The position numbers and the translations under genes are program-made. Shown here in pieces: positions 1 to 64,000 of a stretch of DNA of 64,000 bases. The DNA is from a virus (lineage: Duplodnaviria > Caudoviricetes): the IMG/VR virus record IMGVR_UViG_2791355224_000001, positions 1-64,000 of that record, one strand, 5' to 3'. Numbering within the stretch: the stretch's first letter is position 1; each line of letters starts with the position of its first letter. The notes beneath the pieces were generated by a model that worked only from the letters and a program-made list of their open reading frames with translations, ran no database searches and was not told the origin of the DNA.

Positions 1-327
1 TTACATATAAGCTCCTAGAACCTCCTCCACGTCCTGAAGCCGGATGACCAGCTGATCTACCTCATCCACCTGATGGCGTCTATAAATTTGCGGGAGATTA
101 ACCCCGATGATGTGGTCCTCTGAGTCCAGAACAGTAATGTCTTCCAGAAGAACGGTAATTCCGGACGCATCGCCAAACTCCTCGAGTTCAAAGTGCTCCC
201 AAGGGGGAGCAACCTTCAAATACAGCATGCTTGACCAGTCCCTCTCTGCCGGGCTTAGCTTGACAAGCAGCAGCGAGGGAGCCTCAGCATACACATTGTA
301 CTCGGAAATAATTCCTATTTTGGCCAT
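1..327 (-). CDS. hypothetical protein, co-oriented with and overlapping the end of the ImmA-like gene
   Basis: 108-aa ORF with AAGGAG RBS on the minus strand; no family recognised. Confidence 0.6.
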   Translation of the reverse strand: MAKIGIISEYNVYAEAPSLLLVKLSPAERDWSSMLYLKVAPPWEHFELEEFGDASGITVLLEDITVLDSEDHIIGVNLPQIYRRHQVDEVDQLVIRLQDVEEVLGAYM

Positions 328-962
328 GATTTGCTCACTCCTTTGTCCAGCTGGGCATACAGCTGGTTTAAAATTCGCCTGGTCTCCTTGGAAGGAGCCG
401 CCGGTGGTGGGCCGCCTGGCGCGTACTCTCCGATACTGTCAGCTTCATTCAGCTGCTGCATATAACGGGTGCTTTCCTTCGTGGTGACCTGGTTAAGAAT
501 CCGGTTCTGAATCTGCAGCAGGCGGTTATACGCAAGTTCATAAGGCAGAGAGAATTCCGAGGCAATAATATCCACGGATTCCTTCTGGCTCTCCGAAAGG
601 GGCAGTTCCTTGATCATGAAAAATGGAGCCGCCGCATACTGGAGAAATCGCTCTGCTTCCATCTCCTGATGCTGCAGGAACAATTCCGGCATATGCTTCT
701 GATTACCCGCATGCCTGAGAACATGACACAGCTCGTGGAAGAAGACAACACGTCTGACCCGGGCATCCATCCGTTTGGGCAGAAATATAACATCATTCTG
801 ATTACAGCTGAAGGGTGGTCCTTCATATTCCACAAGATCCACCGCAAAAGCGGCACAGATCTCCTCAATATTCAAATCCGCAGGGTGATGAATTCCATGT
901 TCTATGTACCTGGAGCTGATCCAGTCCTCGAGCTCGGTCTCACAATAAAGGGATAAATCCAT
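315..962 (-). CDS. ImmA/IrrE family Zn metallopeptidase (anti-repressor)
   Basis: FFHELCHVLRH (HExxH) plus QEMEAERF motif; lies directly downstream of an XRE repressor. Confidence 0.9.
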   Translation of the reverse strand: MDLSLYCETELEDWISSRYIEHGIHHPADLNIEEICAAFAVDLVEYEGPPFSCNQNDVIFLPKRMDARVRRVVFFHELCHVLRHAGNQKHMPELFLQHQEMEAERFLQYAAAPFFMIKELPLSESQKESVDIIASEFSLPYELAYNRLLQIQNRILNQVTTKESTRYMQQLNEADSIGEYAPGGPPPAAPSKETRRILNQLYAQLDKGVSKSWPK

Positions 963-982
963 AACAGATTCCTCCAGTTATA

Positions 983-996
983 AGAATGTATGTTCG
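983..996 (-). promoter_or_regulatory. probable LexA/SOS (Cheo) box upstream of the ImmA-like gene
   Basis: minus strand CGAACATACATTCT, near match to the Bacillus GAAC-N4-GTTC box. Confidence 0.55.
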
Positions 997-1039
997 TATA
1001 TTTAGTGAAAAATAAAGCCCTCCGAAAAGGGCGGTCAAA

Positions 1040-1369
1040 TTACTTCAGGAATTTCTTCTTCTGTTCCCGGTAGGCCTTGAGGGCGGCTTCCATGACTTCA
1101 ATCTCATCTTGGCTATATTTATCCGGGCCGCCATAGAAGGCGATGCCGGTCTCTTCATGGGTCGGCTTGGGACTTGGAGTCCGTCCGAGCAGGTAGTCCG
1201 CATCCACATCCAGGATATCTGCGATGGCCGATAAGGTTTCGGAATCGACCGTGCGCTTGCCGGACTCGTAATGTCCGTATCCCTGCCGTGTCATCCCTAA
1301 TTTATCAGCCATATCTTGGTGGGTCAAGCCCTTGGACAGTCTTAATTGTGACAATCGTTCCGTAAACAC
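1040..1369 (-). CDS. XRE-family HTH repressor (ImmR/Xre-like)
   Basis: RLSQLRLSKGLTHQDMADKLGMTRQGYGHYESGKR HTH_3 pattern and DYLLGR; divergent from the activator gene. Confidence 0.92.
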   Translation of the reverse strand: MFTERLSQLRLSKGLTHQDMADKLGMTRQGYGHYESGKRTVDSETLSAIADILDVDADYLLGRTPSPKPTHEETGIAFYGGPDKYSQDEIEVMEAALKAYREQKKKFLK

Positions 1370-1390
1370 TTCATCACCTCGCTTACTACT

Positions 1391-1493
1391 ATTATACCCT
1401 ATATAAATAGATAAGCAACAATTAGTTTCTATTTCGTGTTGACAGAAACAATTTGTTGCGTATAATAAAAAGTGTCAGGAAACAAATTGTTGC
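1391..1493. promoter_or_regulatory. divergent sigmaA promoters with three related operators
   Basis: TTGACA 1439-1444 and TATAAT 1461-1466 on +; TATAAT 1391-1396 on -; operators GCAACAATTAGTTTCT (1415), AGAAACAATTTGTTGC (1444), GGAAACAAATTGTTGC (1478). Confidence 0.8.
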
Positions 1494-1524
1494 CCAAATA
1501 AACTGGATTGGGGATGCATATACA

Positions 1525-1977
1525 ATGAAGAACAATGGACATGCTCTGCAATTAACTTATGAACTGCCGGCTGTGAATAAGGAAGCGACCCGTAAACGGG
1601 TGGAGGAAGAGCTTGAGACGGTCCGCATCTATAAACGTATTGGAATCATCCGCCGGGAGGTGGGAACCGTTGGCAGGTATGAACCAAGGGTCCACGGCTC
1701 CACGAACCTCGTAAGCAAGACAACGGAGAACACGGCTGTCTGGAATGTGGATCGTGAGCAGGTTATGGAGAAGAAGGTCGTTATGCTGGATAAAGCGCTG
1801 ATGTGTCTGAACGAAATGGAACGGGAGCTGATTCGGCTGAGGTACTTGGATACGGATGATACTTACGATTATCTCGTCTGTGGAGATCTGGGCGTAAGTG
1901 AGCGGAAATACCGCAGAGTCAAGGCTCAAGCCATGTACAAGCTTGCGCTTGCCCTTAGGTTGGAGGTGCTGGCTTAA
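1525..1977 (+). CDS. ArpU/RinA-family late transcriptional activator
   Basis: L..MERELIRLRYL...DYLVCGDLGVSERKYRRVKAQA.YKLALALRL; start moved to ATG 1525. Confidence 0.85.
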   Translation: MKNNGHALQLTYELPAVNKEATRKRVEEELETVRIYKRIGIIRREVGTVGRYEPRVHGSTNLVSKTTENTAVWNVDREQVMEKKVVMLDKALMCLNEMERELIRLRYLDTDDTYDYLVCGDLGVSERKYRRVKAQAMYKLALALRLEVLA

Positions 1978-2422
1978 GCTGGAGAGGTTGGGCTGGGTTG
2001 AGAGCAGTAGGCAAAGGCACAAGGGATAAAGCGGTTATTGAGCGAAGCAGATGAATTTGATAAAACCTTAAGATCGAACAGCCGCTTGTGGGGAGGGTTA
2101 GAGGATAAAATGGGGCGTTACTAGATTCTTAAGGCTCTAATTGTGAGATACCTCTTGCTTTTGATATAGGACTTAAAAGTATGGACCAGTTGAGCTTGGA
2201 TCAACTGGTTTTGTTATTTCCAGTAGTGTTTTTTTCAGGGAGAGAAGACGAAAGATCTAAGGTTTGGGGGGAAGATACAACACAGCAGATGATGAGTGGC
2301 TGGAACTTGAGGATTTTAAAAGGTGGAATTGCGGACATTCCGGGAGCAAATACATACAAAAGGTATAACTCGAACAACACCGTGCAGCCGAGTTGCCAGC
2401 GAAATACGGCATCGAATGCTCG

Positions 2423-2488
2423 TGGCCGGAAAGTGGCCGCTTCTTGGCCGGAAGCTGGCCGTTCATTAGGCAAAAACGATGTTATAGT
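2423..2488 (+). promoter_or_regulatory. activator-dependent late promoter: four TGGCCG repeats at 11-bp period plus extended -10
   Basis: TGGCCG at 2423, 2434, 2445, 2456; TG-n-TATAGT at 2480-2488; no -35 consensus. Confidence 0.7.
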
Positions 2489-2635
2489 TATATCATCGGG
2501 AAGTTAAGCAAAGAGATACCGAAGGCGCACATGCCCTTATTGCACAGCCGGCTCTATACGAGAGTCCGGCTATTTATTTTACCGCGGTCATCATCTGCGG
2601 CTTCCCGTTCACCTTGATGGAGAAAGGAGCTGAAT

Positions 2636-3475
2636 ATGAGAGGAGTCATTAAGCAAAAGATCAGTATGGCTGTTCCCGAGTTCGCGGGACGAGTGTATGA
2701 TGTGGATGCCGCATTAAGCCTGCCACTTCCACTGTGTATTGTGAAGCAGGGGGAAGAGACGGTGGAATCCCCATGGACTGGGTACCGGAGATATTTCGAT
2801 GTGATTCCATATGGAGCCGGAGGATTCACCGAGGTGGATCAGCTGTCGGAACAGATCATTCGGGCGCTTAACGAAGAAGTGCTGACGTCTGAACCGGGGC
2901 AATCCATCACGTGTATCTATACGGGAAATGTAGGTGGGGATATGGTGGATACGGAGCGTAAAGCTGCGGCACGCACTTTAAGATTCTCCGTGATGAACCC
3001 TTCTTCGAACCTGCTGCCCAGCGATCCGGAGGACCCTTGGTTAACGGGACTGCAGAGTTGGACAGAGGGCATTCTTGGTCATGAATGGGCGGTGTATTCC
3101 GGCTGGTGGCCTTCAGGCTATAAGAGGCCCTGTGTATTGTGGAGACTTACGGGCAGCGAGTTGAAAATGACTCAATCGTCTGGTCTGGAAAATGAGCACC
3201 GATTCTCTGTTCATGTGATCGGGCGAAGCCCTGAAGAAGAACAGGGAACGGTCAGAAGGCTGCTTGAAGCGATTGGAGGTCAGGTCAAGCTGCCGCTTGA
3301 AGCTGGTGGAAAGAGGTATGCGGTAGTGCGTGAATGCACGGCAAACCCTCAGGCAGACCGGATTGCTGCTGGACAGCTCACTGTTTTGTTATCCATGAAG
3401 ACAGGCCGGACCTTCCCCGAGGAACCGCTTATGCAAAAGATTTATTATAAACCCAATCCTGAACAAATGAGGTGA
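2636..3475 (+). CDS. probable tail completion/terminator protein
   Basis: first ORF of the tail operon with AAAGGAG RBS; position upstream of the sheath gene. Confidence 0.55.
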   Translation: MRGVIKQKISMAVPEFAGRVYDVDAALSLPLPLCIVKQGEETVESPWTGYRRYFDVIPYGAGGFTEVDQLSEQIIRALNEEVLTSEPGQSITCIYTGNVGGDMVDTERKAAARTLRFSVMNPSSNLLPSDPEDPWLTGLQSWTEGILGHEWAVYSGWWPSGYKRPCVLWRLTGSELKMTQSSGLENEHRFSVHVIGRSPEEEQGTVRRLLEAIGGQVKLPLEAGGKRYAVVRECTANPQADRIAAGQLTVLLSMKTGRTFPEEPLMQKIYYKPNPEQMR

Positions 3476-3715
3476 GTGGATATGCTGCGAAAAGCAGACA
3501 GAGCGGCTAAGGCAACGGCTGCGGTCGAACAGGCAGGCCTTAGCGAAATGGAAATTCAATATTCAATTGAGGAGCTTTCGGAGAAATCCGAGGCTCTTTT
3601 TCATGTCAAGCCAGAAGTTCTGGCCGGTGCGCTGTATGGCACAGCCCGGGAGAAATACTCCGTATTGGAATCCGCCGAATTGGTACAACAATTTTTGAAA
3701 GCGAAGGTGAAGTGA
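3476..3715 (+). CDS. small conserved pre-sheath protein
   Basis: YSIEEL...LFHVKPEVLAGAL...QFLKAKVK, typical small gene before xkdK-like sheath genes. Confidence 0.65.
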   Translation: MDMLRKADRAAKATAAVEQAGLSEMEIQYSIEELSEKSEALFHVKPEVLAGALYGTAREKYSVLESAELVQQFLKAKVK

Positions 3716-3716
3716 A

Positions 3717-5177
3717 ATGGCAGGAGGAAATTGGTCAACTACGGAAGGACAAGTCCTTCCCGGATTATATATGAATTTTGAAGCTGCAGCTGCATCGGCG
3801 ATTCAGCCCGGCAGCCGTGGGACAGTTGTCATTCCCGTCAAGGCGAACTGGGGACCGGTTCGTGAATTCGTGGAAATCGGGAGTGAAGCTGCGATTCGTG
3901 AAGTGTTCACAAGCGGTGACATGGGTGGTGCAACAGCTTTTACCTCTCTATATTTAGCCCTGCTCGGGGGTCCGAAGAAGCTTCTGGCTTACCGGTTAGC
4001 GGACAGCACAGCTGCTCCAGCCTCGCTCACTCTTCAGGATGGCAAGGCCGAAGTTCTTAAGCTGGAGGCAAAATATCCAGGCAGCCGGGCTAATCAGTTC
4101 AAAGTAACAGTGCAGCCAAGCCTTGGTGACAGCTCAGTGAAGGAAATGAAGCTGTATGAGAACACCACGCTGCTGTATACCTTTGGCATCGGAACAGGCC
4201 AGGTGGATGCGGTGGTAGATGCGTTGAATCAACATCCATCGAACAAGTGGGTTACTGCTGTGAAGCTCGCCGAGAGCCAGAGTCCGCTTGCGAATGTGAC
4301 GGATACTGCTTTTACGGGTGGAGTCAGCGGCATTAGCGGAGTTAAGAACAGCGATTATATTGAGGCGCAAAATGCTTTGGAGACCCGCGAGTTCGATGTG
4401 CTGTCCCTGGACGGCGTGACGGACACAGCTCTGCTCCAGAGCTTTGCGGCTTGGCTGAAGCGGGTACGCAAGGAAGGCAAGAAGGCGATTGCCGTATTTG
4501 GCGGTGCTGCTGCAGATGACAATGCAGCGGATGCAGCAAGCAAGGCAGCTGCCCGTTCCGCACTGTTCAACCACGAAGGTATCGTGAATGTGGGAACCGG
4601 TGTGGTGTTTGGCGGCACGGAATACAGCTCCGCCCAGACAGCCGCTTATGTGGCTGGTTTGATCGCGGGTCAGAAGCTGAATGAATCGACCACCTATTCG
4701 GCGGCGCCATTTGAGGACGTAACCCGCAGATGGACACGTTCCGAACAGGAAGTGGCTGTGAAGAATGGGGTGTTCCTGCTCGTTCATGATGGCCGCCAGG
4801 TCAAGGCGCTACGCGGCGTGAACAGTCTGATTGTGTCGGGTACGGGACAGAACAGTGCATGGAAGAAGATTCGTACCATCCGTGTGCTGGATGCCATAAA
4901 CGCCGATCTTCAGCGTTCGGCTGAGGAAACCTATATCGGTAAGGTGAACAATACAGCGGAAGGCCGCCTGGCGTTGATTGGGGCATGCAAGGAGTATCTG
5001 CGTCAGCTGGCTTCCAGCGGTGTGATTGAATCCACCGGATTTAATGTTGAACTGGACCCGGATTATTATGGTCCGTCGGCTGCCCATAAACCGGAACCGG
5101 ACCAAGTGTATCTGCGCTGGAATGCCAAGCTGTCTGATGTGATGGAGCAGCTGTTTGGAACATTTTACGTTCAATAA
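3717..5177 (+). CDS. xkdK: contractile tail sheath protein (XkdK-like)
   Basis: MAGGNWS...LPGLYMNF N-terminus, LEAKYPGSRAN, WKKIRTIRVLDAI, YIGKVNN. Confidence 0.93.
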   Translation: MAGGNWSTTEGQVLPGLYMNFEAAAASAIQPGSRGTVVIPVKANWGPVREFVEIGSEAAIREVFTSGDMGGATAFTSLYLALLGGPKKLLAYRLADSTAAPASLTLQDGKAEVLKLEAKYPGSRANQFKVTVQPSLGDSSVKEMKLYENTTLLYTFGIGTGQVDAVVDALNQHPSNKWVTAVKLAESQSPLANVTDTAFTGGVSGISGVKNSDYIEAQNALETREFDVLSLDGVTDTALLQSFAAWLKRVRKEGKKAIAVFGGAAADDNAADAASKAAARSALFNHEGIVNVGTGVVFGGTEYSSAQTAAYVAGLIAGQKLNESTTYSAAPFEDVTRRWTRSEQEVAVKNGVFLLVHDGRQVKALRGVNSLIVSGTGQNSAWKKIRTIRVLDAINADLQRSAEETYIGKVNNTAEGRLALIGACKEYLRQLASSGVIESTGFNVELDPDYYGPSAAHKPEPDQVYLRWNAKLSDVMEQLFGTFYVQ

Positions 5178-5201
5178 TAACTCTTGAGGGGATGAGAAAA
5201 T

Positions 5202-5609
5202 ATGTTGGATGCATCAAAAATTATTCTTGGAACATACGGTCAGGTTCATATTGACGGAGTCTGGCAGACACATATTAACAAGCTGGAAGCCAGCGTGGAG
5301 ATGGAGAAGCGTGAGCTGAATCTGTGCGGCGCCGATTGGAAGGTTCATAAGAACGGGATTAAGAAGGGCACAGGTACGATGAGCGGTTATAAGATCACCT
5401 CGGATATGATCAACCGGGGATTCACCAAATTCGAAATTATCTCCAAGCTTGCGGACCCGGAAGCCTACGGCTATGAGTCCGTTAAGCTGATCCGCTGTTC
5501 CCCGGATAAGATCCAGCTGGCGAACTGGACGGCCGGCGAAGAGGTGGCTGAGGAAACCACGTTCACCTTTGAGGGGTATGAGCTGGTAGACCCGATTGTT
5601 GCCAATTAA
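5202..5609 (+). CDS. xkdM: tail tube protein (XkdM-like)
   Basis: follows sheath; GTGTMSGYK, KLADPEAYGYE, EETTFTFEGYE. Confidence 0.9.
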   Translation: MLDASKIILGTYGQVHIDGVWQTHINKLEASVEMEKRELNLCGADWKVHKNGIKKGTGTMSGYKITSDMINRGFTKFEIISKLADPEAYGYESVKLIRCSPDKIQLANWTAGEEVAEETTFTFEGYELVDPIVAN

Positions 5610-5765
5610 TTGGCAGGCATTGATCATATAAGTTGAACTTAAGAATTACCAATAGGCAAGAGTGTGAAATATTCAACATTTCATACGGCTTCCTTACGTG
5701 TAAATCAATAGTTCATCTTATAAGCTGCAAGATAAGTAACTATATTAAGCCGGAGGAAGATAACC

Positions 5766-6200
5766 ATGACCTTAAATGAAAACTTAAGTGAAGAGCAAAT
5801 ACTGGACAGCCTCTTTGAGGCGGCGAACAAGCTGCCTGAAGAGGCTGTATTTATTCAGCGTCTGGATATGAAGCTGGTGCTGCGGGGACTCACGTCCAGC
5901 AAGGTCGATAGTATCCGCGAGCGCTGCACGATCCGCAAAACCGTGAAGGGCCGGGCTGAGGAGAAGGTGGACACTGAAGTGTTCAACGCGTTGCTCATCT
6001 CGGAAGCCACGGCGCAGCTTGAAGTCAAAGGACTTCAGCTCAGCGGCTGGGGCGATTCCCGTATTGTCAGCCGCCTGAAGCTGTCCGGCGGCGATCAGGC
6101 CGTCCGCCGCATGCTGCTGGCCGGAGAACTTGACGCTGTGGGCGACAAGGTGCTGGAGCTGTCGGGCTTCGGCGTGTCGATTGAAGACCTAAAAAACTGA
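5766..6200 (+). CDS. xkdN: tail assembly chaperone (XkdN-like, gpG equivalent)
   Basis: between tube and tape measure; LLAGEL..VGDKVLELSGF...KN end. Confidence 0.85.
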   Translation: MTLNENLSEEQILDSLFEAANKLPEEAVFIQRLDMKLVLRGLTSSKVDSIRERCTIRKTVKGRAEEKVDTEVFNALLISEATAQLEVKGLQLSGWGDSRIVSRLKLSGGDQAVRRMLLAGELDAVGDKVLELSGFGVSIEDLKN

Positions 6201-6355
6201 TTCACTCCGGCGGAATGACGACGATGCTGTACCACATGTGGTCGCGGCATCATCTCCGTCCCGGAGTGTTCTGGACGCTGCCGCAGGGAGAGCGCAAGCT
6301 GCTGCTTGCCTTCTCCGAGCTGGAGCTGGATATGCTGGCGGGGAGTAGCTCGTAA
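6191..6355 (+). other. -1 programmed frameshift site and gpGT-like extension
   Basis: slippery A AAA AAC at 6191-6197 before TGA; -1 frame reads LIHSGGMTTMLYHMWSRHHLRPGVFWTLPQGERKLLLAF... to TAA 6353-6355. Confidence 0.8.
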
Positions 6356-6375
6356 AGAAGGGGGTGAAGAAACCA

Positions 6376-8010
6376 ATGGATAGAACATCAAATATCCGGT
6401 TAAAACTTGACGCCGGTTCACAAAGTTTGATCAAAGGCAATCGTGAACTCAAAGCTATGGACAAGTATTTGGATTCCATTCAGAAGCGGGTTAAACAACT
6501 TGGGCGAGTGCAGCTTATGTCTCAGGTTAATATGATTGACCGAATGACCCAATCTGTGAAGAACCTGTCAAGAGCATTGGATCAGGTGCATTGGAGGTAT
6601 CTGGTGAAACCAGCAGTATATAAGATTGTTATAGAGGAAAAGACACGAAAAATAACACGAAATTTTGTTAGAAATACCTTGCCCGCTACAATAACTCAGG
6701 AAAAAAGTAATTTGGTACAAGTACCGAAGAACAAAGAAGCTAATCAAAAGTTAAAAAGTAAGAAGTTGGCGGGGCCAAACAACTTATGGTCACTGGATTC
6801 CTATAACAATAACTTCGGAGAAAGTAAACCTGATTTTAAGAAAAAGTACGTAAAGCCAACCATTCAGTCTAGGAGCAACCTTGGATCACTGGAGCTGCTT
6901 ATAGATTTAGGTAATAAGTTTGGGTACTCTGATTCTAAAAAAGAAGAGCCAAATTCTCTATGGTCGGCTTTAACATCATTTGCAGCATTGGAAAGTAAGC
7001 TAAGCGATGGTTGGAACTATACAAAGTTATTTTCCCAGTCAGTTGATGGGATTTATAAAACTTCTGGTGGGGCAACAAATACTAATACTCCAGGGTGGTT
7101 TAAAAAGTCAATGAACTTCTTGGAACAGGCCGGACCACCGACCGCAAAGTTTCTGGATAAAACATTCAAAGTAGTAGGTATTAACACCTCTATAATGAAT
7201 GTTCTGAATTCTAAAACAAAGAAAGAAACATTTGAGAATGCTGGAGGAGAAATTTTAAAGTTTGCTTACTCAGCCACTTTAGCGAAATTTTTAAAAATAC
7301 CCCAATTTGCTTTTAAATCTGCCCTAACTACATCTATAGATATAGCTGGTTCGAAACTGGTCGAACAAATTGGGAAAGGAATTGGTGGCACAATTTACGA
7401 CATTGGTGGCACAGTATACGACGATGCTGCTAATTTCGAAAGAAATGCTCCAACTACAGTTTATGGTATGAAATTAGCTTTAAGTGAGATTGGTAATTAT
7501 TTTTCTTCACTAGGCAAGGACGTTTCCAGTTTCTTTTATAAAGAACCACCAAAGGTAGGACCACATGCAGTTTTAAATCCACCTTTTTCTAAGGTAGATA
7601 GCTTCGTGGTCAATTCGGGCAAGCCTTTGAATAGACAATATCCTAGAAATTTCGAAAGAGAGTTTTTTGGCACAGTACCTAACACAGTTGCTTTGTCTGT
7701 AAAGTCGTTTTTCCCTTTTAAGAGCACGAAGTTCAATCCTTATTCAATCACAGATCCAAATCCGAATAACATTAGGTTGGCACCGAAGAAACTTTCTCCA
7801 GAGCAAGTTGATAACTTGGTAGGTTATTTGAAGAAAGACAACCAAAAGAAAGAATCTGCAACCGTAAATATGCCAGCCGGGGCTATTCAAGTAATTGTTA
7901 ATCAAGGGGTAAAAAGCCTTGAAGAGCTAGTAACAGAAGTAAGTAAAAAATTCCATATAGAGTTTAAAAAGACCATGCAGAACAGCAAACCCAAATTTTT
8001 AGCCAATTAG
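6376..8010 (+). CDS. tape measure protein slot (short, AT-rich, divergent)
   Basis: position between chaperone and LysM/XkdP gene; coiled-coil N-terminus and Gly-rich amphipathic segment. Confidence 0.65.
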   Translation: MDRTSNIRLKLDAGSQSLIKGNRELKAMDKYLDSIQKRVKQLGRVQLMSQVNMIDRMTQSVKNLSRALDQVHWRYLVKPAVYKIVIEEKTRKITRNFVRNTLPATITQEKSNLVQVPKNKEANQKLKSKKLAGPNNLWSLDSYNNNFGESKPDFKKKYVKPTIQSRSNLGSLELLIDLGNKFGYSDSKKEEPNSLWSALTSFAALESKLSDGWNYTKLFSQSVDGIYKTSGGATNTNTPGWFKKSMNFLEQAGPPTAKFLDKTFKVVGINTSIMNVLNSKTKKETFENAGGEILKFAYSATLAKFLKIPQFAFKSALTTSIDIAGSKLVEQIGKGIGGTIYDIGGTVYDDAANFERNAPTTVYGMKLALSEIGNYFSSLGKDVSSFFYKEPPKVGPHAVLNPPFSKVDSFVVNSGKPLNRQYPRNFEREFFGTVPNTVALSVKSFFPFKSTKFNPYSITDPNPNNIRLAPKKLSPEQVDNLVGYLKKDNQKKESATVNMPAGAIQVIVNQGVKSLEELVTEVSKKFHIEFKKTMQNSKPKFLAN

Positions 8011-8026
8011 ATGCTGGAGGTGAACT

Positions 8027-8680
8027 ATGATTTCCGGTATGGAATTTAGTCTAACGGATGGGAACGGGGAGAAATTTGTTTTTCCTGTGAATCCTGAGGA
8101 AGTACAGATTACGCGCGAGCGGGGATACGATACGGTATCCCTGTTGTCGCTGGGAGATTTTGATTTTCCGCAGGGAGAGAGGGTGAAGGAGATCACCTTC
8201 TCTTCTTTTTTTCCAAGAGAGTATAACGAGAGCTACTGCAATTACAATCCCGTGCCTGATCCGCAGACGGCGATGAACAAGCTGACGACCTTTATGCACA
8301 GCAAAACTCCGCTGCGGCTGATCATTACAGGCACCCAGGTGAATGTGCTGGTCATCATCACTTCTCATAACTCCACCTTCCGGGGCGGGGAGACGGGGGA
8401 TGTGTATTTTGACCTGACGATGCGGACTTGGAGAGACCTGAAGGTGGGCAGAATCAATACAGCAGCTGGAGGTAAGGGAGCGAGCACGAAGGCAAGCAGA
8501 CCCGATCTTAAGAAAACACCTAAAACCTACGCCGTCAAACCCGGAGACTCGCTCTCCAAGATCGCTAAGCTGCAGCTCGGTTCAAGCTCCCGCTGGAGTG
8601 AGATCTACAAGCTGAATAAACAGGTTATTGGGAAAGATCCGAATAAGATCAAGGTCGGACAGAAGCTGGTGATGCCATGA
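8027..8680 (+). CDS. xkdP: LysM-domain tail tube initiator (XkdP-like)
   Basis: FPVNPEEV N-terminus; C-terminal LysM YAVKPGDSLSKIAK...IKVGQKLVMP. Confidence 0.9.
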   Translation: MISGMEFSLTDGNGEKFVFPVNPEEVQITRERGYDTVSLLSLGDFDFPQGERVKEITFSSFFPREYNESYCNYNPVPDPQTAMNKLTTFMHSKTPLRLIITGTQVNVLVIITSHNSTFRGGETGDVYFDLTMRTWRDLKVGRINTAAGGKGASTKASRPDLKKTPKTYAVKPGDSLSKIAKLQLGSSSRWSEIYKLNKQVIGKDPNKIKVGQKLVMP

Positions 8681-9672
8681 GCGGCGGCAGGCATGAGGTG
8701 AATTATAAAGTCATTTTGCAAAATAAATACGATCTCACCCCACTCGTGGAGAGTATTTCTCTGCGGGACTCGCTGGATCAGATCGCTTATCAGGCGACGA
8801 TCACTCTCGTTGTCAACGACAGTCTTCCCGCTGTTGATCCGGGGCAGGAGATACGGGTAAGCGGGATTCCTTTTGGCGGAAGTGGGATGGTAACGCTGCT
8901 GCACCCGGGTGTGGTGTGGGAGTGCGAGAGCTCCGGCAGCCCGAAACGGCTGACGCTGACGGTATATGATAAGACCATTTATCTGGACCGGTCCGAGGAT
9001 GAATATCTGTTCCCGAAAGGGCAGACGGCGAATGAGCGGATGCGCAAATATGCGCAGCATTGGCATATTCCACTCGACAAAAACATGCCTGACACGAAGA
9101 CCAAGCTGGGCCGGGCCATGTACCGCACTCAGACCATCTATTCGATGATGACAAATGACCTGAGAGAGACGGCAAAGCTCGGCGGTGATTTGTTCCACCC
9201 AAGGATGGTGTCCAGCGGGCTTACGCTGTACAAGCTAGGCTCGAATTCAAAGGTCTATGTACTTGAAAATCCTACGGAGGCGTCCCAGTCCAGAACACTG
9301 GAGGGTGCGGTTACCGAGGTGAAGGTGCTCGGCACGTCGGACAGCGCCGGAGAAGAGACGCCTTCCAAGGTGCTGGCGATCGCCAAAGGGCAGACGGACA
9401 AGCTGGGCACATTGCTGAAGATTGTCCAGGACGACTCAGTCAAGACAGAAGCCGCCGCCAAAAAGCTGGCTGCCAGCAAGCTTGCAGGCGTACAGCGTCT
9501 GCTTACGGTGACAGGACTGGATGTGAATACGATCCGTGCTGGAGATGCGGTAATGCTGAGCGGGCAGCGTCTAATTGTAACTTCGGTCAGCCGGGAGCTG
9601 AAAAGCGCCGGAACGATGACCCTGGAGCTTGCTCCCATGGATGATGTGAGAAGGAGGTTTTATCTTGAGTGA
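8677..9672 (+). CDS. xkdQ: baseplate hub protein (XkdQ/YqbQ-like)
   Basis: synteny after xkdP; YDKTIYL.RSED, IRAGDAV. Confidence 0.8.
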   Translation: MSGGRHEVNYKVILQNKYDLTPLVESISLRDSLDQIAYQATITLVVNDSLPAVDPGQEIRVSGIPFGGSGMVTLLHPGVVWECESSGSPKRLTLTVYDKTIYLDRSEDEYLFPKGQTANERMRKYAQHWHIPLDKNMPDTKTKLGRAMYRTQTIYSMMTNDLRETAKLGGDLFHPRMVSSGLTLYKLGSNSKVYVLENPTEASQSRTLEGAVTEVKVLGTSDSAGEETPSKVLAIAKGQTDKLGTLLKIVQDDSVKTEAAAKKLAASKLAGVQRLLTVTGLDVNTIRAGDAVMLSGQRLIVTSVSRELKSAGTMTLELAPMDDVRRRFYLE

Positions 9673-10072
9673 AGATGCTTTTGGCTCCCTTGCTTCTCTT
9701 GTGAATACGGCAATGTCGGCACACACCAAACAGGCCCTGAGCGGCACGGGAGCTGTGCTGGGAACGATAACCGCCGGGGGGCTTAAGCTTGATGATTTCA
9801 AACATGAGATCCCAGAATATCTGGTGGCTGAGCTTCCGGGAACATTAAAGCTCCCGGATTTTGCGATTTCCGGCTCCGTGGAGGGGCTTCGGGATAGTAC
9901 GGGCGGGGGGATTGATGGTCAGGGGAAGTTTCAATTTGCCAAGACGGACATTGAGAAGACGCTTTTAGATGTGAAAAAAGGCTTTCAGCCGGGCGACCGC
10001 GTCCTCGCTTTTCGCCTGAACGGCGGGCAGGATGTGGTGGTGCTGTGTAAGGTGGTGAATGGACATGCCTAA
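9665..10072 (+). CDS. baseplate spike-like protein (XkdR/DUF2577-like)
   Basis: GFQPGDRVL...GGQDVVVLCKV C-terminus; synteny. Confidence 0.7.
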   Translation: MSEDAFGSLASLVNTAMSAHTKQALSGTGAVLGTITAGGLKLDDFKHEIPEYLVAELPGTLKLPDFAISGSVEGLRDSTGGGIDGQGKFQFAKTDIEKTLLDVKKGFQPGDRVLAFRLNGGQDVVVLCKVVNGHA

Positions 10073-10520
10073 TCTTTTTCCGTTAGAGAGTGAGTTCACG
10101 GAAAATGAAGCTGTGGAAGGATCTGCTGACGACAACGTGATGTTCGGCCGCAGCTGGAGATTTGATTATGAAGCCGGGGAGTTTATTATGACTCCGACTG
10201 GCAAATTAGCCGTGGCGGATGAGCAGGAAGCTTGGATTCAGTGGTGTATGAAGGTGATCCGTACGCCGAGGTATCGTTATCTCGTGTATTCCCGCGACTA
10301 CGGCCATGAGCTGGAGGATTTGATCGGCTCTGGCGTGTCGCGAGCGGTCTATGAAAGCGAGATTCAGCGCATGATTGCTGAGGCGCTGATGACCGACAGC
10401 CGAACTGAGCGAGTGGATGGTTTTGCGTTCACTTGGTCTGGTGGGACATGCTCGTTCACCTGTAAGGTGTCCAGTGTAAGGGATGAGCAGGTGACTTTAC
10501 AAGGAAGTGTGGTGATCTAA
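10065..10520 (+). CDS. xkdS: baseplate gp25/W-like protein (XkdS/DUF2634)
   Basis: WRFDYEAGEF, TPRYRYLVYSRDYGHELEDLIG, EIQRMIAEAL..D.R. Confidence 0.85.
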   Translation: MPNLFPLESEFTENEAVEGSADDNVMFGRSWRFDYEAGEFIMTPTGKLAVADEQEAWIQWCMKVIRTPRYRYLVYSRDYGHELEDLIGSGVSRAVYESEIQRMIAEALMTDSRTERVDGFAFTWSGGTCSFTCKVSSVRDEQVTLQGSVVI

Positions 10521-11638
10521 TGGCAGAGCTGCCTTTATATTTGGAGGATCAGACTGAAGAAGAAATTATGCGGCGGATGCTCGCACGGGTGCCCTCTGAT
10601 TTGGACAAATCGGAGGGTTCTTTTATGTGGGATGCCGCGGCTCCTGCAGCGTTTATGCTGAGTGAAGCTGCGGTATGGGCACAGCAGGTGCTTGAGCGCG
10701 GGTTCGCTCAGACGGCCTACGGTGAATACCTAGACTTGCGCTGTGCGGAGCACGGGGTGGTCCGGCGTGAGGCGGTGGCAGCAAGGGGTGAGGTGACTTT
10801 TACCGGGAAGCCGGGGACACTAGTGGCTGAAGGGACGGTCGTCGCAACCCCGGCGGATGAGTTGTCACGCGAGGTGTCTATTGAATTTGCGACTGCGGCG
10901 GATGCGGTCATTGGGGATGAGGGTATTTGCAAAATCAGCGTGCGGGCAGTAGCCGCTGGGAAAAACGGAAATGTTCCTGCGGGGACCATTACCGTGATGA
11001 CCACATCGCTTAGTGGGATCACTTCGGTGGTCAACGAAGCCGAAACCAAGGGAGGTGCGGACGTGGAATCCGACGCTTCGCTGCTGGAGCGGTTCTACGG
11101 CAAGGTCCGCAGTCCGGGTACAAGCGGGAACAAAGCCCAGTACACCCAATGGGCGTTCGATCAGCCCGGAGTTGGCGGCGTGCAGGTCCGTCCGCTCTGG
11201 AAAGGGCCGGGGACAGTTGGCATATATCTGCTGGATGTGGACAAAAGAGCCGCCAATACCGAGACGGTCGCTGCCGTTCAGAAGTATATTGATCCGTCCC
11301 AGGACGGTCAGGGACTTGGAGCCGCTCCGGCTGGTGCGGTGGTTACGGTAATGGCGGCGGAAGAGGTGCCTGTTAGCATCCGTGCGAAGCTTACGCTGGC
11401 TAGTGGAGCTTCACTCGGTTCGGTGAAGGCGATGATTGAGAAAGGCGTTCGCGAGTATTTGAAAACGGTGGCTTTTGCCGATCCGCTCGTCCGTTATACC
11501 CGCATTGCCGCTGTTCTGCTGGATCTCTCCGCTATCATCGACTACGCCGATCTGACGGTAAATGGCGTGAACAATACGAACCTGCAAATCTCACCGGGTC
11601 AGGTAGCGGTGCTGGGAACGGTGGATGTATATGAATGA
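10520..11638 (+). CDS. xkdT: baseplate J/gp47 wedge protein (XkdT-like)
   Basis: DKSEGSFMWD, AYGEYLD, GGADVESD, SGNKAQYTQWA, PLWKGPGTV. Confidence 0.93.
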   Translation: MAELPLYLEDQTEEEIMRRMLARVPSDLDKSEGSFMWDAAAPAAFMLSEAAVWAQQVLERGFAQTAYGEYLDLRCAEHGVVRREAVAARGEVTFTGKPGTLVAEGTVVATPADELSREVSIEFATAADAVIGDEGICKISVRAVAAGKNGNVPAGTITVMTTSLSGITSVVNEAETKGGADVESDASLLERFYGKVRSPGTSGNKAQYTQWAFDQPGVGGVQVRPLWKGPGTVGIYLLDVDKRAANTETVAAVQKYIDPSQDGQGLGAAPAGAVVTVMAAEEVPVSIRAKLTLASGASLGSVKAMIEKGVREYLKTVAFADPLVRYTRIAAVLLDLSAIIDYADLTVNGVNNTNLQISPGQVAVLGTVDVYE

Positions 11639-12197
11639 TTTTGCGATGAAGAGTAAGCGCGGGAAGGAAATGCTCTCCTTCCTGCCGGGGTATTACGAGA
11701 CATCCCGGGTGATGAAGGCGGACATGGATGCCAAGGGCGCGGAGCTGGACTCGCTTTATGCGGCGATGGACGAGACGCTGGATCAGTTTTTTGTGAAAAC
11801 AGCCACCTGGGGGCTGGGACGTTGGGAGGCTGAGCTCGGCATTCCTCCCGAACCGGGCAAGCCGGTCGAGCAGCGCCGAGCGCTGGTTGAGTCCCGGCTC
11901 CGCGGAGCCGGGAATTTCACCGGCCGCCTCGTGAAGAACGTGGCGGAATCGTATGACGGCGGGACGGTGAACGTGACGTTTGCGCCGGCGGAGTATTCTT
12001 TTACCATCCGGTTTGTGGACACGATTGGCATCCCGCCGAATCTGGAGGACCTGAAGGCTGTGATCGAGGAGATCAAGCCGGCGCATATGGCGGTGGAGTA
12101 TGAGTTCAGCTACCTGCTGATCCGCGACATTGAAGGGATTAAGACGCTAAATCAGCTGGAGAAAATCCCATTATCTAAATTTGCAGGAGGTGTTTGA
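11631..12197 (+). CDS. xkdU: baseplate/tail protein (XkdU/YmfQ, DUF2313)
   Basis: LDQFFVKTATWGLGRWEAELGI, IEEIKPAHM. Confidence 0.88.
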   Translation: MNDFAMKSKRGKEMLSFLPGYYETSRVMKADMDAKGAELDSLYAAMDETLDQFFVKTATWGLGRWEAELGIPPEPGKPVEQRRALVESRLRGAGNFTGRLVKNVAESYDGGTVNVTFAPAEYSFTIRFVDTIGIPPNLEDLKAVIEEIKPAHMAVEYEFSYLLIRDIEGIKTLNQLEKIPLSKFAGGV

Positions 12198-12198
12198 T

Positions 12199-13851
12199 TT
12201 GCCAAGCAGCACACCAAATCTAGGGTTGCATAAGAAGGACCCGGTAACAGATGGAAACGAGACGTTTAATATCAAGACCATGTTGAATGACAACTGGGAC
12301 AAGATCGATGCGGCGGTTGGTGGGATCAAGGTGGATATCCCTGACGCGAGCTTGACGAGGAAGGGGAAGGTTCAGCTGTCCAGCAGCACGAACGGGAGTA
12401 GTGAGAGTCTGGCCGCTACGGAGAAGGCGGTGAAGGTGGCGAAGGAAGAGGCGGCAGTGCAGTCTAAAGCCTACACCGACCAGCAAATCAATCTTGTAAC
12501 AGAAACAGGCATACCCAAATTGGTTAGCTATCCGCTTCTGGTGACAGCAACGACCGATAATCAGACTTCATTTGAGATTCCGCTCGATACCTTCGACTCA
12601 AACACAGATACGCTGCTAGTGTCGATAAACCGGGCGACTCTGGATGCTACGCAGTACACTGTTACGAATACAGTTCGGGAGGGTTCCGGGAAGGTGACTC
12701 AGCGGGCGAAGCTCAATTTGTCGGAAGGCATCTCGAAAACGTCCGAGGTCGCAATGGTTGTGCTTAAAAACGTGCCAATCGGTGCCGAAGGTGCGATTAA
12801 CGGTGCAGTGCTGGCTGAGGGCAGTGTGCCGATCAATCGAGTGAATGGGCTAAGCGAGCATTTTTCCGATTATGTAAGGCAACCAGCGTTTGCATCCACA
12901 ACGGGAACGTCTACGGCCTATGTAGTATCCTTGACGCCTGCTCCTGCAAGCATTCCGACAGGTTTCGGGGTAACGATCGTGCCACACGTGGATTGCGGAG
13001 CTAACCCAACGCTTAATATTAACGGACTAGGTGCGGTGGCGTTAAAAGACCAGAAGGGCGTTGCTTATACGGCCGGCAAACTTAAAGCGGGAATGCCGTA
13101 TACTTTCCGCAAGGTGGGTACGGATTTTTTGGCAGATAGCGCGGGCGGATCAGGTACCGCTATGGCGGGAGACGTTCGCGCGGGTAAGACAGCGGCTGTG
13201 GATACGGGGGATATTACGGGTGCGCTCATTACCCAGTCAGCTACCGCACAGACAATAACGCCTGGCACTACGGATATTGTTAAACCTGCGGGTATCTACG
13301 ATGGGACTATAACTGTAAAAGGAGAAACAAATCTAACTGCGGGAAATATTAAGAACGGGGTTACAATGTTTGGAATTGCTGGAACACTCAAACCGAGTGT
13401 TTATGGCACGACGCAGCCGACATACAGGTCAACTATTAGACTCCCCGCTAATCAGACATCTAATCAGTATAGTTCTGATATTGTGGTGTTCCCGGCTGGG
13501 ATTAGTACTATATCTTTAAGCAATAATGGTAGTTTGAATAATAATACAACAGTTTCGTCTGGAAGTGATAACACCTACTCAGGTTTATACTTGAAGTGGG
13601 GGGGGAGCTATAATCAATTGATCGAAGTTGCTGGCGGTTACCCAGTGGAAATTTTTTCCATTCAAATTGATTTGCCTGCAAAGGTTGCAAATGTAATTTA
13701 TCGGGTTGGTTCAAACTATGGAGTTAGAACGGTGTTAATTTCTCCTAGTACTGGGGCGATTAGCTTAGTACATGGGTACAAAAATTTGGATACTGTGTAT
13801 TCTTTTGATGTAGCAATTCGATTTGAGAATAGTTTTATCATTTACGCATAA
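12199..13851 (+). CDS. tail fibre protein 1
   Basis: TPNLGL...MLNDNWDKID N-terminus, DASLTRKGKVQLSS...AATEKAVK fibre repeat, NLTAGNIKNGVTMFGI; AT-rich C-terminal tip. Confidence 0.85.
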   Translation: MPSSTPNLGLHKKDPVTDGNETFNIKTMLNDNWDKIDAAVGGIKVDIPDASLTRKGKVQLSSSTNGSSESLAATEKAVKVAKEEAAVQSKAYTDQQINLVTETGIPKLVSYPLLVTATTDNQTSFEIPLDTFDSNTDTLLVSINRATLDATQYTVTNTVREGSGKVTQRAKLNLSEGISKTSEVAMVVLKNVPIGAEGAINGAVLAEGSVPINRVNGLSEHFSDYVRQPAFASTTGTSTAYVVSLTPAPASIPTGFGVTIVPHVDCGANPTLNINGLGAVALKDQKGVAYTAGKLKAGMPYTFRKVGTDFLADSAGGSGTAMAGDVRAGKTAAVDTGDITGALITQSATAQTITPGTTDIVKPAGIYDGTITVKGETNLTAGNIKNGVTMFGIAGTLKPSVYGTTQPTYRSTIRLPANQTSNQYSSDIVVFPAGISTISLSNNGSLNNNTTVSSGSDNTYSGLYLKWGGSYNQLIEVAGGYPVEIFSIQIDLPAKVANVIYRVGSNYGVRTVLISPSTGAISLVHGYKNLDTVYSFDVAIRFENSFIIYA

Positions 13852-13867
13852 AGGAGGTTATTTAGTT

Positions 13868-14085
13868 ATGAGACATGTAGCATACGAACTTATGAATGGG
13901 TCTGCAAATAAGGGAATGTTATCGCAATAATTACTAACGCTTATCCTGATCAACGAAATTGTACTATGATTATTTATCACGCGAGACGATAGGAAACCAA
14001 AGTGAATTCGTTGGTAAAGGAAAACACCAACTTGAAGCAAGCCGTAGCAGATCTCACTAGGACCCTTACTGCAATAATGAGCTGA
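13868..14085 (+). pseudogene. degenerate tail fibre chaperone
   Basis: AAGGAGG RBS + ATG, early stop, frameshift and internal TAG; remnant ends ENTNLKQAVADLTRTLTAIMS, similar to TELKQAIADLSMTMAAMMG of 14923-15297. Confidence 0.6.
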
Positions 14086-14106
14086 AGAAAGAGAGGATAA
14101 ATCCAA

Positions 14107-14913
14107 ATGACAAAACGAATTACTCTGCAAGAGATGGATGAGAGCACAGTTGCTCTAATTAAGACCGGCCTATTCGGGACAACGAACAATAGCGGTAACG
14201 CGTACTCAGTTACGGTATCATCGGATATTACGAAGCTTGAACCGGGATTGCCTATTCGAATACTTATCAACGTTGACAGCACCGGAGCACCAACGCTTAA
14301 TGTGAACGGTCTTGGTGCAAAACCGGTTCTTAAATCTAACGGCAATGCGGCAAACTTTAAATTGGGTGGGCTATACACGGTTGCTTGGAATGGCTCAACG
14401 GCTTTTATCTTACAGGGTGAAGGGGGGGAGTATGGAACGGCGACCGCTGCGGATGTCCTAGCTGGTAAGACAATTGGGACGGATTCGGGTATAGTATCAG
14501 GATCAATGGTCAATCAAGGCGCAAAAGTCTTAACGCCGTCAACTTCAAATGTTCCTATTCCGGCAGGTTATTATAATGGAAGTGGATATGTAGCTGCGTA
14601 TACACCGGGGAAGCGGTTTGCGCGCGGGATAGCAACGACAGATAGTTATAGTCATTTTGCTGTTACGGGATTAGCATTTAAACCAGGAACGATTATTTTT
14701 GAAATGGATTCAGTTGTTGGTTATGGGGCAGTGTTTAATGTCCATGCTATAACTAACTCGCCTACAGCGTCTCAGTCCATCATGGGATTTTATTACGAGG
14801 GGCATAATCCCTTTATTCATTATGTGGCACAATTTAACTCAAACGGGGCTGTAGGGATTGTAACCGGATGGGGTTCAATGATGAACGTTCGTTGGATGGC
14901 ATTTGAAGAGTAG
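14107..14913 (+). CDS. tail fibre protein 2 (lacks the N-terminal baseplate-attachment region)
   Basis: paralogous to the middle of fibre 1 (PTLNVNGLGAKP vs PTLNINGLGAVA; ATAADVLAGKT vs AMAGDVRAGKT); ends VRWMAFEE. Confidence 0.75.
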   Translation: MTKRITLQEMDESTVALIKTGLFGTTNNSGNAYSVTVSSDITKLEPGLPIRILINVDSTGAPTLNVNGLGAKPVLKSNGNAANFKLGGLYTVAWNGSTAFILQGEGGEYGTATAADVLAGKTIGTDSGIVSGSMVNQGAKVLTPSTSNVPIPAGYYNGSGYVAAYTPGKRFARGIATTDSYSHFAVTGLAFKPGTIIFEMDSVVGYGAVFNVHAITNSPTASQSIMGFYYEGHNPFIHYVAQFNSNGAVGIVTGWGSMMNVRWMAFEE

Positions 14914-14922
14914 GAGGGGAAG

Positions 14923-15297
14923 ATGAATATGCAAATAGGACGTAAAATTTACTTTGACAATCGAACCGGGGAAGTTCTTCAGGATACAGGCGAGCGCGAA
15001 GGTGATGTAATTGAAACAACTAAAGAACAGGATTTTGCTGTTTATAAATCGCTTAACGAGAGAATCTCTGAAACTGTTGGAATGCTTCAACTTGAATACG
15101 GCGAATACGCCCGAGATTTTGCAGAGGGATTCCTGGAGCGTATTGATCCAGTAACCAAAGAGCTTAAGTTTCGTTATTCTGACCCTAATCATCTCGGAGG
15201 AGTTACAGAGCCGCAGAAACCGCTGACAGAGCAGGTAACCGAACTCAAGCAAGCCATTGCGGATTTATCAATGACCATGGCAGCAATGATGGGCTAG
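14923..15297 (+). CDS. tail fibre assembly/chaperone protein
   Basis: IGRKIYFDNRTGEVLQDTGE.EG.V.ETT.EQDF motif typical after Paenibacillus fibres; coiled-coil C-terminus. Confidence 0.7.
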   Translation: MNMQIGRKIYFDNRTGEVLQDTGEREGDVIETTKEQDFAVYKSLNERISETVGMLQLEYGEYARDFAEGFLERIDPVTKELKFRYSDPNHLGGVTEPQKPLTEQVTELKQAIADLSMTMAAMMG

Positions 15298-15314
15298 GAA
15301 GGAGGTTAGAAATC

Positions 15315-15455
15315 ATGACTTTTACCAAGGATAGCGGGTTGGTTAAGGTATGGGTTGGCTTTGTTATGACGGGTGCGTACACTATCACACAGGTACCGAA
15401 GTTGTTTAATCTCAATGAAGTTGTCGCGGAAGTCGTTAACGGAACAGTGCAATAG
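15315..15455 (+). CDS. small XkdX/CD1375-like protein (46 aa, not in ORF track)
   Basis: AGGAGG RBS; MTFTKDSGLVKVWVGFVMTGAYTITQVPKLFNLNEVVAEVVNGTVQ. Confidence 0.7.
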   Translation: MTFTKDSGLVKVWVGFVMTGAYTITQVPKLFNLNEVVAEVVNGTVQ

Positions 15456-15465
15456 TAAACAGAGA

Positions 15466-15489
15466 CAGCGCCGCGAGGCGTATTTTTTT
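15466..15489 (+). terminator. intrinsic terminator after the fibre module
   Basis: CGCC-GCGA-GGCG hairpin followed by a T run. Confidence 0.65.
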
Positions 15490-15546
15490 CGCCCCCACCC
15501 GGGGGCACACCACCTAACTACCAATATTTAAGAGAGGGGCGAGAAG

Positions 15547-15831
15547 ATGGGGCAAGAAGAGATGAACAGTCTGAAGGATCTACTCCCACTCGCCGAGCGA
15601 TACGGCCTGGCCGTTGTGCTGTCGTTCATCCTGCTTCTCGTCGTTGTGGTCATCATCCGGATGATTATCCGGGGGGATCTGGTGCCGCGCAGTCTGTTGG
15701 ACAAGGCGGAGGAGGACCGGGACCGGCTGCAGGCCATCCTCGATAAGGAACGGGAGGGGTTCATGACACCGCTGCTGGAAGTGGTGAAGAACCTGAAGCA
15801 GCAGGACGGATCGGATCACAAGGGAGGGTAA
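15547..15831 (+). CDS. holin-like single-TM membrane protein
   Basis: hydrophobic GLAVVLSFILLLVVVVII followed by coiled coil; upstream of the endolysin. Confidence 0.6.
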   Translation: MGQEEMNSLKDLLPLAERYGLAVVLSFILLLVVVVIIRMIIRGDLVPRSLLDKAEEDRDRLQAILDKEREGFMTPLLEVVKNLKQQDGSDHKGG

Positions 15832-15834
15832 CAC

Positions 15835-16041
15835 GTGTTGAATCGTATTTTGCAGCGGCTTTTTTCGGCCCATCGTGAGAAAAACAGGGAACTGAACTAT
15901 GCGTCCAGCCGCATCAGCTTGACCATTGCCAGATACAAAAGCGCATCAAAGCAGCTTCAGACGGAAATCGGGCGCAGCCACTATGCTCATATTCCATCAC
16001 CAAATGCACCTCAAGAACTGCATTCGGACAGAGTTCACTAG
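15835..16041 (+). CDS. hypothetical lysis-region protein
   Basis: GGGAGG RBS + GTG start, 68 aa. Confidence 0.5.
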   Translation: MLNRILQRLFSAHREKNRELNYASSRISLTIARYKSASKQLQTEIGRSHYAHIPSPNAPQELHSDRVH

Positions 16042-16202
16042 TGCCTTTGTGCCCTCGATGTGTATTCTAGTCTGGCTTATAATTTTCGTGAAGATCGATC
16101 AGTCTAGAACACAACGTATATGCTCGACCACATTCTAACGAACACCCGTCGTTTAGTTCATATATTAACTATTTTCACGGTCTCAGAAAGGGGAGAGTTG
16201 AT

Positions 16203-17063
16203 ATGCAACCCCGCAGTCAAAACAGCGCCCAAGGCATTGACGTCAGTCATTACCAAGGCGTCATTGATTGGAACAAAGTGAAAGCGAGCGGCATAACGTT
16301 TGCCTTTATGAAGGCCAGTGAGGGCAAGTCCTATCGGGACAAGCGCTTCCTGGAAAATGTAAAAGGAGCCGCAGCCTCAGGCCTTCTCACCGGCCCGTAT
16401 CATTTTCTCAACGCCCGGACTCCTGAAGAGGCCGGAGTAGAAGCCCGGAATTTCGCCGCAGCCATTCAGGCAGCCGGAGGTCCGGGCTGTTTTGCACTTC
16501 CGCCGGTGCTCGACTACGAGAACAATCCCGGCGGCCTAGATGATGAGCAGATCACCGGGATCGCTCTCGCCTTCCTGCGCGAGATTGAGCAGCTGACCGG
16601 ACGTCGTCCGATGCTGTACACGGGGAATTCTTTTGCCGCCAAATTCGGCCCGGCCTTGTCAGGGTACAAGCTGTGGATTGCGAGATACAGCAGCAGTAAA
16701 GTGCCAAGCGATGTTCCTGCATGGACGAGATGGCATTTCTGGCAGACGAGCAGCAAGGGAAGCGTGCCTGGCATCCAAGGAAATGTGGACCTCAACGTAT
16801 ATGCCGGGACGGTGCAGGAGCTAAAGAATGAGTTTATTTTGCCAAAAGGAGATAATTCCATGCCTAATCCAAATAACAAGGATAAAGAATCACCGAACCC
16901 CTCTTCCCCAAGCAGTCCGGAACCTGTTCCCCAATGGAAAGAAGAAGGCCGCAAATGGCTGATCGCCAACGCGGGAATCCATGAGAACTGGAAGCCTGGG
17001 GACCATGTGGACATCGGGACACTTGGCACGATCCTGGCGAGACTGTACAATTCACCGAAATAA
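16203..17063 (+). CDS. GH25 muramidase (endolysin)
   Basis: GIDVSHYQG.IDW, FAFMKASEG, PPVLDYE, LWIARY, GNVDLN. Confidence 0.93.
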   Translation: MQPRSQNSAQGIDVSHYQGVIDWNKVKASGITFAFMKASEGKSYRDKRFLENVKGAAASGLLTGPYHFLNARTPEEAGVEARNFAAAIQAAGGPGCFALPPVLDYENNPGGLDDEQITGIALAFLREIEQLTGRRPMLYTGNSFAAKFGPALSGYKLWIARYSSSKVPSDVPAWTRWHFWQTSSKGSVPGIQGNVDLNVYAGTVQELKNEFILPKGDNSMPNPNNKDKESPNPSSPSSPEPVPQWKEEGRKWLIANAGIHENWKPGDHVDIGTLGTILARLYNSPK

Positions 17064-17076
17064 AGGAGCTGTCCAT

Positions 17077-17373
17077 ATGAATAATGAGATTTTAACGAAT
17101 GTCCTATCTTTTGCCTCGGTACTGGCTGTGTTTGTGCTGGCGCTGGTGCAGCTGGTCAAATCAACGATAGATATCCCCAAACGACTTATCCCCCTAAGCG
17201 GGCTAATCATCGGGCTGGTTATTGGGGCAGCCGCATATCCTTTTACAGAGCTGACGCTCGTGCTCAGGTTGTGGGCGGGAGGGCTTGCAGGGCTGTCGGC
17301 AACGGGATTGTTCGAACTCGCATTTAACAAAAGTAAGCCCACAGATCATACAAATTCAGCTGGCCGCCCTTAA
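17077..17373 (+). CDS. phage holin
   Basis: three TM segments, LWAGGLAGLSATGLFE; AAGGAG RBS. Confidence 0.85.
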   Translation: MNNEILTNVLSFASVLAVFVLALVQLVKSTIDIPKRLIPLSGLIIGLVIGAAAYPFTELTLVLRLWAGGLAGLSATGLFELAFNKSKPTDHTNSAGRP

Positions 17374-17544
17374 AAATAAACAAGCCATCCTTATAGGATG
17401 ACTTGACATTAACAATATAATAATTTGGGCTTGTCCAGGGAACTTTCCCACAAGTTTATTTTGGTCAAAGGGGCGTACACCCAGCCCACCGGGACTTCAA
17501 GGGCATATGGTAGGGTAAGTCAACTATCAAGGAGGAATTTACAA

Positions 17545-17847
17545 ATGACCAGTGTCGTTGGAGGTATGCCAGAAAAAAAACCAGGGCCGGCCTACACTTC
17601 CCCAAGTTACACCAGCCCTATGCCTAGCTATACCACTCCCCCTATACAGGTAACCGGTGTTGTATATGAGGGACACACCACCATGCAGAGTGTCCCTTAC
17701 CATCACCACCATCATCATTGCCCTCCGGTGCATGAAGCTCCGGTGTGTCACGCGCCTGCACCAGTTTCGTCCCCTTGGAACTCTACAGGCTACATTCTCG
17801 TCCTGTTCATCCTGCTGGTTATAATAACGCGGGGCGTGTGGGTTTAG
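17545..17847 (+). CDS. YjcZ/SscA-like sporulation protein with His/Pro-rich region
   Basis: C-terminal STGYILVLFILLVII motif; upstream CAC...CATATGGT resembles a sigmaK promoter. Confidence 0.75.
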   Translation: MTSVVGGMPEKKPGPAYTSPSYTSPMPSYTTPPIQVTGVVYEGHTTMQSVPYHHHHHHCPPVHEAPVCHAPAPVSSPWNSTGYILVLFILLVIITRGVWV

Positions 17848-17926
17848 AAGCCGCAGCCGTTACTGCGGTTGCTCATGAAGCGGGCCCTATCAGGCCCGCT
17901 TGGCTGTTTCTTTAAGGCGGCACAGA

Positions 17927-18712
17927 TCACAATCCCGATCTTTTGCTTTCATCGTGTGAGTCTTTAACTGGCTGAGCTTGCTTTTGGTGCTTCATCAACT
18001 CGCTGACGGTGACGCAGCGGTACCCGCGCTTTTGAATCTCTGGGAGAATAGCTTTTAACGCAGCGACCGTCTGCGTGCTGCCTTCCACATGGTCGTGCAT
18101 CAAAATAATGTCACCGCTGTGCAGATTATTAAGCACCTTATTAATAATGCGGTTCACGCCCGGTCTCGACCAATCTTTTGTATCCTGATGCCAGGACCAC
18201 AGTATAACCTGCATGCCTTTAGCGTGGCTGGAGTTCACGATGATGCTGTTATAGTAGCCTCCAGGAGGGCGGAACAGGGATGAGTGTTTTCCTATAGCAT
18301 TATATATGCTCTCCTCCGTCAGGGTGACTTCTTTGTCAAATAAACGGGCGGTATTTCCTGCGCTAAAATAAGTATGGTTATACGTGTGATTGCCAATCTC
18401 GTGTCCCTTGGCTGAGGCCGTCTTGACGAGCTCCGGGAACCGGCTGACCCGGTTGCCAATGACAAAAAAGGTCGCTTTGGCCTGATACTGGTCAAGCAGG
18501 TGGAGAATTGCCGGAGTCTGAGTGGGATCTGGCCCATCATCAAAAGTTAAAGCAACCACCTTATCATCTGTCGCCACTTCCCATACAATCTCTCCGCGGG
18601 GTTCATAATAATCTCTGCCCTTAGGTGCTCCCAGTGCGGCAGCAGGTGAAGCGCAGGAAAGTGATCCTGTGCCAAGCAGCAGGGCAAGCGCAAGGGTCTG
18701 CCATTTACGCAT
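17927..18712 (-). CDS. polysaccharide deacetylase (CE4/NodB) with signal peptide
   Basis: ALTFDDGP, ATFFVIG, HEIGNHTYNH, FRPPGG, IILMHD. Confidence 0.95.
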   Translation of the reverse strand: MRKWQTLALALLLGTGSLSCASPAAALGAPKGRDYYEPRGEIVWEVATDDKVVALTFDDGPDPTQTPAILHLLDQYQAKATFFVIGNRVSRFPELVKTASAKGHEIGNHTYNHTYFSAGNTARLFDKEVTLTEESIYNAIGKHSSLFRPPGGYYNSIIVNSSHAKGMQVILWSWHQDTKDWSRPGVNRIINKVLNNLHSGDIILMHDHVEGSTQTVAALKAILPEIQKRGYRCVTVSELMKHQKQAQPVKDSHDESKRSGL

Positions 18713-18934
18713 GATTGCCTCCTTCGTTAACCATAATCCGGTTTAGTATGTGAGGAAAGGGGGGATTCATGCATTTCTGGCAAAAATGCTGCGGGTGAGG
18801 TGGAAAAGCAAGTTGTAATTCACCGCCTAATCCGGTGCGCTTAATTTCTTTTATTGATAAGTTAGGATCACAATAAATTAAGATCGCCAACTTGCTAGCA
18901 AAAGCGATTTTTGAACTTCCTGACTAGGTTGGTG

Positions 18935-18964
18935 TTGACACGTATCTTAAAATCGTGTTATTAT
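18935..18964 (+). promoter_or_regulatory. sigmaA promoter of the tRNA gene
   Basis: TTGACA (18935) - 18 bp - TATTAT (18959) with extended TG. Confidence 0.75.
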
Positions 18965-18995
18965 CTAATTCGTTGCTGTAAGTTGGCGCATACGC

Positions 18996-19034
18996 GCCGG
19001 GGTGGCGGAATTGGCAGACGCACAGGACTTAAAA
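18996..19034 (+). tRNA. 5' half of tRNA-Leu(UAA), interrupted at the anticodon loop (attL)
   Basis: GCCGGGGTGGCGGAATTGGCAGACGCACAGGA-CTTAAAA matches acceptor 5' strand, D arm and anticodon 5' stem/loop; the expected TCCTG is replaced by CAAAAC. Confidence 0.88.
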
Positions 19035-19186
19035 CAAAACGTGTGTTCTCTTTATTAAATCCGCTAGGCATTACGGTGTCGGTACGCATCCCCTACGCAA
19101 CAATTACGCTAGTCCTACGAACCGCAAAATACGGAATCCTATACGCCTGCATTCGCTTTATTCGTTATTTACGACGAGTAATCCGA

Positions 19187-20185
19187 ATGGAGGCGTTTAT
19201 TATTGAACGGAAAAGACGCGTTAACCTCGCGGCTGCTGGCCGCAAATCCTCTACGGTAGAACTTCCGCTGGAATCCGCCGACTTTGATTGTGCGGTCTAC
19301 TCCTTCCTCCGATATTGTCGCATTCGTAACCTATCCGGCAATACCGTCGATTTTTACCGCGATGTTCTAAAAGAGCTAGAGAAACAACTCGCGAGTCAAG
19401 ACGTTACTCGGCCGATTGACATTACGAAAGATAACGTACTGAACGCAATGGATAAAAAGCGAAACGAAAAGATTAAGCGGGGACGTGCGGAAACTCCTTC
19501 TGATGCTACGATGAACAAGCTTATACGCGGATGGCGGGCTTTCTTTAACTGGCTGCATACGGAGGGATTTATCGATCCCAATCCTTTTAACGGAATCGGC
19601 GTTATAAAATCCGAGCGAAGAGTCATCGAGACTTTTTCGAATGCGCAGGTAAAGGCGCTACTGGATGCGCCAAACCGATCTACATTTACGGGATACCGTG
19701 ATTATGTGATCATGCTTACCTTATTGGATACCGGCATCAGAATTAGCGAATTGGCCTCGTTAAGAGTTACGGATATAAACTGGGGAGATCGGACGTTTAA
19801 GGTGTACGGCAAGGGGCGTAAGGAACGAATTGTACCTTTTTCACGCGCATTAGAGAAGCACTTGAGAGAGTACGTAGAAATACGAGGCACTGTGGATACT
19901 GACTGTTTATTCGTCAATATTGATAACGGCCCGTTTAAGGTCCGCGGTATCCAGCAGGCTATACAGCTTTACGGAAGGGACGCAAGAATAAAAGGAGTTC
20001 GGGTAAGCCCGCATACGTTTCGCCATACCTTCGCTAAAATGTACATAATGAACGGTGGCGACTCGTTTAGCCTACAGAAGATCCTCGGGCATACCTCGCT
20101 CGAAATCGTAAAAATGTACGTAAATTTGTTTAGTACGGATGTAGCGAAACAGCACGCCAAGTTTTCTCCATTGGAACGCCTATAA
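19187..20185 (+). CDS. int: tyrosine recombinase / phage integrase (start ATG 19187 or ATT 19202)
   Basis: SAM-like N-domain, LLDTGIRISEL, GKGRKER, HTFRHTFA, LGHTS...Y. Confidence 0.95.
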   Translation: MEAFIIERKRRVNLAAAGRKSSTVELPLESADFDCAVYSFLRYCRIRNLSGNTVDFYRDVLKELEKQLASQDVTRPIDITKDNVLNAMDKKRNEKIKRGRAETPSDATMNKLIRGWRAFFNWLHTEGFIDPNPFNGIGVIKSERRVIETFSNAQVKALLDAPNRSTFTGYRDYVIMLTLLDTGIRISELASLRVTDINWGDRTFKVYGKGRKERIVPFSRALEKHLREYVEIRGTVDTDCLFVNIDNGPFKVRGIQQAIQLYGRDARIKGVRVSPHTFRHTFAKMYIMNGGDSFSLQKILGHTSLEIVKMYVNLFSTDVAKQHAKFSPLERL

Positions 20186-20202
20186 ATCGTTAACACAAGA
20201 CG

Positions 20203-20243
20203 TAGCGCTCAGTTCTTCGGGATTGGGCGCTATTTTTTTTTTT
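20203..20243 (+). terminator. intrinsic terminator after integrase
   Basis: TAGCGCTCAGTTC-TTCG-GGATTGGGCGCTA followed by a long T run. Confidence 0.85.
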
Positions 20244-20308
20244 GCAAAAAAGTGAGCGAGACGTGACTAGTCTCCGTTGAGATAATTGTAGGAGGAAATA
20301 TTTTCGCG

Positions 20309-20355
20309 AAAAGTGTGCGGAATTGAAGCGAACTTTCTATATAGCGATATGAGCG
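20309..20355 (+). promoter_or_regulatory. phage-specific promoter-like motif, copy A
   Basis: TGTGCG-N14-YTTCTAT; near-identical copy at 39327 and same spacing at 29220. Confidence 0.6.
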
Positions 20356-20414
20356 TAAATTTCCACTAACTTGCGAGACCTCGACAAAAAGTAGAGGCGA
20401 AAGGAGGCGTAATA

Positions 20415-20692
20415 TTGGACGCTCGGGACCGATTGGAAGCCCATCTAATTTGGAGATCGCACGTTGCTTTGAGATATCAGAGTCCTATGAAACGTATAAG
20501 AGATTTTTAAGAGCTTATGGTATCCCCTACCGCTATATAGATCGTAACTATGGAGGAAGAGAGGCCATTTCACAGGGGTATGACTTTGAGCGGAGGTTAG
20601 GCAATATTCTTAGCATTATTTACCCGGTTGTAGAGCAGTGGCCAAAAATAGGAATCTGTATTCCAGATTTTATAATAAACGGCTCAGAATAG
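20415..20692 (+). pseudogene. hypothetical gene, apparently frameshifted
   Basis: AAGGAGG + TTG at 20415 opens a short frame; a longer 80-codon frame continues from 20450 in the -1 frame. Confidence 0.35.
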
Positions 20693-20773
20693 GTTGACGC
20701 TAAACTAAGCGCCCATAGTGTGCGTGACTCCCGGTGCCGGACGGTTGAGAAATACGAAGAGGAGGCAGATGTT

Positions 20774-20944
20774 CTGACGATTTACTACGCTCGTGGAAAA
20801 AGGGAGCCGTTTAAGTACGGGATTGCTAACGTACTTCACGTATCCGCATTGTTTCCTGCACTATTGGCCGCTGGGCGTCCTGACTTAATAGCGGACATGA
20901 AGAAATTTATATCCAGCGTTTCTTTTAAGGAGGAGGTTGCATAA
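20774..20944 (+). CDS. hypothetical protein (probable CTG start)
   Basis: GAGGAGG 8 nt before in-frame CTG; stop overlaps the next ATG. Confidence 0.5.
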   Translation: MTIYYARGKREPFKYGIANVLHVSALFPALLAAGRPDLIADMKKFISSVSFKEEVA

Positions 20945-21378
20945 TGACCAGCAATGCTCAGGTGGAACAAAAACTCGTCAGCATCGAATCCCAAACGGAA
21001 TACTCCGTAACTTCCGGGGCAACCGAAACGCGCATCTTTGTAAAAATGTACGTGGATGCCGCAAAAGCGGGTCTCATAGCGGATATGGGCGCCCAGAATT
21101 GGACGACACTTTGCGTGATCGCTTCGTTTATGGATGCGGCCGGTAACTGCTATCCAACGCAGGAGCAGATTGCGCGATACCTCGGAGTTAACCGACAGAC
21201 AGCGAACAAGTACGTACGTAATCTCGTAAACTATCGGTGGCGGGGGCATCCAGTGATTCGCGCAATTAGAAAAAGGGGCGAGGGGAGTGGGCGCTGGGAA
21301 AATACGCGCTATACAGTTCTTCCTATCAGTCAGCTTGCGATATTCAATGCGGAACCAGGTGCTCTTGATAGCGGCTAA
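20944..21378 (+). CDS. HTH_36-type winged-helix protein (replication-initiator-like)
   Basis: GNCYPTQEQIARYLGVNRQTANKYVRNL...NTRYTV. Confidence 0.75.
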   Translation: MTSNAQVEQKLVSIESQTEYSVTSGATETRIFVKMYVDAAKAGLIADMGAQNWTTLCVIASFMDAAGNCYPTQEQIARYLGVNRQTANKYVRNLVNYRWRGHPVIRAIRKRGEGSGRWENTRYTVLPISQLAIFNAEPGALDSG

Positions 21379-21673
21379 GTCCATGTCCGCGTGCACCGAC
21401 ATGGTGATCACCAACTTGGTAAATGTGGCACTAACTATAATCACTATTAACTAGAGCCATTAAGAACTAGATAAATAATACCGAATGATTTAAGACTCTA
21501 TCGCTTCGGAAATAAATTTCCTTGCGAGACGATTAATAAATAAACCAATAACGAAACACTTAGCGTTCCTAGATAAGATATTGATGGATTAGATACGCGA
21601 AGAAGTTTATTCGAAGAAGAAAAACCCTAACGGACCCGGCCGCGCGCCGCCCGTAAGAAACGGAGGCCCCACG

Positions 21674-22357
21674 ATGACTTACGCACCAACCCGCACCTTT
21701 CCCGATAACCCGCTTCTCGGTCCGCTATCTCGCGCCGACTTCATTACCGCCAATTTGCCGCTCGTCCACAAGGTCGCGAGCCGTTACGTTACTGTTTCCC
21801 GTGCTTTTCGCGTGGAATTAGCGGACATTATCGGCGAGGGGAGTATCGGACTCATAAACGCTTACGACCGCTATAACGACGCAAAAATCACGTTTGGAAC
21901 GTACGCTTATAGCCAAATAAGCGGCCGCATCCAGAATTACTTTCGCGATAAGGTGGGCGACGTTAGTATCCCCGCGCGCTTGGTCGAATTGTCGCGCAAA
22001 GTTATCACCGACAACCTTGAAGACGCATCCCCGGAAGTGATCGCGGAGAGCCTCGGCATTAGCGTGAATAGAGCGAAGAATGCTGCCATGTGTGCCAAGG
22101 CCCGGTTTGCCTCACCGATCGACAACGTGGACAATGACGCTAGTATCTTCGCGAGAGTTGATGATGTTAGCCACGTTGATGTCGCCCAGTTTATCGGTAA
22201 GCAGCCGGAACGACAGCGCCAGATCGCACGCTTATTACTAGCCGGTAAGACAAATCGCGAGATCGCGTCAGTAATCGGAGTCAGCCAGGGGCGCGTTACG
22301 CAGCTTATCACCCGTCTACGTAAAGACTGCGCTGCAGAGTTCGAAATTGCCGCTTAA
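21674..22357 (+). CDS. phage sigma-70 family factor (SigB/SigF/SigG-like)
   Basis: NLPLVHKVA.RY, D..GEG.IGLINAYDRY, FGTYAY..I.G.I..YFRD, region 4 REIASVIGVSQGRV. Confidence 0.9.
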   Translation: MTYAPTRTFPDNPLLGPLSRADFITANLPLVHKVASRYVTVSRAFRVELADIIGEGSIGLINAYDRYNDAKITFGTYAYSQISGRIQNYFRDKVGDVSIPARLVELSRKVITDNLEDASPEVIAESLGISVNRAKNAAMCAKARFASPIDNVDNDASIFARVDDVSHVDVAQFIGKQPERQRQIARLLLAGKTNREIASVIGVSQGRVTQLITRLRKDCAAEFEIAA

Positions 22358-22383
22358 TAAAAATCGAAACGGAGGTATTACGC

Positions 22384-22737
22384 ATGTCTAAATTAAACGT
22401 ACAGCTTAACGCCAACTACCGCTTAACAACGGACGGGACGCAGTTCATCCTCAAACAGCGCAAGCTCGTAGACCCCACGAAAGCGCCCGGCTACAAGCCT
22501 GAACCAGGCGTTCCGTCTCCGGAGCTCCGCGAAACCTGGCCGGACGCAGGCTATTACTCGTATACGCCGGGCGGCCTCAGTGCGCTGATTAATCACGTTG
22601 TAATCGCGTCTGCAGCCGACAGTGATACGGAAGAGCTGACGGAGTTTACCGAGCTTATCCGTGCGGAGTCGGAGAGGTTAGCCGAAGCTATTAACGCAGG
22701 GTTTAAGCGTGAAATTACCGTTAAATTAGGCGCGTAG
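22384..22737 (+). CDS. hypothetical phage protein
   Basis: GGAGG RBS + ATG, 117 aa. Confidence 0.7.
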   Translation: MSKLNVQLNANYRLTTDGTQFILKQRKLVDPTKAPGYKPEPGVPSPELRETWPDAGYYSYTPGGLSALINHVVIASAADSDTEELTEFTELIRAESERLAEAINAGFKREITVKLGA

Positions 22738-22957
22738 GGCTTGTGGCAGGGTGTTCGGTAGGGTAACGGGGAAGGACGCTGATATGCGCTGAAAACGAGC
22801 AGTTAGAATGGAAGCACCGCATTTACACCGCATTTATTCCCCCAAATCCCCCACGATTTTTGATACGCTTTAAATGACGAAGGAGGTAGCGAATGAACGG
22901 AACATTCGAAACAGTTGACGATATTCTCGATTATTACAACGAAAGGGGCGACGCGAA

Positions 22958-23303
22958 ATGAGTGACGTTAAGAAACCGACTATTCCCATAGAGGTTGCGA
23001 ACGTTATCGAGGAGTTACGCGTTAGGGAGTACGATAATGCTGGACTTATCTCTATAGCCCTGCGGACAGGCGGCGGACTTCACAACGATACCAAAAACGA
23101 TGCAGACAATTCCGTTCGACACGCTGCTGGCCACGTTGGTTAACGGATATGAGCGGGAGCTGACGGAGGAGGAACGTGCTTACGCTGCGATACGTGAAGA
23201 GTACGCAGAACTGTCCGATACCGAATTCGCAGAAGGATATGACGCTGGTATTGAATTTACGCTCAACACGCTCGGAATAAAAATCGGAGGGGTGAACGCT
23301 TAA
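22958..23303 (+). pseudogene. phage protein split by a frameshift at an A5 run (23093-23097)
   Basis: two overlapping ORFs join into ...HNDTK/TMQTIPFDTLLATLVNGYE if one A is removed. Confidence 0.55.
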
Positions 23304-23513
23304 ATGAGCGTACTTAAATCAGTAATTCAGCGTGCAGTTCCGTTTCTTGAGAAAGCCGCAATTATCTACTTTGTTACGGGATTACTTCTAGCGTTCATTG
23401 TCTGGGTGTTCGCCGCCATCAAATTAGGGACGTTCGTACTAACGATCATTTTCGGACCTATCCTATCCGTAGTACTCATATTCATGTGGATCATAGCGGG
23501 ATTCCCTATATGA
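23304..23513 (+). CDS. small two-TM membrane protein
   Basis: GGAGGGG RBS; two hydrophobic segments. Confidence 0.6.
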   Translation: MSVLKSVIQRAVPFLEKAAIIYFVTGLLLAFIVWVFAAIKLGTFVLTIIFGPILSVVLIFMWIIAGFPI

Positions 23514-23797
23514 AATCAGCAGTGAGGCAATTCTCAATATAATAATGAAAATATGCGAACGGCCGAGATAAACGGAGCATAAACGAGATTGCGTCGTTTG
23601 CGTGAAATTCGGAGATGTTACGAAAAATCGTAGTTAAGCGGAAATTATTCGATCTCGTGATTATGAAAACCGATCTTAAGTCGGAAAAATTGGACACAAA
23701 CGAAGGTACACGAAAATAGATTCAGGAAGACAAAACGGACGAATTTGGCGTTCGACCTATTTACGCATATCATTTTATAATCGGAGGTGTCAGACGG

Positions 23798-24316
23798 ATG
23801 ACAACGGAAACTAAACGGGATTTGGCGGCAGACCTAGCGATATGCGAGGCGGCAACGCCGGGACCTTGGCGGAGACTCGCGAAATATGAATGCGCAGTTG
23901 TTAACACCGACACTTTTGCGGAAGTCATAAGCGCAAGGGGAGACGATGCGGTATACGTAGACATTGAACCAGAGGATGAACGCTTTATTCTCGAATCCCG
24001 CGAAGGCTGGCCGCACGCAATCCGGCGGGCAATAGCGGCCGAGGCGGAGGTTGGGCGACAAAAACAGTCGTACCGTAAACTACGTGCGTTACACGACGAA
24101 CAGTGCGCAAGGGCTTCGGAATATTACGCAGAAATGAAAACCCTGCGCGACCACGTAATGACCGTATACCAAAAGGCGCGGAATGACTGCGCACGATGGG
24201 ACGGAGGTCAATGCGTTGGTCTTCCGGTATTCCAAGATCGTGCCTTCGCCAGGCGATTAGTTCGCGACTTAGAGCCGATTCTATTTCCGGAGGTGCCTGC
24301 GGATGCCGCGTCCTAA
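23798..24316 (+). CDS. phage protein with Ead/Ea22-like ATPGPW motif
   Basis: DLAICEAATPGPW...FILESREGWPHAIRRA. Confidence 0.65.
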   Translation: MTTETKRDLAADLAICEAATPGPWRRLAKYECAVVNTDTFAEVISARGDDAVYVDIEPEDERFILESREGWPHAIRRAIAAEAEVGRQKQSYRKLRALHDEQCARASEYYAEMKTLRDHVMTVYQKARNDCARWDGGQCVGLPVFQDRAFARRLVRDLEPILFPEVPADAAS

Positions 24317-24707
24317 AATAACCGCTGAGCAACGCAAGGACTGGCGTAACCTCCCGCTTGAGCACTGGAATGTTCGTACTGTTCACGCAATGGTTATCGA
24401 TCTAAATGCGGAGAAGTTCGGTGTCGATACGTACATTCCCCTCCGCGGTTGGGCGTTCGAGCAGGGCGTAATCAAGCGCGCTCTCACAGATTACGGTCCG
24501 GCAGCTCTACGCGAGACGATTGAACGAGCCTTCGCGGAGTATCGGCCGAGTCCAGAATATCCGCAATTGACAGCGGGCTTTCTGATTGCGTACATGCTAC
24601 CGCGGATTATGCCGCAGGTGCTGGCGGAGATGAAGCGGAAAGAGCAGGCGGAGGCAAGGCCGGCTAATGGCGGGATGAGCACGGAGGAGCTGGCGGGTTG
24701 GTTGTGA
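24303..24707 (+). CDS. replication-associated protein upstream of the helicase loader
   Basis: GGAGG RBS; synteny with the DnaC-like gene. Confidence 0.6.
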   Translation: MPRPKITAEQRKDWRNLPLEHWNVRTVHAMVIDLNAEKFGVDTYIPLRGWAFEQGVIKRALTDYGPAALRETIERAFAEYRPSPEYPQLTAGFLIAYMLPRIMPQVLAEMKRKEQAEARPANGGMSTEELAGWL

Positions 24708-24796
24708 CGTTCGCAATTTAGACACGCGAATAAGTATTTACTCGGATTTACGCCAATCCATCCGCGATCTAAACTTAATTACGAAGGAGGAACGCA

Positions 24797-25576
24797 ATGG
24801 GTTCGAGGACACACGCAGACAACTGTATATTAGCAATGCACTGTACTCTTGCTGGCACCAATAAGTGTAACGCACTCTGCTCGTCTTACATCGCTTGTCA
24901 CGGCTATAACGGAGCAGGCGGCCGGATAGCAAACGCAGGTTTGCCGGAAGAGTATCGGCTCGTCACGCTGCAGAACTCGCCAGTACGCACAGATCAGGCG
25001 GAGGCTTATACGGTTATAGATTCGTACGTTAACACTTTCCAGCGTCAGTTTGGTGAAGTTGCTTCGGACAGGCAGCGAATCAAATCGCTATATCTATTCT
25101 CGCTCGAACCTGGCACCGGTAAGACCACGTCAGCGGCCGCAATCCTTAACGAATATATCACGCGCCATTATATCGGATCGTTCCAACGCAACAGGCAAGC
25201 GTTGGAACGTCCGGCGTACTTTCTCGACGTTAACGCATGGCAGACGTTATTCCTCGGATTTAACCGTAGTCACGTGCCGCAGGAGACCGCGGAGCCACTT
25301 GCCGCAGAGTATTACGCAATGGAGCAGCGCGCCAAAGCCGCTCCGTTTGCGGTACTCGACGATATTGGCGTACGGTCGGCGTCCGAAGCGTTTCGGGCGG
25401 ACCTGCACGGCGTGATTAATCATCGCGTAGCTAGTGCGCTGCCGACCATCTATACGAGCAACATTCCGATCGAAGAGCTTGCCCAGGTGTTTGACAAACG
25501 GCTAGCGGACCGTGTGCGGGATATGTGCGGAGTGATTCCGTTTAAGGGCGAGAGCAAGCGAGGAATGAGAAAATGA
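24797..25576 (+). CDS. DnaC/IstB-like ATPase (helicase loader)
   Basis: Cys/His-rich N-terminus, Walker A PGTGKT, Walker B AVLDDIG, TIYTSN, R..DR. Confidence 0.88.
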   Translation: MGSRTHADNCILAMHCTLAGTNKCNALCSSYIACHGYNGAGGRIANAGLPEEYRLVTLQNSPVRTDQAEAYTVIDSYVNTFQRQFGEVASDRQRIKSLYLFSLEPGTGKTTSAAAILNEYITRHYIGSFQRNRQALERPAYFLDVNAWQTLFLGFNRSHVPQETAEPLAAEYYAMEQRAKAAPFAVLDDIGVRSASEAFRADLHGVINHRVASALPTIYTSNIPIEELAQVFDKRLADRVRDMCGVIPFKGESKRGMRK

Positions 25577-25835
25577 AATTTTAAGTAAACAGGAGCATAA
25601 GCGAGCATTCCTGTCTTACAACCTATATTTTGAGAGTCAAAAAAATTTACTATCTTATTAATAAATGGATATATAAGTAATTTAATACATGGGTATACAC
25701 CTGTTGAGACCTGTTTAGACTGTCTTTTTTGTAAGATAATTTGTAAGACAGACATTGCACGAAAAATTAAAAATCAGCTAATTTGAGGTTAGTAAACTTT
25801 ACACTACTTAGATTAGAATCGGAGGTGAGCGGTAG

Positions 25836-27224
25836 ATGGCTGTATACGGCGAGCAGCTAATATCAAAGATCGTAGACACCGGCGAAGTTTCAGCGTTGGA
25901 CAAGTACGGAATCACGCGAGATGATTTCCTGACAGATGGTGAGAAACAGGCGTATGATTTCGTTATTAAGTACGGACGGGATAACGGAGGGCGGGCCCCT
26001 TCGTACGCCAGTCTCACCGCTGAGTGTCCGGACATTACGTATATACCAGGCGTAACCGACTCCTTTGCATACTTAGCCGAGCGGATAAAAGATGCGTCGG
26101 GGAAACGTAATGTTGCCGAGTTGTTCAACGGAAAAGTGGACGAACAAACGGGAAGGCGTCTTGAGTCAGAGGTGTCAAAGAAATTCCAAGCGCTTGATAC
26201 GCAAGAGTTTATTACATGGTTGACGAATACTGTCGAAGGAATTAAACTAAAAACAAGAACAAGTGTTCGTATACTGGGTGATATATCCAATGAAACGGAC
26301 CGTTTTCTAGCGGAATACCGCGCACGCAAAGCCGGTGAATCTTACCGCATATGGCTTTCGGCCTTCGCGGCAATTAACGAACAGATCGGCGGTTACCTAT
26401 CGTCAAACATGTATACGTGGTACGCAAGATCCGGACGAGGCAAATCCGTTATCGTCATGGTAGAGGCGATCGAAGCTGCGCTGCAGGGAGCCGTTGTTTT
26501 GGTCTACGCACTAGAGATGTCACGCTTTGAGTGGCTGGCTCGTGCATTCTCGTACTTATCCGCAAAGGCAGGTACGTTCACCGCGCAGATTGCCGGCGTA
26601 GATTACGAAGCAGGCTTTGATAATCGTGCGATGCTCACGGGCCGCCTACCGGAAGAGTACGAACAGCAGCTCGCGGATTTCCTGCGTAATCTCAACGAGC
26701 AAATACCCGGCCGCATTATCTTACGCGCTACGGATGACGAAGGCTTTACGGACCGCTCCGTGCGCCAGCTTGAGGCGGATATTAACGAGGTGCGCGCGGA
26801 TGTAGCCGTAGTCGATCCGATCTATTACATGGATTACGAGGCGAATACATCTAAAACAGCGGGTGGAGACGCGGCAGCTACGTCGAAAAAACTGCGCCTA
26901 ATGGCCGGGCGAACGAGGACAGCGCTTCATGTAATCACGCAGGCTGATGAGAATCCGAACGAAAAGGGCGACGACGGCGTACGCGAGATGAAACCGCCGA
27001 AGCGTGCTGAAATCAAGAAGACGAAGGCGGTCCTGGAGGACGCGGCCAATACGTTCGCCATCGATACTCTGGCGCAGGAAGGACGTGGGATTATTGAACT
27101 CGCGAAGGGTCGTAGCGGTGGGGAAGATACGCGGGTAGAAATCGTGTATTTACCGAATTTCGGTATCGTTCGGGAGATCGTTGATAGCGGGGGAGACAGA
27201 GGGCAGTTTGTAAGTGGATTTTAA
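25836..27224 (+). CDS. DnaB-like (SF4) replicative helicase
   Basis: ARSGRGKS, YALEM, VVDPIYYM, HVITQ, KGRSGG. Confidence 0.88.
   Translation: MAVYGEQLISKIVDTGEVSALDKYGITRDDFLTDGEKQAYDFVIKYGRDNGGRAPSYASLTAECPDITYIPGVTDSFAYLAERIKDASGKRNVAELFNGKVDEQTGRRLESEVSKKFQALDTQEFITWLTNTVEGIKLKTRTSVRILGDISNETDRFLAEYRARKAGESYRIWLSAFAAINEQIGGYLSSNMYTWYARSGRGKSVIVMVEAIEAALQGAVVLVYALEMSRFEWLARAFSYLSAKAGTFTAQIAGVDYEAGFDNRAMLTGRLPEEYEQQLADFLRNLNEQIPGRIILRATDDEGFTDRSVRQLEADINEVRADVAVVDPIYYMDYEANTSKTAGGDAAATSKKLRLMAGRTRTALHVITQADENPNEKGDDGVREMKPPKRAEIKKTKAVLEDAANTFAIDTLAQEGRGIIELAKGRSGGEDTRVEIVYLPNFGIVREIVDSGGDRGQFVSGF
26220..26269 (+). promoter_or_regulatory. internal sigmaA-like promoter with LexA box inside the helicase gene
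   Basis: TTGACG (26220) - 17 bp - TAAACT (26243); AGAACAAGTGTTCG at 26256-26269. Confidence 0.6.
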
Positions 27225-27325
27225 TTTTGGCGTAATGTATAAGTTTACTATTACGTAATATGTTACGTCTTATATTATGTTTCCTGTTCAGAAACATTGA
27301 ATCAGGCAATCTTTTTCAAAGTGTG

Positions 27326-27354
27326 TTGACACAAGAAACATTTTGGAATATTAT
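27326..27354 (+). promoter_or_regulatory. sigmaA promoter of the XRE moron with nearby operator-like palindrome
   Basis: TTGACA-17-TATTAT; ATGTTTC-N7-GAAACAT at 27277-27297 and a GAAACAT half-site in the spacer. Confidence 0.65.
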
Positions 27355-27402
27355 AGCACTACGAAAGATTTAATAGATTTATATAAAAGGAGACGGCTTA
27401 GC

Positions 27403-27882
27403 TTGGATACACTATTATTAGGCGAATTTATCAAGGAAGGTAGAAAACGTAAAGGTTTATCGTTGAGAGGTCTTGCGGAAGCTGCCGGAATAAGTCCGTC
27501 CCAACTTAGTAAGCTTGAAAGGGGGCAAGTAAAGTTACCAGAAGACAGGACACTTGAGCGGTTAGCTGAGACATTAAACGTTGATAAATTTGATTTTTTT
27601 GCTCTAGCTGGTCGGGTCTACACTGAAAAAAACGCCGATCCAACAGAAGAGATTTTACAAGGAATTAAAGAGGTTGCTGCATCTTTAGAGGACTTTCGTA
27701 ATAGCTTCGATGCCGTTCAGGAAGAATCTGAGGACTTTGGGGAAGCTATCTATCAGTTGTTAAGGAGGAAGATGCAACACCTATCTGAAGATCAAGCCAA
27801 AGAGGCTGCGTTAGAAATGAAGTCGGCCTTTGACCTTTGGGAAAAAAGAACAAGAAATGCACGGATTTTTGGCAGAAAATAA
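27403..27882 (+). CDS. XRE-family transcriptional regulator inserted between helicase and primase
   Basis: RKRKGLSLRGLAEAAGISPSQLSKLERG; AT-rich with own promoter. Confidence 0.85.
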   Translation: MDTLLLGEFIKEGRKRKGLSLRGLAEAAGISPSQLSKLERGQVKLPEDRTLERLAETLNVDKFDFFALAGRVYTEKNADPTEEILQGIKEVAASLEDFRNSFDAVQEESEDFGEAIYQLLRRKMQHLSEDQAKEAALEMKSAFDLWEKRTRNARIFGRK

Positions 27883-27899
27883 ATAAAGGGTGTGATTAG

Positions 27900-28838
27900 T
27901 TGGATATCCTACGTCACATTGAACACTATCCTTGGCGCAATCCCCGCTGGCACCCTCTAAAACTTGAAGCGAGCTCGCCATTTAGACCCGGGGACGACAC
28001 GCCGTCCTTCTCGGTTAACCTCGATCCATCTTCGGATAGATACGGGTGGTGGAACGACTGGGGCGCAAAGGAGAAACGTTGGCGTGCAGGCCCACCGGAA
28101 AAGTTGATAAGCTTTATTTTGAACATAACAGACGAGGAAGCGGCGGAACTCATTTACAAAGGCAGCCACGGAGACCTTGGCACATACATACACATTAGAC
28201 TCCCAGATCCAGATGCCAGGGTATGTAAGAAACCGTTAGACATAACTTTTGAACCGCAAGTCTCTGAATATTTGCTGAGCCGCGGAATCTCTGCGGAGGT
28301 ACAGCGCCTTCATCGGACAAGCTATGATCCGGCAGCAAAAGCGGTAATCTTGCCGTGGTGGGGAGTAGCGCCAACACCGGACGGTCAACGCTTGCTTAAC
28401 GTAAAGTACCGGTCGACCCGGGATAAGCGCTTCTGGTACGCTCGAAACGGGGCACCTATTCGCGATTTAATCTACGGAATTGACGTCGTGTACCAACGTA
28501 GTATTAAACGCGCAGCAATCGTAGAGGCAGAGATCGATGCGTTAACGTTATGTTCGATGGGAATACCTGCGATTGCAACCGGTGGCGCAGCGTTTAACGA
28601 GAAGAAGCGGGATTTGATCCTGCGCAGTCCAATCGAGGAGATCGTAATAGTCCGGGACAATGACGAAGCGGGCAGACGGTGGCGTAACGATGTTGTGAAC
28701 GCTTTACGAGGGAAGGTGCGGATAAGTATCGCTCTTGTGCTACGCGGATATAAGGACGTTAACGAGGCTAGAGGTGTGGGTGTTAGCAAAATACGAACAT
28801 TAGCTCCCGAATTTCCTTTTTTAAGGATGACAGTATGA
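27900..28838 (+). CDS. DNA primase (TOPRIM domain)
   Basis: SSPFR.DDTPSF, EYLLSRGI, IVEAEIDALT, DNDEAG, KDVNE. Confidence 0.88.
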   Translation: MDILRHIEHYPWRNPRWHPLKLEASSPFRPGDDTPSFSVNLDPSSDRYGWWNDWGAKEKRWRAGPPEKLISFILNITDEEAAELIYKGSHGDLGTYIHIRLPDPDARVCKKPLDITFEPQVSEYLLSRGISAEVQRLHRTSYDPAAKAVILPWWGVAPTPDGQRLLNVKYRSTRDKRFWYARNGAPIRDLIYGIDVVYQRSIKRAAIVEAEIDALTLCSMGIPAIATGGAAFNEKKRDLILRSPIEEIVIVRDNDEAGRRWRNDVVNALRGKVRISIALVLRGYKDVNEARGVGVSKIRTLAPEFPFLRMTV

Positions 28839-28931
28839 CGGAAATTGTCGTATAATGGAAATGGTTGAACAAATGGAAACTTTTACTCTAAGGCAAACCA
28901 AAAGTTCGCCTTCGCTGCGCCTATCTTTGAA

Positions 28932-29162
28932 CTACTTTCGCAGGATAACGTACAAGTCACGCGGGCTGTAGTTGCTACCTGTCTTCTCATTAATTATGTC
29001 AGTAATAATGATGGAGTTCAGATAGGAGATTTTAAGATTCCCGTTAGCATACTTTGATATTAATGCTTTGTTAATACCTGTGTAGTCCGCTAGAGTTTGT
29101 TGCTTCCAGTTGATTTCATTCAAGATTTCTATAAGGCGACAGCGACCGAGTTTAAACTCCAT
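28932..29162 (-). CDS. small HTH repressor divergent from the sigma-like gene
   Basis: CRLIEILNEINWKQQTLADYTGINKALISKYANG...PRDLY. Confidence 0.8.
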   Translation of the reverse strand: MEFKLGRCRLIEILNEINWKQQTLADYTGINKALISKYANGNLKISYLNSIIITDIINEKTGSNYSPRDLYVILRK

Positions 29163-29219
29163 CGTCTGCCTCCAGGATTAATTTCCATAAATTTATCTTA
29201 ACATATTTTTAGTAATATT

Positions 29220-29258
29220 TGTGCGAGTCTCAGTTTTACTTTCTATATAGAAGTATAA
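29220..29258 (+). promoter_or_regulatory. phage-specific promoter-like motif, copy C
   Basis: TGTGCG-N14-TTTCTATATAG directly upstream of the sigma-like gene. Confidence 0.55.
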
Positions 29259-29277
29259 GTCAAAAGGAGGTTTGCGA

Positions 29278-29871
29278 ATGGTCTTTGAGGATTATTTTAA
29301 CAAGTACCAACCTGCTGTAAAAGCAATTAGTCACGCAAGGAGCTTAAGGAGCCGTGTTCCCCGTGAGGAGTTTATCAGTTGCTTGAATGAGGAGTTATGG
29401 AGAGCTTTTCAAACATTCGATGAATCCAAGGGATGCTCGTTGAATGGTTGGGTAAATAGGCTCTTAGAACAAGCCGCTATTCGTCTTATTAAGTCTAAGG
29501 AAGGTAGTTACCACCGAAACGTATTTAACTTGATCGATGCGGACAAGAGTGAGGAACGGGGAAATAGCGCGCCAACGTTAGAGCCCTGCACTGAGCCAGA
29601 GTTCGTTGAGGAAAGAGTATTCCAAAGGATGCGAAAAAAAGAAGCCGACCAGCGCCAACTGATCGACTTCCTTATACACTCGGGACCTCCCGACGCCACG
29701 ACGACTGCTATCGTCGAAGCATTTAAAACAGCGCCAGCCAGCGCCTCGGATACCGCGATCGCCAAATCAATCGGTATCCATCATGAAACCGTTAAACGCA
29801 AGCTTCGCAAACTATCTCGCCGTTACGACGCCAATCGCTTCGGTGATTTAAACGAATATCTTGCAGTTTAA
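29278..29871 (+). CDS. sigma-factor-like protein
   Basis: region-2-like EELWRAFQTFDESKG.S..GW and C-terminal HTH TAIAKSIGIHHETVKRKL. Confidence 0.7.
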   Translation: MVFEDYFNKYQPAVKAISHARSLRSRVPREEFISCLNEELWRAFQTFDESKGCSLNGWVNRLLEQAAIRLIKSKEGSYHRNVFNLIDADKSEERGNSAPTLEPCTEPEFVEERVFQRMRKKEADQRQLIDFLIHSGPPDATTTAIVEAFKTAPASASDTAIAKSIGIHHETVKRKLRKLSRRYDANRFGDLNEYLAV

Positions 29872-30111
29872 CTAGGGTTAACGAGAACGGAGTTTCAGGC
29901 ACGAATCCGTTCTCGGCCCCACATTTAGTATAACACATTTTTAAAAGCATAAATCAAGAGGTAAAGATTACAGTGAATTGATTCTATATGTATAGTGTTG
30001 CCTAAATGTTTCCATTTATACTACTTTCGTTTTCAATCTTACGAAAAAAGTTTCGGGTTGTCAACGTTTATTTAAGTACGCCTAAATTACTTTTAACCGG
30101 AGGTTCCCGAT

Positions 30112-30294
30112 ATGAAACACGTTAATCATAAATATTTACGCAATAAAACGCATAAAGTTTCGGATTTATCCGCAGCCGAGCGCAGATGCCCGTCCGATAC
30201 CTTCCTATTATATAACGGTTCGTTCGAAGATTACGAAGATCCAGCGGATTACCTGCCGTATGGACATAGCGCGAAGGCGGTGCGTATCGCATGA
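30112..30294 (+). CDS. hypothetical protein
   Basis: GGAGG RBS + ATG; overlaps the next start. Confidence 0.55.
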   Translation: MKHVNHKYLRNKTHKVSDLSAAERRCPSDTFLLYNGSFEDYEDPADYLPYGHSAKAVRIA

Positions 30295-30848
30295 TCTGGA
30301 CGGTATCTATTCACGCGTCAAAACGAGTCAATGAACGTTTCGGCGTCAAGCCCGACACAGTTACCGAATGGGTGAACGAACGTATGGAGTCCGCAAGGTT
30401 CGTATGTAACTCGTTTGCGGATGACGGAAACGAAGCGCGGATGTTTGTAAACGGAAAGGTTATATTTTTCGTTGACCTTATCGAAAACCACGTCATGACG
30501 GTGAGATATGCGTCAATGCCGCGGTTTGCTACGGAGTGCTTGGTTGAGGTTGCGGCTAAAGAGCTTCGGAAGAAACAGGCTAAGGTTCTTGAGGCCGAGC
30601 GTGAGTTTGTACGCGCTAAAGCAGAACTTGAATCGGAAAAGATTGACCTACGACTCGCATTATTAAAAACGCGCTCCGAACAACGAGCTGCAGCACTTAG
30701 CGCAAGACTGAACGCGGTCGAACTAAGACTGCGCGAATTAGCGGCCGAGGTAAAACGGGAACGTCGCGAAGTCACATATCTCGCGGAAGGCATCGTATCG
30801 CTCTCCGTATCATATAAGCCGGAATCTACGCCGGCAGCGCGGTATTAA
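30291..30848 (+). CDS. hypothetical protein with S.HA..R..ER motif and coiled coil
   Basis: 185-aa ORF in operon orientation. Confidence 0.65.
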   Translation: MIWTVSIHASKRVNERFGVKPDTVTEWVNERMESARFVCNSFADDGNEARMFVNGKVIFFVDLIENHVMTVRYASMPRFATECLVEVAAKELRKKQAKVLEAEREFVRAKAELESEKIDLRLALLKTRSEQRAAALSARLNAVELRLRELAAEVKRERREVTYLAEGIVSLSVSYKPESTPAARY

Positions 30849-30854
30849 CGATTC

Positions 30855-30962
30855 TGGACGGGTCTCTTCTCGCTTCGCTAGTGGGAAGAGCCGCCGGGTG
30901 GGCCGACGTTAGTACCGTGCTGCGGACGTAGAAGATTGTCCGGACGCCCGGCGGAGCGTCGT
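30855..30962 (+). ncRNA. candidate structured RNA leader of the SSB gene
   Basis: CTCTTCTCGC/GTGGGAAGAG hairpin followed by a CCGCCGGGTG/CGCCCGGCGG long-range stem enclosing further hairpins. Confidence 0.5.
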
Positions 30963-31002
30963 AAGTTATCCGACTATTCATATTGAAAAGGAACGTGATC
31001 GA

Positions 31003-31794
31003 ATGTCTATGTTTACGAAGGTTGGCGCAGCAGCGGTGGCCGCAACGAACAACGACGGGGGCACGAAGGAAAGTCCGATCACCTCGTTCAAGTCCGGCTC
31101 ATCGTATAAGGTCGGCGTCAAGTCCATCGAAGACGTCGCGGAGTACTACGGCTACAGCGTTTTTAAGAAAGTAAACACGTTCGTGCCGAAGAATCCGGCC
31201 ACACGCAATGCCCGCGGCTTCATCGACGCGAATCCGACCGTATGGGATCGCGCTGCGGAATTGCTCTACGCTGACGCTAAAGCCGCGAAGGATGCCGGCG
31301 CCAGTGAGGACGCAGTCAAGAAGATCACGGACGAAGCGTATCTGTATCGCGGCAAGCAGCGGTTTCTACGCGCATTCTTCGACCTAACGACCGGCAAAGA
31401 TATCGTAGTCGACTTGAGCCCGAAACAAGAGAAGACGCTTAAGGCCGTAATCGAAAAGTATGCGAAGAAGCTCGGTAGCATTGCGTTCGAGCTGACGAAG
31501 ACCGGTTCGAGTACGAATGCGGTTGTCGCGCTGTCTCCGATCATTGATATGGACGAAGACCTAACGGAAGCCGAGCGTGCTAACTTCGCCAAAGTCGGAG
31601 AGAAGCCGTTCGACCTGGCGGAGTTTGAGACGTGCTTGTACGTTGCCGACGAAGAGGAGCAAACGAAGAATCTCGTTGTCGCCGGCTTCGATATCGCGCG
31701 ACTCGGCTTGTCGATCGGAGCAGCAGCGTCAAGCTCCGCACATTCAACGGTAGAGGGCCCGATCGATATCTCCGAAGATGATTTGCCGTTTTAA
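31003..31794 (+). CDS. single-stranded DNA-binding protein (phage type)
   Basis: acidic C-terminal tail DISEDDLPF; located in the replication module. Confidence 0.75.
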   Translation: MSMFTKVGAAAVAATNNDGGTKESPITSFKSGSSYKVGVKSIEDVAEYYGYSVFKKVNTFVPKNPATRNARGFIDANPTVWDRAAELLYADAKAAKDAGASEDAVKKITDEAYLYRGKQRFLRAFFDLTTGKDIVVDLSPKQEKTLKAVIEKYAKKLGSIAFELTKTGSSTNAVVALSPIIDMDEDLTEAERANFAKVGEKPFDLAEFETCLYVADEEEQTKNLVVAGFDIARLGLSIGAAASSSAHSTVEGPIDISEDDLPF

Positions 31795-31830
31795 GCCGAA
31801 CACCAAACAATAACGAAGGGAAGCGGTAAT

Positions 31831-32289
31831 ATCGCACACATAAACGAAGTTAAAGGGAAGCACTCGGAAATGACGGCTCGGCTCGCACTCATGTCTAACG
31901 GATGGACGGTAGCCACAACGGACACGGACGAGTCGTTCGATATCGTGGCACGAGATCCGGTTAGCCGCGCATGGAAAACGTTCCAAGTTAAGACGATTAA
32001 GGTGCGGACAGACCGACGCGGCGATCTCGTGGTTAACGGACGAAAAGGTAACGGAGAGCCGTATACGCTATCCGAGACTGATTACTTTATCGGTGTCATG
32101 GGATCGGAAGATGGCGGGTTGCCTACGGTCTACGTATTCGAGAACAACGAGCAATCTGAGTACTGGGCGACGGAGACAAGCGCCGAGCGACGCTGGGTTC
32201 GCTTGCCGATCGAGTTGGACCGTGCTACTTACGCGGTAAACGTTGGTGAAACGGAGTTGGCGGGACCGACGGATTATATCGCGGCTTAG
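31831..32289 (+). CDS. PD-(D/E)XK endonuclease (probable ATC start)
   Basis: KG..SE...FDIVARD...FQVKT; RBS-like GAAGGGAAG 7 nt before ATC. Confidence 0.7.
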   Translation: MAHINEVKGKHSEMTARLALMSNGWTVATTDTDESFDIVARDPVSRAWKTFQVKTIKVRTDRRGDLVVNGRKGNGEPYTLSETDYFIGVMGSEDGGLPTVYVFENNEQSEYWATETSAERRWVRLPIELDRATYAVNVGETELAGPTDYIAA

Positions 32290-32350
32290 TAACGGTAGCT
32301 ACGCAATTCCAAATAAACGCGCCTACGAGCGCCCAAAGGAGACCGATTAA

Positions 32351-33592
32351 ATGGCGAAATTGAACGTAGTAATTCCGAATGTGGACGTAGAGGTAAGAGG
32401 CGAAGACGGTAAATCCGTTAAGTACCGCAAAGTTGACCGCAAGCCGCGGGCGGGCGATATCATAAAGTTTACTGCATATGCGACTTCATTCGTACATGAG
32501 GGAGCGTTCTACCTCGTTGATGAAATTGACGCGTGTGGTGACGCACAGATTACTGATGAAGACGGCGATAGTTACGATACGGCGGGGGACAGTTTTGATG
32601 TCTACGAAAAGGTAGCGGAGCAGTCGCAAATTGCGCGAATTCCTGAACGCCTGAAAGTCGGGGATTACGCGAAGGTAGTCGCAGACCAAAAAACCAGCGA
32701 GGACGATCCGATTTCATCTAACGCGAGGGTCGGAGATATCGTCGAGGTTATCGAGATGGACTCGTCCGCTGTTCCGTATAGAGTACGAACAATCGTCGGG
32801 CATATCGTAGGCGGAACAGCTTGGGCGCGCCCATTCGCACTCGTCCGAGCAACCGAAGCGGAAGTCGCCGCAGCTAAAGACGCGCTTGACCCACGCAATG
32901 AATTTGCAGTTGGCGATAAGGTGCGGCTGGTTAGCGGAGGCGACAAGCACCCACTAAACGGATTTATGGACGGAGAGATCTACGAAGTTAAAGATCCCAA
33001 GTGTTCACTACACAGTGGCGAGAGAATCCGTATTACTAAGCCGACTGGCGGAGCAGGATACGCCAAGCCGGACCAACTCGAAAAGGTCAGCGCAGAGGAA
33101 TTGGCGGAGATCGAACGTAAGAAGCTTCTCGCACAGTTTGCTCCGGGCGATACGGTTAAGCTTACGGTCCCTGACGGAAAACGTCCTCGGTACAGTTGGG
33201 GCAGCGTAGAGAACGGAGACGTTGGAACGATACGTCGCGTAGAGGATACACGTGTCATTGTTGACTTTCCGGCGCAGTCAATTTGGAACGCAGATCCTTC
33301 GGAGTTAACGAAACTCTCTGCGGAAGAAGCTGCTCAGCACGAAGAGGAAGCGCGTTGGTCGAAGATCGGGCGTAAGGTGAACGAGTATAAGGCGGGCGAT
33401 TTGACGGTTCTTCCGGGCTGCCTACACTTAGGCTTCGCAGAGGTGCTCCGCATAGAAGGCGATAGAATTGTCGTTAAATGGGCGGATAAAACCGGATATG
33501 GTACTTGTACGGACCGCGCGTCAAGCCACCGCCTGATCGTTCCGGTCGAACAGCGCTTTGACCGCACCGAGCCCGAAAAGAACGCAGCTTAA
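32351..33592 (+). CDS. multi SH3/KOW-like repeat protein
   Basis: repeated (V/A/P)GD.V.V modules; paralogous to 41976-42836. Confidence 0.7.
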   Translation: MAKLNVVIPNVDVEVRGEDGKSVKYRKVDRKPRAGDIIKFTAYATSFVHEGAFYLVDEIDACGDAQITDEDGDSYDTAGDSFDVYEKVAEQSQIARIPERLKVGDYAKVVADQKTSEDDPISSNARVGDIVEVIEMDSSAVPYRVRTIVGHIVGGTAWARPFALVRATEAEVAAAKDALDPRNEFAVGDKVRLVSGGDKHPLNGFMDGEIYEVKDPKCSLHSGERIRITKPTGGAGYAKPDQLEKVSAEELAEIERKKLLAQFAPGDTVKLTVPDGKRPRYSWGSVENGDVGTIRRVEDTRVIVDFPAQSIWNADPSELTKLSAEEAAQHEEEARWSKIGRKVNEYKAGDLTVLPGCLHLGFAEVLRIEGDRIVVKWADKTGYGTCTDRASSHRLIVPVEQRFDRTEPEKNAA

Positions 33593-33613
33593 TAAACCGG
33601 GAGGTGGCGTACT

Positions 33614-36442
33614 TTGGACGTTAAATTAACGCTAAATCTTCGCTCGCCGACCGTTGATGACGCCGCAGCCGAACGCGTTAAGGACGCAGCCAAACGCAAG
33701 AAAGCGGCGGAAGAGACGCCGGCCGAAGCAGTTGAACGCATTAGTCGCATGTCACTAACGGACCGCGAGCGTCAACTCGTAAATGCCGTAATTGAGACGG
33801 GTAAAACAGGCAATTATCCGTCTCTCCGCTCCGGCGGTGGGCAAGTCACGAAAGCGGACGTCATTGCGGCAGGACAGCGAATACTTGCGGAGCAACAATC
33901 GGCCGAACGTGCGGAGAGGATTGCGGAGACGCTGCGGACGAAACCGGATAACTTTTACGTGATTACTGACGACGCGGAGCTGCCGCGAATGGTTGAACGA
34001 TTGCGTGAAGAGGTGCGGCTGCAGGGCGGCGACGAGTGGTTCGCGAAGGTGTTCGCGCTTTTTAACAATACGCTGATTAAACGGAAGCTGGCTGAACGCG
34101 GCATAACGATTCCCGACGCGCAGTCCTTGACCGTTTGGGATACGGAGACATCCGGCGTTGATAAAATGATCGACCTGACCGGCGGTTACTCCGTGTGGCT
34201 TCCGCTTTTGAACGAAGGTTATTACGTAGCTTACGGGCACTTAACGGGCGAGAAGCAGTGTACGCGGTCGGCGGCCCTTGGCGCGATCGAGCGTTTTATG
34301 TCGCTTCCTTCGCAGATTAAATCGTTCCACAACGCGCCGTTTGACTTGGCGATGTTGCTTAATGACGGACTCAAGCCGCAAGGTATCCGATATGACTCGC
34401 TCGAAGCTATGCGGACGCTTAACGATCATGAACCTACGTACAGTCTGAAACCGCTGATAACGAAGTACAAGGCAGCAATCGGCGTCGACTGCCCGGACTT
34501 TACGTTTGAGGACCTGTTTCAGAACGAGTCGCCTATGATTCATCCGATCGAACTCGTCGGAATATACGCGATATGGGACGTACTTAAAGGTTGGTGGCTT
34601 ACGCGCTGGCAGATCGATAACCTTATTGCGACGGATAACCTGGCGACCGCATACTTCGAGATTGGGCAGTATCTAACGGAAGTCAACGTTAATATCGAGC
34701 GTACAGGCTTCGTCATTGACTTGGACGGACTCAAAGCGCTGGGCGATGAGCTGCGGCCGAGACTTGCGCAGGCTCAGGCGGACGTCGCGAAGGAATACGG
34801 CGTTAACGATCCGGCGTTTATCCGTAAGATGGACCGCACACTTAATGCGAAGAAGATTGCGGATTGGATCGAGTCCCAGCGTAAGAGGATCGTCCGTAAC
34901 GAGGAAGCGAAGCGGAAACAGCGTGCAACTATTGCGGAGTGTGAAGCGACCGGCAAAACGACGCTTAAGAAATATACGAGCGCTGTCGCCAAGCTTGCGG
35001 AGTTGGAAGCGGAGGTCCTTGCGCCGGCTGACGAGGAACATGCGCCGCTATTTATCGAGGAGTTTTCGTTCACGAACGACAACCATCTGCGCTATCTGAT
35101 TTACGATCACCTCGGAATCACGGATCGTACGAAGCAAATCGTCAAGGACAAATCGAAGGTACGCGCGGTGTCAAAGGACGTGCTCGACCGTTACTTTGAG
35201 GAAGAGGAAGCACTCAAGCCACTCGCACTCGTATCTGCGTATGAGAAGCTGCTCGGCACGTACATCGATAAGATTCCGGAGGCGCTCGACGTTGACGGTC
35301 GTTTACACACGCAGCTCGATACCGTTTCAACCGGGCGGTATAGCTCGAAGGGGTACTCGGGTAAGCCGAATGATTTGCGGCCGGAGTCCGTAACTGATAC
35401 GAATTATTTAGCGGCTATGCGTGCGTTGGTCGATTGTGGTGAGAAGAAAGTCGCGAAAGGAACCAACGTCCAGAACATTCCGGCGCGCACGAAAGAGGGC
35501 GAGAAGGTCCGGACCATGTTCATTCCTCCGTCAGGCCGTCTGTTCCTCGGCAGCGACCTCTCGTCCATTGAGCCGCGGCTACAGGCGCACAAAATGGAGA
35601 CGGAACACGGTGATCCAACCTTTGCGGATATGTACCGGGCCGGTCTCGATCCATACGTCGAGTTTGCATCCATGATGTTCGATGTGCCTCGCGAGTTATG
35701 CTTCGAGAGTGCGTATAAAGCCGGGCTTACTTCGATTCCTTACCGTAAGCTGACGAAGGATATGTTTCTCGCGAAAGGTTACGGCCAGGCCGAAGACCAG
35801 TTCGTTAAGACTGCGGTTAAGCGCGGTGTCACGGAGGAACAAGCGAAGCGCGCCTATGCGAAGTTCGACGAAATCCTGCCCGGCTTTAGTACGATGGTTA
35901 ACGCCTCGTTCGAACACTTGCGGGAACACGGATGGACGCAGACACTATGGGGACAGAAGCGCAGATTCCCGGAATATCGAAAGAATTGGCAGCGTCTTTG
36001 CGTATTGATGAAGCGAGCTGGCATTCGCGATAAGAACGATCTGGAGCTCGGCAAGAAGACGTACAAGCTTTCACCGGCGGATCGCAACGAATTCTGGCAG
36101 CTTATCCGCTTAACCGGACGTGATGAGCGGGCGGCGTTCAATCACGAAGTTCAAGGCTCGGGCGCGAACGTTCTTAAATTCTGCATGATCCGCGGCTATT
36201 ACGAGTTAACGCTTGGTCGCGGATGGGAGTTTACGTTGACTTTGCACGACGAGCAGAAACACGCCGCGCCGATCGAGCAGGTAACGCCGGAAGCTGTTGC
36301 GCTGTATACCGACATTATGACGAATACGGTTACGCTTGCCTGTCCGCTTGAGTGTGATACGGTGATCGAACCGCGTTGGATGAAAGAGTACCGCGCTGAC
36401 GCGTGGGATTTTGATAAACAGAAACCGAAGGAGGCTGCGTAA
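33614..36442 (+). CDS. polA: family A DNA polymerase with 3'-5' exonuclease
   Basis: ExoI WDTETSG, ExoII HNAPFDL; motif A DLSSIEPR, motif B RKLTKDMFLAKGYG, motif C LHDE. Confidence 0.93.
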   Translation: MDVKLTLNLRSPTVDDAAAERVKDAAKRKKAAEETPAEAVERISRMSLTDRERQLVNAVIETGKTGNYPSLRSGGGQVTKADVIAAGQRILAEQQSAERAERIAETLRTKPDNFYVITDDAELPRMVERLREEVRLQGGDEWFAKVFALFNNTLIKRKLAERGITIPDAQSLTVWDTETSGVDKMIDLTGGYSVWLPLLNEGYYVAYGHLTGEKQCTRSAALGAIERFMSLPSQIKSFHNAPFDLAMLLNDGLKPQGIRYDSLEAMRTLNDHEPTYSLKPLITKYKAAIGVDCPDFTFEDLFQNESPMIHPIELVGIYAIWDVLKGWWLTRWQIDNLIATDNLATAYFEIGQYLTEVNVNIERTGFVIDLDGLKALGDELRPRLAQAQADVAKEYGVNDPAFIRKMDRTLNAKKIADWIESQRKRIVRNEEAKRKQRATIAECEATGKTTLKKYTSAVAKLAELEAEVLAPADEEHAPLFIEEFSFTNDNHLRYLIYDHLGITDRTKQIVKDKSKVRAVSKDVLDRYFEEEEALKPLALVSAYEKLLGTYIDKIPEALDVDGRLHTQLDTVSTGRYSSKGYSGKPNDLRPESVTDTNYLAAMRALVDCGEKKVAKGTNVQNIPARTKEGEKVRTMFIPPSGRLFLGSDLSSIEPRLQAHKMETEHGDPTFADMYRAGLDPYVEFASMMFDVPRELCFESAYKAGLTSIPYRKLTKDMFLAKGYGQAEDQFVKTAVKRGVTEEQAKRAYAKFDEILPGFSTMVNASFEHLREHGWTQTLWGQKRRFPEYRKNWQRLCVLMKRAGIRDKNDLELGKKTYKLSPADRNEFWQLIRLTGRDERAAFNHEVQGSGANVLKFCMIRGYYELTLGRGWEFTLTLHDEQKHAAPIEQVTPEAVALYTDIMTNTVTLACPLECDTVIEPRWMKEYRADAWDFDKQKPKEAA

Positions 36443-36790
36443 ATGGAAAACGTTATTGCAAAGTTGCGCGAGTTGATTGGAGATGAATACGAGGGTCAGG
36501 CGTGGGACGAAACGCATGAGGCGGTTGACGTGATACTTGGCGCATACAAACCTGAAGGTTATGCGGTTGGGTGCGTAGATGAGGAGTTCGAGGACGGCGG
36601 TAGATGGACGAACTTTAAGACAAACGTATATCGCGTTGAGCAGCCGGACGGACAGGTATCGCATTTCCGTATCTGCCGCGAAGTTCCTGCGACCGAGTGC
36701 CAAGAAGGCGGCGACTTTTGTGTGAGTATTGACGAAGTCGTCCCGGAAGAAGTCACAGTTATTAAATACATTTCCGCGAGGGCTGCGTAA
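36443..36790 (+). CDS. hypothetical acidic phage protein
   Basis: coupled to polA through the KEAA-encoded RBS. Confidence 0.7.
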   Translation: MENVIAKLRELIGDEYEGQAWDETHEAVDVILGAYKPEGYAVGCVDEEFEDGGRWTNFKTNVYRVEQPDGQVSHFRICREVPATECQEGGDFCVSIDEVVPEEVTVIKYISARAA

Positions 36791-37042
36791 ATGACAACGG
36801 GAAAAGTGATTGACTTAATTGATGCAGCAATTGAAGAGGCCGAGCATAATCCGGATATTGAGGGGGAGGACGTTCTCGTTCACGCGGTGAATGCGGTACG
36901 CGAGCGGTTTGGTATTACTTGTAATTACGCTTATTGCGGCGGCTTCGATAGCGCAGGATACGACATTGACTGCTACGCGATCGCATTCGTCACGTCCAAC
37001 GGAGAACTCGGAATATACGATTATCAAATCGAAAGCTATTAG
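36791..37042 (+). CDS. hypothetical phage protein
   Basis: 83 aa, adjacent to the upstream stop. Confidence 0.65.
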   Translation: MTTGKVIDLIDAAIEEAEHNPDIEGEDVLVHAVNAVRERFGITCNYAYCGGFDSAGYDIDCYAIAFVTSNGELGIYDYQIESY

Positions 37043-37051
37043 GAGGCGGCC

Positions 37052-38107
37052 ATCATATCGCAATCAATCGCAGATAAACTCGCGCAGGACTTTACGCAAT
37101 TCTTAAATCAATGGCACTCCGCACCAGAAGTGTACGATGACGCGCTCGATGCGCAGATCCACAAGTGGTATTACGATTACCTAACGGACAAGTCTCGCAA
37201 GGTATGGCCTCCTCGCGGCATTCCGTACTTTTCTCCGTCAGCCGCCAATTCGGATGCTCGCGGGCTCTACGAAAAGATGCGCGGCGCCAAGAAGGAGCAG
37301 ACGGAACGTCCACCGCATCAGGGACGCTGGGTGCGCCTGGGAACGTCAATCGGCGACATGATTCAGCGGGACGTTCTCTTTGCAGAGCAGCATTATGCCC
37401 GGCACATGGGCGAGAATCCTCCATTCAAGTTCGAGCGTAACGGACTCGGCGAGCCGCTGTTTGAGGAGTTTGCGAAGGTATCGAAGATCGCGGAGCACGC
37501 CGGTCAGACGTTTGGACTTTACGGCACGGGTGACGGTATTATGCGTGTTTATGTGCCGGAGTTGGGGCGTGAGATTCGCGTTGGGCTCGAAGTAAAATCG
37601 AAGCAGACTACGTATTCGATGACGTCGGGCTTCTCCGCGCGTAAGGGGCCGAAGGAGGACCACGTGAAGCAGTGTATAACGTACTCGGCGATGTACGGAA
37701 CGCCGTCCGATCCGCTTGATTACTACGTTATCCTCTACGTAAATGGCTCTAAGAAGGCGTGGGAGATGACGCCCGAGGACTTCGAAAAGAGCCCGGATAT
37801 TCTCGCGTTCGGCCTACACATTACGGACGAAATGCGCACGGAAGTCCTCGACCACTTCGCGGGAATTGTTGCGGCAGCCGAAGCGGGCGAGCCTCCGAAA
37901 TTGGACATCGACAAGTGGACGTTCAACAATTTTAAGCAGGCGTGTGCCTTATCGCTATCGCCATCCGAGCTTGCGGAAATCGAACGCCAAGTCGCAGCCC
38001 TACAGCGGTCCAACCTCCCCGATCATAAAAAGCGTGGCCCAGCGCAAGCCCTAGCGGATATACATCGGATTAGAGCGGAACACGGAGCCGTGAAGGAGGC
38101 GGCCTGA
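37052..38107 (+). CDS. Cas4-like / PD-(D/E)XK exonuclease (probable ATC/ATA start)
   Basis: FSPS, G.GDGI, GLEVKSK, H..Q...Y; AGGAGG before ATC 37052/ATA 37055 with the frame closed by TAG at 37040. Confidence 0.75.
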   Translation: MISQSIADKLAQDFTQFLNQWHSAPEVYDDALDAQIHKWYYDYLTDKSRKVWPPRGIPYFSPSAANSDARGLYEKMRGAKKEQTERPPHQGRWVRLGTSIGDMIQRDVLFAEQHYARHMGENPPFKFERNGLGEPLFEEFAKVSKIAEHAGQTFGLYGTGDGIMRVYVPELGREIRVGLEVKSKQTTYSMTSGFSARKGPKEDHVKQCITYSAMYGTPSDPLDYYVILYVNGSKKAWEMTPEDFEKSPDILAFGLHITDEMRTEVLDHFAGIVAAAEAGEPPKLDIDKWTFNNFKQACALSLSPSELAEIERQVAALQRSNLPDHKKRGPAQALADIHRIRAEHGAVKEAA

Positions 38108-38383
38108 TTGACGTACATTATCGAGTCCATTCGCACGCACGGCGGTACTCCGACTGATCGCGAAGCCCGGCGTAAGGGCCAGCGCGTAGAGATTCTGAAC
38201 CTTAACGTAGGCCAGGCGCTCCTTCTCGTGTATCGCGACGATCACAATAAGATCCTGCAGACCTCTCGCGTTGAGAGCATCGCAGGGTACGACGTCCTTA
38301 CGGTTAAGACGGCGAACAGCGTATACACTTTTCGCAAAGGAGGCGTTAGCCCTGGCGGATCAATCGGCCACGAACCGAAGTAA
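38108..38383 (+). CDS. hypothetical protein
   Basis: AAGGAGG + TTG; TSRV...VKTANSVYTF. Confidence 0.65.
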   Translation: MTYIIESIRTHGGTPTDREARRKGQRVEILNLNVGQALLLVYRDDHNKILQTSRVESIAGYDVLTVKTANSVYTFRKGGVSPGGSIGHEPK

Positions 38384-38930
38384 AGAACCGGCGTATCGCA
38401 TACTAGGTTTAGACTTATCGTCTTCGCCCGGAGCTGCGGCGATCGAGGTGCGGAATAGAACTCCGTATCTCATCGCGGCCTCGTCCGTGGCTACAACGAA
38501 AGACGATACGGATGCCGTGCGGAATGTTGCGGTCGAGTCGTTTATCTCGCAATTCATTTACGAAAATAGGCCGTTCGATATCGTGGTTCGCGAGGACTTT
38601 ACCAGCGGGCGGAATAAACGGGCGACGCAGCTCGTATTCGGATCATGGGCGGCTGCTGACCGCGCACTACTGGCGTTCGGCTACCGTGCGGAAGACCTGA
38701 AGCCTGCGCTGAGCCCGACCAGCGTTAAGAAAATCGTAACCGGAAATGGAAAGGCGGAGAAGCCGGAAGTTGCGGCGGCTGTACGTAAGTGGCTTCGGTT
38801 GCCTAATGGTCCAGACGGTAGTCCTTACAAGTTTCGAGCCGGATACGATGATAGCGACGCGTGCGCTGTAGCGCTGGCGTACTTGATTCGTGAGGGTCTA
38901 ATAGATACGGAAGGAGTTGTTGCGGCGTGA
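38352..38930 (+). CDS. RuvC-like Holliday junction resolvase (probable CTG start)
   Basis: RILGLDLS, VVRED, P..VKK.VTGNGKAEK.EV, DDSDACAVA. Confidence 0.85.
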   Translation: MADQSATNRSKEPAYRILGLDLSSSPGAAAIEVRNRTPYLIAASSVATTKDDTDAVRNVAVESFISQFIYENRPFDIVVREDFTSGRNKRATQLVFGSWAAADRALLAFGYRAEDLKPALSPTSVKKIVTGNGKAEKPEVAAAVRKWLRLPNGPDGSPYKFRAGYDDSDACAVALAYLIREGLIDTEGVVAA

Positions 38931-39115
38931 GGAAATATCTTGGTACCGCACATGTATCCGGGTACGGCGAAGACTTTGGGAAACGGGTTCATGAGTACGC
39001 TAATAGAGTTTCCGAGGATGGGCGAGAATTGGAGTTCCACTACGCCCAGTCTATAGAACCGTCAGGCCGAGCGCTGTTCTCAGCGTTGATTATCTTCTAT
39101 GAGGCTGCCGCATGA
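38927..39115 (+). CDS. hypothetical protein
   Basis: AAGGAG RBS + GTG overlapping the upstream stop. Confidence 0.55.
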   Translation: MRKYLGTAHVSGYGEDFGKRVHEYANRVSEDGRELEFHYAQSIEPSGRALFSALIIFYEAAA

Positions 39116-39294
39116 TCGCGCGGGTACGTCCGGACGCAACGGTCGCCGAGCGCCTTCTCATGTTCCAGCGCGAGGAGGTTGCGAACTTGGAACGGGCTGT
39201 CGCGACTTATGGCGCAATGGCGGCGGAGTATGAACGGAGATTGGCGGAAGCCCGGCTTAGATTAGCGGACACAGAGCGGAGAGTAGCGGAGTAA
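39112..39294 (+). CDS. small coiled-coil protein
   Basis: ATG overlapping the upstream TGA. Confidence 0.55.
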   Translation: MIARVRPDATVAERLLMFQREEVANLERAVATYGAMAAEYERRLAEARLRLADTERRVAE

Positions 39295-39317
39295 TTCCGT
39301 TGCCCTCCGTTTTTTTT
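39276..39317 (+). terminator. intrinsic terminator
   Basis: GCGGAG..GCGGA/TCCGT..CTCCGT hairpin followed by a T run. Confidence 0.65.
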
Positions 39318-39326
39318 ATTTTGCGA

Positions 39327-39373
39327 AAAAGTGTGCGGAATCAAAACGAGCCTTCTATTAAGCAACATAAGCG
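39327..39373 (+). promoter_or_regulatory. phage-specific promoter-like motif, copy B
   Basis: AAAAGTGTGCGGAAT...TTCTAT..AGC, aligns without gaps to 20309-20355. Confidence 0.6.
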
Positions 39374-39413
39374 CAAATCACACGCGCTAATCTCAAAACG
39401 GAGGCGATCGTAT

Positions 39414-40286
39414 ATGAAGACGCAATATAACGAAGTTAAACGCAAAGCAGCGGTGGGCGAGCGTATTAAGATTGTCAAGACATTCATGCCGTGTGGAGAG
39501 TACGAAGTAGGTGATATTCTCACGGTTAGCACCGCGCGTTTCCCCGGCAATTGGACGAACGTTGTCTTCGCTGAGGGCGTAGGTGTTGGAATCAGACACA
39601 GCGAATACGTCGTTCTCGAATCTGATCCGCTCTACGATAACTTCCGCCAGTTTGTGCGTGACAATGCGGACGGCCTTCGCAAACTTCTAGCGGAGATAGA
39701 TAAAGTAGAGCTGAGAGTGAGCGCAGTACCGGTGTCCAAGCCGTTAACTCGTGCGGAAGTCATCGAGAAGGCGCGTAAGGACGTGGCGGAGTTGATTCGG
39801 ATTGGTGGCGATATATGGACAGACCTGCCGAAGGGAACTCCGTTCCATAATCGCACGTACTACGCTGAGTTCCACGTTAACCGCGAAAAGCGTGCGGTCA
39901 CAGCGCTTATTTACCACGGACGGAATAAACGAAATATGCCCGACGCGAAAGGCATCGCCAAGTGTGCGCCTGGTGACGTATTCCACGCTGAGATCGGCAA
40001 GGCAATTGCGCTTAGAAAGGCGTTGGGGCTGCCGATTCCGACCGAGTATACTGACGCGCCGCAGCCGGATGAGCCGCGAGTGGGTGCGGTTGTTCGCAGA
40101 ACTACCGGGCGGTGTATAGGAGAAAACCGGGTGCTTAAACGAAGAGTTCCGGAAAATGACGGCGGTGAGTACGGAAATCACGCATTTGTAACGGACTTTG
40201 GCGGTTGGCTTGCGGACAAACAATACGAAGTCATTGACGACACTGACGTTGACTATGGCGCCGTGTCCGCGAAGGAGACTGCGTAG
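39414..40286 (+). CDS. modular phage protein, paralogue of 43682-45064
   Basis: YNEVKRKAAVGERIK and GIAKCAPGDVFHAEIGKAIALRKALGL. Confidence 0.75.
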   Translation: MKTQYNEVKRKAAVGERIKIVKTFMPCGEYEVGDILTVSTARFPGNWTNVVFAEGVGVGIRHSEYVVLESDPLYDNFRQFVRDNADGLRKLLAEIDKVELRVSAVPVSKPLTRAEVIEKARKDVAELIRIGGDIWTDLPKGTPFHNRTYYAEFHVNREKRAVTALIYHGRNKRNMPDAKGIAKCAPGDVFHAEIGKAIALRKALGLPIPTEYTDAPQPDEPRVGAVVRRTTGRCIGENRVLKRRVPENDGGEYGNHAFVTDFGGWLADKQYEVIDDTDVDYGAVSAKETA

Positions 40287-40445
40287 ATGAAGATACTTAA
40301 CGCACTAATTGCGGCATATTGGTCGGTTCTGTTTTTCGCGTACATCTTCGGTATCTACGACCCGGACGGTATTATCGTTGGATTCGCACTATTTTTCTGC
40401 GCTGTAGTATTCGCTGACATCGCGTTTGAGGAGGCGCGGGAATGA
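40287..40445 (+). CDS. small membrane protein (52 aa, not in ORF track)
   Basis: AAGGAG RBS; MKILNALIAAYWSVLFFAYIFG... Confidence 0.5.
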   Translation: MKILNALIAAYWSVLFFAYIFGIYDPDGIIVGFALFFCAVVFADIAFEEARE

Positions 40446-41164
40446 GCCCCGTTAAAATCGTAGACAAAACGCAGGCTCAACTCATTGCGGACCGACGCGC
40501 TGACCGGGCGGAGATGCTTGCGGCCGTTGCGGATAGAACGGAGAATGCGCGCAGGCAACTCGGTCTATTAACGGAATTATTCGAAGGAGGACGTAGAATG
40601 AACGTACAAATCAAGCGCCTACATCCGGATGCGGTCGTACCGCGATACGCTAAGCCCGGCGATTCAGGATTTGACCTCGTAGCGGTAGAAGAGGTGGTTA
40701 TCGCGCCCGGAGAGACGAAGGCCGTTCCGACGGGTCTTGCGTTCCAGATCCCCGATGGTTACGAGCTGCAGATACGGCCACGGTCCGGAGTAACGAAGAA
40801 TACGAAGCTGCGCGTTCAACTCGGAACCGTTGACTCTGGATATCGCGGTGAGGTTGCGGTGATCGTCGATAACATTGCGCATCCAGAATACGAAATCGAC
40901 CACTTTGAGAATGAGCCGTACGAATTGTGGACCGTTAGGCACAACGCACTTCATACGATTGATGGAACCGGATGCTCCCCGCAAGGGAATGTATTAACGG
41001 AGGACACTGTGCCAGTAGGAACGTACATCATCCGCAAAGGCGGCCGCATAGCCCAAGCGGTAATCGCACCGGTCGAGCGCGCCACGTTCCTAGTAGTCGC
41101 GGAGTTATCGGAGTCGGAGCGGGGCGCTGGCGGCTTCGGACATACGGGGGTGAGCGCTGAATGA
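40442..41164 (+). CDS. dut: trimeric dUTPase (second start with its own RBS at ATG 40598)
   Basis: SGFDL, QIRPRSG, GTVDSGYRGE, RIAQ, ERGAGGFGHTG. Confidence 0.93.
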   Translation: MSPVKIVDKTQAQLIADRRADRAEMLAAVADRTENARRQLGLLTELFEGGRRMNVQIKRLHPDAVVPRYAKPGDSGFDLVAVEEVVIAPGETKAVPTGLAFQIPDGYELQIRPRSGVTKNTKLRVQLGTVDSGYRGEVAVIVDNIAHPEYEIDHFENEPYELWTVRHNALHTIDGTGCSPQGNVLTEDTVPVGTYIIRKGGRIAQAVIAPVERATFLVVAELSESERGAGGFGHTGVSAE

Positions 41165-41370
41165 CCGTAATTATTGTAGCAATTGCGTACTATGCGGTGC
41201 TTGTTCTCGGATTAATCGGACTCATCGCTCTAACCGGCGCGGCCGCCTACGGACTAACTCGTCTTTACGCTTACGTAATCGAGTGCGTACTGGCTGCGAA
41301 GAAATTGACGGAGTTGTTTCGCGCTTTCATGAGGGAGCGCAGGGCTCCGGAAAGGAGAGTGCGTAAATGA
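41161..41370 (+). CDS. small membrane protein
   Basis: N-terminal hydrophobic helix; overlapping start. Confidence 0.55.
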   Translation: MTVIIVAIAYYAVLVLGLIGLIALTGAAAYGLTRLYAYVIECVLAAKKLTELFRAFMRERRAPERRVRK

Positions 41371-41487
41371 CGCAATGGGCGCATGAACATCCGTTTCTAA
41401 CGTTTTTCATTGTCGTAATTGGCGTCGGATCAATATGCGAAGCAGTCGCTGCGTTCGCTAAACGAAATTAGAAAGAGGGCGAAAAAC

Positions 41488-41736
41488 TTGACCGATGCGA
41501 TCTACGTAATTCTGATCGATGAGCGGCCGTATCGGAAAGACGGCGCAATCCGGACGTATAAAACACGAGAACGCGCTGAGAAAGAGGCGCGGAAAGTCGC
41601 CCGCTACTGGTCCTATCGGGATTGTACGTTTTCGGTAGCAAGATTTGCGGTAGTTGAGCGGGAGAAAATAGCGGTTGAGCCCTACAAAGACCGCGCGGTC
41701 CCCGCACCGTATTCAATTTCGAAGGAGGACGCCTAA
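41488..41736 (+). CDS. hypothetical protein
   Basis: GAGGG RBS + TTG; related in pattern to 45061-45282 (YV..YE..PY...YK/YT..A). Confidence 0.55.
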   Translation: MTDAIYVILIDERPYRKDGAIRTYKTRERAEKEARKVARYWSYRDCTFSVARFAVVEREKIAVEPYKDRAVPAPYSISKEDA

Positions 41737-41963
41737 TGAGCGCTGAAATCATTTCGTTTCCTAACAAGGTCGCCGATGTACTCGAAGAAGCCGCAGTCAT
41801 GGCGCGACGTGGAGAAATCACTGGCGTAGTGATTGGCGCTATGTTAGCGGGTGGCGACACGTTAACTGCTCACAGTGGCGTTAACTTCCGTGAGCGAGGC
41901 GTGCTTATAACGGATCTGAACGATAAGCGGACGCTCGATTTTATTGACGTAAATTTCGAATAA
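41736..41963 (+). CDS. hypothetical protein
   Basis: AGGAGG RBS; DVLEEA...ARRGEITGV. Confidence 0.6.
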   Translation: MSAEIISFPNKVADVLEEAAVMARRGEITGVVIGAMLAGGDTLTAHSGVNFRERGVLITDLNDKRTLDFIDVNFE

Positions 41964-41975
41964 GGAGGCGTTATC

Positions 41976-42836
41976 TTGGCGCAATTAAGCGGAGTAAAGA
42001 CGATAAGCAGTACGGAGATTGAGTACGGAGGTAAGCGGTACGTAAAGACGGAAGGGTTTGGCGAGCCCGGAGATATTGTACGGAGTGATTGGGATTATTC
42101 GTATCTACCGCAGGGGACGTTTTACCTCGTCGGCGCGGAAGGTAGTTTCGCTGACTTGGACGGTGACGTGTACGAAGTAGACACGGAGATGGACGATGAA
42201 ATCACATTATTCCGCAAAGTCACCGGAAAAGACGGAAGAAAAGCGGAAGTTATTAATCGAGGAAGAGTCTATACAACGTATAAACGGTTTGCGGAGAAGC
42301 ACGGATATCCGGACGCTGCGGTAAATAGCGATAGCACAGATAGCCGCAAGGCTATGAAAAACGGGGATATTGTCACGCTTCTGACGAGAGGAACCCATGA
42401 AAATCCTAGCTGGGGAACGCTATGGATCGTAGAGACTGCGGAAGGCGAGCGTTTTATCATCAACGAAGGAGGATTACGTATTCTTCCTTCTACTTCGGAA
42501 ATCATCGCTCAAAAACGTACCGAACTCGCGGCTCTAACCGCTGAGATCACGGCCCTCGAAACGCAACTTGCCGAGGAACAAGCGCTCAAAGTTGGCGACT
42601 GGGCGCGCGTTGTCAGCCGCACGTATAACGAAGAGTTCCATCACGGTGATATTGTTCGCGTAATTACTGTGGATAGCTCGGACATCCCTTATCAGGTCGA
42701 GTCAGCCGGAGGAATGACGGATTGGGCTTGTAGCACCTCGCTCGAAAAGATCACGCCAGCCGATGCACGCGCAGCCCTTATCGCCAGCATAGACGAGTTG
42801 TTCGGCGGGGAGGAGGCGGTTGCATCAGCGGCTTAA
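41976..42836 (+). CDS. SH3/KOW-like repeat protein, paralogue of 32351-33592
   Basis: shared FYLV...D.DGD and LKVGD.A.VV...GDIV.VI..DSS..PY.V modules. Confidence 0.72.
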   Translation: MAQLSGVKTISSTEIEYGGKRYVKTEGFGEPGDIVRSDWDYSYLPQGTFYLVGAEGSFADLDGDVYEVDTEMDDEITLFRKVTGKDGRKAEVINRGRVYTTYKRFAEKHGYPDAAVNSDSTDSRKAMKNGDIVTLLTRGTHENPSWGTLWIVETAEGERFIINEGGLRILPSTSEIIAQKRTELAALTAEITALETQLAEEQALKVGDWARVVSRTYNEEFHHGDIVRVITVDSSDIPYQVESAGGMTDWACSTSLEKITPADARAALIASIDELFGGEEAVASAA

Positions 42837-43288
42837 TACACGTAGTAGTATCGCTTATTATCGCACTGTCCGGGATTAACGGAATTCCGCCTAATATGAA
42901 CGTTAAGCCTGCGCAAGTATCTTCGGAGTCAACAGGCAAGGCTCCGAAGGCACAAACGCAGGTATCCGCTAAGTCTTCGCCAAAAGACGTGAAAAAGCGG
43001 ACAGCAAAAATATACGCGGTTACAGCGTACTCTGTCGGCGATGACTACACGCCAAGTACCGGCATTACCGCGTCGGGTAAACCGGTCGAAGAAGGCGTGA
43101 CGGCCGCGTGTCCGAAGGAACTGCCGTTCGGGACTAAACTGCGGATTGAGGGCGTCGGCGATCGAGTATGTACGGACGGGGGAGGACGAATTAAAGGGCG
43201 TAAGATTGACGTTTACATTCCGAAAGTTAAGGACGCCCTGATTTTCGGTAAGAAGAAGTTACGCGTGGAGATACGCGCCGGGGAGTAG
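42824..43288 (+). CDS. 3D-domain (lytic transglycosylase-like) protein with N-terminal anchor (probable ATC start)
   Basis: VTAYS, GITASG, P.ELPFGT, D.GGRIKG.KIDVY; the ATC extension supplies a hydrophobic signal GLIHVVVSLIIALSG. Confidence 0.82.
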   Translation: MSGLIHVVVSLIIALSGINGIPPNMNVKPAQVSSESTGKAPKAQTQVSAKSSPKDVKKRTAKIYAVTAYSVGDDYTPSTGITASGKPVEEGVTAACPKELPFGTKLRIEGVGDRVCTDGGGRIKGRKIDVYIPKVKDALIFGKKKLRVEIRAGE

Positions 43289-43631
43289 GAGCACTTGACT
43301 TGCGTTTTTCTTCTATTAACAAATCTACGACTCCACGTTCATGAATAACTCTCCTGGTAGCAGTTGATGCGATTAGGGCGCCAACTCCTATTACGAGAAG
43401 TAGAACCATCAGCCCGGTAACCTTTATCTCTGGCGGAATAATGGCATTAGTGATGATGGCAATCGACACAGTAAACATGATTCCAGTAAGCGCGAATTGC
43501 TTATTGTTCTCCTCAGCAGCGAGCAGATTTAGTCTTAATAGTTCTAGCTCTTCAAGGGTGTAAGAAGAGAAGTTATCTTTTAACTTCTTTAATTTCCTCA
43601 GTGTCTTTCTGTCCAAAAACAAAACTACCAA
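43227..43631 (-). CDS. AT-rich two-TM membrane protein (moron)
   Basis: opposite strand, two hydrophobic helices. Confidence 0.6.
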   Translation of the reverse strand: MVVLFLDRKTLRKLKKLKDNFSSYTLEELELLRLNLLAAEENNKQFALTGIMFTVSIAIITNAIIPPEIKVTGLMVLLLVIGVGALIASTATRRVIHERGVVDLLIEEKRKSSAPTPRRVSPRVTSSYRKSGRP

Positions 43632-43681
43632 CCACCAATCTTCTTTTCTAACTATATCGGAAAATATTAGGAGGAATTTGA

Positions 43682-45064
43682 ATGACTTTAAATTTTACTG
43701 TATTAACCGACGAACTCGGCCTGCAGCGTGAATATCGCGAGGTTAAGCGTAAGGCGGCCGAGGGGGAACGGATTAAGAATCTTCGCGCTAGAACCGACTA
43801 CCCCAGAGGCACTATAGCGGAAGTCCTCCGACTGGACATCTCCGGGGATGCGGTGACTAAAGATTTAGTAGGGGCTACGCGCTACTCCGATGACGAGTCG
43901 TACGTAGTCCTCGAACCGACCGACATTATCCGTATCGGCGACGTCAGATACCGCTTGGTCAATCGGCCGGCTGCGGTGGGCGAGCGTGTTGTTATCACGA
44001 AGGTAGACGCTGATTATTGGGCGTTCTCGCTCGGCAATGTCGGGATAATGAAAGATGGCGGTTGGATCGATTTTAACGGACAGGGGAACGTCGGATATGA
44101 CGCTGAAGACGGCGTATGGAGAACCGGAATAGTGAACGGAAACTCACAGTACAAAGTACTCGAACCGGTAGATTCCGCTTCGACAACGCTGCTCTCCACG
44201 AAGCCAGCAACGGAACAAGTCGCGGAGAACATTGCGTCATTGGCCGCCCGCTTTCAGACGCTTGAGGAAACGGTCCGCAATCAAGCGGATAAACTCCGTG
44301 TCGCACGCCTGGACATCGCCCTCATTAACGAAGGCTTTGCGGACGAGCTGGCGGCATTGAAAGAGCGTATCGAAGCGCTTGAGCTCGCAAGTAAGCCGAA
44401 ACATGTCGGCATCGGCGGTCTAACCGGATCAATCGAAGCTCTAGCGAAAGATCTATGTAAATTCGGTAACACGGAAAAGACCCCGCAGCAGCTCCGTGAC
44501 GAGATCGTTGAGCATGCGAAGACTGACGTTAAGGCGCTGTTATCCGGAAAGCTGTATAACGTACCTATTTGCCACAGTCCCGGTTCCAAGGCAATTTACG
44601 ATCCGGACGGATACGACTCGGTTGAGTTCGTTATTAATCGAGATAAAAGGACTGTAGTTGCGCTAATTAGTTCGTCATTCCTGGGAAAGACGATTTGGGC
44701 GAGAGGAATCGCTAAAAGCGCACCAAACAACGTATTCAACGCACATATCGGTATGGCAATCGCGCTGCGCCGTGTGCTGGGACTCCAAGTGCCTGCGGAA
44801 TATCTGAGCGTGCCGAATCCGACGGAGGTTCGCGTGGGGGATATCGTAGCATTCGATAACCGAGGCGGTGAGCGCTTGGTAATGCCGGTGACTGAGGTAG
44901 AGGGAAAGAAACTCCGCGGCACCGTCAGCGGTATTTCCGGATTTGTTTACCTTGACGCTGCCGAACGGCATGGGGCGCCTTGTACGAATCCGAAAGTGAT
45001 CGACGACTCACGCATGAGCGAAGTTGAGGACAGCGCCGGATCACGGAAGGAGGTGGCTGCTTGA
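43682..45064 (+). CDS. modular phage protein, paralogue of 39414-40286
   Basis: YREVKRKAAEGERIK, YRLVNRPAAVGERV, GIAKSAPNNVFNAHIGMAIALRRVLGL. Confidence 0.75.
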   Translation: MTLNFTVLTDELGLQREYREVKRKAAEGERIKNLRARTDYPRGTIAEVLRLDISGDAVTKDLVGATRYSDDESYVVLEPTDIIRIGDVRYRLVNRPAAVGERVVITKVDADYWAFSLGNVGIMKDGGWIDFNGQGNVGYDAEDGVWRTGIVNGNSQYKVLEPVDSASTTLLSTKPATEQVAENIASLAARFQTLEETVRNQADKLRVARLDIALINEGFADELAALKERIEALELASKPKHVGIGGLTGSIEALAKDLCKFGNTEKTPQQLRDEIVEHAKTDVKALLSGKLYNVPICHSPGSKAIYDPDGYDSVEFVINRDKRTVVALISSSFLGKTIWARGIAKSAPNNVFNAHIGMAIALRRVLGLQVPAEYLSVPNPTEVRVGDIVAFDNRGGERLVMPVTEVEGKKLRGTVSGISGFVYLDAAERHGAPCTNPKVIDDSRMSEVEDSAGSRKEVAA

Positions 45065-45282
45065 TGGCTCAAGCACACGCAGTGTACGTTCTCTACTACG
45101 AAGGCGCACCATACGAATACACCAAGCGTGCAGCCTACTACACAGAAGGAATGGCGAATGCGGCCGTAACGCGTGCCGTCGATGACTTCGCTGGTTGGCG
45201 TGCTAGTGACGAGAGAAAGGCGGAGTTTCGCGTTAAGTTTTCGGTCGAGAAATATGTCAAATCGGAGGTGGCCGCGGAATGA
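45061..45282 (+). CDS. hypothetical protein
   Basis: AGGAGG RBS, coupled to the upstream gene. Confidence 0.6.
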   Translation: MMAQAHAVYVLYYEGAPYEYTKRAAYYTEGMANAAVTRAVDDFAGWRASDERKAEFRVKFSVEKYVKSEVAAE

Positions 45283-45623
45283 CGATAGTATTTACATGGA
45301 TCGGCTTCACCTGCGCGACGCTCGTTGTCCTCGCGCTGACTTACACAGCGGTCGTGTACCTCGCATACTTCGCAGTGATTAAGACAAACGTTCTTTCCAA
45401 GGTGCTCCGCGTCTTCTGGCGTTTTTACAGGACGCTGCCTGATTCGAAGTTTGGCCGCAACGTGCGCTATTGGGCGTTGATTTACGATACGGATACGAAT
45501 ACTTTTGCGCACGCCAAGGCGCTAAACCGTGAATTTCAAACGGAGGCTGAGTTCGAGGCAATGCGTGAAAAGTGGCGGCAACAGAATACGCGAAAGAGAG
45601 GCGATAAAGTTGACGCTGCCTAA
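45279..45623 (+). CDS. membrane-anchored hypothetical protein
   Basis: N-terminal TM segment; GGAGG RBS. Confidence 0.6.
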   Translation: MTIVFTWIGFTCATLVVLALTYTAVVYLAYFAVIKTNVLSKVLRVFWRFYRTLPDSKFGRNVRYWALIYDTDTNTFAHAKALNREFQTEAEFEAMREKWRQQNTRKRGDKVDAA

Positions 45624-46173
45624 CATTGGTCTCATTGGTCGTCTCCGAGCAGGGAAGGACGTTGTTGCTGCTTATCTCGCGGACAAGTGCGGATACACGC
45701 GCTTTGCTTTCGGCGACCCGTTAAAAGACGATTTCCACCGCCGATATCCCGAGATTCCGCGCGAACCGAAACCTCGCGCTGGCTACCAATTTCACGGACA
45801 GTTCATGCGTGAGCACGTTTCGGAGGATATATGGATCACGAGCTGCCTTGCGGAAGTAAAGCGCCAGTATTACGGTAGCTTTGATTTTCGCGCCGTCATC
45901 TCTGACGTTCGCCAGCCAAACGAGTACGGGCGCCTAAACGCTGAGGGTTACGTCCTTATCCGCGTAGAGTGTCCGGACGCAATTCGCATCGATCGCGCTA
46001 TTAAGTCCGGCGACAGCTTCGCTTATGCGGACCTCATGCACGGAACGGAAACGGCGCTAGATGGATACGCTACGGACTTTACCGTTGTGAATGACGCAGG
46101 CCTGCCGGAGCTGTACGCGCAGATTGACGAGATAATGCGTTATCTATCGCTAGGAAGGCGTGAGGCCGTTTGA
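45610..46173 (+). CDS. deoxynucleoside monophosphate kinase-like P-loop protein
   Basis: IGLIGRLRAGKD, FAFGDPLK, VISDVRQPNE, H.TE..LD. Confidence 0.82.
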   Translation: MTLPNIGLIGRLRAGKDVVAAYLADKCGYTRFAFGDPLKDDFHRRYPEIPREPKPRAGYQFHGQFMREHVSEDIWITSCLAEVKRQYYGSFDFRAVISDVRQPNEYGRLNAEGYVLIRVECPDAIRIDRAIKSGDSFAYADLMHGTETALDGYATDFTVVNDAGLPELYAQIDEIMRYLSLGRREAV

Positions 46174-46294
46174 TCCACACATCCGCAGAACTAAACGCAC
46201 GTGTTGCGGAGGCGTACGACCGGGGCTTTGCGATGGGCAAGCGGTTGGGCTATTGGGCCGGGTATGCGGACGCAGTGAAGGGAGGCGCTGACTT

Positions 46295-47623
46295 ATCGGA
46301 AAAGCATCACGCGCAAGATGGGACGGAAACGTCCGAAGCATGGCGATCATCGCAAAGCCACGCGAACAAATAACGGCGGAGGACCTCGACTTTCTCCGCC
46401 AGAACTACACGTCAACAGGCGGGCTCTTACCGAATGCATACGCAGGCGGTGCCTTTTACACGCCGACACACGTTGCCCGCTTCATTATCGAAGCATTGCG
46501 CGGTCTCTCCGACGGTAAGTTCCCGGTTGGCTCAAGTTTTCTCGAACCGTCGGCAGGCAGCGGCGTATTCATCGAACACCTGCCGGAAGACGCGGAGGTC
46601 ACTGCGCTCGAACTCGATGAGACAAGCGCAAAGGTTACGTCGCTCCTATATCCGAACGCTAACGTAATCCAGGGCGATGCGTTCCGGTTCGACCGTCGTG
46701 ATTACTACGATTACGTAATCGGAAACCCTCCGTACGGCGTTAGTATCGATATCGCGGCCGAAGACGTACCGGACGAGTTCGTGACGTTGACGAAAAAGAA
46801 AGGCGGCCGACTCGGCGGCAAGTCAGAGTGTGCGTTCATCGAACTTGCGATTAAAGCGGTCAAGCCCGGCGGTTATATTGCGTTCGTGCTTCCTCTGGGT
46901 CTGAATTACGCTAATTATGCGGAGAAAGTGCGCCAGCTATTGTACCAAGCGTGTTGGCACGTAGCGACTGTAATGTTGCCGGGCGAGACGTTCGCGCTAA
47001 CTGGTACAACGATTCCAACGCAAATTTTAATCGTGCGGAAAGCGCCGCCAGGAACTCCGCTCATTCCGTCTGCAGAGAAGCGGTGGGGATCGAATTTCCG
47101 CAGTGATTACGGAGATATAGCCGACTTTGGTGCCAAATTTCTAGCGGGGCAACCTCCGGCCTACTTCGCGAAAATAACGGATATCGGCTACGACAAAGAC
47201 GGTAAATCAACCGATAAATGGGGCGACGGACTCACGCAACTGGACGAATTGCTCGAAGACTTTACGGACGATTACCTGGTGCGCTCGAATTTGTATCCGC
47301 ATATTCCGTCGTGGCACAGTCTCAAGGACGTCAGCACGTTCATGTTTTCTCACGGTAACGATACCTGTGACGGGCACCAAATCGCAAGCAAAACATACTC
47401 AGACGGGCCTTACCGTTGGAATGAACTGACACTAGGCGCCGGCAAGGAAATCGAATGGCGCGGTAAAGGCGGAGCTGAGCTGGTTAGTACGTTTGACTTC
47501 GGCTGGCAGGATCGGATTGTAGCGGACTATTACGTAGAACTTGCGCAACAGGGACAAGAGAAACAGGCAATCTCTCGTCCGGCGGAGACAAGCGCGAGTT
47601 CAACCATTAAGGAGGCCGCATAA
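46295..47623 (+). CDS. N6-adenine DNA methyltransferase, DarB-like N-terminus (probable ATC start)
   Basis: AFYTP, motif I LEPSAGSG, motif IV GNPPY, LP.ETF...GT. Confidence 0.85.
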   Translation: MGKASRARWDGNVRSMAIIAKPREQITAEDLDFLRQNYTSTGGLLPNAYAGGAFYTPTHVARFIIEALRGLSDGKFPVGSSFLEPSAGSGVFIEHLPEDAEVTALELDETSAKVTSLLYPNANVIQGDAFRFDRRDYYDYVIGNPPYGVSIDIAAEDVPDEFVTLTKKKGGRLGGKSECAFIELAIKAVKPGGYIAFVLPLGLNYANYAEKVRQLLYQACWHVATVMLPGETFALTGTTIPTQILIVRKAPPGTPLIPSAEKRWGSNFRSDYGDIADFGAKFLAGQPPAYFAKITDIGYDKDGKSTDKWGDGLTQLDELLEDFTDDYLVRSNLYPHIPSWHSLKDVSTFMFSHGNDTCDGHQIASKTYSDGPYRWNELTLGAGKEIEWRGKGGAELVSTFDFGWQDRIVADYYVELAQQGQEKQAISRPAETSASSTIKEAA

Positions 47624-47780
47624 TGCACTACTTTGACCGCTTCCATCCGCTAGGTTCTTCACGATGAGCCGCAATCTATACGCATCTGCACACAGGCTGG
47701 CCGTGAGATCTACATTTGCAAGTCGCCCGCCGAGTTAGAGACCGGATTGGAGGCCTACAGATGGCATCATGAAATACCTG

Positions 47781-48023
47781 TTAACACGGCGGCATATTGA
47801 TTCCGCAGTTAGAGCCCGTAGGGGACCATCCCCCATTACTAATGCAAATATGACATTTGTTATTTATGCATAATTTTGAACCTGGGGAATATTCAGTACC
47901 CGCATATACACAATTTGTAAGTAAAGGTTGGCCTTCGCTTTTCTGTGCTGTAAACGTTGAAATTACTATTACCAGAAGAATAAACAACACAAGTATTACT
48001 CCATTGTTTGTAGAATTACCCAA
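47781..48023 (-). CDS. YjcZ-motif membrane peptide fused to a Cys-rich domain (moron)
   Basis: GVILVLFILLVIV plus CVYAGTEYSPGS..C...C..C; AAAGGAGG RBS on minus strand. Confidence 0.7.
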   Translation of the reverse strand: MGNSTNNGVILVLFILLVIVISTFTAQKSEGQPLLTNCVYAGTEYSPGSKLCINNKCHICISNGGWSPTGSNCGINMPPC

Positions 48024-48329
48024 TCAAATTCCTCCTTTTGTTAAACAACAATTCATCTTATGCCTACGAGATACTTGTGTATGGATGAGTGTCTATGCCC
48101 AAGTTAAAAAATGTGAAGGTTGCTGTGCCCACGCGATGTGCCGCCGTAATCAAAAGCGGGGAACAATCAATGAGGACGGAGACCTCACGAAACTTATTCG
48201 CAAATATCAATCTATGAAAAATTCAGAATAGAAACCGCATCTATATCGACGCTATTACGTGCGGACTTATTCACATAACGTAAAGCGCCCGATATCTGCG
48301 GAACTTACACGAAAAAGGAGCGGATTACT

Positions 48330-48728
48330 ATCGGACACGTCAAGAGGGATATCCACGCATCTGAACGGAGATACACGGTAACATACGCACTTAACGACGT
48401 GGCTGGCGTTAAGAAACTATTACGTGACCGCCACGCAATTTCAGCCGCTAGATTCACGGGCGATACGGCTGCCAGCGATATTCTTATCGATTTGAACAGC
48501 GCAATCAATTCGGCAGGCTTATCCGAGCGTCAAACGGAGGCCGTTGCGTTAGTATCCGGTTTTGACCTTACGCAGAAGGAAGCGGCCGCTGTTATGGGAA
48601 ACTCACGCGAAGCCGTCGCTAAATTGTACGAAGAGGCTGCGGTTAAGATAGCGGAAGTGTACAAGCGGTGGGAGTACGGGGAAGTTACGGCTGAGTACGA
48701 ACTTGAAACGGAAGAGGAGGCGGCCTGA
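48330..48728 (+). CDS. sigma-70 region-4 HTH protein (probable ATC start)
   Basis: LSERQTEAVAL...DLTQKEAAAVMGNSREAV. Confidence 0.75.
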   Translation: MGHVKRDIHASERRYTVTYALNDVAGVKKLLRDRHAISAARFTGDTAASDILIDLNSAINSAGLSERQTEAVALVSGFDLTQKEAAAVMGNSREAVAKLYEEAAVKIAEVYKRWEYGEVTAEYELETEEEAA

Positions 48729-49897
48729 TGAGCGAAATTAACGTTGTATTATGCGGAGACAGCGCCGAGATACTTCGCCAATACCCTGACGCGTTCTTTG
48801 ATAGCGTGGTTTGCGATCCGCCTTACGGACTGTCGAAAGAACCAGACATTATCGAAGTGCTTACGAAATGGCTGGCGGGCGAGTCGTACGATCACGGTCA
48901 TGGCGGATTTATGGGCAAATCGTGGGACTCTTTCGTTCCGCATCCGGACGTCTGGAAAGAGGTTTGCCGCGTATTGAAGCCGGGAGGCCATGCGCTTGTA
49001 TTCGCCGGAACTCGGACACAGGATTTAATGACGATTGCGATGCGGCTCGGCGGATTCGAGATACGCGATGTTATCGAGTGGCTATATTTTAGCGGATTTC
49101 CGAAGAGTATGGACGTGGGGAAGGCGTTTGATAAGCGCGCAGGGGTAATGCGTAAGGTTATCGTAGAGGGTCCGACCGTTAAACGGATGATTCCCGGTGC
49201 AACCCAAGATAAGACCGGCTCGTGGATAAAGGACGATGGTCGTACGTTCACTCAAACTATTACCGCGCCCGCAACCGAACTCGCCAGCAAATGGGACGGA
49301 TGGGGAACCGCGCTCAAGCCCGCACACGAACCGATTATCGTCGCCAGAAAGCCGCTCGCCGGAACCGTAGCAGAAACGGTCGAGAAGTACGGAACGGGCG
49401 CTATTAATATCGACGGCTGCCGAATCAGACGCGCTGCAGGAGACCGTACAGAATACGGCGTCACAGGTGACGAGGGCAGCCCGACAGTCAACGCATATGG
49501 ACAGCGCGAACGTGTCGCATACGTTCCGGATGAGACAGGACGCTTCCCCGCAAACTGCGTCACAATGGACAAGGACGCGTTTTACTCTCCGTACTTCAAC
49601 GTTTCACCGGCCGAACTATCGAAAAAGGCTAATAAGAAAGACCGTAATCTGTGCGCGGATGGGTCGCAAAGCTCCGTTCCGAACACACACCCGACTGTTA
49701 AGCCGACTGAGCTTATGCGCTGGCTTATCCGCTTGGTAACGCCGCCAGGAGGAACAGTTCTCGATCCGTTCGCGGGTTCCGGTACGACTCCCGTAGCTGC
49801 GGCAATGGATGGATTTAATTATGTTGCGATTGACCTCGCGCAAGAACACGTTGATATTATTAACGCACGCCGGACCGGTGCGAAGGAGGCGGCTTAA
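48728..49897 (+). CDS. N4-C/N6-A DNA methyltransferase (beta class)
   Basis: DPPY near N-terminus, HPTVKP, VLDPFAGSGTT near C-terminus. Confidence 0.9.
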   Translation: MSEINVVLCGDSAEILRQYPDAFFDSVVCDPPYGLSKEPDIIEVLTKWLAGESYDHGHGGFMGKSWDSFVPHPDVWKEVCRVLKPGGHALVFAGTRTQDLMTIAMRLGGFEIRDVIEWLYFSGFPKSMDVGKAFDKRAGVMRKVIVEGPTVKRMIPGATQDKTGSWIKDDGRTFTQTITAPATELASKWDGWGTALKPAHEPIIVARKPLAGTVAETVEKYGTGAINIDGCRIRRAAGDRTEYGVTGDEGSPTVNAYGQRERVAYVPDETGRFPANCVTMDKDAFYSPYFNVSPAELSKKANKKDRNLCADGSQSSVPNTHPTVKPTELMRWLIRLVTPPGGTVLDPFAGSGTTPVAAAMDGFNYVAIDLAQEHVDIINARRTGAKEAA

Positions 49898-49898
49898 T

Positions 49899-50585
49899 TT
49901 GACGTATATCGAACGCACAAAAGCCGACATTGAGGCGTTAGAGACTGCGCTAAGAACGCACTTCAAGGCCGCTGAATCACCGCCCATTCCGTTCTCTTAT
50001 AACGGAGTCACTTACGATATTCGCGACCGAGAGACGCGCATGCTCTTAGTGGCCGCGATCCAGGACGCTTATTACCAGGAACACGCCGAGTTTAATCAGC
50101 GGGCTCTCGACGATTGGTACGCGAAGGGCTGTCGCGGTGAGCGGCCGTCGCCGGTATTTCCGGATGCCGCGTTAATGGATCGGCTGACTGACGCGGTTTT
50201 GAACGAGGAGATCACGGACCCGAATCCGCATAAGATCGCACAGACGGAGTACCCGTTTATGTCCGAGCGCCAATTGGACTTGCGACGTGACCGTGAGGCG
50301 TCCGAATGGGCTGCGAAGGCGCACGGCTCTGACGGTAAGGATTACCGGGAACCAACGAAAAGAAAGCGGACGGCTTACGAAAATTACTGCGTGGAGAAGA
50401 ATGCGCAAAGGTCCGCGCAGTATAAGCGGGATACCGCGGCAGGTCCAGTATTGCGAAGGGTAAGCGAGCCGTTTACGCAGTGCATCGGACTCGGGCGCAG
50501 GTGGGCGGAAGATATGGGCGCGATGAACGAGGTAATAGTGGAAAGGGCGGAGGAGACTCCGCTTACTCTTCCGGTTGTAGCGTAA
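49899..50585 (+). CDS. hypothetical phage protein
   Basis: AAGGAGG + TTG; L.RLTD.VL.EE.TD..PHK...EYPF.S.RQ. Confidence 0.7.
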   Translation: MTYIERTKADIEALETALRTHFKAAESPPIPFSYNGVTYDIRDRETRMLLVAAIQDAYYQEHAEFNQRALDDWYAKGCRGERPSPVFPDAALMDRLTDAVLNEEITDPNPHKIAQTEYPFMSERQLDLRRDREASEWAAKAHGSDGKDYREPTKRKRTAYENYCVEKNAQRSAQYKRDTAAGPVLRRVSEPFTQCIGLGRRWAEDMGAMNEVIVERAEETPLTLPVVA

Positions 50586-50696
50586 TTAATTTTTTAAAAT
50601 GATAGTCCATTTACAGTAATATATAGGAAAAATAACCTGTGTCTATAGAACTAATTATGCTATATTAAGAAAAAATATGAATTAAAGGAGATTTTT

Positions 50697-51482
50697 ATGA
50701 AAAAGAAGTTAGCCTTACTTGTATTCTTTCTTTTAGTCTTAGCCTTACCGACCTCTATTGCTTCTGCTTCGACAATCGCAGTAGGTGGTAAAGCCTTCTC
50801 AAGCAGCAATGCTCCAGGGGTAAGTCCCGACTATGCTTTTGATGGTAAGTTTCTCACAAAAGAAGACCCTAATGTTGGGTTTTGGCAATCAGTACCCGGA
50901 GTGCAGACGAACGGGGTTGCTTTCATAGGATATGATTTTGGGAAGGGGAACGAAAAGAGTGTAGAGAGTATAGTTGTTCAACAACATCCGAGAGAAGGAT
51001 TTTCCGTTTCAAGTGTGAAAGTGCAAAACTTGAAGGCTGACGGTACTTGGAATGATGTGGGGACATATGATGTTAAAATGTACGACACAACCACTCTTAA
51101 ACTTCCAACAACTGAGAAGTCGCAGGCTTGGAGATTGCTAGCGAATTCAAACGTTTCTAGAGAGTGGGCGGTTGTTGAAGTAGAACTACAGGGACCAGCC
51201 TCAGTTGATCCACCGACTAATCCAGAGCAACCGCCAGTTTCAGGAGAGCGCGCTCTATTAACAATCACAATGCTCAACGGCATGGAAAAAGAATACGACC
51301 TTTCTGCTCAAGAAGTTTCTGCATTTATTAACTGGTATGATGCGAAAGACGCTGGAAACGGTCCGGCAAAGTATGTATTCAACAAAACGTGGAATAAAGG
51401 TCCGTTCAGTAAGCGGACAGAGTACGTAATCTTCGATAAAATTCTTACGTTTGAGGTTAGTGAATACACGTTAAGTAAATAG
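50697..51482 (+). CDS. secreted discoidin (F5/8 type C)-like protein (moron)
   Basis: signal peptide, PDYAFDG...W, IGYDFG; C-terminal RALLTITM.NG.EKEYDL domain. Confidence 0.75.
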   Translation: MKKKLALLVFFLLVLALPTSIASASTIAVGGKAFSSSNAPGVSPDYAFDGKFLTKEDPNVGFWQSVPGVQTNGVAFIGYDFGKGNEKSVESIVVQQHPREGFSVSSVKVQNLKADGTWNDVGTYDVKMYDTTTLKLPTTEKSQAWRLLANSNVSREWAVVEVELQGPASVDPPTNPEQPPVSGERALLTITMLNGMEKEYDLSAQEVSAFINWYDAKDAGNGPAKYVFNKTWNKGPFSKRTEYVIFDKILTFEVSEYTLSK

Positions 51483-51496
51483 GACAAAAAAAAAAG

Positions 51497-51525
51497 AAAG
51501 AGCCCCTACTAGCGGGCTCTTTTTA
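51497..51525. terminator. bidirectional terminator
   Basis: AAAGAGCCC-CTACTAGC-GGGCTCTTT flanked by A and T runs. Confidence 0.75.
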
Positions 51526-51690
51526 ATTTGCGTCTGTTTTCTCAACGATAAATAACGCTTCAATACTTACGCCGAGTGCCCGTGCGATCGCGAATAAGTG
51601 GGCGGCCTCGTGGCGGCTGTTTTTATCGAAACGGGAGATCGAACCTTGCGGCACACCGGACATTTGCGAAAGCTGTGTTTGAGTGATGTC
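51523..51690 (-). pseudogene. 5'-truncated XRE HTH gene
   Basis: ITQTQLSQMSGVPQGSISRFD...LFAIARALGVSIEALF; first helix and RBS not evident. Confidence 0.55.
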
Positions 51691-51782
51691 GAATATTATA
51701 GTCACGCCGGCCAATGGTTATATGGTAAAATAGAACATACTTTTCCAATTATTCATAATATAAATTAATAGGTGGGAATAAG

Positions 51783-52862
51783 ATGTTCAAATTAAATGCT
51801 GAGCATGGTCGTATGATTGGCAAGGTAAAGAGTAAAGAAAACGTGACTAAATCAGCTTTAACTTCTCTTAGGTTAGCTTTAAAGTCTTATTTTAAGACCT
51901 ACCAGGTTGCGTCACAGAAGGGTATAATTAACGACTTATTAGTGGAAGAAAGCAACCCCTTTTATGATTTTAGTCAAAATAATATTGACTTATTTTGTGA
52001 TAATACAGACTACCAAGAAGTATACCTACAATGTATATTTCATTTTCACCATTTCTTCGAGCTCCTACTAAAAGATGTGTTATCTAGTGTCCACCCTAAG
52101 CTCGCCTACAAAGTAAAACTTGACGGTGATAACTCTGCTTTAATTTTAGAAATTCTTAAGAACAAACAATCTAATGATCTGAGTAATGATAATACCGCAG
52201 AATTTCAGACATCTTTGAACCGAGTAATAAAACTAATGAATATTCAAGACGAAAATATTCCTATCGTATCTAAGGTTATTTGTGACAATAAGCAAACCCT
52301 AGTAGACCTGAATACACTAAGAAATCGAGTTTGGCATAAAGGATTGTATGTTCTTAGACTTAACGAGTTGGATCAATTTATATCTCAAAATATACTGCCT
52401 CTCGTTGTTAATTGCCTACAAGCTACAAACTATAATAATTTGGAAAATTATTGGAAATATAAAAAAGCTCCCTTAGACCCAATAACTGAGATAATTAATT
52501 CGGGACAAGGAGTCGTTGATTATGGACGCATTGCGTTTTATAAGGCGTATGGCCTAGCTTGTTATTCGATGCCTATTTGGAAATCTGATCTTGATGAATT
52601 TGAAAAAAAGGCAGAGGCTATTGTCCGTGCTATTCATGGCATGACTGTTGATTCCTGTTTTGTTTGTGGGAAAAATACTCTCCTTATTAGTACAGAAGCT
52701 GACTATAATTCTGATGAATTTGGGGTTCCAGTAAGTATCTGGGTTAAGTCAACAGCCGCGGAGTGTCTGAATTGCTCACTGAGATTATTTCCTGATATAG
52801 GCGAACCGTGTTCTCACGGTGTTGAATACGAGCAATTGTGGAGATTCGAGGATGTACTTTAA
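51783..52862 (+). CDS. HEPN-like domain plus C-terminal Zn-ribbon protein (candidate defence effector)
   Basis: HFFELLLK...LRNRVWH (R-x4-H), CFVC...CLNC; AT-rich. Confidence 0.6.
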   Translation: MFKLNAEHGRMIGKVKSKENVTKSALTSLRLALKSYFKTYQVASQKGIINDLLVEESNPFYDFSQNNIDLFCDNTDYQEVYLQCIFHFHHFFELLLKDVLSSVHPKLAYKVKLDGDNSALILEILKNKQSNDLSNDNTAEFQTSLNRVIKLMNIQDENIPIVSKVICDNKQTLVDLNTLRNRVWHKGLYVLRLNELDQFISQNILPLVVNCLQATNYNNLENYWKYKKAPLDPITEIINSGQGVVDYGRIAFYKAYGLACYSMPIWKSDLDEFEKKAEAIVRAIHGMTVDSCFVCGKNTLLISTEADYNSDEFGVPVSIWVKSTAAECLNCSLRLFPDIGEPCSHGVEYEQLWRFEDVL

Positions 52863-52928
52863 GATACCCAACACTTACCGCCTCTATCCGTAGTAGCCAC
52901 GCGCTATAATCGTATAGAGGTGTTTTCT

Positions 52929-53792
52929 ATGTTTATATCCCCGATGTTACTCGAAACGGCAGCCGCTCCGTTCTCGGATTCGCGCTATATTTTCGAACCG
53001 AAAATTGACGGCCACCGTTTAATATATTCGCAGGAGAGCGGCGTTGTCCGCCTATACACGCGCCATAATAACGACTGTACCCGGCAGTACCCGGAGATCG
53101 CCAACGCTGTATTCCCGCATGACATCGTTCTCGACGGAGAGATCGCGGTCTATGATCCGCAAACCAGCGTAGTCGACTTTGAGTCCGTGATGTCCCGCTT
53201 TCAGGCGCGTCGGGCCGATAAGATAACGCAGCTCAGCGCCCAGTTACCTGTTACGTTCGTTGTTTTCGACATCCTGCGGTACAAGGGCGAGGACTTGCGC
53301 CAATTACCGCTCATGCAGCGCAAGGAAATACTTGCGGGCTTATCGCTACCGAACGCTCATTTCGGCGTTGTTCCCTACGTGGAGGGAGCCGGAGAAGCGT
53401 TGTTTACGCAGATGCAGGCGCGATCGCTCGAAGGCATGGTCGCTAAGCGTACGGATAGCACGTACGTCAGCCGACGGTCGGCCGCATGGCAGAAGGTGAT
53501 CAACTGGTCTTATGCCGACGTATGGCTGACCGGTTATAAGAAGGCGGAGTTCGGCTGGCTTGCGGCTGTGCAGGCGGATAATAGCGCGAAGATACGTCCG
53601 GCTGGCATTATCGAGCATGGCGCTAGCCCAACGCACAAGAAGGCGTTTTATGGCGTGGTGAAGCCGCTGATTACCGGAGAGGATCGCGAGTTTGTGTACG
53701 TGGAGCCGCGGATAAGAGCACGCGTGAAAATGCGAAATTGGACTCGCGCAGGGATGCTGCGGAGTCCGGTGTTTACGGAGTTTATTGTTTAA
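52929..53792 (+). CDS. ATP-dependent DNA ligase
   Basis: motif I EPKIDG, LDGEI, VFDIL, EGMVAK, W.K. Confidence 0.9.
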   Translation: MFISPMLLETAAAPFSDSRYIFEPKIDGHRLIYSQESGVVRLYTRHNNDCTRQYPEIANAVFPHDIVLDGEIAVYDPQTSVVDFESVMSRFQARRADKITQLSAQLPVTFVVFDILRYKGEDLRQLPLMQRKEILAGLSLPNAHFGVVPYVEGAGEALFTQMQARSLEGMVAKRTDSTYVSRRSAAWQKVINWSYADVWLTGYKKAEFGWLAAVQADNSAKIRPAGIIEHGASPTHKKAFYGVVKPLITGEDREFVYVEPRIRARVKMRNWTRAGMLRSPVFTEFIV

Positions 53793-54564
53793 TGCAACAG
53801 TTACAAAAAGAACGACCAAACTTAGTCAATTCCCAATAAGTTTTCTTCAACGCAACGTCGTGGTTTGGGTTTGTCTCGTGTAAGTCCTCTTGAGCAAATT
53901 TAATGAAGCTGTGATCATATAGACTATCGTATACTGCATCATCGGTAAACGTTACTTTGGTGTCAATATATAACAACCCAAGCCTAATGAGGTTGTCAAT
54001 TGAAGCTCCGTACGCACTGTGGTTACTCTCATTTAGATCCGGGAACGGAAAATAGTTTCTGTAAACTTCCATATATACATCAGAACTCTTGAACAACAGA
54101 ATAGAGCCAGAGCCAACTTTATTTCTATTCTCAAATAAAAAATTAAGAGCCTTTGCGTCCAAAGGAGAAAGTTGTTTTATTATCTCGACAAAGGCTGGAT
54201 GAGCTTGTTCGGCAAGTGACTTTGTCACGGATTTAGCTATCAGTTTTGAGAACATTTTTTTCATTGTGTCACTCTCTACGTAATACTTGGAGGCTTCTAG
54301 AGCGGGGCCGACAATATTCAATTGAGGATCAATTACTTCCGCAGGTGGTATTTTTGAGACTTCCGATAATAAAAGATCCTTATAGCGCTCGATTTCAATT
54401 TGCTTTTTTATTTTAAGTTTTTGTAACGGGGAAAATACTAAATTAAAAATACTGCTTAGCCCTTCTCCAAGCTCTTTAGATGCTGGCTCAAGTGTATTTT
54501 TAGCCAATTGAGTCGCTGTTTCAATAGGCGACTTTGCTATATCTAATAATTTTTCTTCATCCAT
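53782..54564 (-). CDS. DUF4393/Abi-alpha-like protein
   Basis: P.LNIVGPALEAS.Y, HPAFVEIIKQLSP.DA, IDNL.RLGL, LT.FG..F...C. Confidence 0.75.
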   Translation of the reverse strand: MDEEKLLDIAKSPIETATQLAKNTLEPASKELGEGLSSIFNLVFSPLQKLKIKKQIEIERYKDLLLSEVSKIPPAEVIDPQLNIVGPALEASKYYVESDTMKKMFSKLIAKSVTKSLAEQAHPAFVEIIKQLSPLDAKALNFLFENRNKVGSGSILLFKSSDVYMEVYRNYFPFPDLNESNHSAYGASIDNLIRLGLLYIDTKVTFTDDAVYDSLYDHSFIKFAQEDLHETNPNHDVALKKTYWELTKFGRSFCNCCIKQ

Positions 54565-54673
54565 TTATTTTCCTCCTTAGTCTATCGTCACAGCCATAAA
54601 AGTAATCCCCTAATACAAGTTTTAATTCTACGACTACCACTTAATTCCTTCCGGGAAACATAGACCGCAGAAG

Positions 54674-55018
54674 CTACTCGCCAAAGCGGTCTATTTTTGC
54701 GTCCAAAACGTCATCCAGTGCAATCCACGTCAATTCTCCGTTACTCACCAGTTTCACCTCGCGCCGATACGTCAACACCGTCTTAACCACACCAGCCACC
54801 CAGCAATCTTCAATCATGTCGAATAACCGCAACTTCACCGACACCTGCAGCGTTAGTGACCGGCTGATCGCAGCCTCGATCAGCTCGGACTCCTGCAGAA
54901 TTAACTCAGGTTTGGTTCGCCGGGCCTGTGCTAGTTGCAGCCGGATTTCCGCCTCGCGGTGTTCTGGCATGATCATCCATGAATTCAATATACCGTTCCC
55001 TTTGAGTTTATCCTCCAT
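54674..55018 (-). CDS. YolD-like protein
   Basis: KLKGNG...S.MIMPEHRE...KPEL...E...WI..DDV. Confidence 0.78.
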   Translation of the reverse strand: MEDKLKGNGILNSWMIMPEHREAEIRLQLAQARRTKPELILQESELIEAAISRSLTLQVSVKLRLFDMIEDCWVAGVVKTVLTYRREVKLVSNGELTWIALDDVLDAKIDRFGE

Positions 55019-55063
55019 CGTGCTAGTACTCCGTCCAATAATCGGAGCTACTCTGTTGGGAGG

Positions 55064-55309
55064 TCACCGTTGCCTCGACTGTCCCGACAGACTGCGCTCC
55101 CACGCCTCCAAAATAACGATTGTGTCTATCGCTGGCTTATCCGGCCAATATATGTACTCCGCAAGCATCAATTCGTTTAGCGCCGCTTCAATATCCGCAG
55201 GGCTGCGCCCGGTCAGCCGTTCGAGTTCCTTTTCCGTCGGCATCCGGCGTTGCTGCGACATGTAGTTGAAAAGAATCCGTAGTGTTTTACGTCCAAAATC
55301 GGATAACAT
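55064..55309 (-). CDS. small winged-helix protein resembling a LexA DNA-binding domain
   Basis: MLSDFGRKTLRILFNY....RMPTEKELERLTGR; AAAGGAG RBS. Confidence 0.65.
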   Translation of the reverse strand: MLSDFGRKTLRILFNYMSQQRRMPTEKELERLTGRSPADIEAALNELMLAEYIYWPDKPAIDTIVILEAWERSLSGQSRQR

Positions 55310-55331
55310 CGTCACCACTCCTTTGAACGTA

Positions 55332-55353
55332 ATTATACGGGAACATGCGTTCT
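55332..55353 (-). promoter_or_regulatory. SOS box and -10 of the wHTH-yolD operon
   Basis: GAACATGCGTTC at 55341-55352; TATAAT on minus strand at 55332-55337. Confidence 0.75.
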
Positions 55354-55371
55354 GTTTTCAAGCGGAAGTTT

Positions 55372-55566
55372 TTAGCTGGCGTATTTAAACGTACAGACAT
55401 TCCGCATAAAGTACTCGCCGTGGACACGTACGGAAACCTCCGTAATGTCTTCAATTACTCCGCTGCCGACGAGTTCGTCCGCGATAAATATAACGATGGG
55501 CACGCACTCAAGTTGCGCGGTGTAAAAGTGGACATTTGCGGTAAGTTCGTTCATAAAACGGTTCAT
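55372..55566 (-). CDS. hypothetical protein
   Basis: AAAGGA RBS + ATG; MNRFMNELTANVHFYTA. Confidence 0.45.
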   Translation of the reverse strand: MNRFMNELTANVHFYTAQLECVPIVIFIADELVGSGVIEDITEVSVRVHGEYFMRNVCTFKYAS

Positions 55567-55697
55567 TTGCGTTGATCCTTTCGTTTGACTTGCGGATAAC
55601 TTCGACAAATAGTGCCCATTTTCCTGCTAAAAGGAGGAAATAAGACCCAGTTATCGAATTATTAGGTATATATAACTGGAAAATATGGGGGATAAGT

Positions 55698-56297
55698 ATG
55701 GCAAGACGAAAGAGCAAGGCGAAACAGCAGGAAGAATTATTACAGGCATTACTTGGGGCGGCGTTCGTGTTCCCAGCGTTAGGCATTTTCTCCGCGACGG
55801 GATCGCTCGGATCGGCGGTAACGGCCGGTGTTTTATGCGCAGGTATCGTTATTGCGATCATGATTTACGTAAACGTGAAGAGAACGGAGCGGTTAAAACG
55901 TTCGGGGATTGCGGAAATTGACAAGATGGAAGGCGTACAATTCGAGCATTACCTCGGACACTTATTCCGATCGCAAGGGTATAAAGCGAAGGTAACGAGT
56001 GCTTCGGGCGATTATGGCGCTGACTTGGTGCTGTCTAAAGATGGTAAACGGATCGTTGTGCAGGCCAAGCGCTACAGCAAAAACGTGGGCTTAAAAGCCG
56101 TCCAGGAGGTTCAGAGTGCCATTGCGCATTATAGGGCTTCCGCAGGCTGGGTCGTGACTAACCGGGATTACACGGACCAGGCGTATAAGCTTGCGAAATC
56201 CAATGGCGTACGTCTTATCGGTAGGGACGAATTGATCGAAATGCTGCTGCAGATGCGGGAAAAGACGGCCGCTACTAAAAAGAAAATTAGCGCATAA
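55698..56297 (+). CDS. membrane-anchored Mrr-like restriction endonuclease domain protein
   Basis: two N-terminal TMs; M.G..FE..L..LF, GDYGADL, VQAKRY, V.EV, L.G.DEL. Confidence 0.85.
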   Translation: MARRKSKAKQQEELLQALLGAAFVFPALGIFSATGSLGSAVTAGVLCAGIVIAIMIYVNVKRTERLKRSGIAEIDKMEGVQFEHYLGHLFRSQGYKAKVTSASGDYGADLVLSKDGKRIVVQAKRYSKNVGLKAVQEVQSAIAHYRASAGWVVTNRDYTDQAYKLAKSNGVRLIGRDELIEMLLQMREKTAATKKKISA

Positions 56298-56353
56298 ATA
56301 AACGCCTACATGGCGGAAATAATCCGTTAAGTAGGCGTTTTTCTTACGCATTT

Positions 56354-56785
56354 TTACCGAGTCTTTTTGCGCTCACTGACGCCGAGGTAGTCTTTAAGCG
56401 CGTCTTGAAGCACGTGTGAGTAGTTCACCTTATTCTGCGCGGCTAGATCGTCCAACCATTTCGGAATAGTCAGCGTCTTCTTAACGGCGCGGTCCGCCAT
56501 CTTATCGCGAACAGGCGGCATCCAGACGTCGATCAATACGGCAGCCTGGCCGGGTTCGAGTGCGATGTCGGACGCTCGCGTTGGTTCCGGGATGATGTCG
56601 CCGTCTTCTTCCATTCCGAAGAGATGCAGCGAGAGACAGTCCTTCGCCATGAATAGCGCATCTTCGTCGTTATCGCCGCAGGTAAGTGCGCCCGGCAAGT
56701 CTGGAAACTCGATAGAGATACCGTCGTCTCCGTAATCGAAAACGGCAGGGAATACGTACCGGTCTTTTAACTGTTTATCGTACAT
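56354..56785 (-). CDS. hicB: HicB antitoxin
   Basis: FPDLPGALTCGD...A..MAKD.L, VKKTLTIPKWL...VNYS.VLQ. Confidence 0.92.
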   Translation of the reverse strand: MYDKQLKDRYVFPAVFDYGDDGISIEFPDLPGALTCGDNDEDALFMAKDCLSLHLFGMEEDGDIIPEPTRASDIALEPGQAAVLIDVWMPPVRDKMADRAVKKTLTIPKWLDDLAAQNKVNYSHVLQDALKDYLGVSERKKTR

Positions 56786-56813
56786 TTATAATATAAACCT
56801 CCTTAGGGAGGAG

Positions 56814-57005
56814 CTATTTCAGCCCCGCCTGTTTGAGTATACTTGCTATTGTCTTCTTTGGTAAGTCTTTGTTGGGGTGAGGGATTGTAACTTTCCCCGG
56901 CTTAGTCGGATGTTTGTATTGGTAGTGGTCGCCAGTTGCTCGTATGTAGTACCATCCGTCCTCTTCAATCATTTTTATTAACTCCCTCGAAGAGTATCCC
57001 TTCAT
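56814..57005 (-). CDS. hicA: HicA toxin (mRNA interferase)
   Basis: ELIK.IE.DGW...GDH.QYKHP.KPGKVTIPHP.KDL...T..SILKQAGL. Confidence 0.93.
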   Translation of the reverse strand: MKGYSSRELIKMIEEDGWYYIRATGDHYQYKHPTKPGKVTIPHPNKDLPKKTIASILKQAGLK

Positions 57006-57028
57006 GGCATCACCGTCCTTATGGTTAA

Positions 57029-57082
57029 ATTATAATACGTATCATTATACGTGTCAAGATATTTATACGTCTTTTTATACGT
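57029..57082 (-). promoter_or_regulatory. hicAB sigmaA promoter with operator-like ATACGT repeats
   Basis: TTGACA-17-TATAAT on minus strand; four ATACGT copies overlapping or next to it. Confidence 0.75.
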
Positions 57083-57096
57083 GTTTTCCGTCCAGA

Positions 57097-57245
57097 GTTG
57101 TATTTCGTACGATTTCAAAGCTATATAAGTATAAGAGCCGCTTTCATGCGGTCTTTTTTCGTTTAGAGGGTTACATTCTGCTCTATTTCAAAGCTATATA
57201 AGTATAAAGGGATTTTAAGGGCCGCCACACGTGCGGTCTTTTCCC
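57097..57245 (+). repeat. two 23-bp direct repeats at 73-bp period, each followed by a GCCGC/GCGG hairpin and T run
   Basis: ATTTCAAAGCTATATAAGTATAA at 57112-57134 and 57185-57207. Confidence 0.8.
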
Positions 57246-57332
57246 GTTCAGGGAACACGTAAGCATACGAATGATGCGGGTATACTCCGCACACCTTACG
57301 TTATTTCTAACAACAAATAGGAGGCGTTGCAT

Positions 57333-57491
57333 ATGGCCGGAAACACTGGCGAACTGGGCGTTAAAGTTAACGTAGATATTACGGATGCGATCCGCGGACT
57401 TAAAGCGGTACAACGTGAGGCGAAGAAAGCTGCGCAGGCATTGCGTGAGCTAGAGACGGCGCAGAAGGCGGTGTCAAATGGCGCAGAGTAG
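57333..57491 (+). CDS. small hypothetical protein (52 aa, not in ORF track)
   Basis: GGAGG RBS; MAGNTGELGVKVNVDITDAIRGLKAVQREAKKAAQALRELE. Confidence 0.65.
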   Translation: MAGNTGELGVKVNVDITDAIRGLKAVQREAKKAAQALRELETAQKAVSNGAE

Positions 57492-58302
57492 ACGATTAGC
57501 AGATCCGGAAACGGGCGAACTTATATACGCGACTGTCCTTGATTATGGCGACCGTGTCATTACAGAATCCCAACGTAAGGGAGCCGCTGAACACTTCGAA
57601 CGAGAAACGTTCAAAGGGCGCAATGCCGGCTTTACTTTTACGTCTATGGACGACATCCACTACGTAACCGAGCGACTCACAACGGCACAATGCGGATACC
57701 TCCTCGTGCTACAATGCTACGTTGATTATGACGGCGGCCGCATCGTTAAGGCTCGTGGCGAATCGATGAATACTGCGGACATGCTTAACGTTCTGCAGCT
57801 CAAACGAAAGCGCAGCACGTTTTACGACTTCATGAGCGTTTGCTTAGAATCCGGCATCATAACAGAAGACGGACACGGCAGCTATTACGTTAATCCGCGT
57901 TATCACTTCCGAGGAGCTACGCAAAACCGCGCAGTTATCCGTACATACACGGCAAAGGTGCGCCAAGCTTACCGCGAAGTTAAGGCGGTTGATCTCGGCC
58001 TCATGTACAGGATGCTACCGTACGTCCACGTAAGTAATAACGCGCTCTGCGATAACCCAACGGAGCGCGATCCGAAGAAAATACGTTGGTTTAACGGAAA
58101 GGGCCTAGCGGCTGCGATCGGAGTCGACGAGAAGACGTTAACGCGTAGACTTCCGTATATGAAGTTCGGAGGCGAGTACGTTATTGCACGGACGTCTGTC
58201 GGTCCGCAGCGCATGTTCCAGTTCAATCCTAGCGTGTTCTACCGCGGTAATAAGACGCCGGACGAGTCGTTGATTGCGAAATTTAACGGACTGGTCGCTT
58301 AA
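57478..58302 (+). CDS. RepL-like winged-helix protein
   Basis: DPETGE N-terminus, YYVNP.Y.F.G and FNPSVFY.G motifs typical of Firmicute RepL-like proteins. Confidence 0.6.
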   Translation: MAQSRRLADPETGELIYATVLDYGDRVITESQRKGAAEHFERETFKGRNAGFTFTSMDDIHYVTERLTTAQCGYLLVLQCYVDYDGGRIVKARGESMNTADMLNVLQLKRKRSTFYDFMSVCLESGIITEDGHGSYYVNPRYHFRGATQNRAVIRTYTAKVRQAYREVKAVDLGLMYRMLPYVHVSNNALCDNPTERDPKKIRWFNGKGLAAAIGVDEKTLTRRLPYMKFGGEYVIARTSVGPQRMFQFNPSVFYRGNKTPDESLIAKFNGLVA

Positions 58303-58353
58303 AAAGTGACCTTATTCGGACAAATCAGCGAAAAAAGTGACTTTATTCGGACA
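58302..58353 (+). repeat. iteron-like direct repeat pair downstream of the RepL-like gene
   Basis: AAAAGTGAC(C/T)TTATTCGGACA twice, followed by an inverted repeat AAATGCCG...CGGCATTT. Confidence 0.7.
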
Positions 58354-58755
58354 CTCCGAAATGCCGTTGAGACCTTACGCGGTACAGGATTCCGGCATTT
58401 TCGGGGTGAAATTATATCTAGTCTTTGTTATACCGCAATTAATGCAACTCGTTCCATATACTGCGGAGTTAGCAACCGGAGAAGATCACTCCGACACTAC
58501 GGACCAAGAGCAGGTCCTTGTGTACCACATAGAATACGCGCATAAATCAATTAATAGTTCGGAGCCGACAGGCGACGGCAAGGCCGAAAGGCCGAGCACA
58601 GTCTTTTGTCTGATAGATACATGAAGCATATTCAAAGTAGTATCTCATGTAGGTAAACCAAAGTAATAACGCGGATATAAAAGCGCAGTCTCCTACGTTA
58701 TACGCGTGAGGGATTGCGCTTGTTTACGTTATATCAAACGAAAGGATGTACGTAA

Positions 58756-58917
58756 ATGGAAACGGCAAAGTGCGCTAATTGCGGAGAAGATACCGGACAG
58801 GTATCATCCGATAATTGGGCGATATATTGCGCCAAGGACGAATGTAAGAAAGCGTTCATGGACGATGTTATTGCCTCCGCTATGAAACCGAAGAGAAAGC
58901 GGAAGGAGACTCGTTAA
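58756..58917 (+). CDS. small Zn-finger-like protein (not in ORF track)
   Basis: AAAGGA RBS; METAKCANC...YCAKDEC. Confidence 0.55.
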   Translation: METAKCANCGEDTGQVSSDNWAIYCAKDECKKAFMDDVIASAMKPKRKRKETR

Positions 58918-58918
58918 T

Positions 58919-59092
58919 ATGACCGTTGATTTATCGCAAGTATCCACTGCGGATTTACACCGCGAATTAGCGCGTAGAGAAGGCGTAAAAGAGATCGTAT
59001 ACGGTCCGGAAGATAACGTTTATATCTGCGGTAACGATGGCGTTATTATCGACGATTACGGGCCTGTTCGCGTATTGGTTAACGCTGATTAA
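58919..59092 (+). CDS. BC1881-like small phage protein (not in ORF track)
   Basis: AAGGAG RBS; DLSQVSTADLHRELARREGV...GP..VLVN.D. Confidence 0.65.
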   Translation: MTVDLSQVSTADLHRELARREGVKEIVYGPEDNVYICGNDGVIIDDYGPVRVLVNAD

Positions 59093-59158
59093 AGCGCTGT
59101 TTGTCCGCAATGCTTGAGCGGATGAACGGCGCTCCTTTTATTACAGAAAGGAGGCGGA

Positions 59159-59563
59159 ATGATGGCGAAGCAATTAACGTCAGAACAATATATAGCGATA
59201 GAGTGGCTCGCTAAGCCGCGTAAGGGCGGTAAGACATACGAGGAGATAGCGCAGATGTGCGGAGTTACAGCGCGTACGCTTGAGAACTGGCGCAAGGATG
59301 CGACATTCGATGCGGAGTTTAAGCGTGCTATTGTTCGTGATAATAGTGCTAAGCTTCCGGAACTTATTGATTCGTTATCTACGATTGCCATGCGTGATGG
59401 AAACGCAGCAATGGCGAAGCTTGCGCTGCAGGTCAGCGGAATGCTTACGGATAGGATCGAGGTTGATACGAAGGATAACGCAGGAACGGATGTCGAAGCG
59501 TTGAGGGCGCGATTAGAGGCGTTGAAGCTCCGTAAGGATGGCGAATCCGAAACAGCGGAGTAA
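59159..59563 (+). CDS. phBC6A51-family HTH protein, probable terminase small subunit
   Basis: LT.EQ..AIEWLA.P..G.KTYEEIA..CGVT.RTL..WRK...F; upstream of TerL. Confidence 0.8.
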   Translation: MMAKQLTSEQYIAIEWLAKPRKGGKTYEEIAQMCGVTARTLENWRKDATFDAEFKRAIVRDNSAKLPELIDSLSTIAMRDGNAAMAKLALQVSGMLTDRIEVDTKDNAGTDVEALRARLEALKLRKDGESETAE

Positions 59564-60104
59564 TTAGCGCATTATATGAAGCGATTCGTGGGCGGGGACT
59601 TCGGATGCTTTCGGATCGCTCCGTTTTATCAACGAGAGGGTTCCGGCGCACGGCCCTCCGAAAACTTTCGAAATAGGCGGAATTGGCCGCCGGAATCAAC
59701 GGATTATATGCGGAATAGTACAAACGGTGGGCGATCGGCGGGCATGTTCGCAGACTCATTCGCACGAAAAACGTTGATGTGGCGCGGTTTTAGTAGGCGG
59801 GGCAGGGGCGGAGACTACTACGCAAAATGTAGATTTTGTGAATATGTAGGTCGCGTTAATGCGATGAAGTGAGGGCCCCCAAGGCCCCCTCCGAAATCGG
59901 CCGTTTCTGGTCCGTCTATAGTCCGCGTATCAAAATTAACTTTTGACTTTGCGAGGGGCTGCGCACAATGCGTAAGCCTCTTGCTTATTATTGCCGTGAA
60001 ATTAGCGGAGTTATCACGAGAGGGGAACGATTACCCTCGGCCGTAGGTAATTGCGCTAATTTTACGTCTAAAATCGCTGAAACGCAGGTGAAAGGGATGA
60101 TTGC

Positions 60105-60368
60105 ATGGTGGAGTTTACGGTAATTATCGCGGAAACAGCCGAAAAGGCTGCGGAGATTAACGCGCTTCTGCCGCCGAAGACGGACAAGTTTTGTATTCAA
60201 GCGTACTATTACGGTTATGCGTTTTGCGGACTTAGCTACAGAGGTACGCGTCCGACAACGGTACTATCACTCATCCCTCTGCGTGATGACGACGAGTGGG
60301 TGTGCCAATGCCTTCACCAGATCGGACGCCATGACGGAAGTACGCGCTGGATCATTCCGGAAGCTTAA
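60105..60368 (+). CDS. hypothetical protein
   Basis: AAAGGG RBS + ATG, 87 aa. Confidence 0.5.
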   Translation: MVEFTVIIAETAEKAAEINALLPPKTDKFCIQAYYYGYAFCGLSYRGTRPTTVLSLIPLRDDDEWVCQCLHQIGRHDGSTRWIIPEA

Positions 60369-60386
60369 AGAAAGGAGGCGATATCT

Positions 60387-62165
60387 ATCGCTTGGGTTAA
60401 CGGTAAATGGCTAACGCGTACTGAACGCGAAGCCAAAATTAACGAAATTGCTGCGTTACTGGACGTACTAGATGGCGTAGATATCGCCGCACTTAGTCCG
60501 GAAGACGCGGCCGAGATCGACGCACAGCTGGCGGAGTACGAACGCCTAACGCGAATCCACCGCTGCGAAACGAACCTGATCGAGTTTGCGCTTGAGTATT
60601 TTAGCGAGGCGCGCAATCCCGGCAATGACGGAAACTGGGACGGGTTCGATATTACGAAGTACGACGAGGCGCCGGAGTTCCACCGTGAAATCTGCGCTCT
60701 AATGGATGACGTAAGTAACGTCCATACCAACGACAAGGTAGCGGAGGCGGCGCCCCGTTCTCACGCTAAATCAACGTATTTATCAAAGGCGTTCCCGACA
60801 CGCGAGATCGTGTACCGCAAGCGCAAATACGAGATCATCATATCAGAGACACCAGCGGTAAGCTCAGCGAATCTCGATTGGATTGCGATGCAGCTTAAGA
60901 GTAACGCGAAGCTCCGGGCGGATTTCGGTCCGCTGTTGAGTCCGAAGCAGCAAGAGAATCCGAAGGATAACTCGTCCGAGTTTATTGCGTGGGAACCGCG
61001 CGATGATGGTACGAAAAAGATGCTGACGAAGGTTGAGGCGGCATCAACGGGTCAGGCGCTGCGAGGCCGGAACTGGAACGGCGTGCGGCCGGATCTTATT
61101 ATCTGCGATGATCTTGAGGACATCAAGTCGAACGCCGCCACGCCAGAACTCCGCAAGAAATTGAAGGATTGGTTCTCGCAGACCGTCGTACCGCTCGGCG
61201 ATCCGCGAGGAAAGAAGACGGCCTTTGTTTACATGGGAACAACGGTCCACCACGAAGCGCTGCTCGTTGACGTTCTATATAACCGGTCGGACTTCAAGAG
61301 TCGCGTGTATCGAGCTGTTATCGAATGGCCTGAGCGGATGGATCTTTGGGAAGCGTGCCGGCTCGTATATAAAGACCCCGACCGACCAAAAGAAGACCGC
61401 GTCAAGGATGCGCTCGCCCTCTACGAGTTGAATCGCGAAGAGATGGATCGCGGAGTGGTCGTATTGTGGCCGGAAGCGCAGCCGATATGGAAGTTGATGA
61501 CGTGGAAGTGGGATAACGGGTCGAAGGCGTTTAATACCGAGTACATGAACAACCCCGTTGATGAAGAGTCGATGATATTTAACCCGGAGAAATTCGTGTA
61601 CTGGGATTCGGGGATATTTCGCGACTTGTTAACGCAGTATCCTCGCCCGACCGATGAGTTTGACGTTTATATGGGCGTAGACTTCGCGATGGGGAAGACA
61701 CGGGGAGACTATTCCGCAATTGTAACGATCGCCCGCCATAAAGAAACCGGAACAAAATACGTTATTGATGCGTTCGGCGAACGGATAAAGCCGGACGCCT
61801 TTTTGCGTGTGATCGTCGAAAAGGCGCTCCGCTTTCAACCGAACGCGATAGCGGCCGAAGCGCAGGCAGCGCAGGAGTTCTTCGTTATGCAACTTAAGGA
61901 CGCATTAAGAGCGAAAGGCTATCCCGGCCACACGCGAGTTAAAGAGATACACCAAAGATCGCGTAAGGACCTGCGGATCGAGGCGCTCATGCCAGATATA
62001 GAGAGCGGAGCAATTCAGTTTTCGCGGAAACATTCGCTGTTGCTTGAGCAGTTCGAGATGTACCCGGCTGGCTCTCATGACGATTTGCCGGACGCATTAG
62101 AGATGGCAGTAAGTATCGCAAAGATTGGGCGGAAGAGAATAAGAGAGAAGCCTAATTGGTTGTGA
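60387..62165 (+). CDS. terL: terminase large subunit (probable ATC start at 60387)
   Basis: APRSHAKS, RG...RPDLIICDDLE, MGT.VH, MGVDFA, HDDLPDALE; frame open 105 codons upstream of the first ATG, back to AAAGGAGG. Confidence 0.92.
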   Translation: MAWVNGKWLTRTEREAKINEIAALLDVLDGVDIAALSPEDAAEIDAQLAEYERLTRIHRCETNLIEFALEYFSEARNPGNDGNWDGFDITKYDEAPEFHREICALMDDVSNVHTNDKVAEAAPRSHAKSTYLSKAFPTREIVYRKRKYEIIISETPAVSSANLDWIAMQLKSNAKLRADFGPLLSPKQQENPKDNSSEFIAWEPRDDGTKKMLTKVEAASTGQALRGRNWNGVRPDLIICDDLEDIKSNAATPELRKKLKDWFSQTVVPLGDPRGKKTAFVYMGTTVHHEALLVDVLYNRSDFKSRVYRAVIEWPERMDLWEACRLVYKDPDRPKEDRVKDALALYELNREEMDRGVVVLWPEAQPIWKLMTWKWDNGSKAFNTEYMNNPVDEESMIFNPEKFVYWDSGIFRDLLTQYPRPTDEFDVYMGVDFAMGKTRGDYSAIVTIARHKETGTKYVIDAFGERIKPDAFLRVIVEKALRFQPNAIAAEAQAAQEFFVMQLKDALRAKGYPGHTRVKEIHQRSRKDLRIEALMPDIESGAIQFSRKHSLLLEQFEMYPAGSHDDLPDALEMAVSIAKIGRKRIREKPNWL

Positions 62166-62166
62166 C

Positions 62167-62637
62167 CTAGTTGACATAAAAATTATGTACAAATGTATTA
62201 TTTAAGCTATCTACAAATACAATCTCTAGAACTTGTCCTTTTTTGATCTTGTTAAAATTTTTGATCCAAATTAGCTCTAAGGTGGTAACGACTAGTTCCG
62301 TCGATGATGCAGGCTCAAGACGAAGGGGGAAGTTATTCTTCATTGCTAACTCGTCGACCGCAGGTTTATCTGGCCCCCAAATTCGTATTATTTTTAAATA
62401 ACATGACTCAATTGTTGTAGGAACAAGGCCGACATTAACTAGTTTAATCGTGAGATACTCTTGTCCATCTGCAATGCCTTTCCAACTTTTAATATTTAAT
62501 CTTGGCTTAGAGTTAAAACGAGCTTCTCTGGCTAAGCGGAGAGAAACTACTACTGCCCAAACAGTTCCGATTGATCCAACCCACTGACCCATAGCCGACC
62601 ACTGTTCCGGAGTTAATGAATAGAAAAAATTAAACAT
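62167..62637 (-). CDS. AT-rich moron with N-terminal TM helix between TerL and portal
   Basis: WSAMGQWVGSIGTVWAVVVSL then P.L.I...LVNVG..P..I beta-rich domain. Confidence 0.7.
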   Translation of the reverse strand: MFNFFYSLTPEQWSAMGQWVGSIGTVWAVVVSLRLAREARFNSKPRLNIKSWKGIADGQEYLTIKLVNVGLVPTTIESCYLKIIRIWGPDKPAVDELAMKNNFPLRLEPASSTELVVTTLELIWIKNFNKIKKGQVLEIVFVDSLNNTFVHNFYVN

Positions 62638-62700
62638 GTTGAATTCTCCCATTTCAGATATTATGTCCTATTTTAGTATAAGAGAAAGGAGTTGTGTACT

Positions 62701-64000
62701 ATGGGGAAGTTATTTGCGCCAGGCCAGCAGTATCCCCCGCCGAAGGACATACCGCGCCTGGCCCGTTATAAGCGCGGCAAAACGATATTTGACGGACGGC
62801 ACCCGGAAATCTACGAGCGGGCTTCTTCGTTACTCAAGGATACACCACACGCTGCGCAGCTTAAGACGCTCTTTATCGCGGTTAACTTGATGGATATTCT
62901 GCTTACGAAGCCTGCGGATTTGCTGACAGGAGAGCCCCCGACGTTTGAAGCGGGAACAGGAACGGGCACACGCGAACAGGTACGTCTTGACTCGATTGTT
63001 GAGGAAAATGACATCACGCAGATGATGCATGAACTGACGATCGGAGGCGGCTACCGCGGAGACTCGTTCGTCAAAACGTATTACGGTGCGCGGGCGGACG
63101 TAAGTGAGACGGCCGAACTCGGACTTGAAGCGCCAGACACGGAACTTGAACCGATTATCGAAGCGGTACGAGCTGATATCGTGTTTCCGGAGTTGTCACG
63201 CGGATCGCGAAAGAAGTTCAAAGCGATCAACATCGCATGGATCGATTGGGTCGAAGAGCCCGGCGGGAAGGTAATCCGTTGGCTAACGGGCAGTCCCGTA
63301 TCCGTTGTTCCGTACCTTAATGTAGAACGGCACATCCCTGGCTATATCGTGTATGAGCGGTACAAGCTGTCGGAACGTGGGGTTGATACAAAATGGAGCG
63401 TGCCAATTGATACGTACACAATCGGGGAGCAGGTCGCTACCGGACGTGAGGAGGACATTGTACGGACAGGAACGGACCGTCTCCTAATTCATCACATTCC
63501 ATACAAGAGCGTAGATGACCGTTGGGAAGGGATCAATGGCGTCGAGAAGCTTGAGAGCGTGCTGAGCGCGATAAACGAACGATTAGCGCAGATCGATTAT
63601 ATTCTTTGGAAACACAGTGACCCGTGGATGTACGGTCCGGACGACCTTGATGACGGTGGCGAGGACGGAAAAGTACGCGGTGGTGGCCGATATATCCCGG
63701 TCGGTAAAGAAGACACAACGCCGGGGTATCTAACGTGGGACTCGCAGTTGGAAGGTGCGTTCAAGGAACTTGATATCCTACTCGGACTCGTCTACCAGAT
63801 GAGTGAGACGCCGCAATGGTTGTTCGGCACAACGCTCGCTAACGACAAAGGCGGCACCGGCACGTCTCACACGGATTCTGGCGCAATCAAAGCACGGTTT
63901 ATGCCGATCCTGGCGAAGGTTAATCGGATACGAGCGCACGTAGACAAGGCGTTCCGTGACGCAATATGGACAGCGATGCAGCTCGAAAACTATGCGAACA
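62701..64000 (+). CDS. portal protein (SPP1-like), truncated by the window edge; not in ORF track
   Basis: AAAGGAG RBS + ATG; open frame MGKLFAPGQQYPP...NLMDILLTKPADLL.GEPP...YLTWDSQL...SETPQWLFG. Confidence 0.88.
   Translation, partial: MGKLFAPGQQYPPPKDIPRLARYKRGKTIFDGRHPEIYERASSLLKDTPHAAQLKTLFIAVNLMDILLTKPADLLTGEPPTFEAGTGTGTREQVRLDSIVEENDITQMMHELTIGGGYRGDSFVKTYYGARADVSETAELGLEAPDTELEPIIEAVRADIVFPELSRGSRKKFKAINIAWIDWVEEPGGKVIRWLTGSPVSVVPYLNVERHIPGYIVYERYKLSERGVDTKWSVPIDTYTIGEQVATGREEDIVRTGTDRLLIHHIPYKSVDDRWEGINGVEKLESVLSAINERLAQIDYILWKHSDPWMYGPDDLDDGGEDGKVRGGGRYIPVGKEDTTPGYLTWDSQLEGAFKELDILLGLVYQMSETPQWLFGTTLANDKGGTGTSHTDSGAIKARFMPILAKVNRIRAHVDKAFRDAIWTAMQLENYAN

Follow-up and report, generated by a model that had tools for sequence, protein, structure and literature searches.

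A 65.5 kb prophage in the anticodon loop of a single-copy tRNA-Leu(UAA) gene appears to integrate from the 5′ side and to leave the gene whole at its far end

We find that the analysed stretch of DNA (the window, 64,000 nucleotides, corresponding to G000:C4:1876819-1940818) holds the left part of a temperate, intact-looking prophage of 65.5 kb. The prophage has very probably (at roughly 0.87) integrated in the anticodon loop of the sole tRNA-Leu(UAA) gene of its host, in the mirror image of the usual mode, leaving that gene whole at attR. In the usual arrangement, attP holds the part of the tRNA gene that lies 3′ of the crossover, and the rebuilt gene stands beside int with the host promoter kept. 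Mirror-image integration, from the 5′ side of the tRNA gene, is rare but already described, and this prophage is a further bacterial example of it; what is added here is that the design recurs in a clade of integrases targeting tRNA-Leu anticodon loops, and that a sister phage is of the ordinary type. A tempting false lead is also removed, as there is neither a prophage-held tRNA nor an excision-controlled decoding of TTA. The features on which this reading rests are collected in Table 1.

Table 1. Positions of the attachment-site features, the integrase gene and the flanking host genes. Plain coordinates are those of the window; C4 coordinates are those of the host contig.
Feature	Position	Strand	Basis or remark
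Polysaccharide deacetylase gene, left host flank	17927-18712	−	Pfam Polysacc_deac_1, E 1.2e-35
attL promoter-like site, TTGACA-18-TATTAT, TG before the second hexamer	18935-18964	+	Consensus match 11/12
attL copy of the exact 55-bp direct repeat (16 nt leader and tRNA nt 1-39)	18980-19034	+	
tRNA-Leu(UAA) nt 1-39 (5′ fragment)	18996-19034	+	100% identity to the genome's tRNA-Leu(taa)
Anticodon loop CTTAAAA	19028-19034	+	Right edge of attL/attR identity; probable overlap region
Prophage body, window part	19035-64000	+	Whole: 19035 to window-equivalent 84501, 65,467 bp
P′ arm, between core and int	19035-19186	+	Shared 7-mers, motif counts
int, tyrosine integrase	19187-20185	+	332 aa from ATG 19187; start codon uncertain
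First terminator-like hairpin past the attL promoter, just after int	20202-20233	+	14 pairs, 6 of them G-C, then 10 T
attR promoter-like site, TTGACA-18-TATTAT with TG	L029 308-337		Consensus match 11/12; inside the prophage
Complete tRNA-Leu(UAA) at attR	C4:1961281-1961366 (L055 4463-4548)	+	ARAGORN; Rfam tRNA, 54.8 bits
Uracil-DNA glycosylase (UDG) gene, right host flank after the tRNA	L055 4687-5349		

The left junction

The original prediction had read this region as a promoter, a tRNA 5′ half that ends at the loop, non-tRNA DNA and int, in that order, and a consensus scan for promoters together with searches by ARAGORN, Rfam and Pfam confirmed this order at the positions given in Table 1, the promoter as a promoter-like site. 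The promoter-like site at 18935-18964 is the best of four in the region 18500-20600, for which shuffled sequences lead one to expect 3.6, and promoters of the same build precede the intact tRNA-Leu(UAA) genes of relatives (read by eye). Judged from its sequence and place, we take it to be the host promoter of tRNA-Leu(UAA), left at attL by integration.

The 5′ fragment belongs to a 55-bp direct repeat whose second copy, 100% identical to the first, lies outside the window at G000:C4:1961265-1961319 (window-equivalent 84447-84501). Within the window itself, ARAGORN finds no tRNA gene and no Rfam match reaches the gathering score, and the 152 nt that follow the fragment (19035-19186) are non-tRNA sequence. 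The claim that the phage supplies no tRNA 3′ half is literally true.

The rebuilt gene at the right junction

An intact tRNA-Leu(UAA) gene lies 65.5 kb downstream of the attL fragment on the same strand, 20.5 kb past the end of the window. Local alignment of both regions shows that the attR copy of the 55-bp repeat runs on into the tRNA 3′ half, with which it is fused. The original prediction had raised this arrangement, with a 5′ half provided by the phage at attR, only as an alternative to its main claim. The rebuilt 86-nt tRNA is the same as the gene in five relatives (G002, G021, G009, G020 and G017).

The promoter-like site at attR is one of 4 found in L029 1-1200, where 1.6 are expected, and it is 85% identical to the attL promoter across 46 nt. 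Pairwise alignment places approximately 94 nt of extra sequence, an arm, between this site and the leader, and the distance from the −10 hexamer to the tRNA start is 125 nt at attR as against 31 nt at attL. The adjoining prophage genes point away from the site, which is the only co-directional one nearby and the presumed driver of the rebuilt tRNA. It would presumably be active as a promoter, and the 125-nt leader would be processed; RNA folding of the attR leader together with the tRNA gave no convincing structure (z −1.07).

Across the whole genome, ARAGORN detects 90 tRNA genes, 11 of them for tRNA-Leu and only one of these with anticodon taa, in an assembly of 4 contigs with 95.67% completeness whose unassembled repeats could hold an extra tRNA-Leu(UAA) copy. 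The original prediction had named several redundant copies of the gene as a further outcome that would refute it, and the single taa gene among the 11 speaks against such copies. Under the wobble rules, TTA is decoded by the UAA-anticodon tRNA alone, and the long ORFs of the host contain approximately 13,500 TTA codons. We infer that the gene at attR must be expressed, because it is the only reader of those codons, and with a single taa gene the rebuilding of the tRNA is obligatory and not optional.

These results bear directly on the idea with which the analysis began, that the prophage splits tRNA-Leu(UAA), that the tRNA is intact only after excision, and that excision would in this way switch TTA decoding during development or stress, much as in skin/sigK and SPbeta/spsM. 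A 5′ half at attL that phage DNA does not complete, and a TTA share of leucine codons in the prophage that is about double that of the host, are what such a switch would have in its favor. However, a complete tRNA-Leu(UAA) with a promoter-like site stands at attR as the sole taa gene, a lysogen deprived of it would by the wobble rules presumably be inviable with so many host TTA codons to read, and the gene is rebuilt likewise in four other elements. The tRNA is whole in the lysogen, and therefore no excision-dependent on/off switch exists; we give the split-gene idea next to no credence. A complete tRNA rebuilt at attR from a phage 5′ half and provided with a promoter, here a predicted one, is the outcome by which the original prediction had itself said it would be refuted. 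In skin/sigK and SPbeta/spsM the target is broken while the element is integrated, whereas here the tRNA is intact in the prophage state.

Leucine codon usage

In a crude count over non-overlapping ORFs of 120 aa or more, selected from the longest down and including some spurious ones, TTA makes up 16.9% of leucine codons in the prophage (58 ORFs; 13.8 per 1000 codons; CTG 14.8%), 8.6% in the rest of the genome (4267 ORFs; 8.7 per 1000; CTG 38.2%) and 9.8% in the tail module upstream of the tRNA locus (17 ORFs; 8.9 per 1000; CTG 36.6%). The earlier visual impression that TTA is frequent in prophage genes and scarce in tail and host genes was thus right in direction, the prophage share being approximately twice that of the host and the tail module (window 1-17400) being host-like in its leucine usage. 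The part that falls is the supposed gain in TTA decoding on excision: since the tRNA is whole in both states, the bias has no bearing on excision.

Integration mechanism and crossover site

For the mirror-image mode, we propose an attP that runs from a near-consensus promoter through an arm of approximately 94 nt, 16 nt of leader and tRNA nt 1-39 into the P′ arm and on to int. On integration, the host promoter and the host 5′ half would shift to attL, beside int, and the phage promoter and phage 5′ half would join the host 3′ half at attR, 65.5 kb off. Excision would restore the host version of the tRNA gene. Strand exchange would fall within the 7-nt anticodon loop, which would then contain the presumed cleavage sites.

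Taken by itself, G000 is compatible with a crossover at any position of the 55 bp. Across the int clade, the last base of the anticodon loop marks the end of identity in each of five cases (G000, G066, G064, L100 and L102), and the extent of leader identity varies, from 16 nt here to 8 nt in G066 and none in L102/L110, so that tRNA nt 1-39 are the only stretch common to all of them. The lack of leader identity in L102/L110 places the exchange within tRNA nt 1-39. A position in the anticodon loop is favored because the right edge is fixed, the leader is variable, and the loop is the mapped overlap region of other tyrosine integrases, as described in passages of PMC8371274.

The same observations weigh on a different possibility, that the tRNA was never cut and that exchange took place where the 55-bp identity begins on the left, within the leader. 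The phage would in that case have inserted between the host promoter and a tRNA gene left untouched, and the 39 nt at attL would be phage DNA. With identity that reaches 16 nt into the leader, G000 would formally allow this. The dwindling of that identity to 8 nt and to none in the other cases, the right edge that stays at the last loop base in 5/5 of them, and the loop overlap mapped for other integrases all argue against it, and we regard a crossover in the leader as very improbable. It counts against the proposed scheme that the two halves of the attP core would not be inverted repeats of each other, since the phage side lacks the 3′ strand of the anticodon stem.

Transcription of int and the attachment arms

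The integrase gene (PHROG phrog_1 integrase, E 1.2e-49; Pfam Phage_integrase, E 9.2e-36, profile positions 3-168 of 172) is co-oriented with the tRNA 5′ fragment, and terminator prediction finds no terminator-like site between the two. RNA folding of the attL leader, 5′ half and int 5′ UTR (z −2.11) reveals no terminator and no convincing attenuator. The earlier remark that the tRNA promoter is aimed at int with no terminator in between is thereby upheld in silico.

In the integrated state, the host tRNA promoter at attL would read through the 5′ half into int, and in the circular form the phage right-end promoter would stand upstream of int. Read in this way, int would lie behind a strong tRNA-type promoter in both states, and promoter, 5′ half and int appear to form one unit closed by the hairpin at 20202-20233.

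The P arm contains two copies of a AACGAATATT..CGCGTA element and three CGTAAG motifs, and the P′ arm contains four TACGC motifs together with an inverted copy of the P-arm AACGAATA-type repeat. By eye, a 35-nt stretch is common to the P and P′ arms in direct orientation, and a homologous P′ arm is present upstream of int in L100. The motifs look like candidate arm-type sites at which protein would bind. When the DNA of the attR arm and 5′ half was compared with the phage collection, only the 40-nt tRNA part was matched, in 4 unrelated records.

Recurrence in related elements

In a survey of 53 genomes of the genus, G000 included, matches to int at E ≤ 1e-40 occur in 16 genomes, the closest being those of G066 (55%), G064 (54%) and G021 (45%). 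IMG/VR contains four provirus records with int at 79, 75, 74 and 59% identity, two of which (L099 and L101) are truncated where int begins and so do not show the flank. Among relatives of at least 54% identity with a visible flank, a 39-nt tRNA-Leu 5′ fragment stands beside int in 4 of 4 (G066, G064, L100 and L102), and the fragments beside these relatives (54-75% identity) come from the isoacceptors UAA, UAG and CAG. In L100, for example, a host promoter is followed by tRNA-Leu(UAA) nt 1-39, an arm and int.

Both ends are resolved in five elements, namely G000, G066, the IMG/VR record G072, G017 and G023, and every far end of those other than G000 has a TTGACA- or TTGCCA-like promoter (by eye). 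The ends of G066 were paired from printed sequence, unlike those of the other elements; here a variant tRNA-Leu(UAA) 5′ half follows a tRNA cluster, stops at the loop and leads into an arm and int, and the far end, approximately 16 kb downstream, has a promoter, an arm of approximately 150 nt and a complete tRNA-Leu(UAA) gene. In L102 (record G072, int 59%), the fragment is tRNA-Leu(UAG) nt 1-39, again after a tRNA cluster and before an arm and int, and at the opposite end of this 64.5 kb record a promoter and an arm accompany a complete tRNA-Leu(tag).

The elements of G017 and G023, as far as their sequences go, represent a second integrase lineage with the 5′-fragment design. Their tRNA-Leu(UAA) repeats are 61.7 and 66.9 kb apart, respectively, the upstream 5′ fragments are 56 nt long in G017 and 46 nt in G023, and the far ends have the complete gene, an arm and a promoter-like TTGCCA / TGCTATAAT pair. 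An ORF with similar N-terminal sequence follows the fragment in both, and the G017 integrase, the copy that was measured, is only 28% identical to int of G000.

The layout in G064 departs from the simple 5′-fragment picture. At this locus (L059, G064:C1:3236437-3240393, positions 2440-3100), a promoter and tRNA-Leu(CAG) nt 1-39 lie past the 3′ end of int and are convergent with it, and the other flank of the fragment is a homologue of the right-end gene of the prophage (phrog_34234 type). The locus looks like an attP-like or tandem junction in the chromosome, with int inverted relative to G000.

The 45% relative of int in G021 stands directly after a complete tRNA-Leu(CAA). At the same locus (L060, G021:C1:1203288-1207175, positions 1160-1520), a near-copy of approximately 19 nt of the tRNA-Leu(CAA) anticodon stem-loop, with one base missing, lies approximately 120 nt past the tRNA gene and just upstream of the integrase. 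Six genomes (G023, G006, G051, G010, G022 and G043; L062-L065 and L073-L085) have 2-3 tyrosine recombinase genes within a few kb, with 38-44% identity to int, and a 49-50-nt tRNA-Leu(CAA) 3′ fragment is present near the clustered recombinases in G023, G006, G051 and G010.

The clade may target the 5′ side of the anticodon loop in tRNA-Leu UAA, UAG and CAG; among relatives at 44-45%, the 3′ side is, or seems to be, the one in use. The attP of the clade would then be a portable tRNA expression cassette, made of promoter, arm and 5′ half, whose promoter would drive int while the phage is circular and the rebuilt tRNA once it is a prophage. Since cassette and host promoter are alike, homologous recombination from promoter to promoter could drop the prophage and leave the arm behind as a tRNA leader. 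Taken as a whole, the proposal that the int clade (54-79% identity) is a tRNA-Leu 5′-side specialist with a portable dual-use promoter cassette in attP, which rewrites tRNA leaders when the prophage is lost, is a tentative one, to which we would give slightly less than even odds. If it is true, phages of the clade would be recasting, throughout the genus, the promoter and leader of a tRNA gene that is essential and present in one copy.

In G009 (L053, G009:C1:1393000-1400000, − strand), a single tRNA 5′ half is present, with no flanking prophage. Approximately 100 nt replace the leader between the tRNA and a host-type promoter common with G020 (L048), the site lying approximately 190 nt upstream of the tRNA-Leu(UAA) of G009, and across 225 nt the combined arm, leader and tRNA show 79% identity to attR of the prophage. 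This leader may be the scar of a prophage lost by recombination between host and phage promoters.

Comparison with known systems

The structural features of a tRNA-integrating element of the Campbell type that restores its target are present, with a tyrosine recombinase gene at one end, a direct repeat of tDNA comprising an intact gene and a fragment in the same orientation, and an empty site in the relative G002. In Islander, 159 of 3919 islands carry a 5′ tDNA fragment (Hudson, Lau and Williams 2015, PMC4383910), and the present prophage is like this class: what it displaces is the 5′ end of the tDNA, which is found upstream of the regenerated gene and in line with it. The passages on that class give no promoter, arm or leader anatomy; what goes beyond them here is a defined int clade, the tRNA-Leu isoacceptors and a predicted element-borne promoter. 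In a survey of Klebsiella, one tRNA-Arg gene is described as having islands at its 5′ end (bioRxiv 10.1101/2020.11.02.365908).

For the pTN3-like integrases of Thermococcales, passages of PMC8371274 describe an attB that is the 5′ half of a tRNA gene, the restoration of an uninterrupted tRNA copy, and expression of the recombinant gene from a promoter of the element. Our prophage resembles these in its use of the 5′ half and in the restored tRNA, its element promoter being a predicted one. Unlike archaeal pTN3, a plasmid or virus-like element, it has a promoter-like site of bacterial build (TTGACA/TATTAT), and the arm with this site is found at the prophage end far from int.

The closest sequenced phage is Bacillus phage Mgbh1 (NC_041879.1), whose int is 44.2% identical over 90% of its length. 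The gene order is alike (lysis genes, − strand gene, att region, int, HTH_36 protein, replication initiator), and a TTGACA-17-TATTAT promoter with TG stands upstream of the att region and is directed towards int. The att region itself differs, with 64 nt that correspond to nt 31-92 of tRNA-Ser(GGA) at 92% and no complete tRNA, and Mgbh1 is thus of the conventional 3′ type, in which the rebuilt gene stands beside int under the host promoter. The 5′-type clade and the ordinary-type Mgbh1 could serve as a pair for asking how the crossover side of the target homology changes within an integrase lineage, and by what route an essential tRNA gene comes under a promoter brought in by an element.

As in the tRNA-dependent lysogeny of Fionnbharth-type mycobacteriophages (Guerrero-Bustamante and Hatfull 2024, PMC10865867), a phage that enters an essential tRNA gene has to make up for the loss. 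In that system the common core is approximately 10 bp and the host tRNA is truly destroyed: the junction does not rebuild it, and the phage complements it with a complete tRNA gene that lies elsewhere, whereas here the tRNA is rebuilt at the junction and no tRNA gene is found within the prophage (C4:1895852 to 1961264).

In the ICEKp1 element, as shown by experiment (Liu et al. 2026, PMC13023037), the host tRNA promoter drives int in the integrated state and a promoter at the far end does so after excision. Our prophage has a similar geometry as read from the DNA alone, with no terminator-like site before int. In ICEKp1 a complete tRNA-Asn precedes int and stem-loops in the 5′ UTR attenuate read-through, whereas here only the 5′ half stands before int and the two promoters are near-copies. 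Elements with dusA-specific integrases replace the 5′ end of their target and have putative −35/−10 sites after integration, in passages of Farrugia et al. 2015 (PMC4482086); these differ from our case in a protein-coding target and a different integrase family.

Literature searches for a bacterial element with its own tRNA promoter led to the systems compared above and to no account of the present phage group, which is a weak absence, as phrases with a prime, such as 5′ end, are unsearchable. Prophages of this kind would be given wrong borders by annotation tools that look for an intact tRNA beside int or for a far-end 3′ fragment; the two of four IMG/VR provirus records that are cut at the int start are offered as an example.

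Prophage content and host flanks

The prophage genes lie almost all on the + strand. They encode int, an HTH_36 DNA-binding protein and sigma-factor-like proteins; the replication genes include a DnaB-like helicase and a 942-aa DNA polymerase, with a methyltransferase also present; and the virion and lysis genes include a large terminase, a major head protein, a 1234-aa tape measure, a tail protein and an endolysin. Two sigma-70-family proteins are encoded at 21674-22357 and 29272-29871, one with regions 2 and 4 and the other with region 2 only, and such phage proteins suggest redirection of the host RNA polymerase. Just inside attR are two − strand genes without assigned function. The right-end − strand gene (L055 3844-4215) matches phrog_34234 only, likewise without assigned function, and it was considered as an excision factor common with gp36 of Mgbh1, to which it showed no similarity in comparison.

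All 8 of the 8 checked replication, packaging, head, tail and lysis proteins are full-length matches, the 55-bp repeats are exact, and the catalytic domain of int covers Pfam positions 3-168 of 172. Each of these points speaks against an element that is decayed and immobile, with the duplicated promoter and 5′ half as a fossil attachment system, as does the occurrence of int relatives at 59-79% identity in IMG/VR proviruses of similar size (60.9-65.1 kb). On the side of decay is that no excisionase was identified, the small ORFs at 20450-20692 and 20720-20944 having no family match, and that the three sequencing runs matched in a search share only 4-10% of the sampled words, too small a part to reveal excision junctions or transcripts. 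We consider decay unlikely, if less so than a crossover in the leader, and the intact-looking temperate prophage remains the preferred reading.

The host genes on either side of the prophage match those around the empty site. In the relative G002 (L031), the deacetylase gene, tRNA-Leu(UAA) and the UDG gene are contiguous in one 3.2 kb locus, with 74% and 73% aa identity for deacetylase and UDG, and deacetylase orthologues adjoin tRNA-Leu(UAA) in G002, G021, G009 and G020 (62-76% aa identity).

Further to the left, window 1-17400 holds a contractile-tail module with a sheath (3717-5177), a tail protein (8677-9672), a baseplate wedge (10520-11638), a fibre-like protein (12181-13851) and, at its end, a GH25-type endolysin (16203-17063) and a holin (16981-17373). 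No head or packaging gene is present among the 10 ORFs scanned there, and the module, which the tRNA locus directly follows, has the look of a PBSX-like defective prophage or tailocin. Two tRNA-Met genes lie 2.6 kb before the start of the window.

Follow-up and report, generated by a model that had tools for sequence, protein, structure and literature searches.

Near-Cognate Start Codons on Genes for DNA-Processing and Other Low-Copy Proteins of a Paenibacillus Prophage and Its Relatives

Initiation at near-cognate start codons has been described for genes of several bacteria. In Escherichia coli, AUA, AUC, AUU, and CUG were reported to yield 1-2% of the product obtained with AUG, with methionine at the N terminus, and AUC reporters likewise gave a methionine N terminus (bioRxiv 10.1101/063800). 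The AUU or AUA start of infC, which encodes initiation factor IF3, and the AUU start of E. coli pcnB are described as near-cognate codons behind a Shine-Dalgarno (SD) sequence that limit a scarce protein (bioRxiv 10.1101/063800; PMC2830850). In Deinococcus, the ATC start of dnaA and the CTG start of rpsL were found via ragged annotated N termini and are documented by N-terminal proteomics (PMC2830850). The GTC start of Streptomyces sigR is reported to determine how much of a sigma factor is made relative to its partner from the same operon (PMC5472188).

The DNA analyzed here, referred to as the window, is a stretch of 64,000 nucleotides with genes of a Paenibacillus prophage. An earlier note had proposed that up to nine of its genes start at near-cognate codons, and all ten codons that it listed were found at the positions given. 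Alignment with homologues from related prophages and phages confirmed the near-cognate codon as the start position in seven of the nine genes (ATC 31831, ATC 37052 or ATA 37055, CTG 38352, ATC 42824, ATC 46295, ATC 48330, and ATC 60387); the integrase is a probable further case, and CTG 20774 was not upheld.

Start positions aligned across homologues

The features considered are as follows.

19199..20185, + strand: tyrosine integrase; probable start ATT 19199 or 19202; SD GGAGG at 19189-19193
20345..20944, + strand: broken PD-(D/E)XK-like gene; in-frame TAG at 20690-20692 between 'PDF' and 'DAK' motifs
31831..32289, + strand: small PD-(D/E)XK-type nuclease (phrog_5018); ATC 31831; weaker SD AAGGGAAG at 31816-31823
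37052..38107, + strand: Cas4-like (PD-(D/E)XK) exonuclease; ATC 37052 or ATA 37055, 5 or 8 nt past SD GGAGG at 37042-37046
38352..38930, + strand: RuvC-like resolvase; CTG 38352; SD GGAGG at 38339-38343, 8 nt
42824..43288, + strand: 3D-domain protein with N-terminal membrane anchor; ATC 42824; SD GGAGG at 42812-42816, 7 nt
46295..47623, + strand: N6 DNA methyltransferase; ATC 46295; SD GGAGG at 46281-46285, 9 nt
48330..48728, + strand: sigma-70 region-4-like regulator (phrog_3512); ATC 48330; SD AAGGAG at 48315-48320
60387..62165, + strand: terminase large subunit (TerL); ATC 60387; SD GGAGG at 60374-60378, 8 nt

The spacing between the SD and the near-cognate codon was 5 to 9 nt. In the homologues, the codon aligned to each ATC or CTG was ATG, GTG, TTG, or another near-cognate, always with an SD upstream. 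The N-terminal extensions and the start position are kept in relatives, the ATC codon itself being either shared or replaced by a canonical or near-cognate codon, and PHROG profiles align starting at the new N termini. Downstream canonical codons had SD scores of 1 to 3, with the exception of ATG 31870 (score 5). By this evidence, which is comparative throughout and includes start calls from a simple custom SD score rather than a trained gene finder, the near-cognate codons listed for the seven genes are real initiation sites.

The TerL frame is closed by an in-frame TAA (60366-60368), and the next ATG, GTG, or TTG lies 105 codons downstream, as the earlier note had stated; in the exonuclease, which is closed by TAG 37040-37042, the distance is 26 codons. 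Among 96 distinct loci, the codon aligned with the first codon of TerL was ATC in 74, a count inflated by the shared ancestry of the loci, ATG in 11, TTG in 5, and GTG, ATT, and ATA in 2 each. ATC was found at 34 of 41 genome loci, at 53 of 71 viral contigs, and at 5 of 6 close loci, the sixth having ATT. In four phage genomes the aligned codon was ATG (C7Cdelta and phBC6A51), GTG (Lietuvens), or ATC (268TH007, which is counted among the 74). At 63 of the 78 near-cognate loci, the stretch from the upstream stop to the start contained no canonical codon in frame. Because 11 of the 96 loci have ATG, some lineages tolerate a strong start. Over the N-terminal 104 codons of TerL, 41 pairs differed at 1,353, 1,084, and 2,423 sites at codon positions 1, 2, and 3, respectively, and this predominance of third-position change indicates that the extension is under coding selection.

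Of 25 exonuclease orthologue loci examined, 22 had a clear SD; the start at these was ATT in 7, TTG in 7, ATC in 6, CTG in 2, and ATG in none, and the upstream stop often abutted the start directly (TAA|ATT). For the resolvase, an SD was present in 21 of 26 orthologues, which had ATG (9), CTG (6), ATA (2), TTG (2), GTG (1), or ATT (1); the aligned 'LA' start of relatives G017 and G023 is CTG. Residue 17 of the resolvase is the first of the Pfam RuvC domain, so that a start at GTG 38448 would cut it. The aligned codon of the small nuclease at 29 loci, with rows judged by eye, was ATG in about 10, ATC in 8, TTG in 4, and ATA in 1, and at all loci the start codon was followed by a conserved 'AH..E..GK.SE' motif. 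It is possible that ATG 31870, which follows a weak SD-like stretch, serves as a second start in this gene.

The 3D gene overlaps the end of the gene upstream by 13 nt. Eight prophage-linked orthologues had ATC (5), ATG (1), TTG (1), or an unclear start (1), each directly before a hydrophobic helix. The orthologues retain the membrane anchor, one example of the extensions being genuine protein sequence, as the earlier note had proposed. Orthologue L270 has GTC at a spacing proper for the SD. The methyltransferase frame is closed one codon upstream by TGA 46289-46291, and seven orthologues had ATG (4), TTG (1), ATC (1), or CTG (1) at the aligned codon; in G023 this codon is ATG. For the sigma-like regulator, whose PHROG profile alignment begins at position 2, the aligned codon was ATC in G017 and G023; 30 further loci had ATG (18), ATC (3), GTG (1), or TTG (1) or were not aligned to residue 1 (7).

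The integrase probably starts at ATT 19199 or 19202. Both of its closest homologues (54-55% identity) share the GGAGGCGTTT site and have TTG or ATG shortly after it, within a few codons. The in-frame ATG 19187, which overlaps the SD, is a possible alternative start.

A TAG splits a single PD-(D/E)XK-like gene into the ORFs at 20345-20692 and 20693-20944; in relatives G075 and G096 this gene is a single ORF of 315-317 codons with TGG in place of the TAG. CTG 20774 is internal to it, with homology running through and upstream of the codon, and was rejected as a start. The meaning of ATT 20414, which lies behind AAAGGAGGCG in the same gene, is uncertain.

Enrichment and gene classes

All 5.67 Mb of the genome were scanned under strict criteria: the presence of an SD, a frame that is closed upstream and has no canonical start there, an ORF no shorter than 120 codons, and at least 12 codons to the next canonical start. 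The scan returned 23 ATC sites, compared with 3 to 21 for each control codon. Six of the 23 lay within 29 kb of prophage, at 31.8-60.4 kb of the window (binomial P = 2e-7; P values in this analysis overstate significance, related genomes not being independent), and the 17 elsewhere were at the control level. The adjacent contractile-tail module (1-18.9 kb) had no near-cognate site, which agrees with the absence of such cases noted earlier for the adjacent tail cluster. In 12 related prophage regions there were 23 ATC, 9 ATT, 5 CTG, and 5 ATA sites, ATC thus being nearly level with GTG (24 sites), whereas the other 57 codons, taken as controls, had 58 sites together, or about one each. The mean SD duplex energy was -14.8 kcal/mol at near-cognate sites, similar to GTG and TTG sites, versus -12.7 kcal/mol at ATG sites (Mann-Whitney P = 3e-5, which kinship makes an overstatement).

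An orthologue census called 291 starts, of which 51 (about one in six) were near-cognate, including 33 ATC, 8 ATT, and 5 ATA. Near-cognate calls were made for TerL (10 of 12), the exonuclease (9 of 10), the 3D protein (3 of 4), the resolvase (4 of 7), PolA (3 of 7), and the sigma-like regulator (5 of 12), and for none of the called scaffold (0/11), capsid (0/9), minor head (0/11), or terminase small subunit (TerS; 0/12) orthologues. The portal mostly started with TTG (8/11). In the census, near-cognate starts lie mainly on DNA-processing or else low-copy proteins, which supports the earlier proposal about DNA-processing enzymes; across the orthologues compared, most belong to proteins that are low-copy or may be toxic.

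Start codons as a candidate dial and alternative explanations

We consider it likely that the near-cognates are true initiation codons and that the start codon is the main dial for constitutive protein amount in long operons. In this clade, most genes of the long one-directional operons have near-uniform, strong ribosome binding sites, and because these sites vary so little the start codon appears to be what mainly sets protein amount. A strong SD would position the 30S subunit, and the initiator tRNA would pair imperfectly with the near-cognate codon, giving an initiation rate that is low yet sufficient and products that begin with (formyl-)methionine. The predicted ladder runs from ATG, for scaffold, capsid, and other structural proteins made in abundance, through TTG and GTG, for intermediate amounts as in the portal (mostly TTG), to ATC and other near-cognates, for proteins that may be needed in few copies or be harmful in excess (terminase motor, exonuclease, resolvase, nuclease, methylase, sigma-like regulator, and wall-active 3D protein). 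ATC starts thus probably keep the enzyme proteins, above all the packaging motor, scarce.

It is highly improbable that the downstream ATG, GTG, or TTG codons are the real starts and the stretches before them untranslated, as database records have it. The plaque-forming Bacillus subtilis phage 268TH007, which has ATC at both TerL and portal, is annotated in GenBank with TerL from ATG 2068 and portal from ATG 3716, and many database TerL entries begin at assorted downstream codons. However, these downstream codons lack SD sites, the stretches before them show protein-level conservation, the ATG, GTG, or TTG of relatives sits exactly at the aligned codon, and such starts would truncate both the RuvC domain and the 3D anchor. 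Measured from the ATC codons, the 268TH007 TerL and portal annotations are 105 and 64 codons too short, respectively; such truncation arises because gene finders and phage annotation practice ignore ATC, ATT, ATA, and CTG starts. It is hardly conceivable that the N termini result from read-through or frameshifting off the upstream ORF, or that the genes are pseudogenes in decay whose start codons are gone. An ORF at 60105-60368 does share the TerL frame across a single TAA, but the distance from the upstream stop to the TerL start varies from 4 to 66 codons, the upstream genes vary among loci (the one in 268TH007 and Lietuvens is divergent), an SD at 7-9 nt was kept throughout, and an alignment of 26 5' regions revealed no conserved structure. 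No Rfam family was detected within the window. The neighboring gene at 20345-20944 is truly broken, but among the genes tested an internal stop or decay was found only there; TerL change is dominated by third positions, the genes have stayed intact at more than 90 loci as well as in viable phages, and plaque-forming phages have the same codons.

The earlier note had also suggested a translation-level regulon, in which the genes would be silent while IF3 is plentiful and jointly derepressed, either by a drop in initiation fidelity as the phage is induced or infects or by a phage factor. The host infC retains the classical ATT start, so IF3-dependent discrimination is present and an IF3-sensitive response of the ATC-started genes is possible; the sigR GTC start is reported to be repressed by IF3 in Streptomyces (PMC5472188). 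Furthermore, seven or eight genes in a single phage have the feature in common, and TerL clings unusually to ATC (74/96 contexts). A regulon of this kind is nevertheless unlikely. The search for a gene that might serve it found no tRNA in the window or in the rest of the prophage, as far as the tRNA-Leu near window coordinate 84.46 kb. Among the 49 window proteins scanned, many of which had no family at all, Pfam showed neither an initiation-factor-like domain nor a translation factor. Its members would include early and late genes, for which different timing is needed. The evidence leans instead toward constitutive tuning, because the same gene swaps ATG, TTG, and ATC freely among relatives (sigma-like regulator, nuclease, and methylase; the resolvase also alternates) and because C7Cdelta has ATG at TerL yet ATC or CTG candidates at the exonuclease, resolvase, and portal. 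The host genome has a second IF3-like gene, far from the prophage. The strong TerL bias to ATC over ATT and ATA is not explained by a model in which any weak codon will do. A mechanism of the host or phage dedicated to ATC reading, in place of the usual leaky near-cognate pairing, would account for it and for the ATC excess in the census; ATC makes up 74 of the 78 ATH starts of TerL versus 47% of internal Ile codons. Such a mechanism seems very unlikely: the tRNA set of the genome looks ordinary (6 CAT and 2 GAT anticodons), the phage has no tRNA that was found, ATC sites outside the prophage are at the control level, and common ancestry inflates the TerL count. A clade-wide program acting on initiation fidelity, in which output of the ATC genes would rise jointly as the IF3-to-ribosome ratio or the 30S state changes and the preference for ATC would reflect a codon-specific response, is quite unlikely. 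If true, it would be the first case of start-codon stringency controlling a viral regulon, with the packaging motor, recombination nucleases, methylase, sigma-like regulator, and wall enzyme rising together.

Under the preferred reading, constitutive tuning by the start codon, this Paenibacillus prophage and many relatives in Bacillus-like bacteria would make enzymes from very weak ATC starts, and databases hold truncated forms of these proteins.

Comparison with known systems

The prophage genes resemble infC and pcnB in combining a near-cognate codon with an SD, and the infC start of the host is itself of this kind. However, infC and pcnB are single host genes, one with proven IF3 feedback, whereas the prophage has seven or eight such genes, any feedback on them being hypothetical, the usual codon is ATC rather than ATT, and the high share of near-cognate starts in the census extends through a phage clade. 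As in Deinococcus, ATC and CTG serve as conserved starts of important genes. The Deinococcus cases are chromosomal, in another phylum, reported at 2 to 4 per genome, and documented by direct peptides (PMC2830850), while those described here belong to a mobile virus clade, are far denser, and are known from sequence. The sigma-like gene at 48330 may, by analogy, be limited like sigR, for which IF3 dependence was reported from mutants in Streptomyces and with a different codon (PMC5472188). There is also a likeness to the ATG, GTG, and TTG dial of bacterial and phage operons, in which weaker start codons accompany stronger SDs and lower-copy products; in this prophage clade, the ladder appears to extend one rung lower, to ATC, ATT, ATA, and CTG.

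The start of the TerL gene

In the TerL gene, GGAGG is followed after 8 nt by ATC 60387; a TAA six codons upstream closes the frame, and 105 codons separate this ATC from the next ATG, GTG, or TTG. This and the other near-cognate codons (ATC, ATT, ATA, or CTG) named in an earlier note were all present when the sequence was reread, each in the context described there. The start was tested by which codon homologues carry at the aligned position. Six loci of related genomes aligned from residue 1, five with ATC and one with ATT, and a Shine-Dalgarno (SD) site preceded every one. Named genomes supplied 41 loci (56-91% identity; genera including Paenibacillus, Cohnella, Fontibacillus, Brevibacillus, Neobacillus, Bacillus, Niallia, Virgibacillus, and Terribacillus), and the codon there was ATC in 34, ATT in 2, ATG in 2, TTG in 2, and GTG in 1. 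The 71 viral contigs retained from 80 (nine without the N terminus or upstream DNA were left out) had ATC (53), ATG (10), TTG (3), GTG (2), ATA (2), or ATT (1). Merged to 96 distinct contexts, the loci, which like the relatives in all our counts share ancestry, had ATC in 74, ATG in 11, TTG in 5, and ATT, GTG, and ATA in 2 each. Of the 78 near-cognate loci, 63 have no in-frame canonical codon (ATG, GTG, or TTG) from the upstream stop to the start.

Alignment of homologues also bore out the earlier note's N-terminal extension of TerL as coding sequence: over the 104 codons past the ATC, differences in 41 pairs numbered 1353, 1084, and 2423 at positions 1, 2, and 3, so that third-position change dominates. 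Because synonymous codons elsewhere vary freely, retention of the C of ATC is not a result of low divergence. The Walker A motif, which we take to be residues 121-130, was ruled out as part of the 105-codon extension and therefore gives no evidence on start choice. No solved structure matching TerL by sequence was found.

An out-of-frame ATG in "ATC GCA TGG" was rejected as the true start, since the window has TTG GGT TAA and the Ala-Trp codons force that ATG. A palindrome at the start, GCGATAtcTATCGC, was rejected as a protein-binding site because its spacer differs between relatives. No conserved RNA structure was predicted at the TerL 5' end among 26 sequences, and the window gave no Rfam match. 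In the alignment of TerL 5' regions (A1; window 60330-60386), the extended site ACGAAAGGAGGCGGT is of a type common to most clade genes. Many relatives in A1 have short ...CACG / AACGAAA repeat arrays upstream of TerL, which may act as a signal for packaging or as a promoter element.

The prophage and the starts of its other genes

The window corresponds to G000:C4:1876819-1940818 in a 5.67-Mb genome. The siphovirus-type prophage runs from the integrase at ~19.2 kb rightwards past the window end, probably to a tRNA-Leu at window coordinate ~84.46 kb, and holds ~85 open reading frames (ORFs) by rough count. Its products include sigma factors, a DnaB-like helicase, a Toprim primase, PolA, a dUTPase, two methylases, and a ligase; past a lower-GC island come TerS, TerL, portal, scaffold, capsid, tape measure, and endolysin. 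The island (window 50600-58300; GC, 0.45) is probably defence or moron cargo. A contractile-tail module, a separate phage-like element, adjoins the prophage.

1-17100, contractile-tail (PBSX-like) module with sheath, baseplate, fibres, and endolysin
3717-5177, tail-module sheath
10520-11638, tail-module baseplate
8027-8680 and 16203-17063, tail-module endolysins
20345-20944, broken PD-(D/E)XK-like gene (ORFs 20345-20692 and 20693-20944, same frame)
52929-53792, ATP-dependent DNA ligase in the island
53782-54564, minus strand, Abi-alpha in the island
55698-56297, Mrr-like nuclease in the island
56354-56785, minus strand, HicB-like antitoxin in the island

In the tape measure region beyond the window (locus L314:7659-8501 and L314:8669-12373; window coordinates ~70841-71683 and ~71851-75555), PHROG matches to the tape measure begin only at about profile position 300, and a 283-codon ORF lies immediately upstream in a different frame. 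This may be a split gene, or one whose N-terminal portion is encoded on its own.

Each protein was searched in the 37-39 genomes with a TerL relative, and the in-frame start with the best SD support close to the aligned N terminus was recorded; these calls depend on a simple SD ruler.

Start codons of orthologues at the aligned N terminus
Nuclease (31831), 29 loci, aligned codon, rows inspected: ATG ~10, ATC 8, TTG 4, ATA 1
Exonuclease (37052), 25 loci, 22 with clear SD: ATT 7, TTG 7, ATC 6, CTG 2
Resolvase (38352), 26 loci, 21 with SD: ATG 9, CTG 6, ATA 2, TTG 2, GTG 1, ATT 1
3D protein (42824), 8 loci: ATC 5, ATG 1, TTG 1, unclear 1
Methylase (46295), 7 loci: ATG 4, TTG 1, ATC 1, CTG 1
Sigma-like regulator (48330), 30 loci: ATG 18, ATC 3, GTG 1, TTG 1, 7 unaligned to residue 1
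Portal (intended control), 29 loci, 27 with SD: TTG 15, ATG 5, GTG 3, ATT 2 (one doubtful), ATA 1, ATC 1

At the sigma-like regulator, ATG predominates among the loci counted, and related genomes G017 and G023 also have ATC. At the exonuclease, ATC 37052 and ATA 37055 lie 5 and 8 nt past GGAGG, with a TAG three codons upstream and the next canonical codon 26 codons downstream; several orthologues start at the codon directly after the upstream stop. The CTG-started resolvase has a Pfam RuvC domain from residue 17. The extension of the 3D protein proved as sensible as the earlier note had supposed, in that orthologue starts all immediately precede a hydrophobic helix in the eight prophage-linked loci, chosen by contig position among 30, the remainder being mostly host paralogues. 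One orthologue (L270, G067:C5) has GTC at proper spacing from AAGGAGGTG, ahead of the membrane anchor. GTC is not among the usual near-cognates; it is the proven start of sigR in Streptomyces. Judged from sequence, a near-cognate start of the integrase is probable.

CTG 20774 had also been put forward as a start, but homology spans the 27 codons upstream of it, and it lies inside the one broken gene. The two ORFs there match a single 315-317-codon gene in related genomes G075 and G096, which have TGG in place of the in-frame TAG (20690-20692) between the "PDF" and "DAK" motifs; the 5' side is much shorter than in these orthologues. A further candidate, ATT 20414 behind AAAGGAGGCG, falls within this broken gene as well.

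Cultivable phages

Among sequenced genomes in phage collection records, TerL has at the aligned position ATG in Paenibacillus phage C7Cdelta and in prophage phBC6A51, GTG in Sporosarcina phage Lietuvens, and ATC (position 1753) in Bacillus phage 268TH007 (ON210834.1), whose GenBank start is an ATG 105 codons downstream. The 268TH007 portal, unrelated to that of the window, starts at ATC 3524, directly past a TAG and 64 codons before the next canonical codon; PHROG terminase and portal profiles align into both extensions. C7Cdelta has ATC for the exonuclease and CTG for the resolvase and portal, which its records make 47, 75, and 42 codons too short, respectively; its PolA start may be ACG. The C7Cdelta (MH431938.1) sites are at 3129, 37639, 41707, and 42701. 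In public records of the two phages, the starts given for TerL, portal, exonuclease, resolvase, and PolA are downstream codons without SD, and the N termini of database TerL entries are ragged. Lietuvens shares TerL and has a different tail; its first 50 kb held no near-cognate candidates.

Excess over chance and possible function

A strict scan of the whole 5.67-Mb genome (SD, upstream-closed frame without a canonical start, ORF of at least 120 codons, next canonical start at least 12 codons away) found 23 ATC sites, compared to 3-21 for each control (mean estimated at ~10), and 6 of the 23 lie within this prophage (P = 2e-7). It superseded a looser scan that was too noisy (ATC 46 versus controls ~40). 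The tail module has only canonical starts and no ATC site by the strict scan, in agreement with the earlier note. Applied to 12 related prophage regions (phage strand), the scan counted ATG 183, TTG 50, GTG 24, ATC 23, ATT 9, CTG 5, and ATA 5; the remaining 57 codons had 58 sites in total. The orthologue census, which favours canonical codons wherever one had SD, made 304 calls: ATG 127 (+37 with weak SD), TTG 38 (+9), GTG 19 (+10), ATC 33, ATT 8, ATA 5, CTG 5, and unclear 13.

Near-cognate starts per called start
Enzymes and regulators: TerL 10/12, exonuclease 9/10, 3D protein 3/4, sigma-like regulator 5/12, resolvase 4/7, nuclease 3/12, PolA 3/7, primase 3/12, methylase 2/7
Abundant or structural proteins: scaffold 0/11, capsid 0/9, minor head 0/11, TerS 0/12

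The starts of the head operon (TerL, ATC; portal, mostly TTG; scaffold and capsid, ATG) match the copy numbers generally known to be needed in tailed phages. With the 16S tail of this genome, SD duplexes at near-cognate sites are as strong as those at GTG and TTG sites and stronger than those at ATG sites.

A sequencing or methylation artefact was rejected, as bases flanking the ATC have no common motif and the codon recurs in >90 independent assemblies. Translational coupling was rejected as the cause because the distance to the upstream in-frame stop is like that of canonical starts (medians, 7 and 5 codons). The earlier note proposed an IF3-responsive regulon of near-cognate genes, which is a minority view; the phage tRNA and initiation-factor-like gene it suggested seeking did not emerge, as no tRNA was found in the prophage and Pfam gave no translation-factor domain among the 49 window proteins scanned. 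From these absences, together with those of an Rfam element and TerL 5' structure, we interpret the sites as cases of ordinary near-cognate initiation that would serve constitutive low output. This reading also draws on the host infC (C4:1321058), which starts at ATT behind GGAGG, and on published cases: in E. coli, ATC, ATT, ATA, and CTG yield 1-2% of AUG with N-terminal Met (bioRxiv 10.1101/063800), the ATC start of dnaA and CTG start of rpsL are proven in Deinococcus (PMC2830850), and the GTC start of Streptomyces sigR is repressed by IF3 (PMC5472188). However, ATC is markedly favoured over ATT and ATA, a preference that constitutive low output leaves unaccounted for. Another IF3-like gene, which starts at ATG, is located outside the window and far from the prophage (G000:C4:5152927-5153133, minus strand).

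These results suggest that, across a whole clade of Bacillales phages, ATC is about as frequent a start as GTG. The starts of the clade form a natural series whose strength (ATC, TTG, ATG) follows the number of protein copies that virion assembly requires. Clade members form plaques on B. subtilis, so both tuning by start codon and dependence on IF3 are open to direct tests. Public records shorten essential genes (TerL and portal of 268TH007; exonuclease, resolvase, and portal of C7Cdelta), and phage gene finders limited to ATG, GTG, and TTG will repeat such calls. The literature searched, with subscription journals and supplementary files outside its reach, held no report of ATC-started terminases or clade-wide near-cognate phage starts. 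According to a preprint (bioRxiv 10.1101/063800), E. coli has only two confirmed non-canonical starts, compared to a predicted seven or eight in this one prophage.
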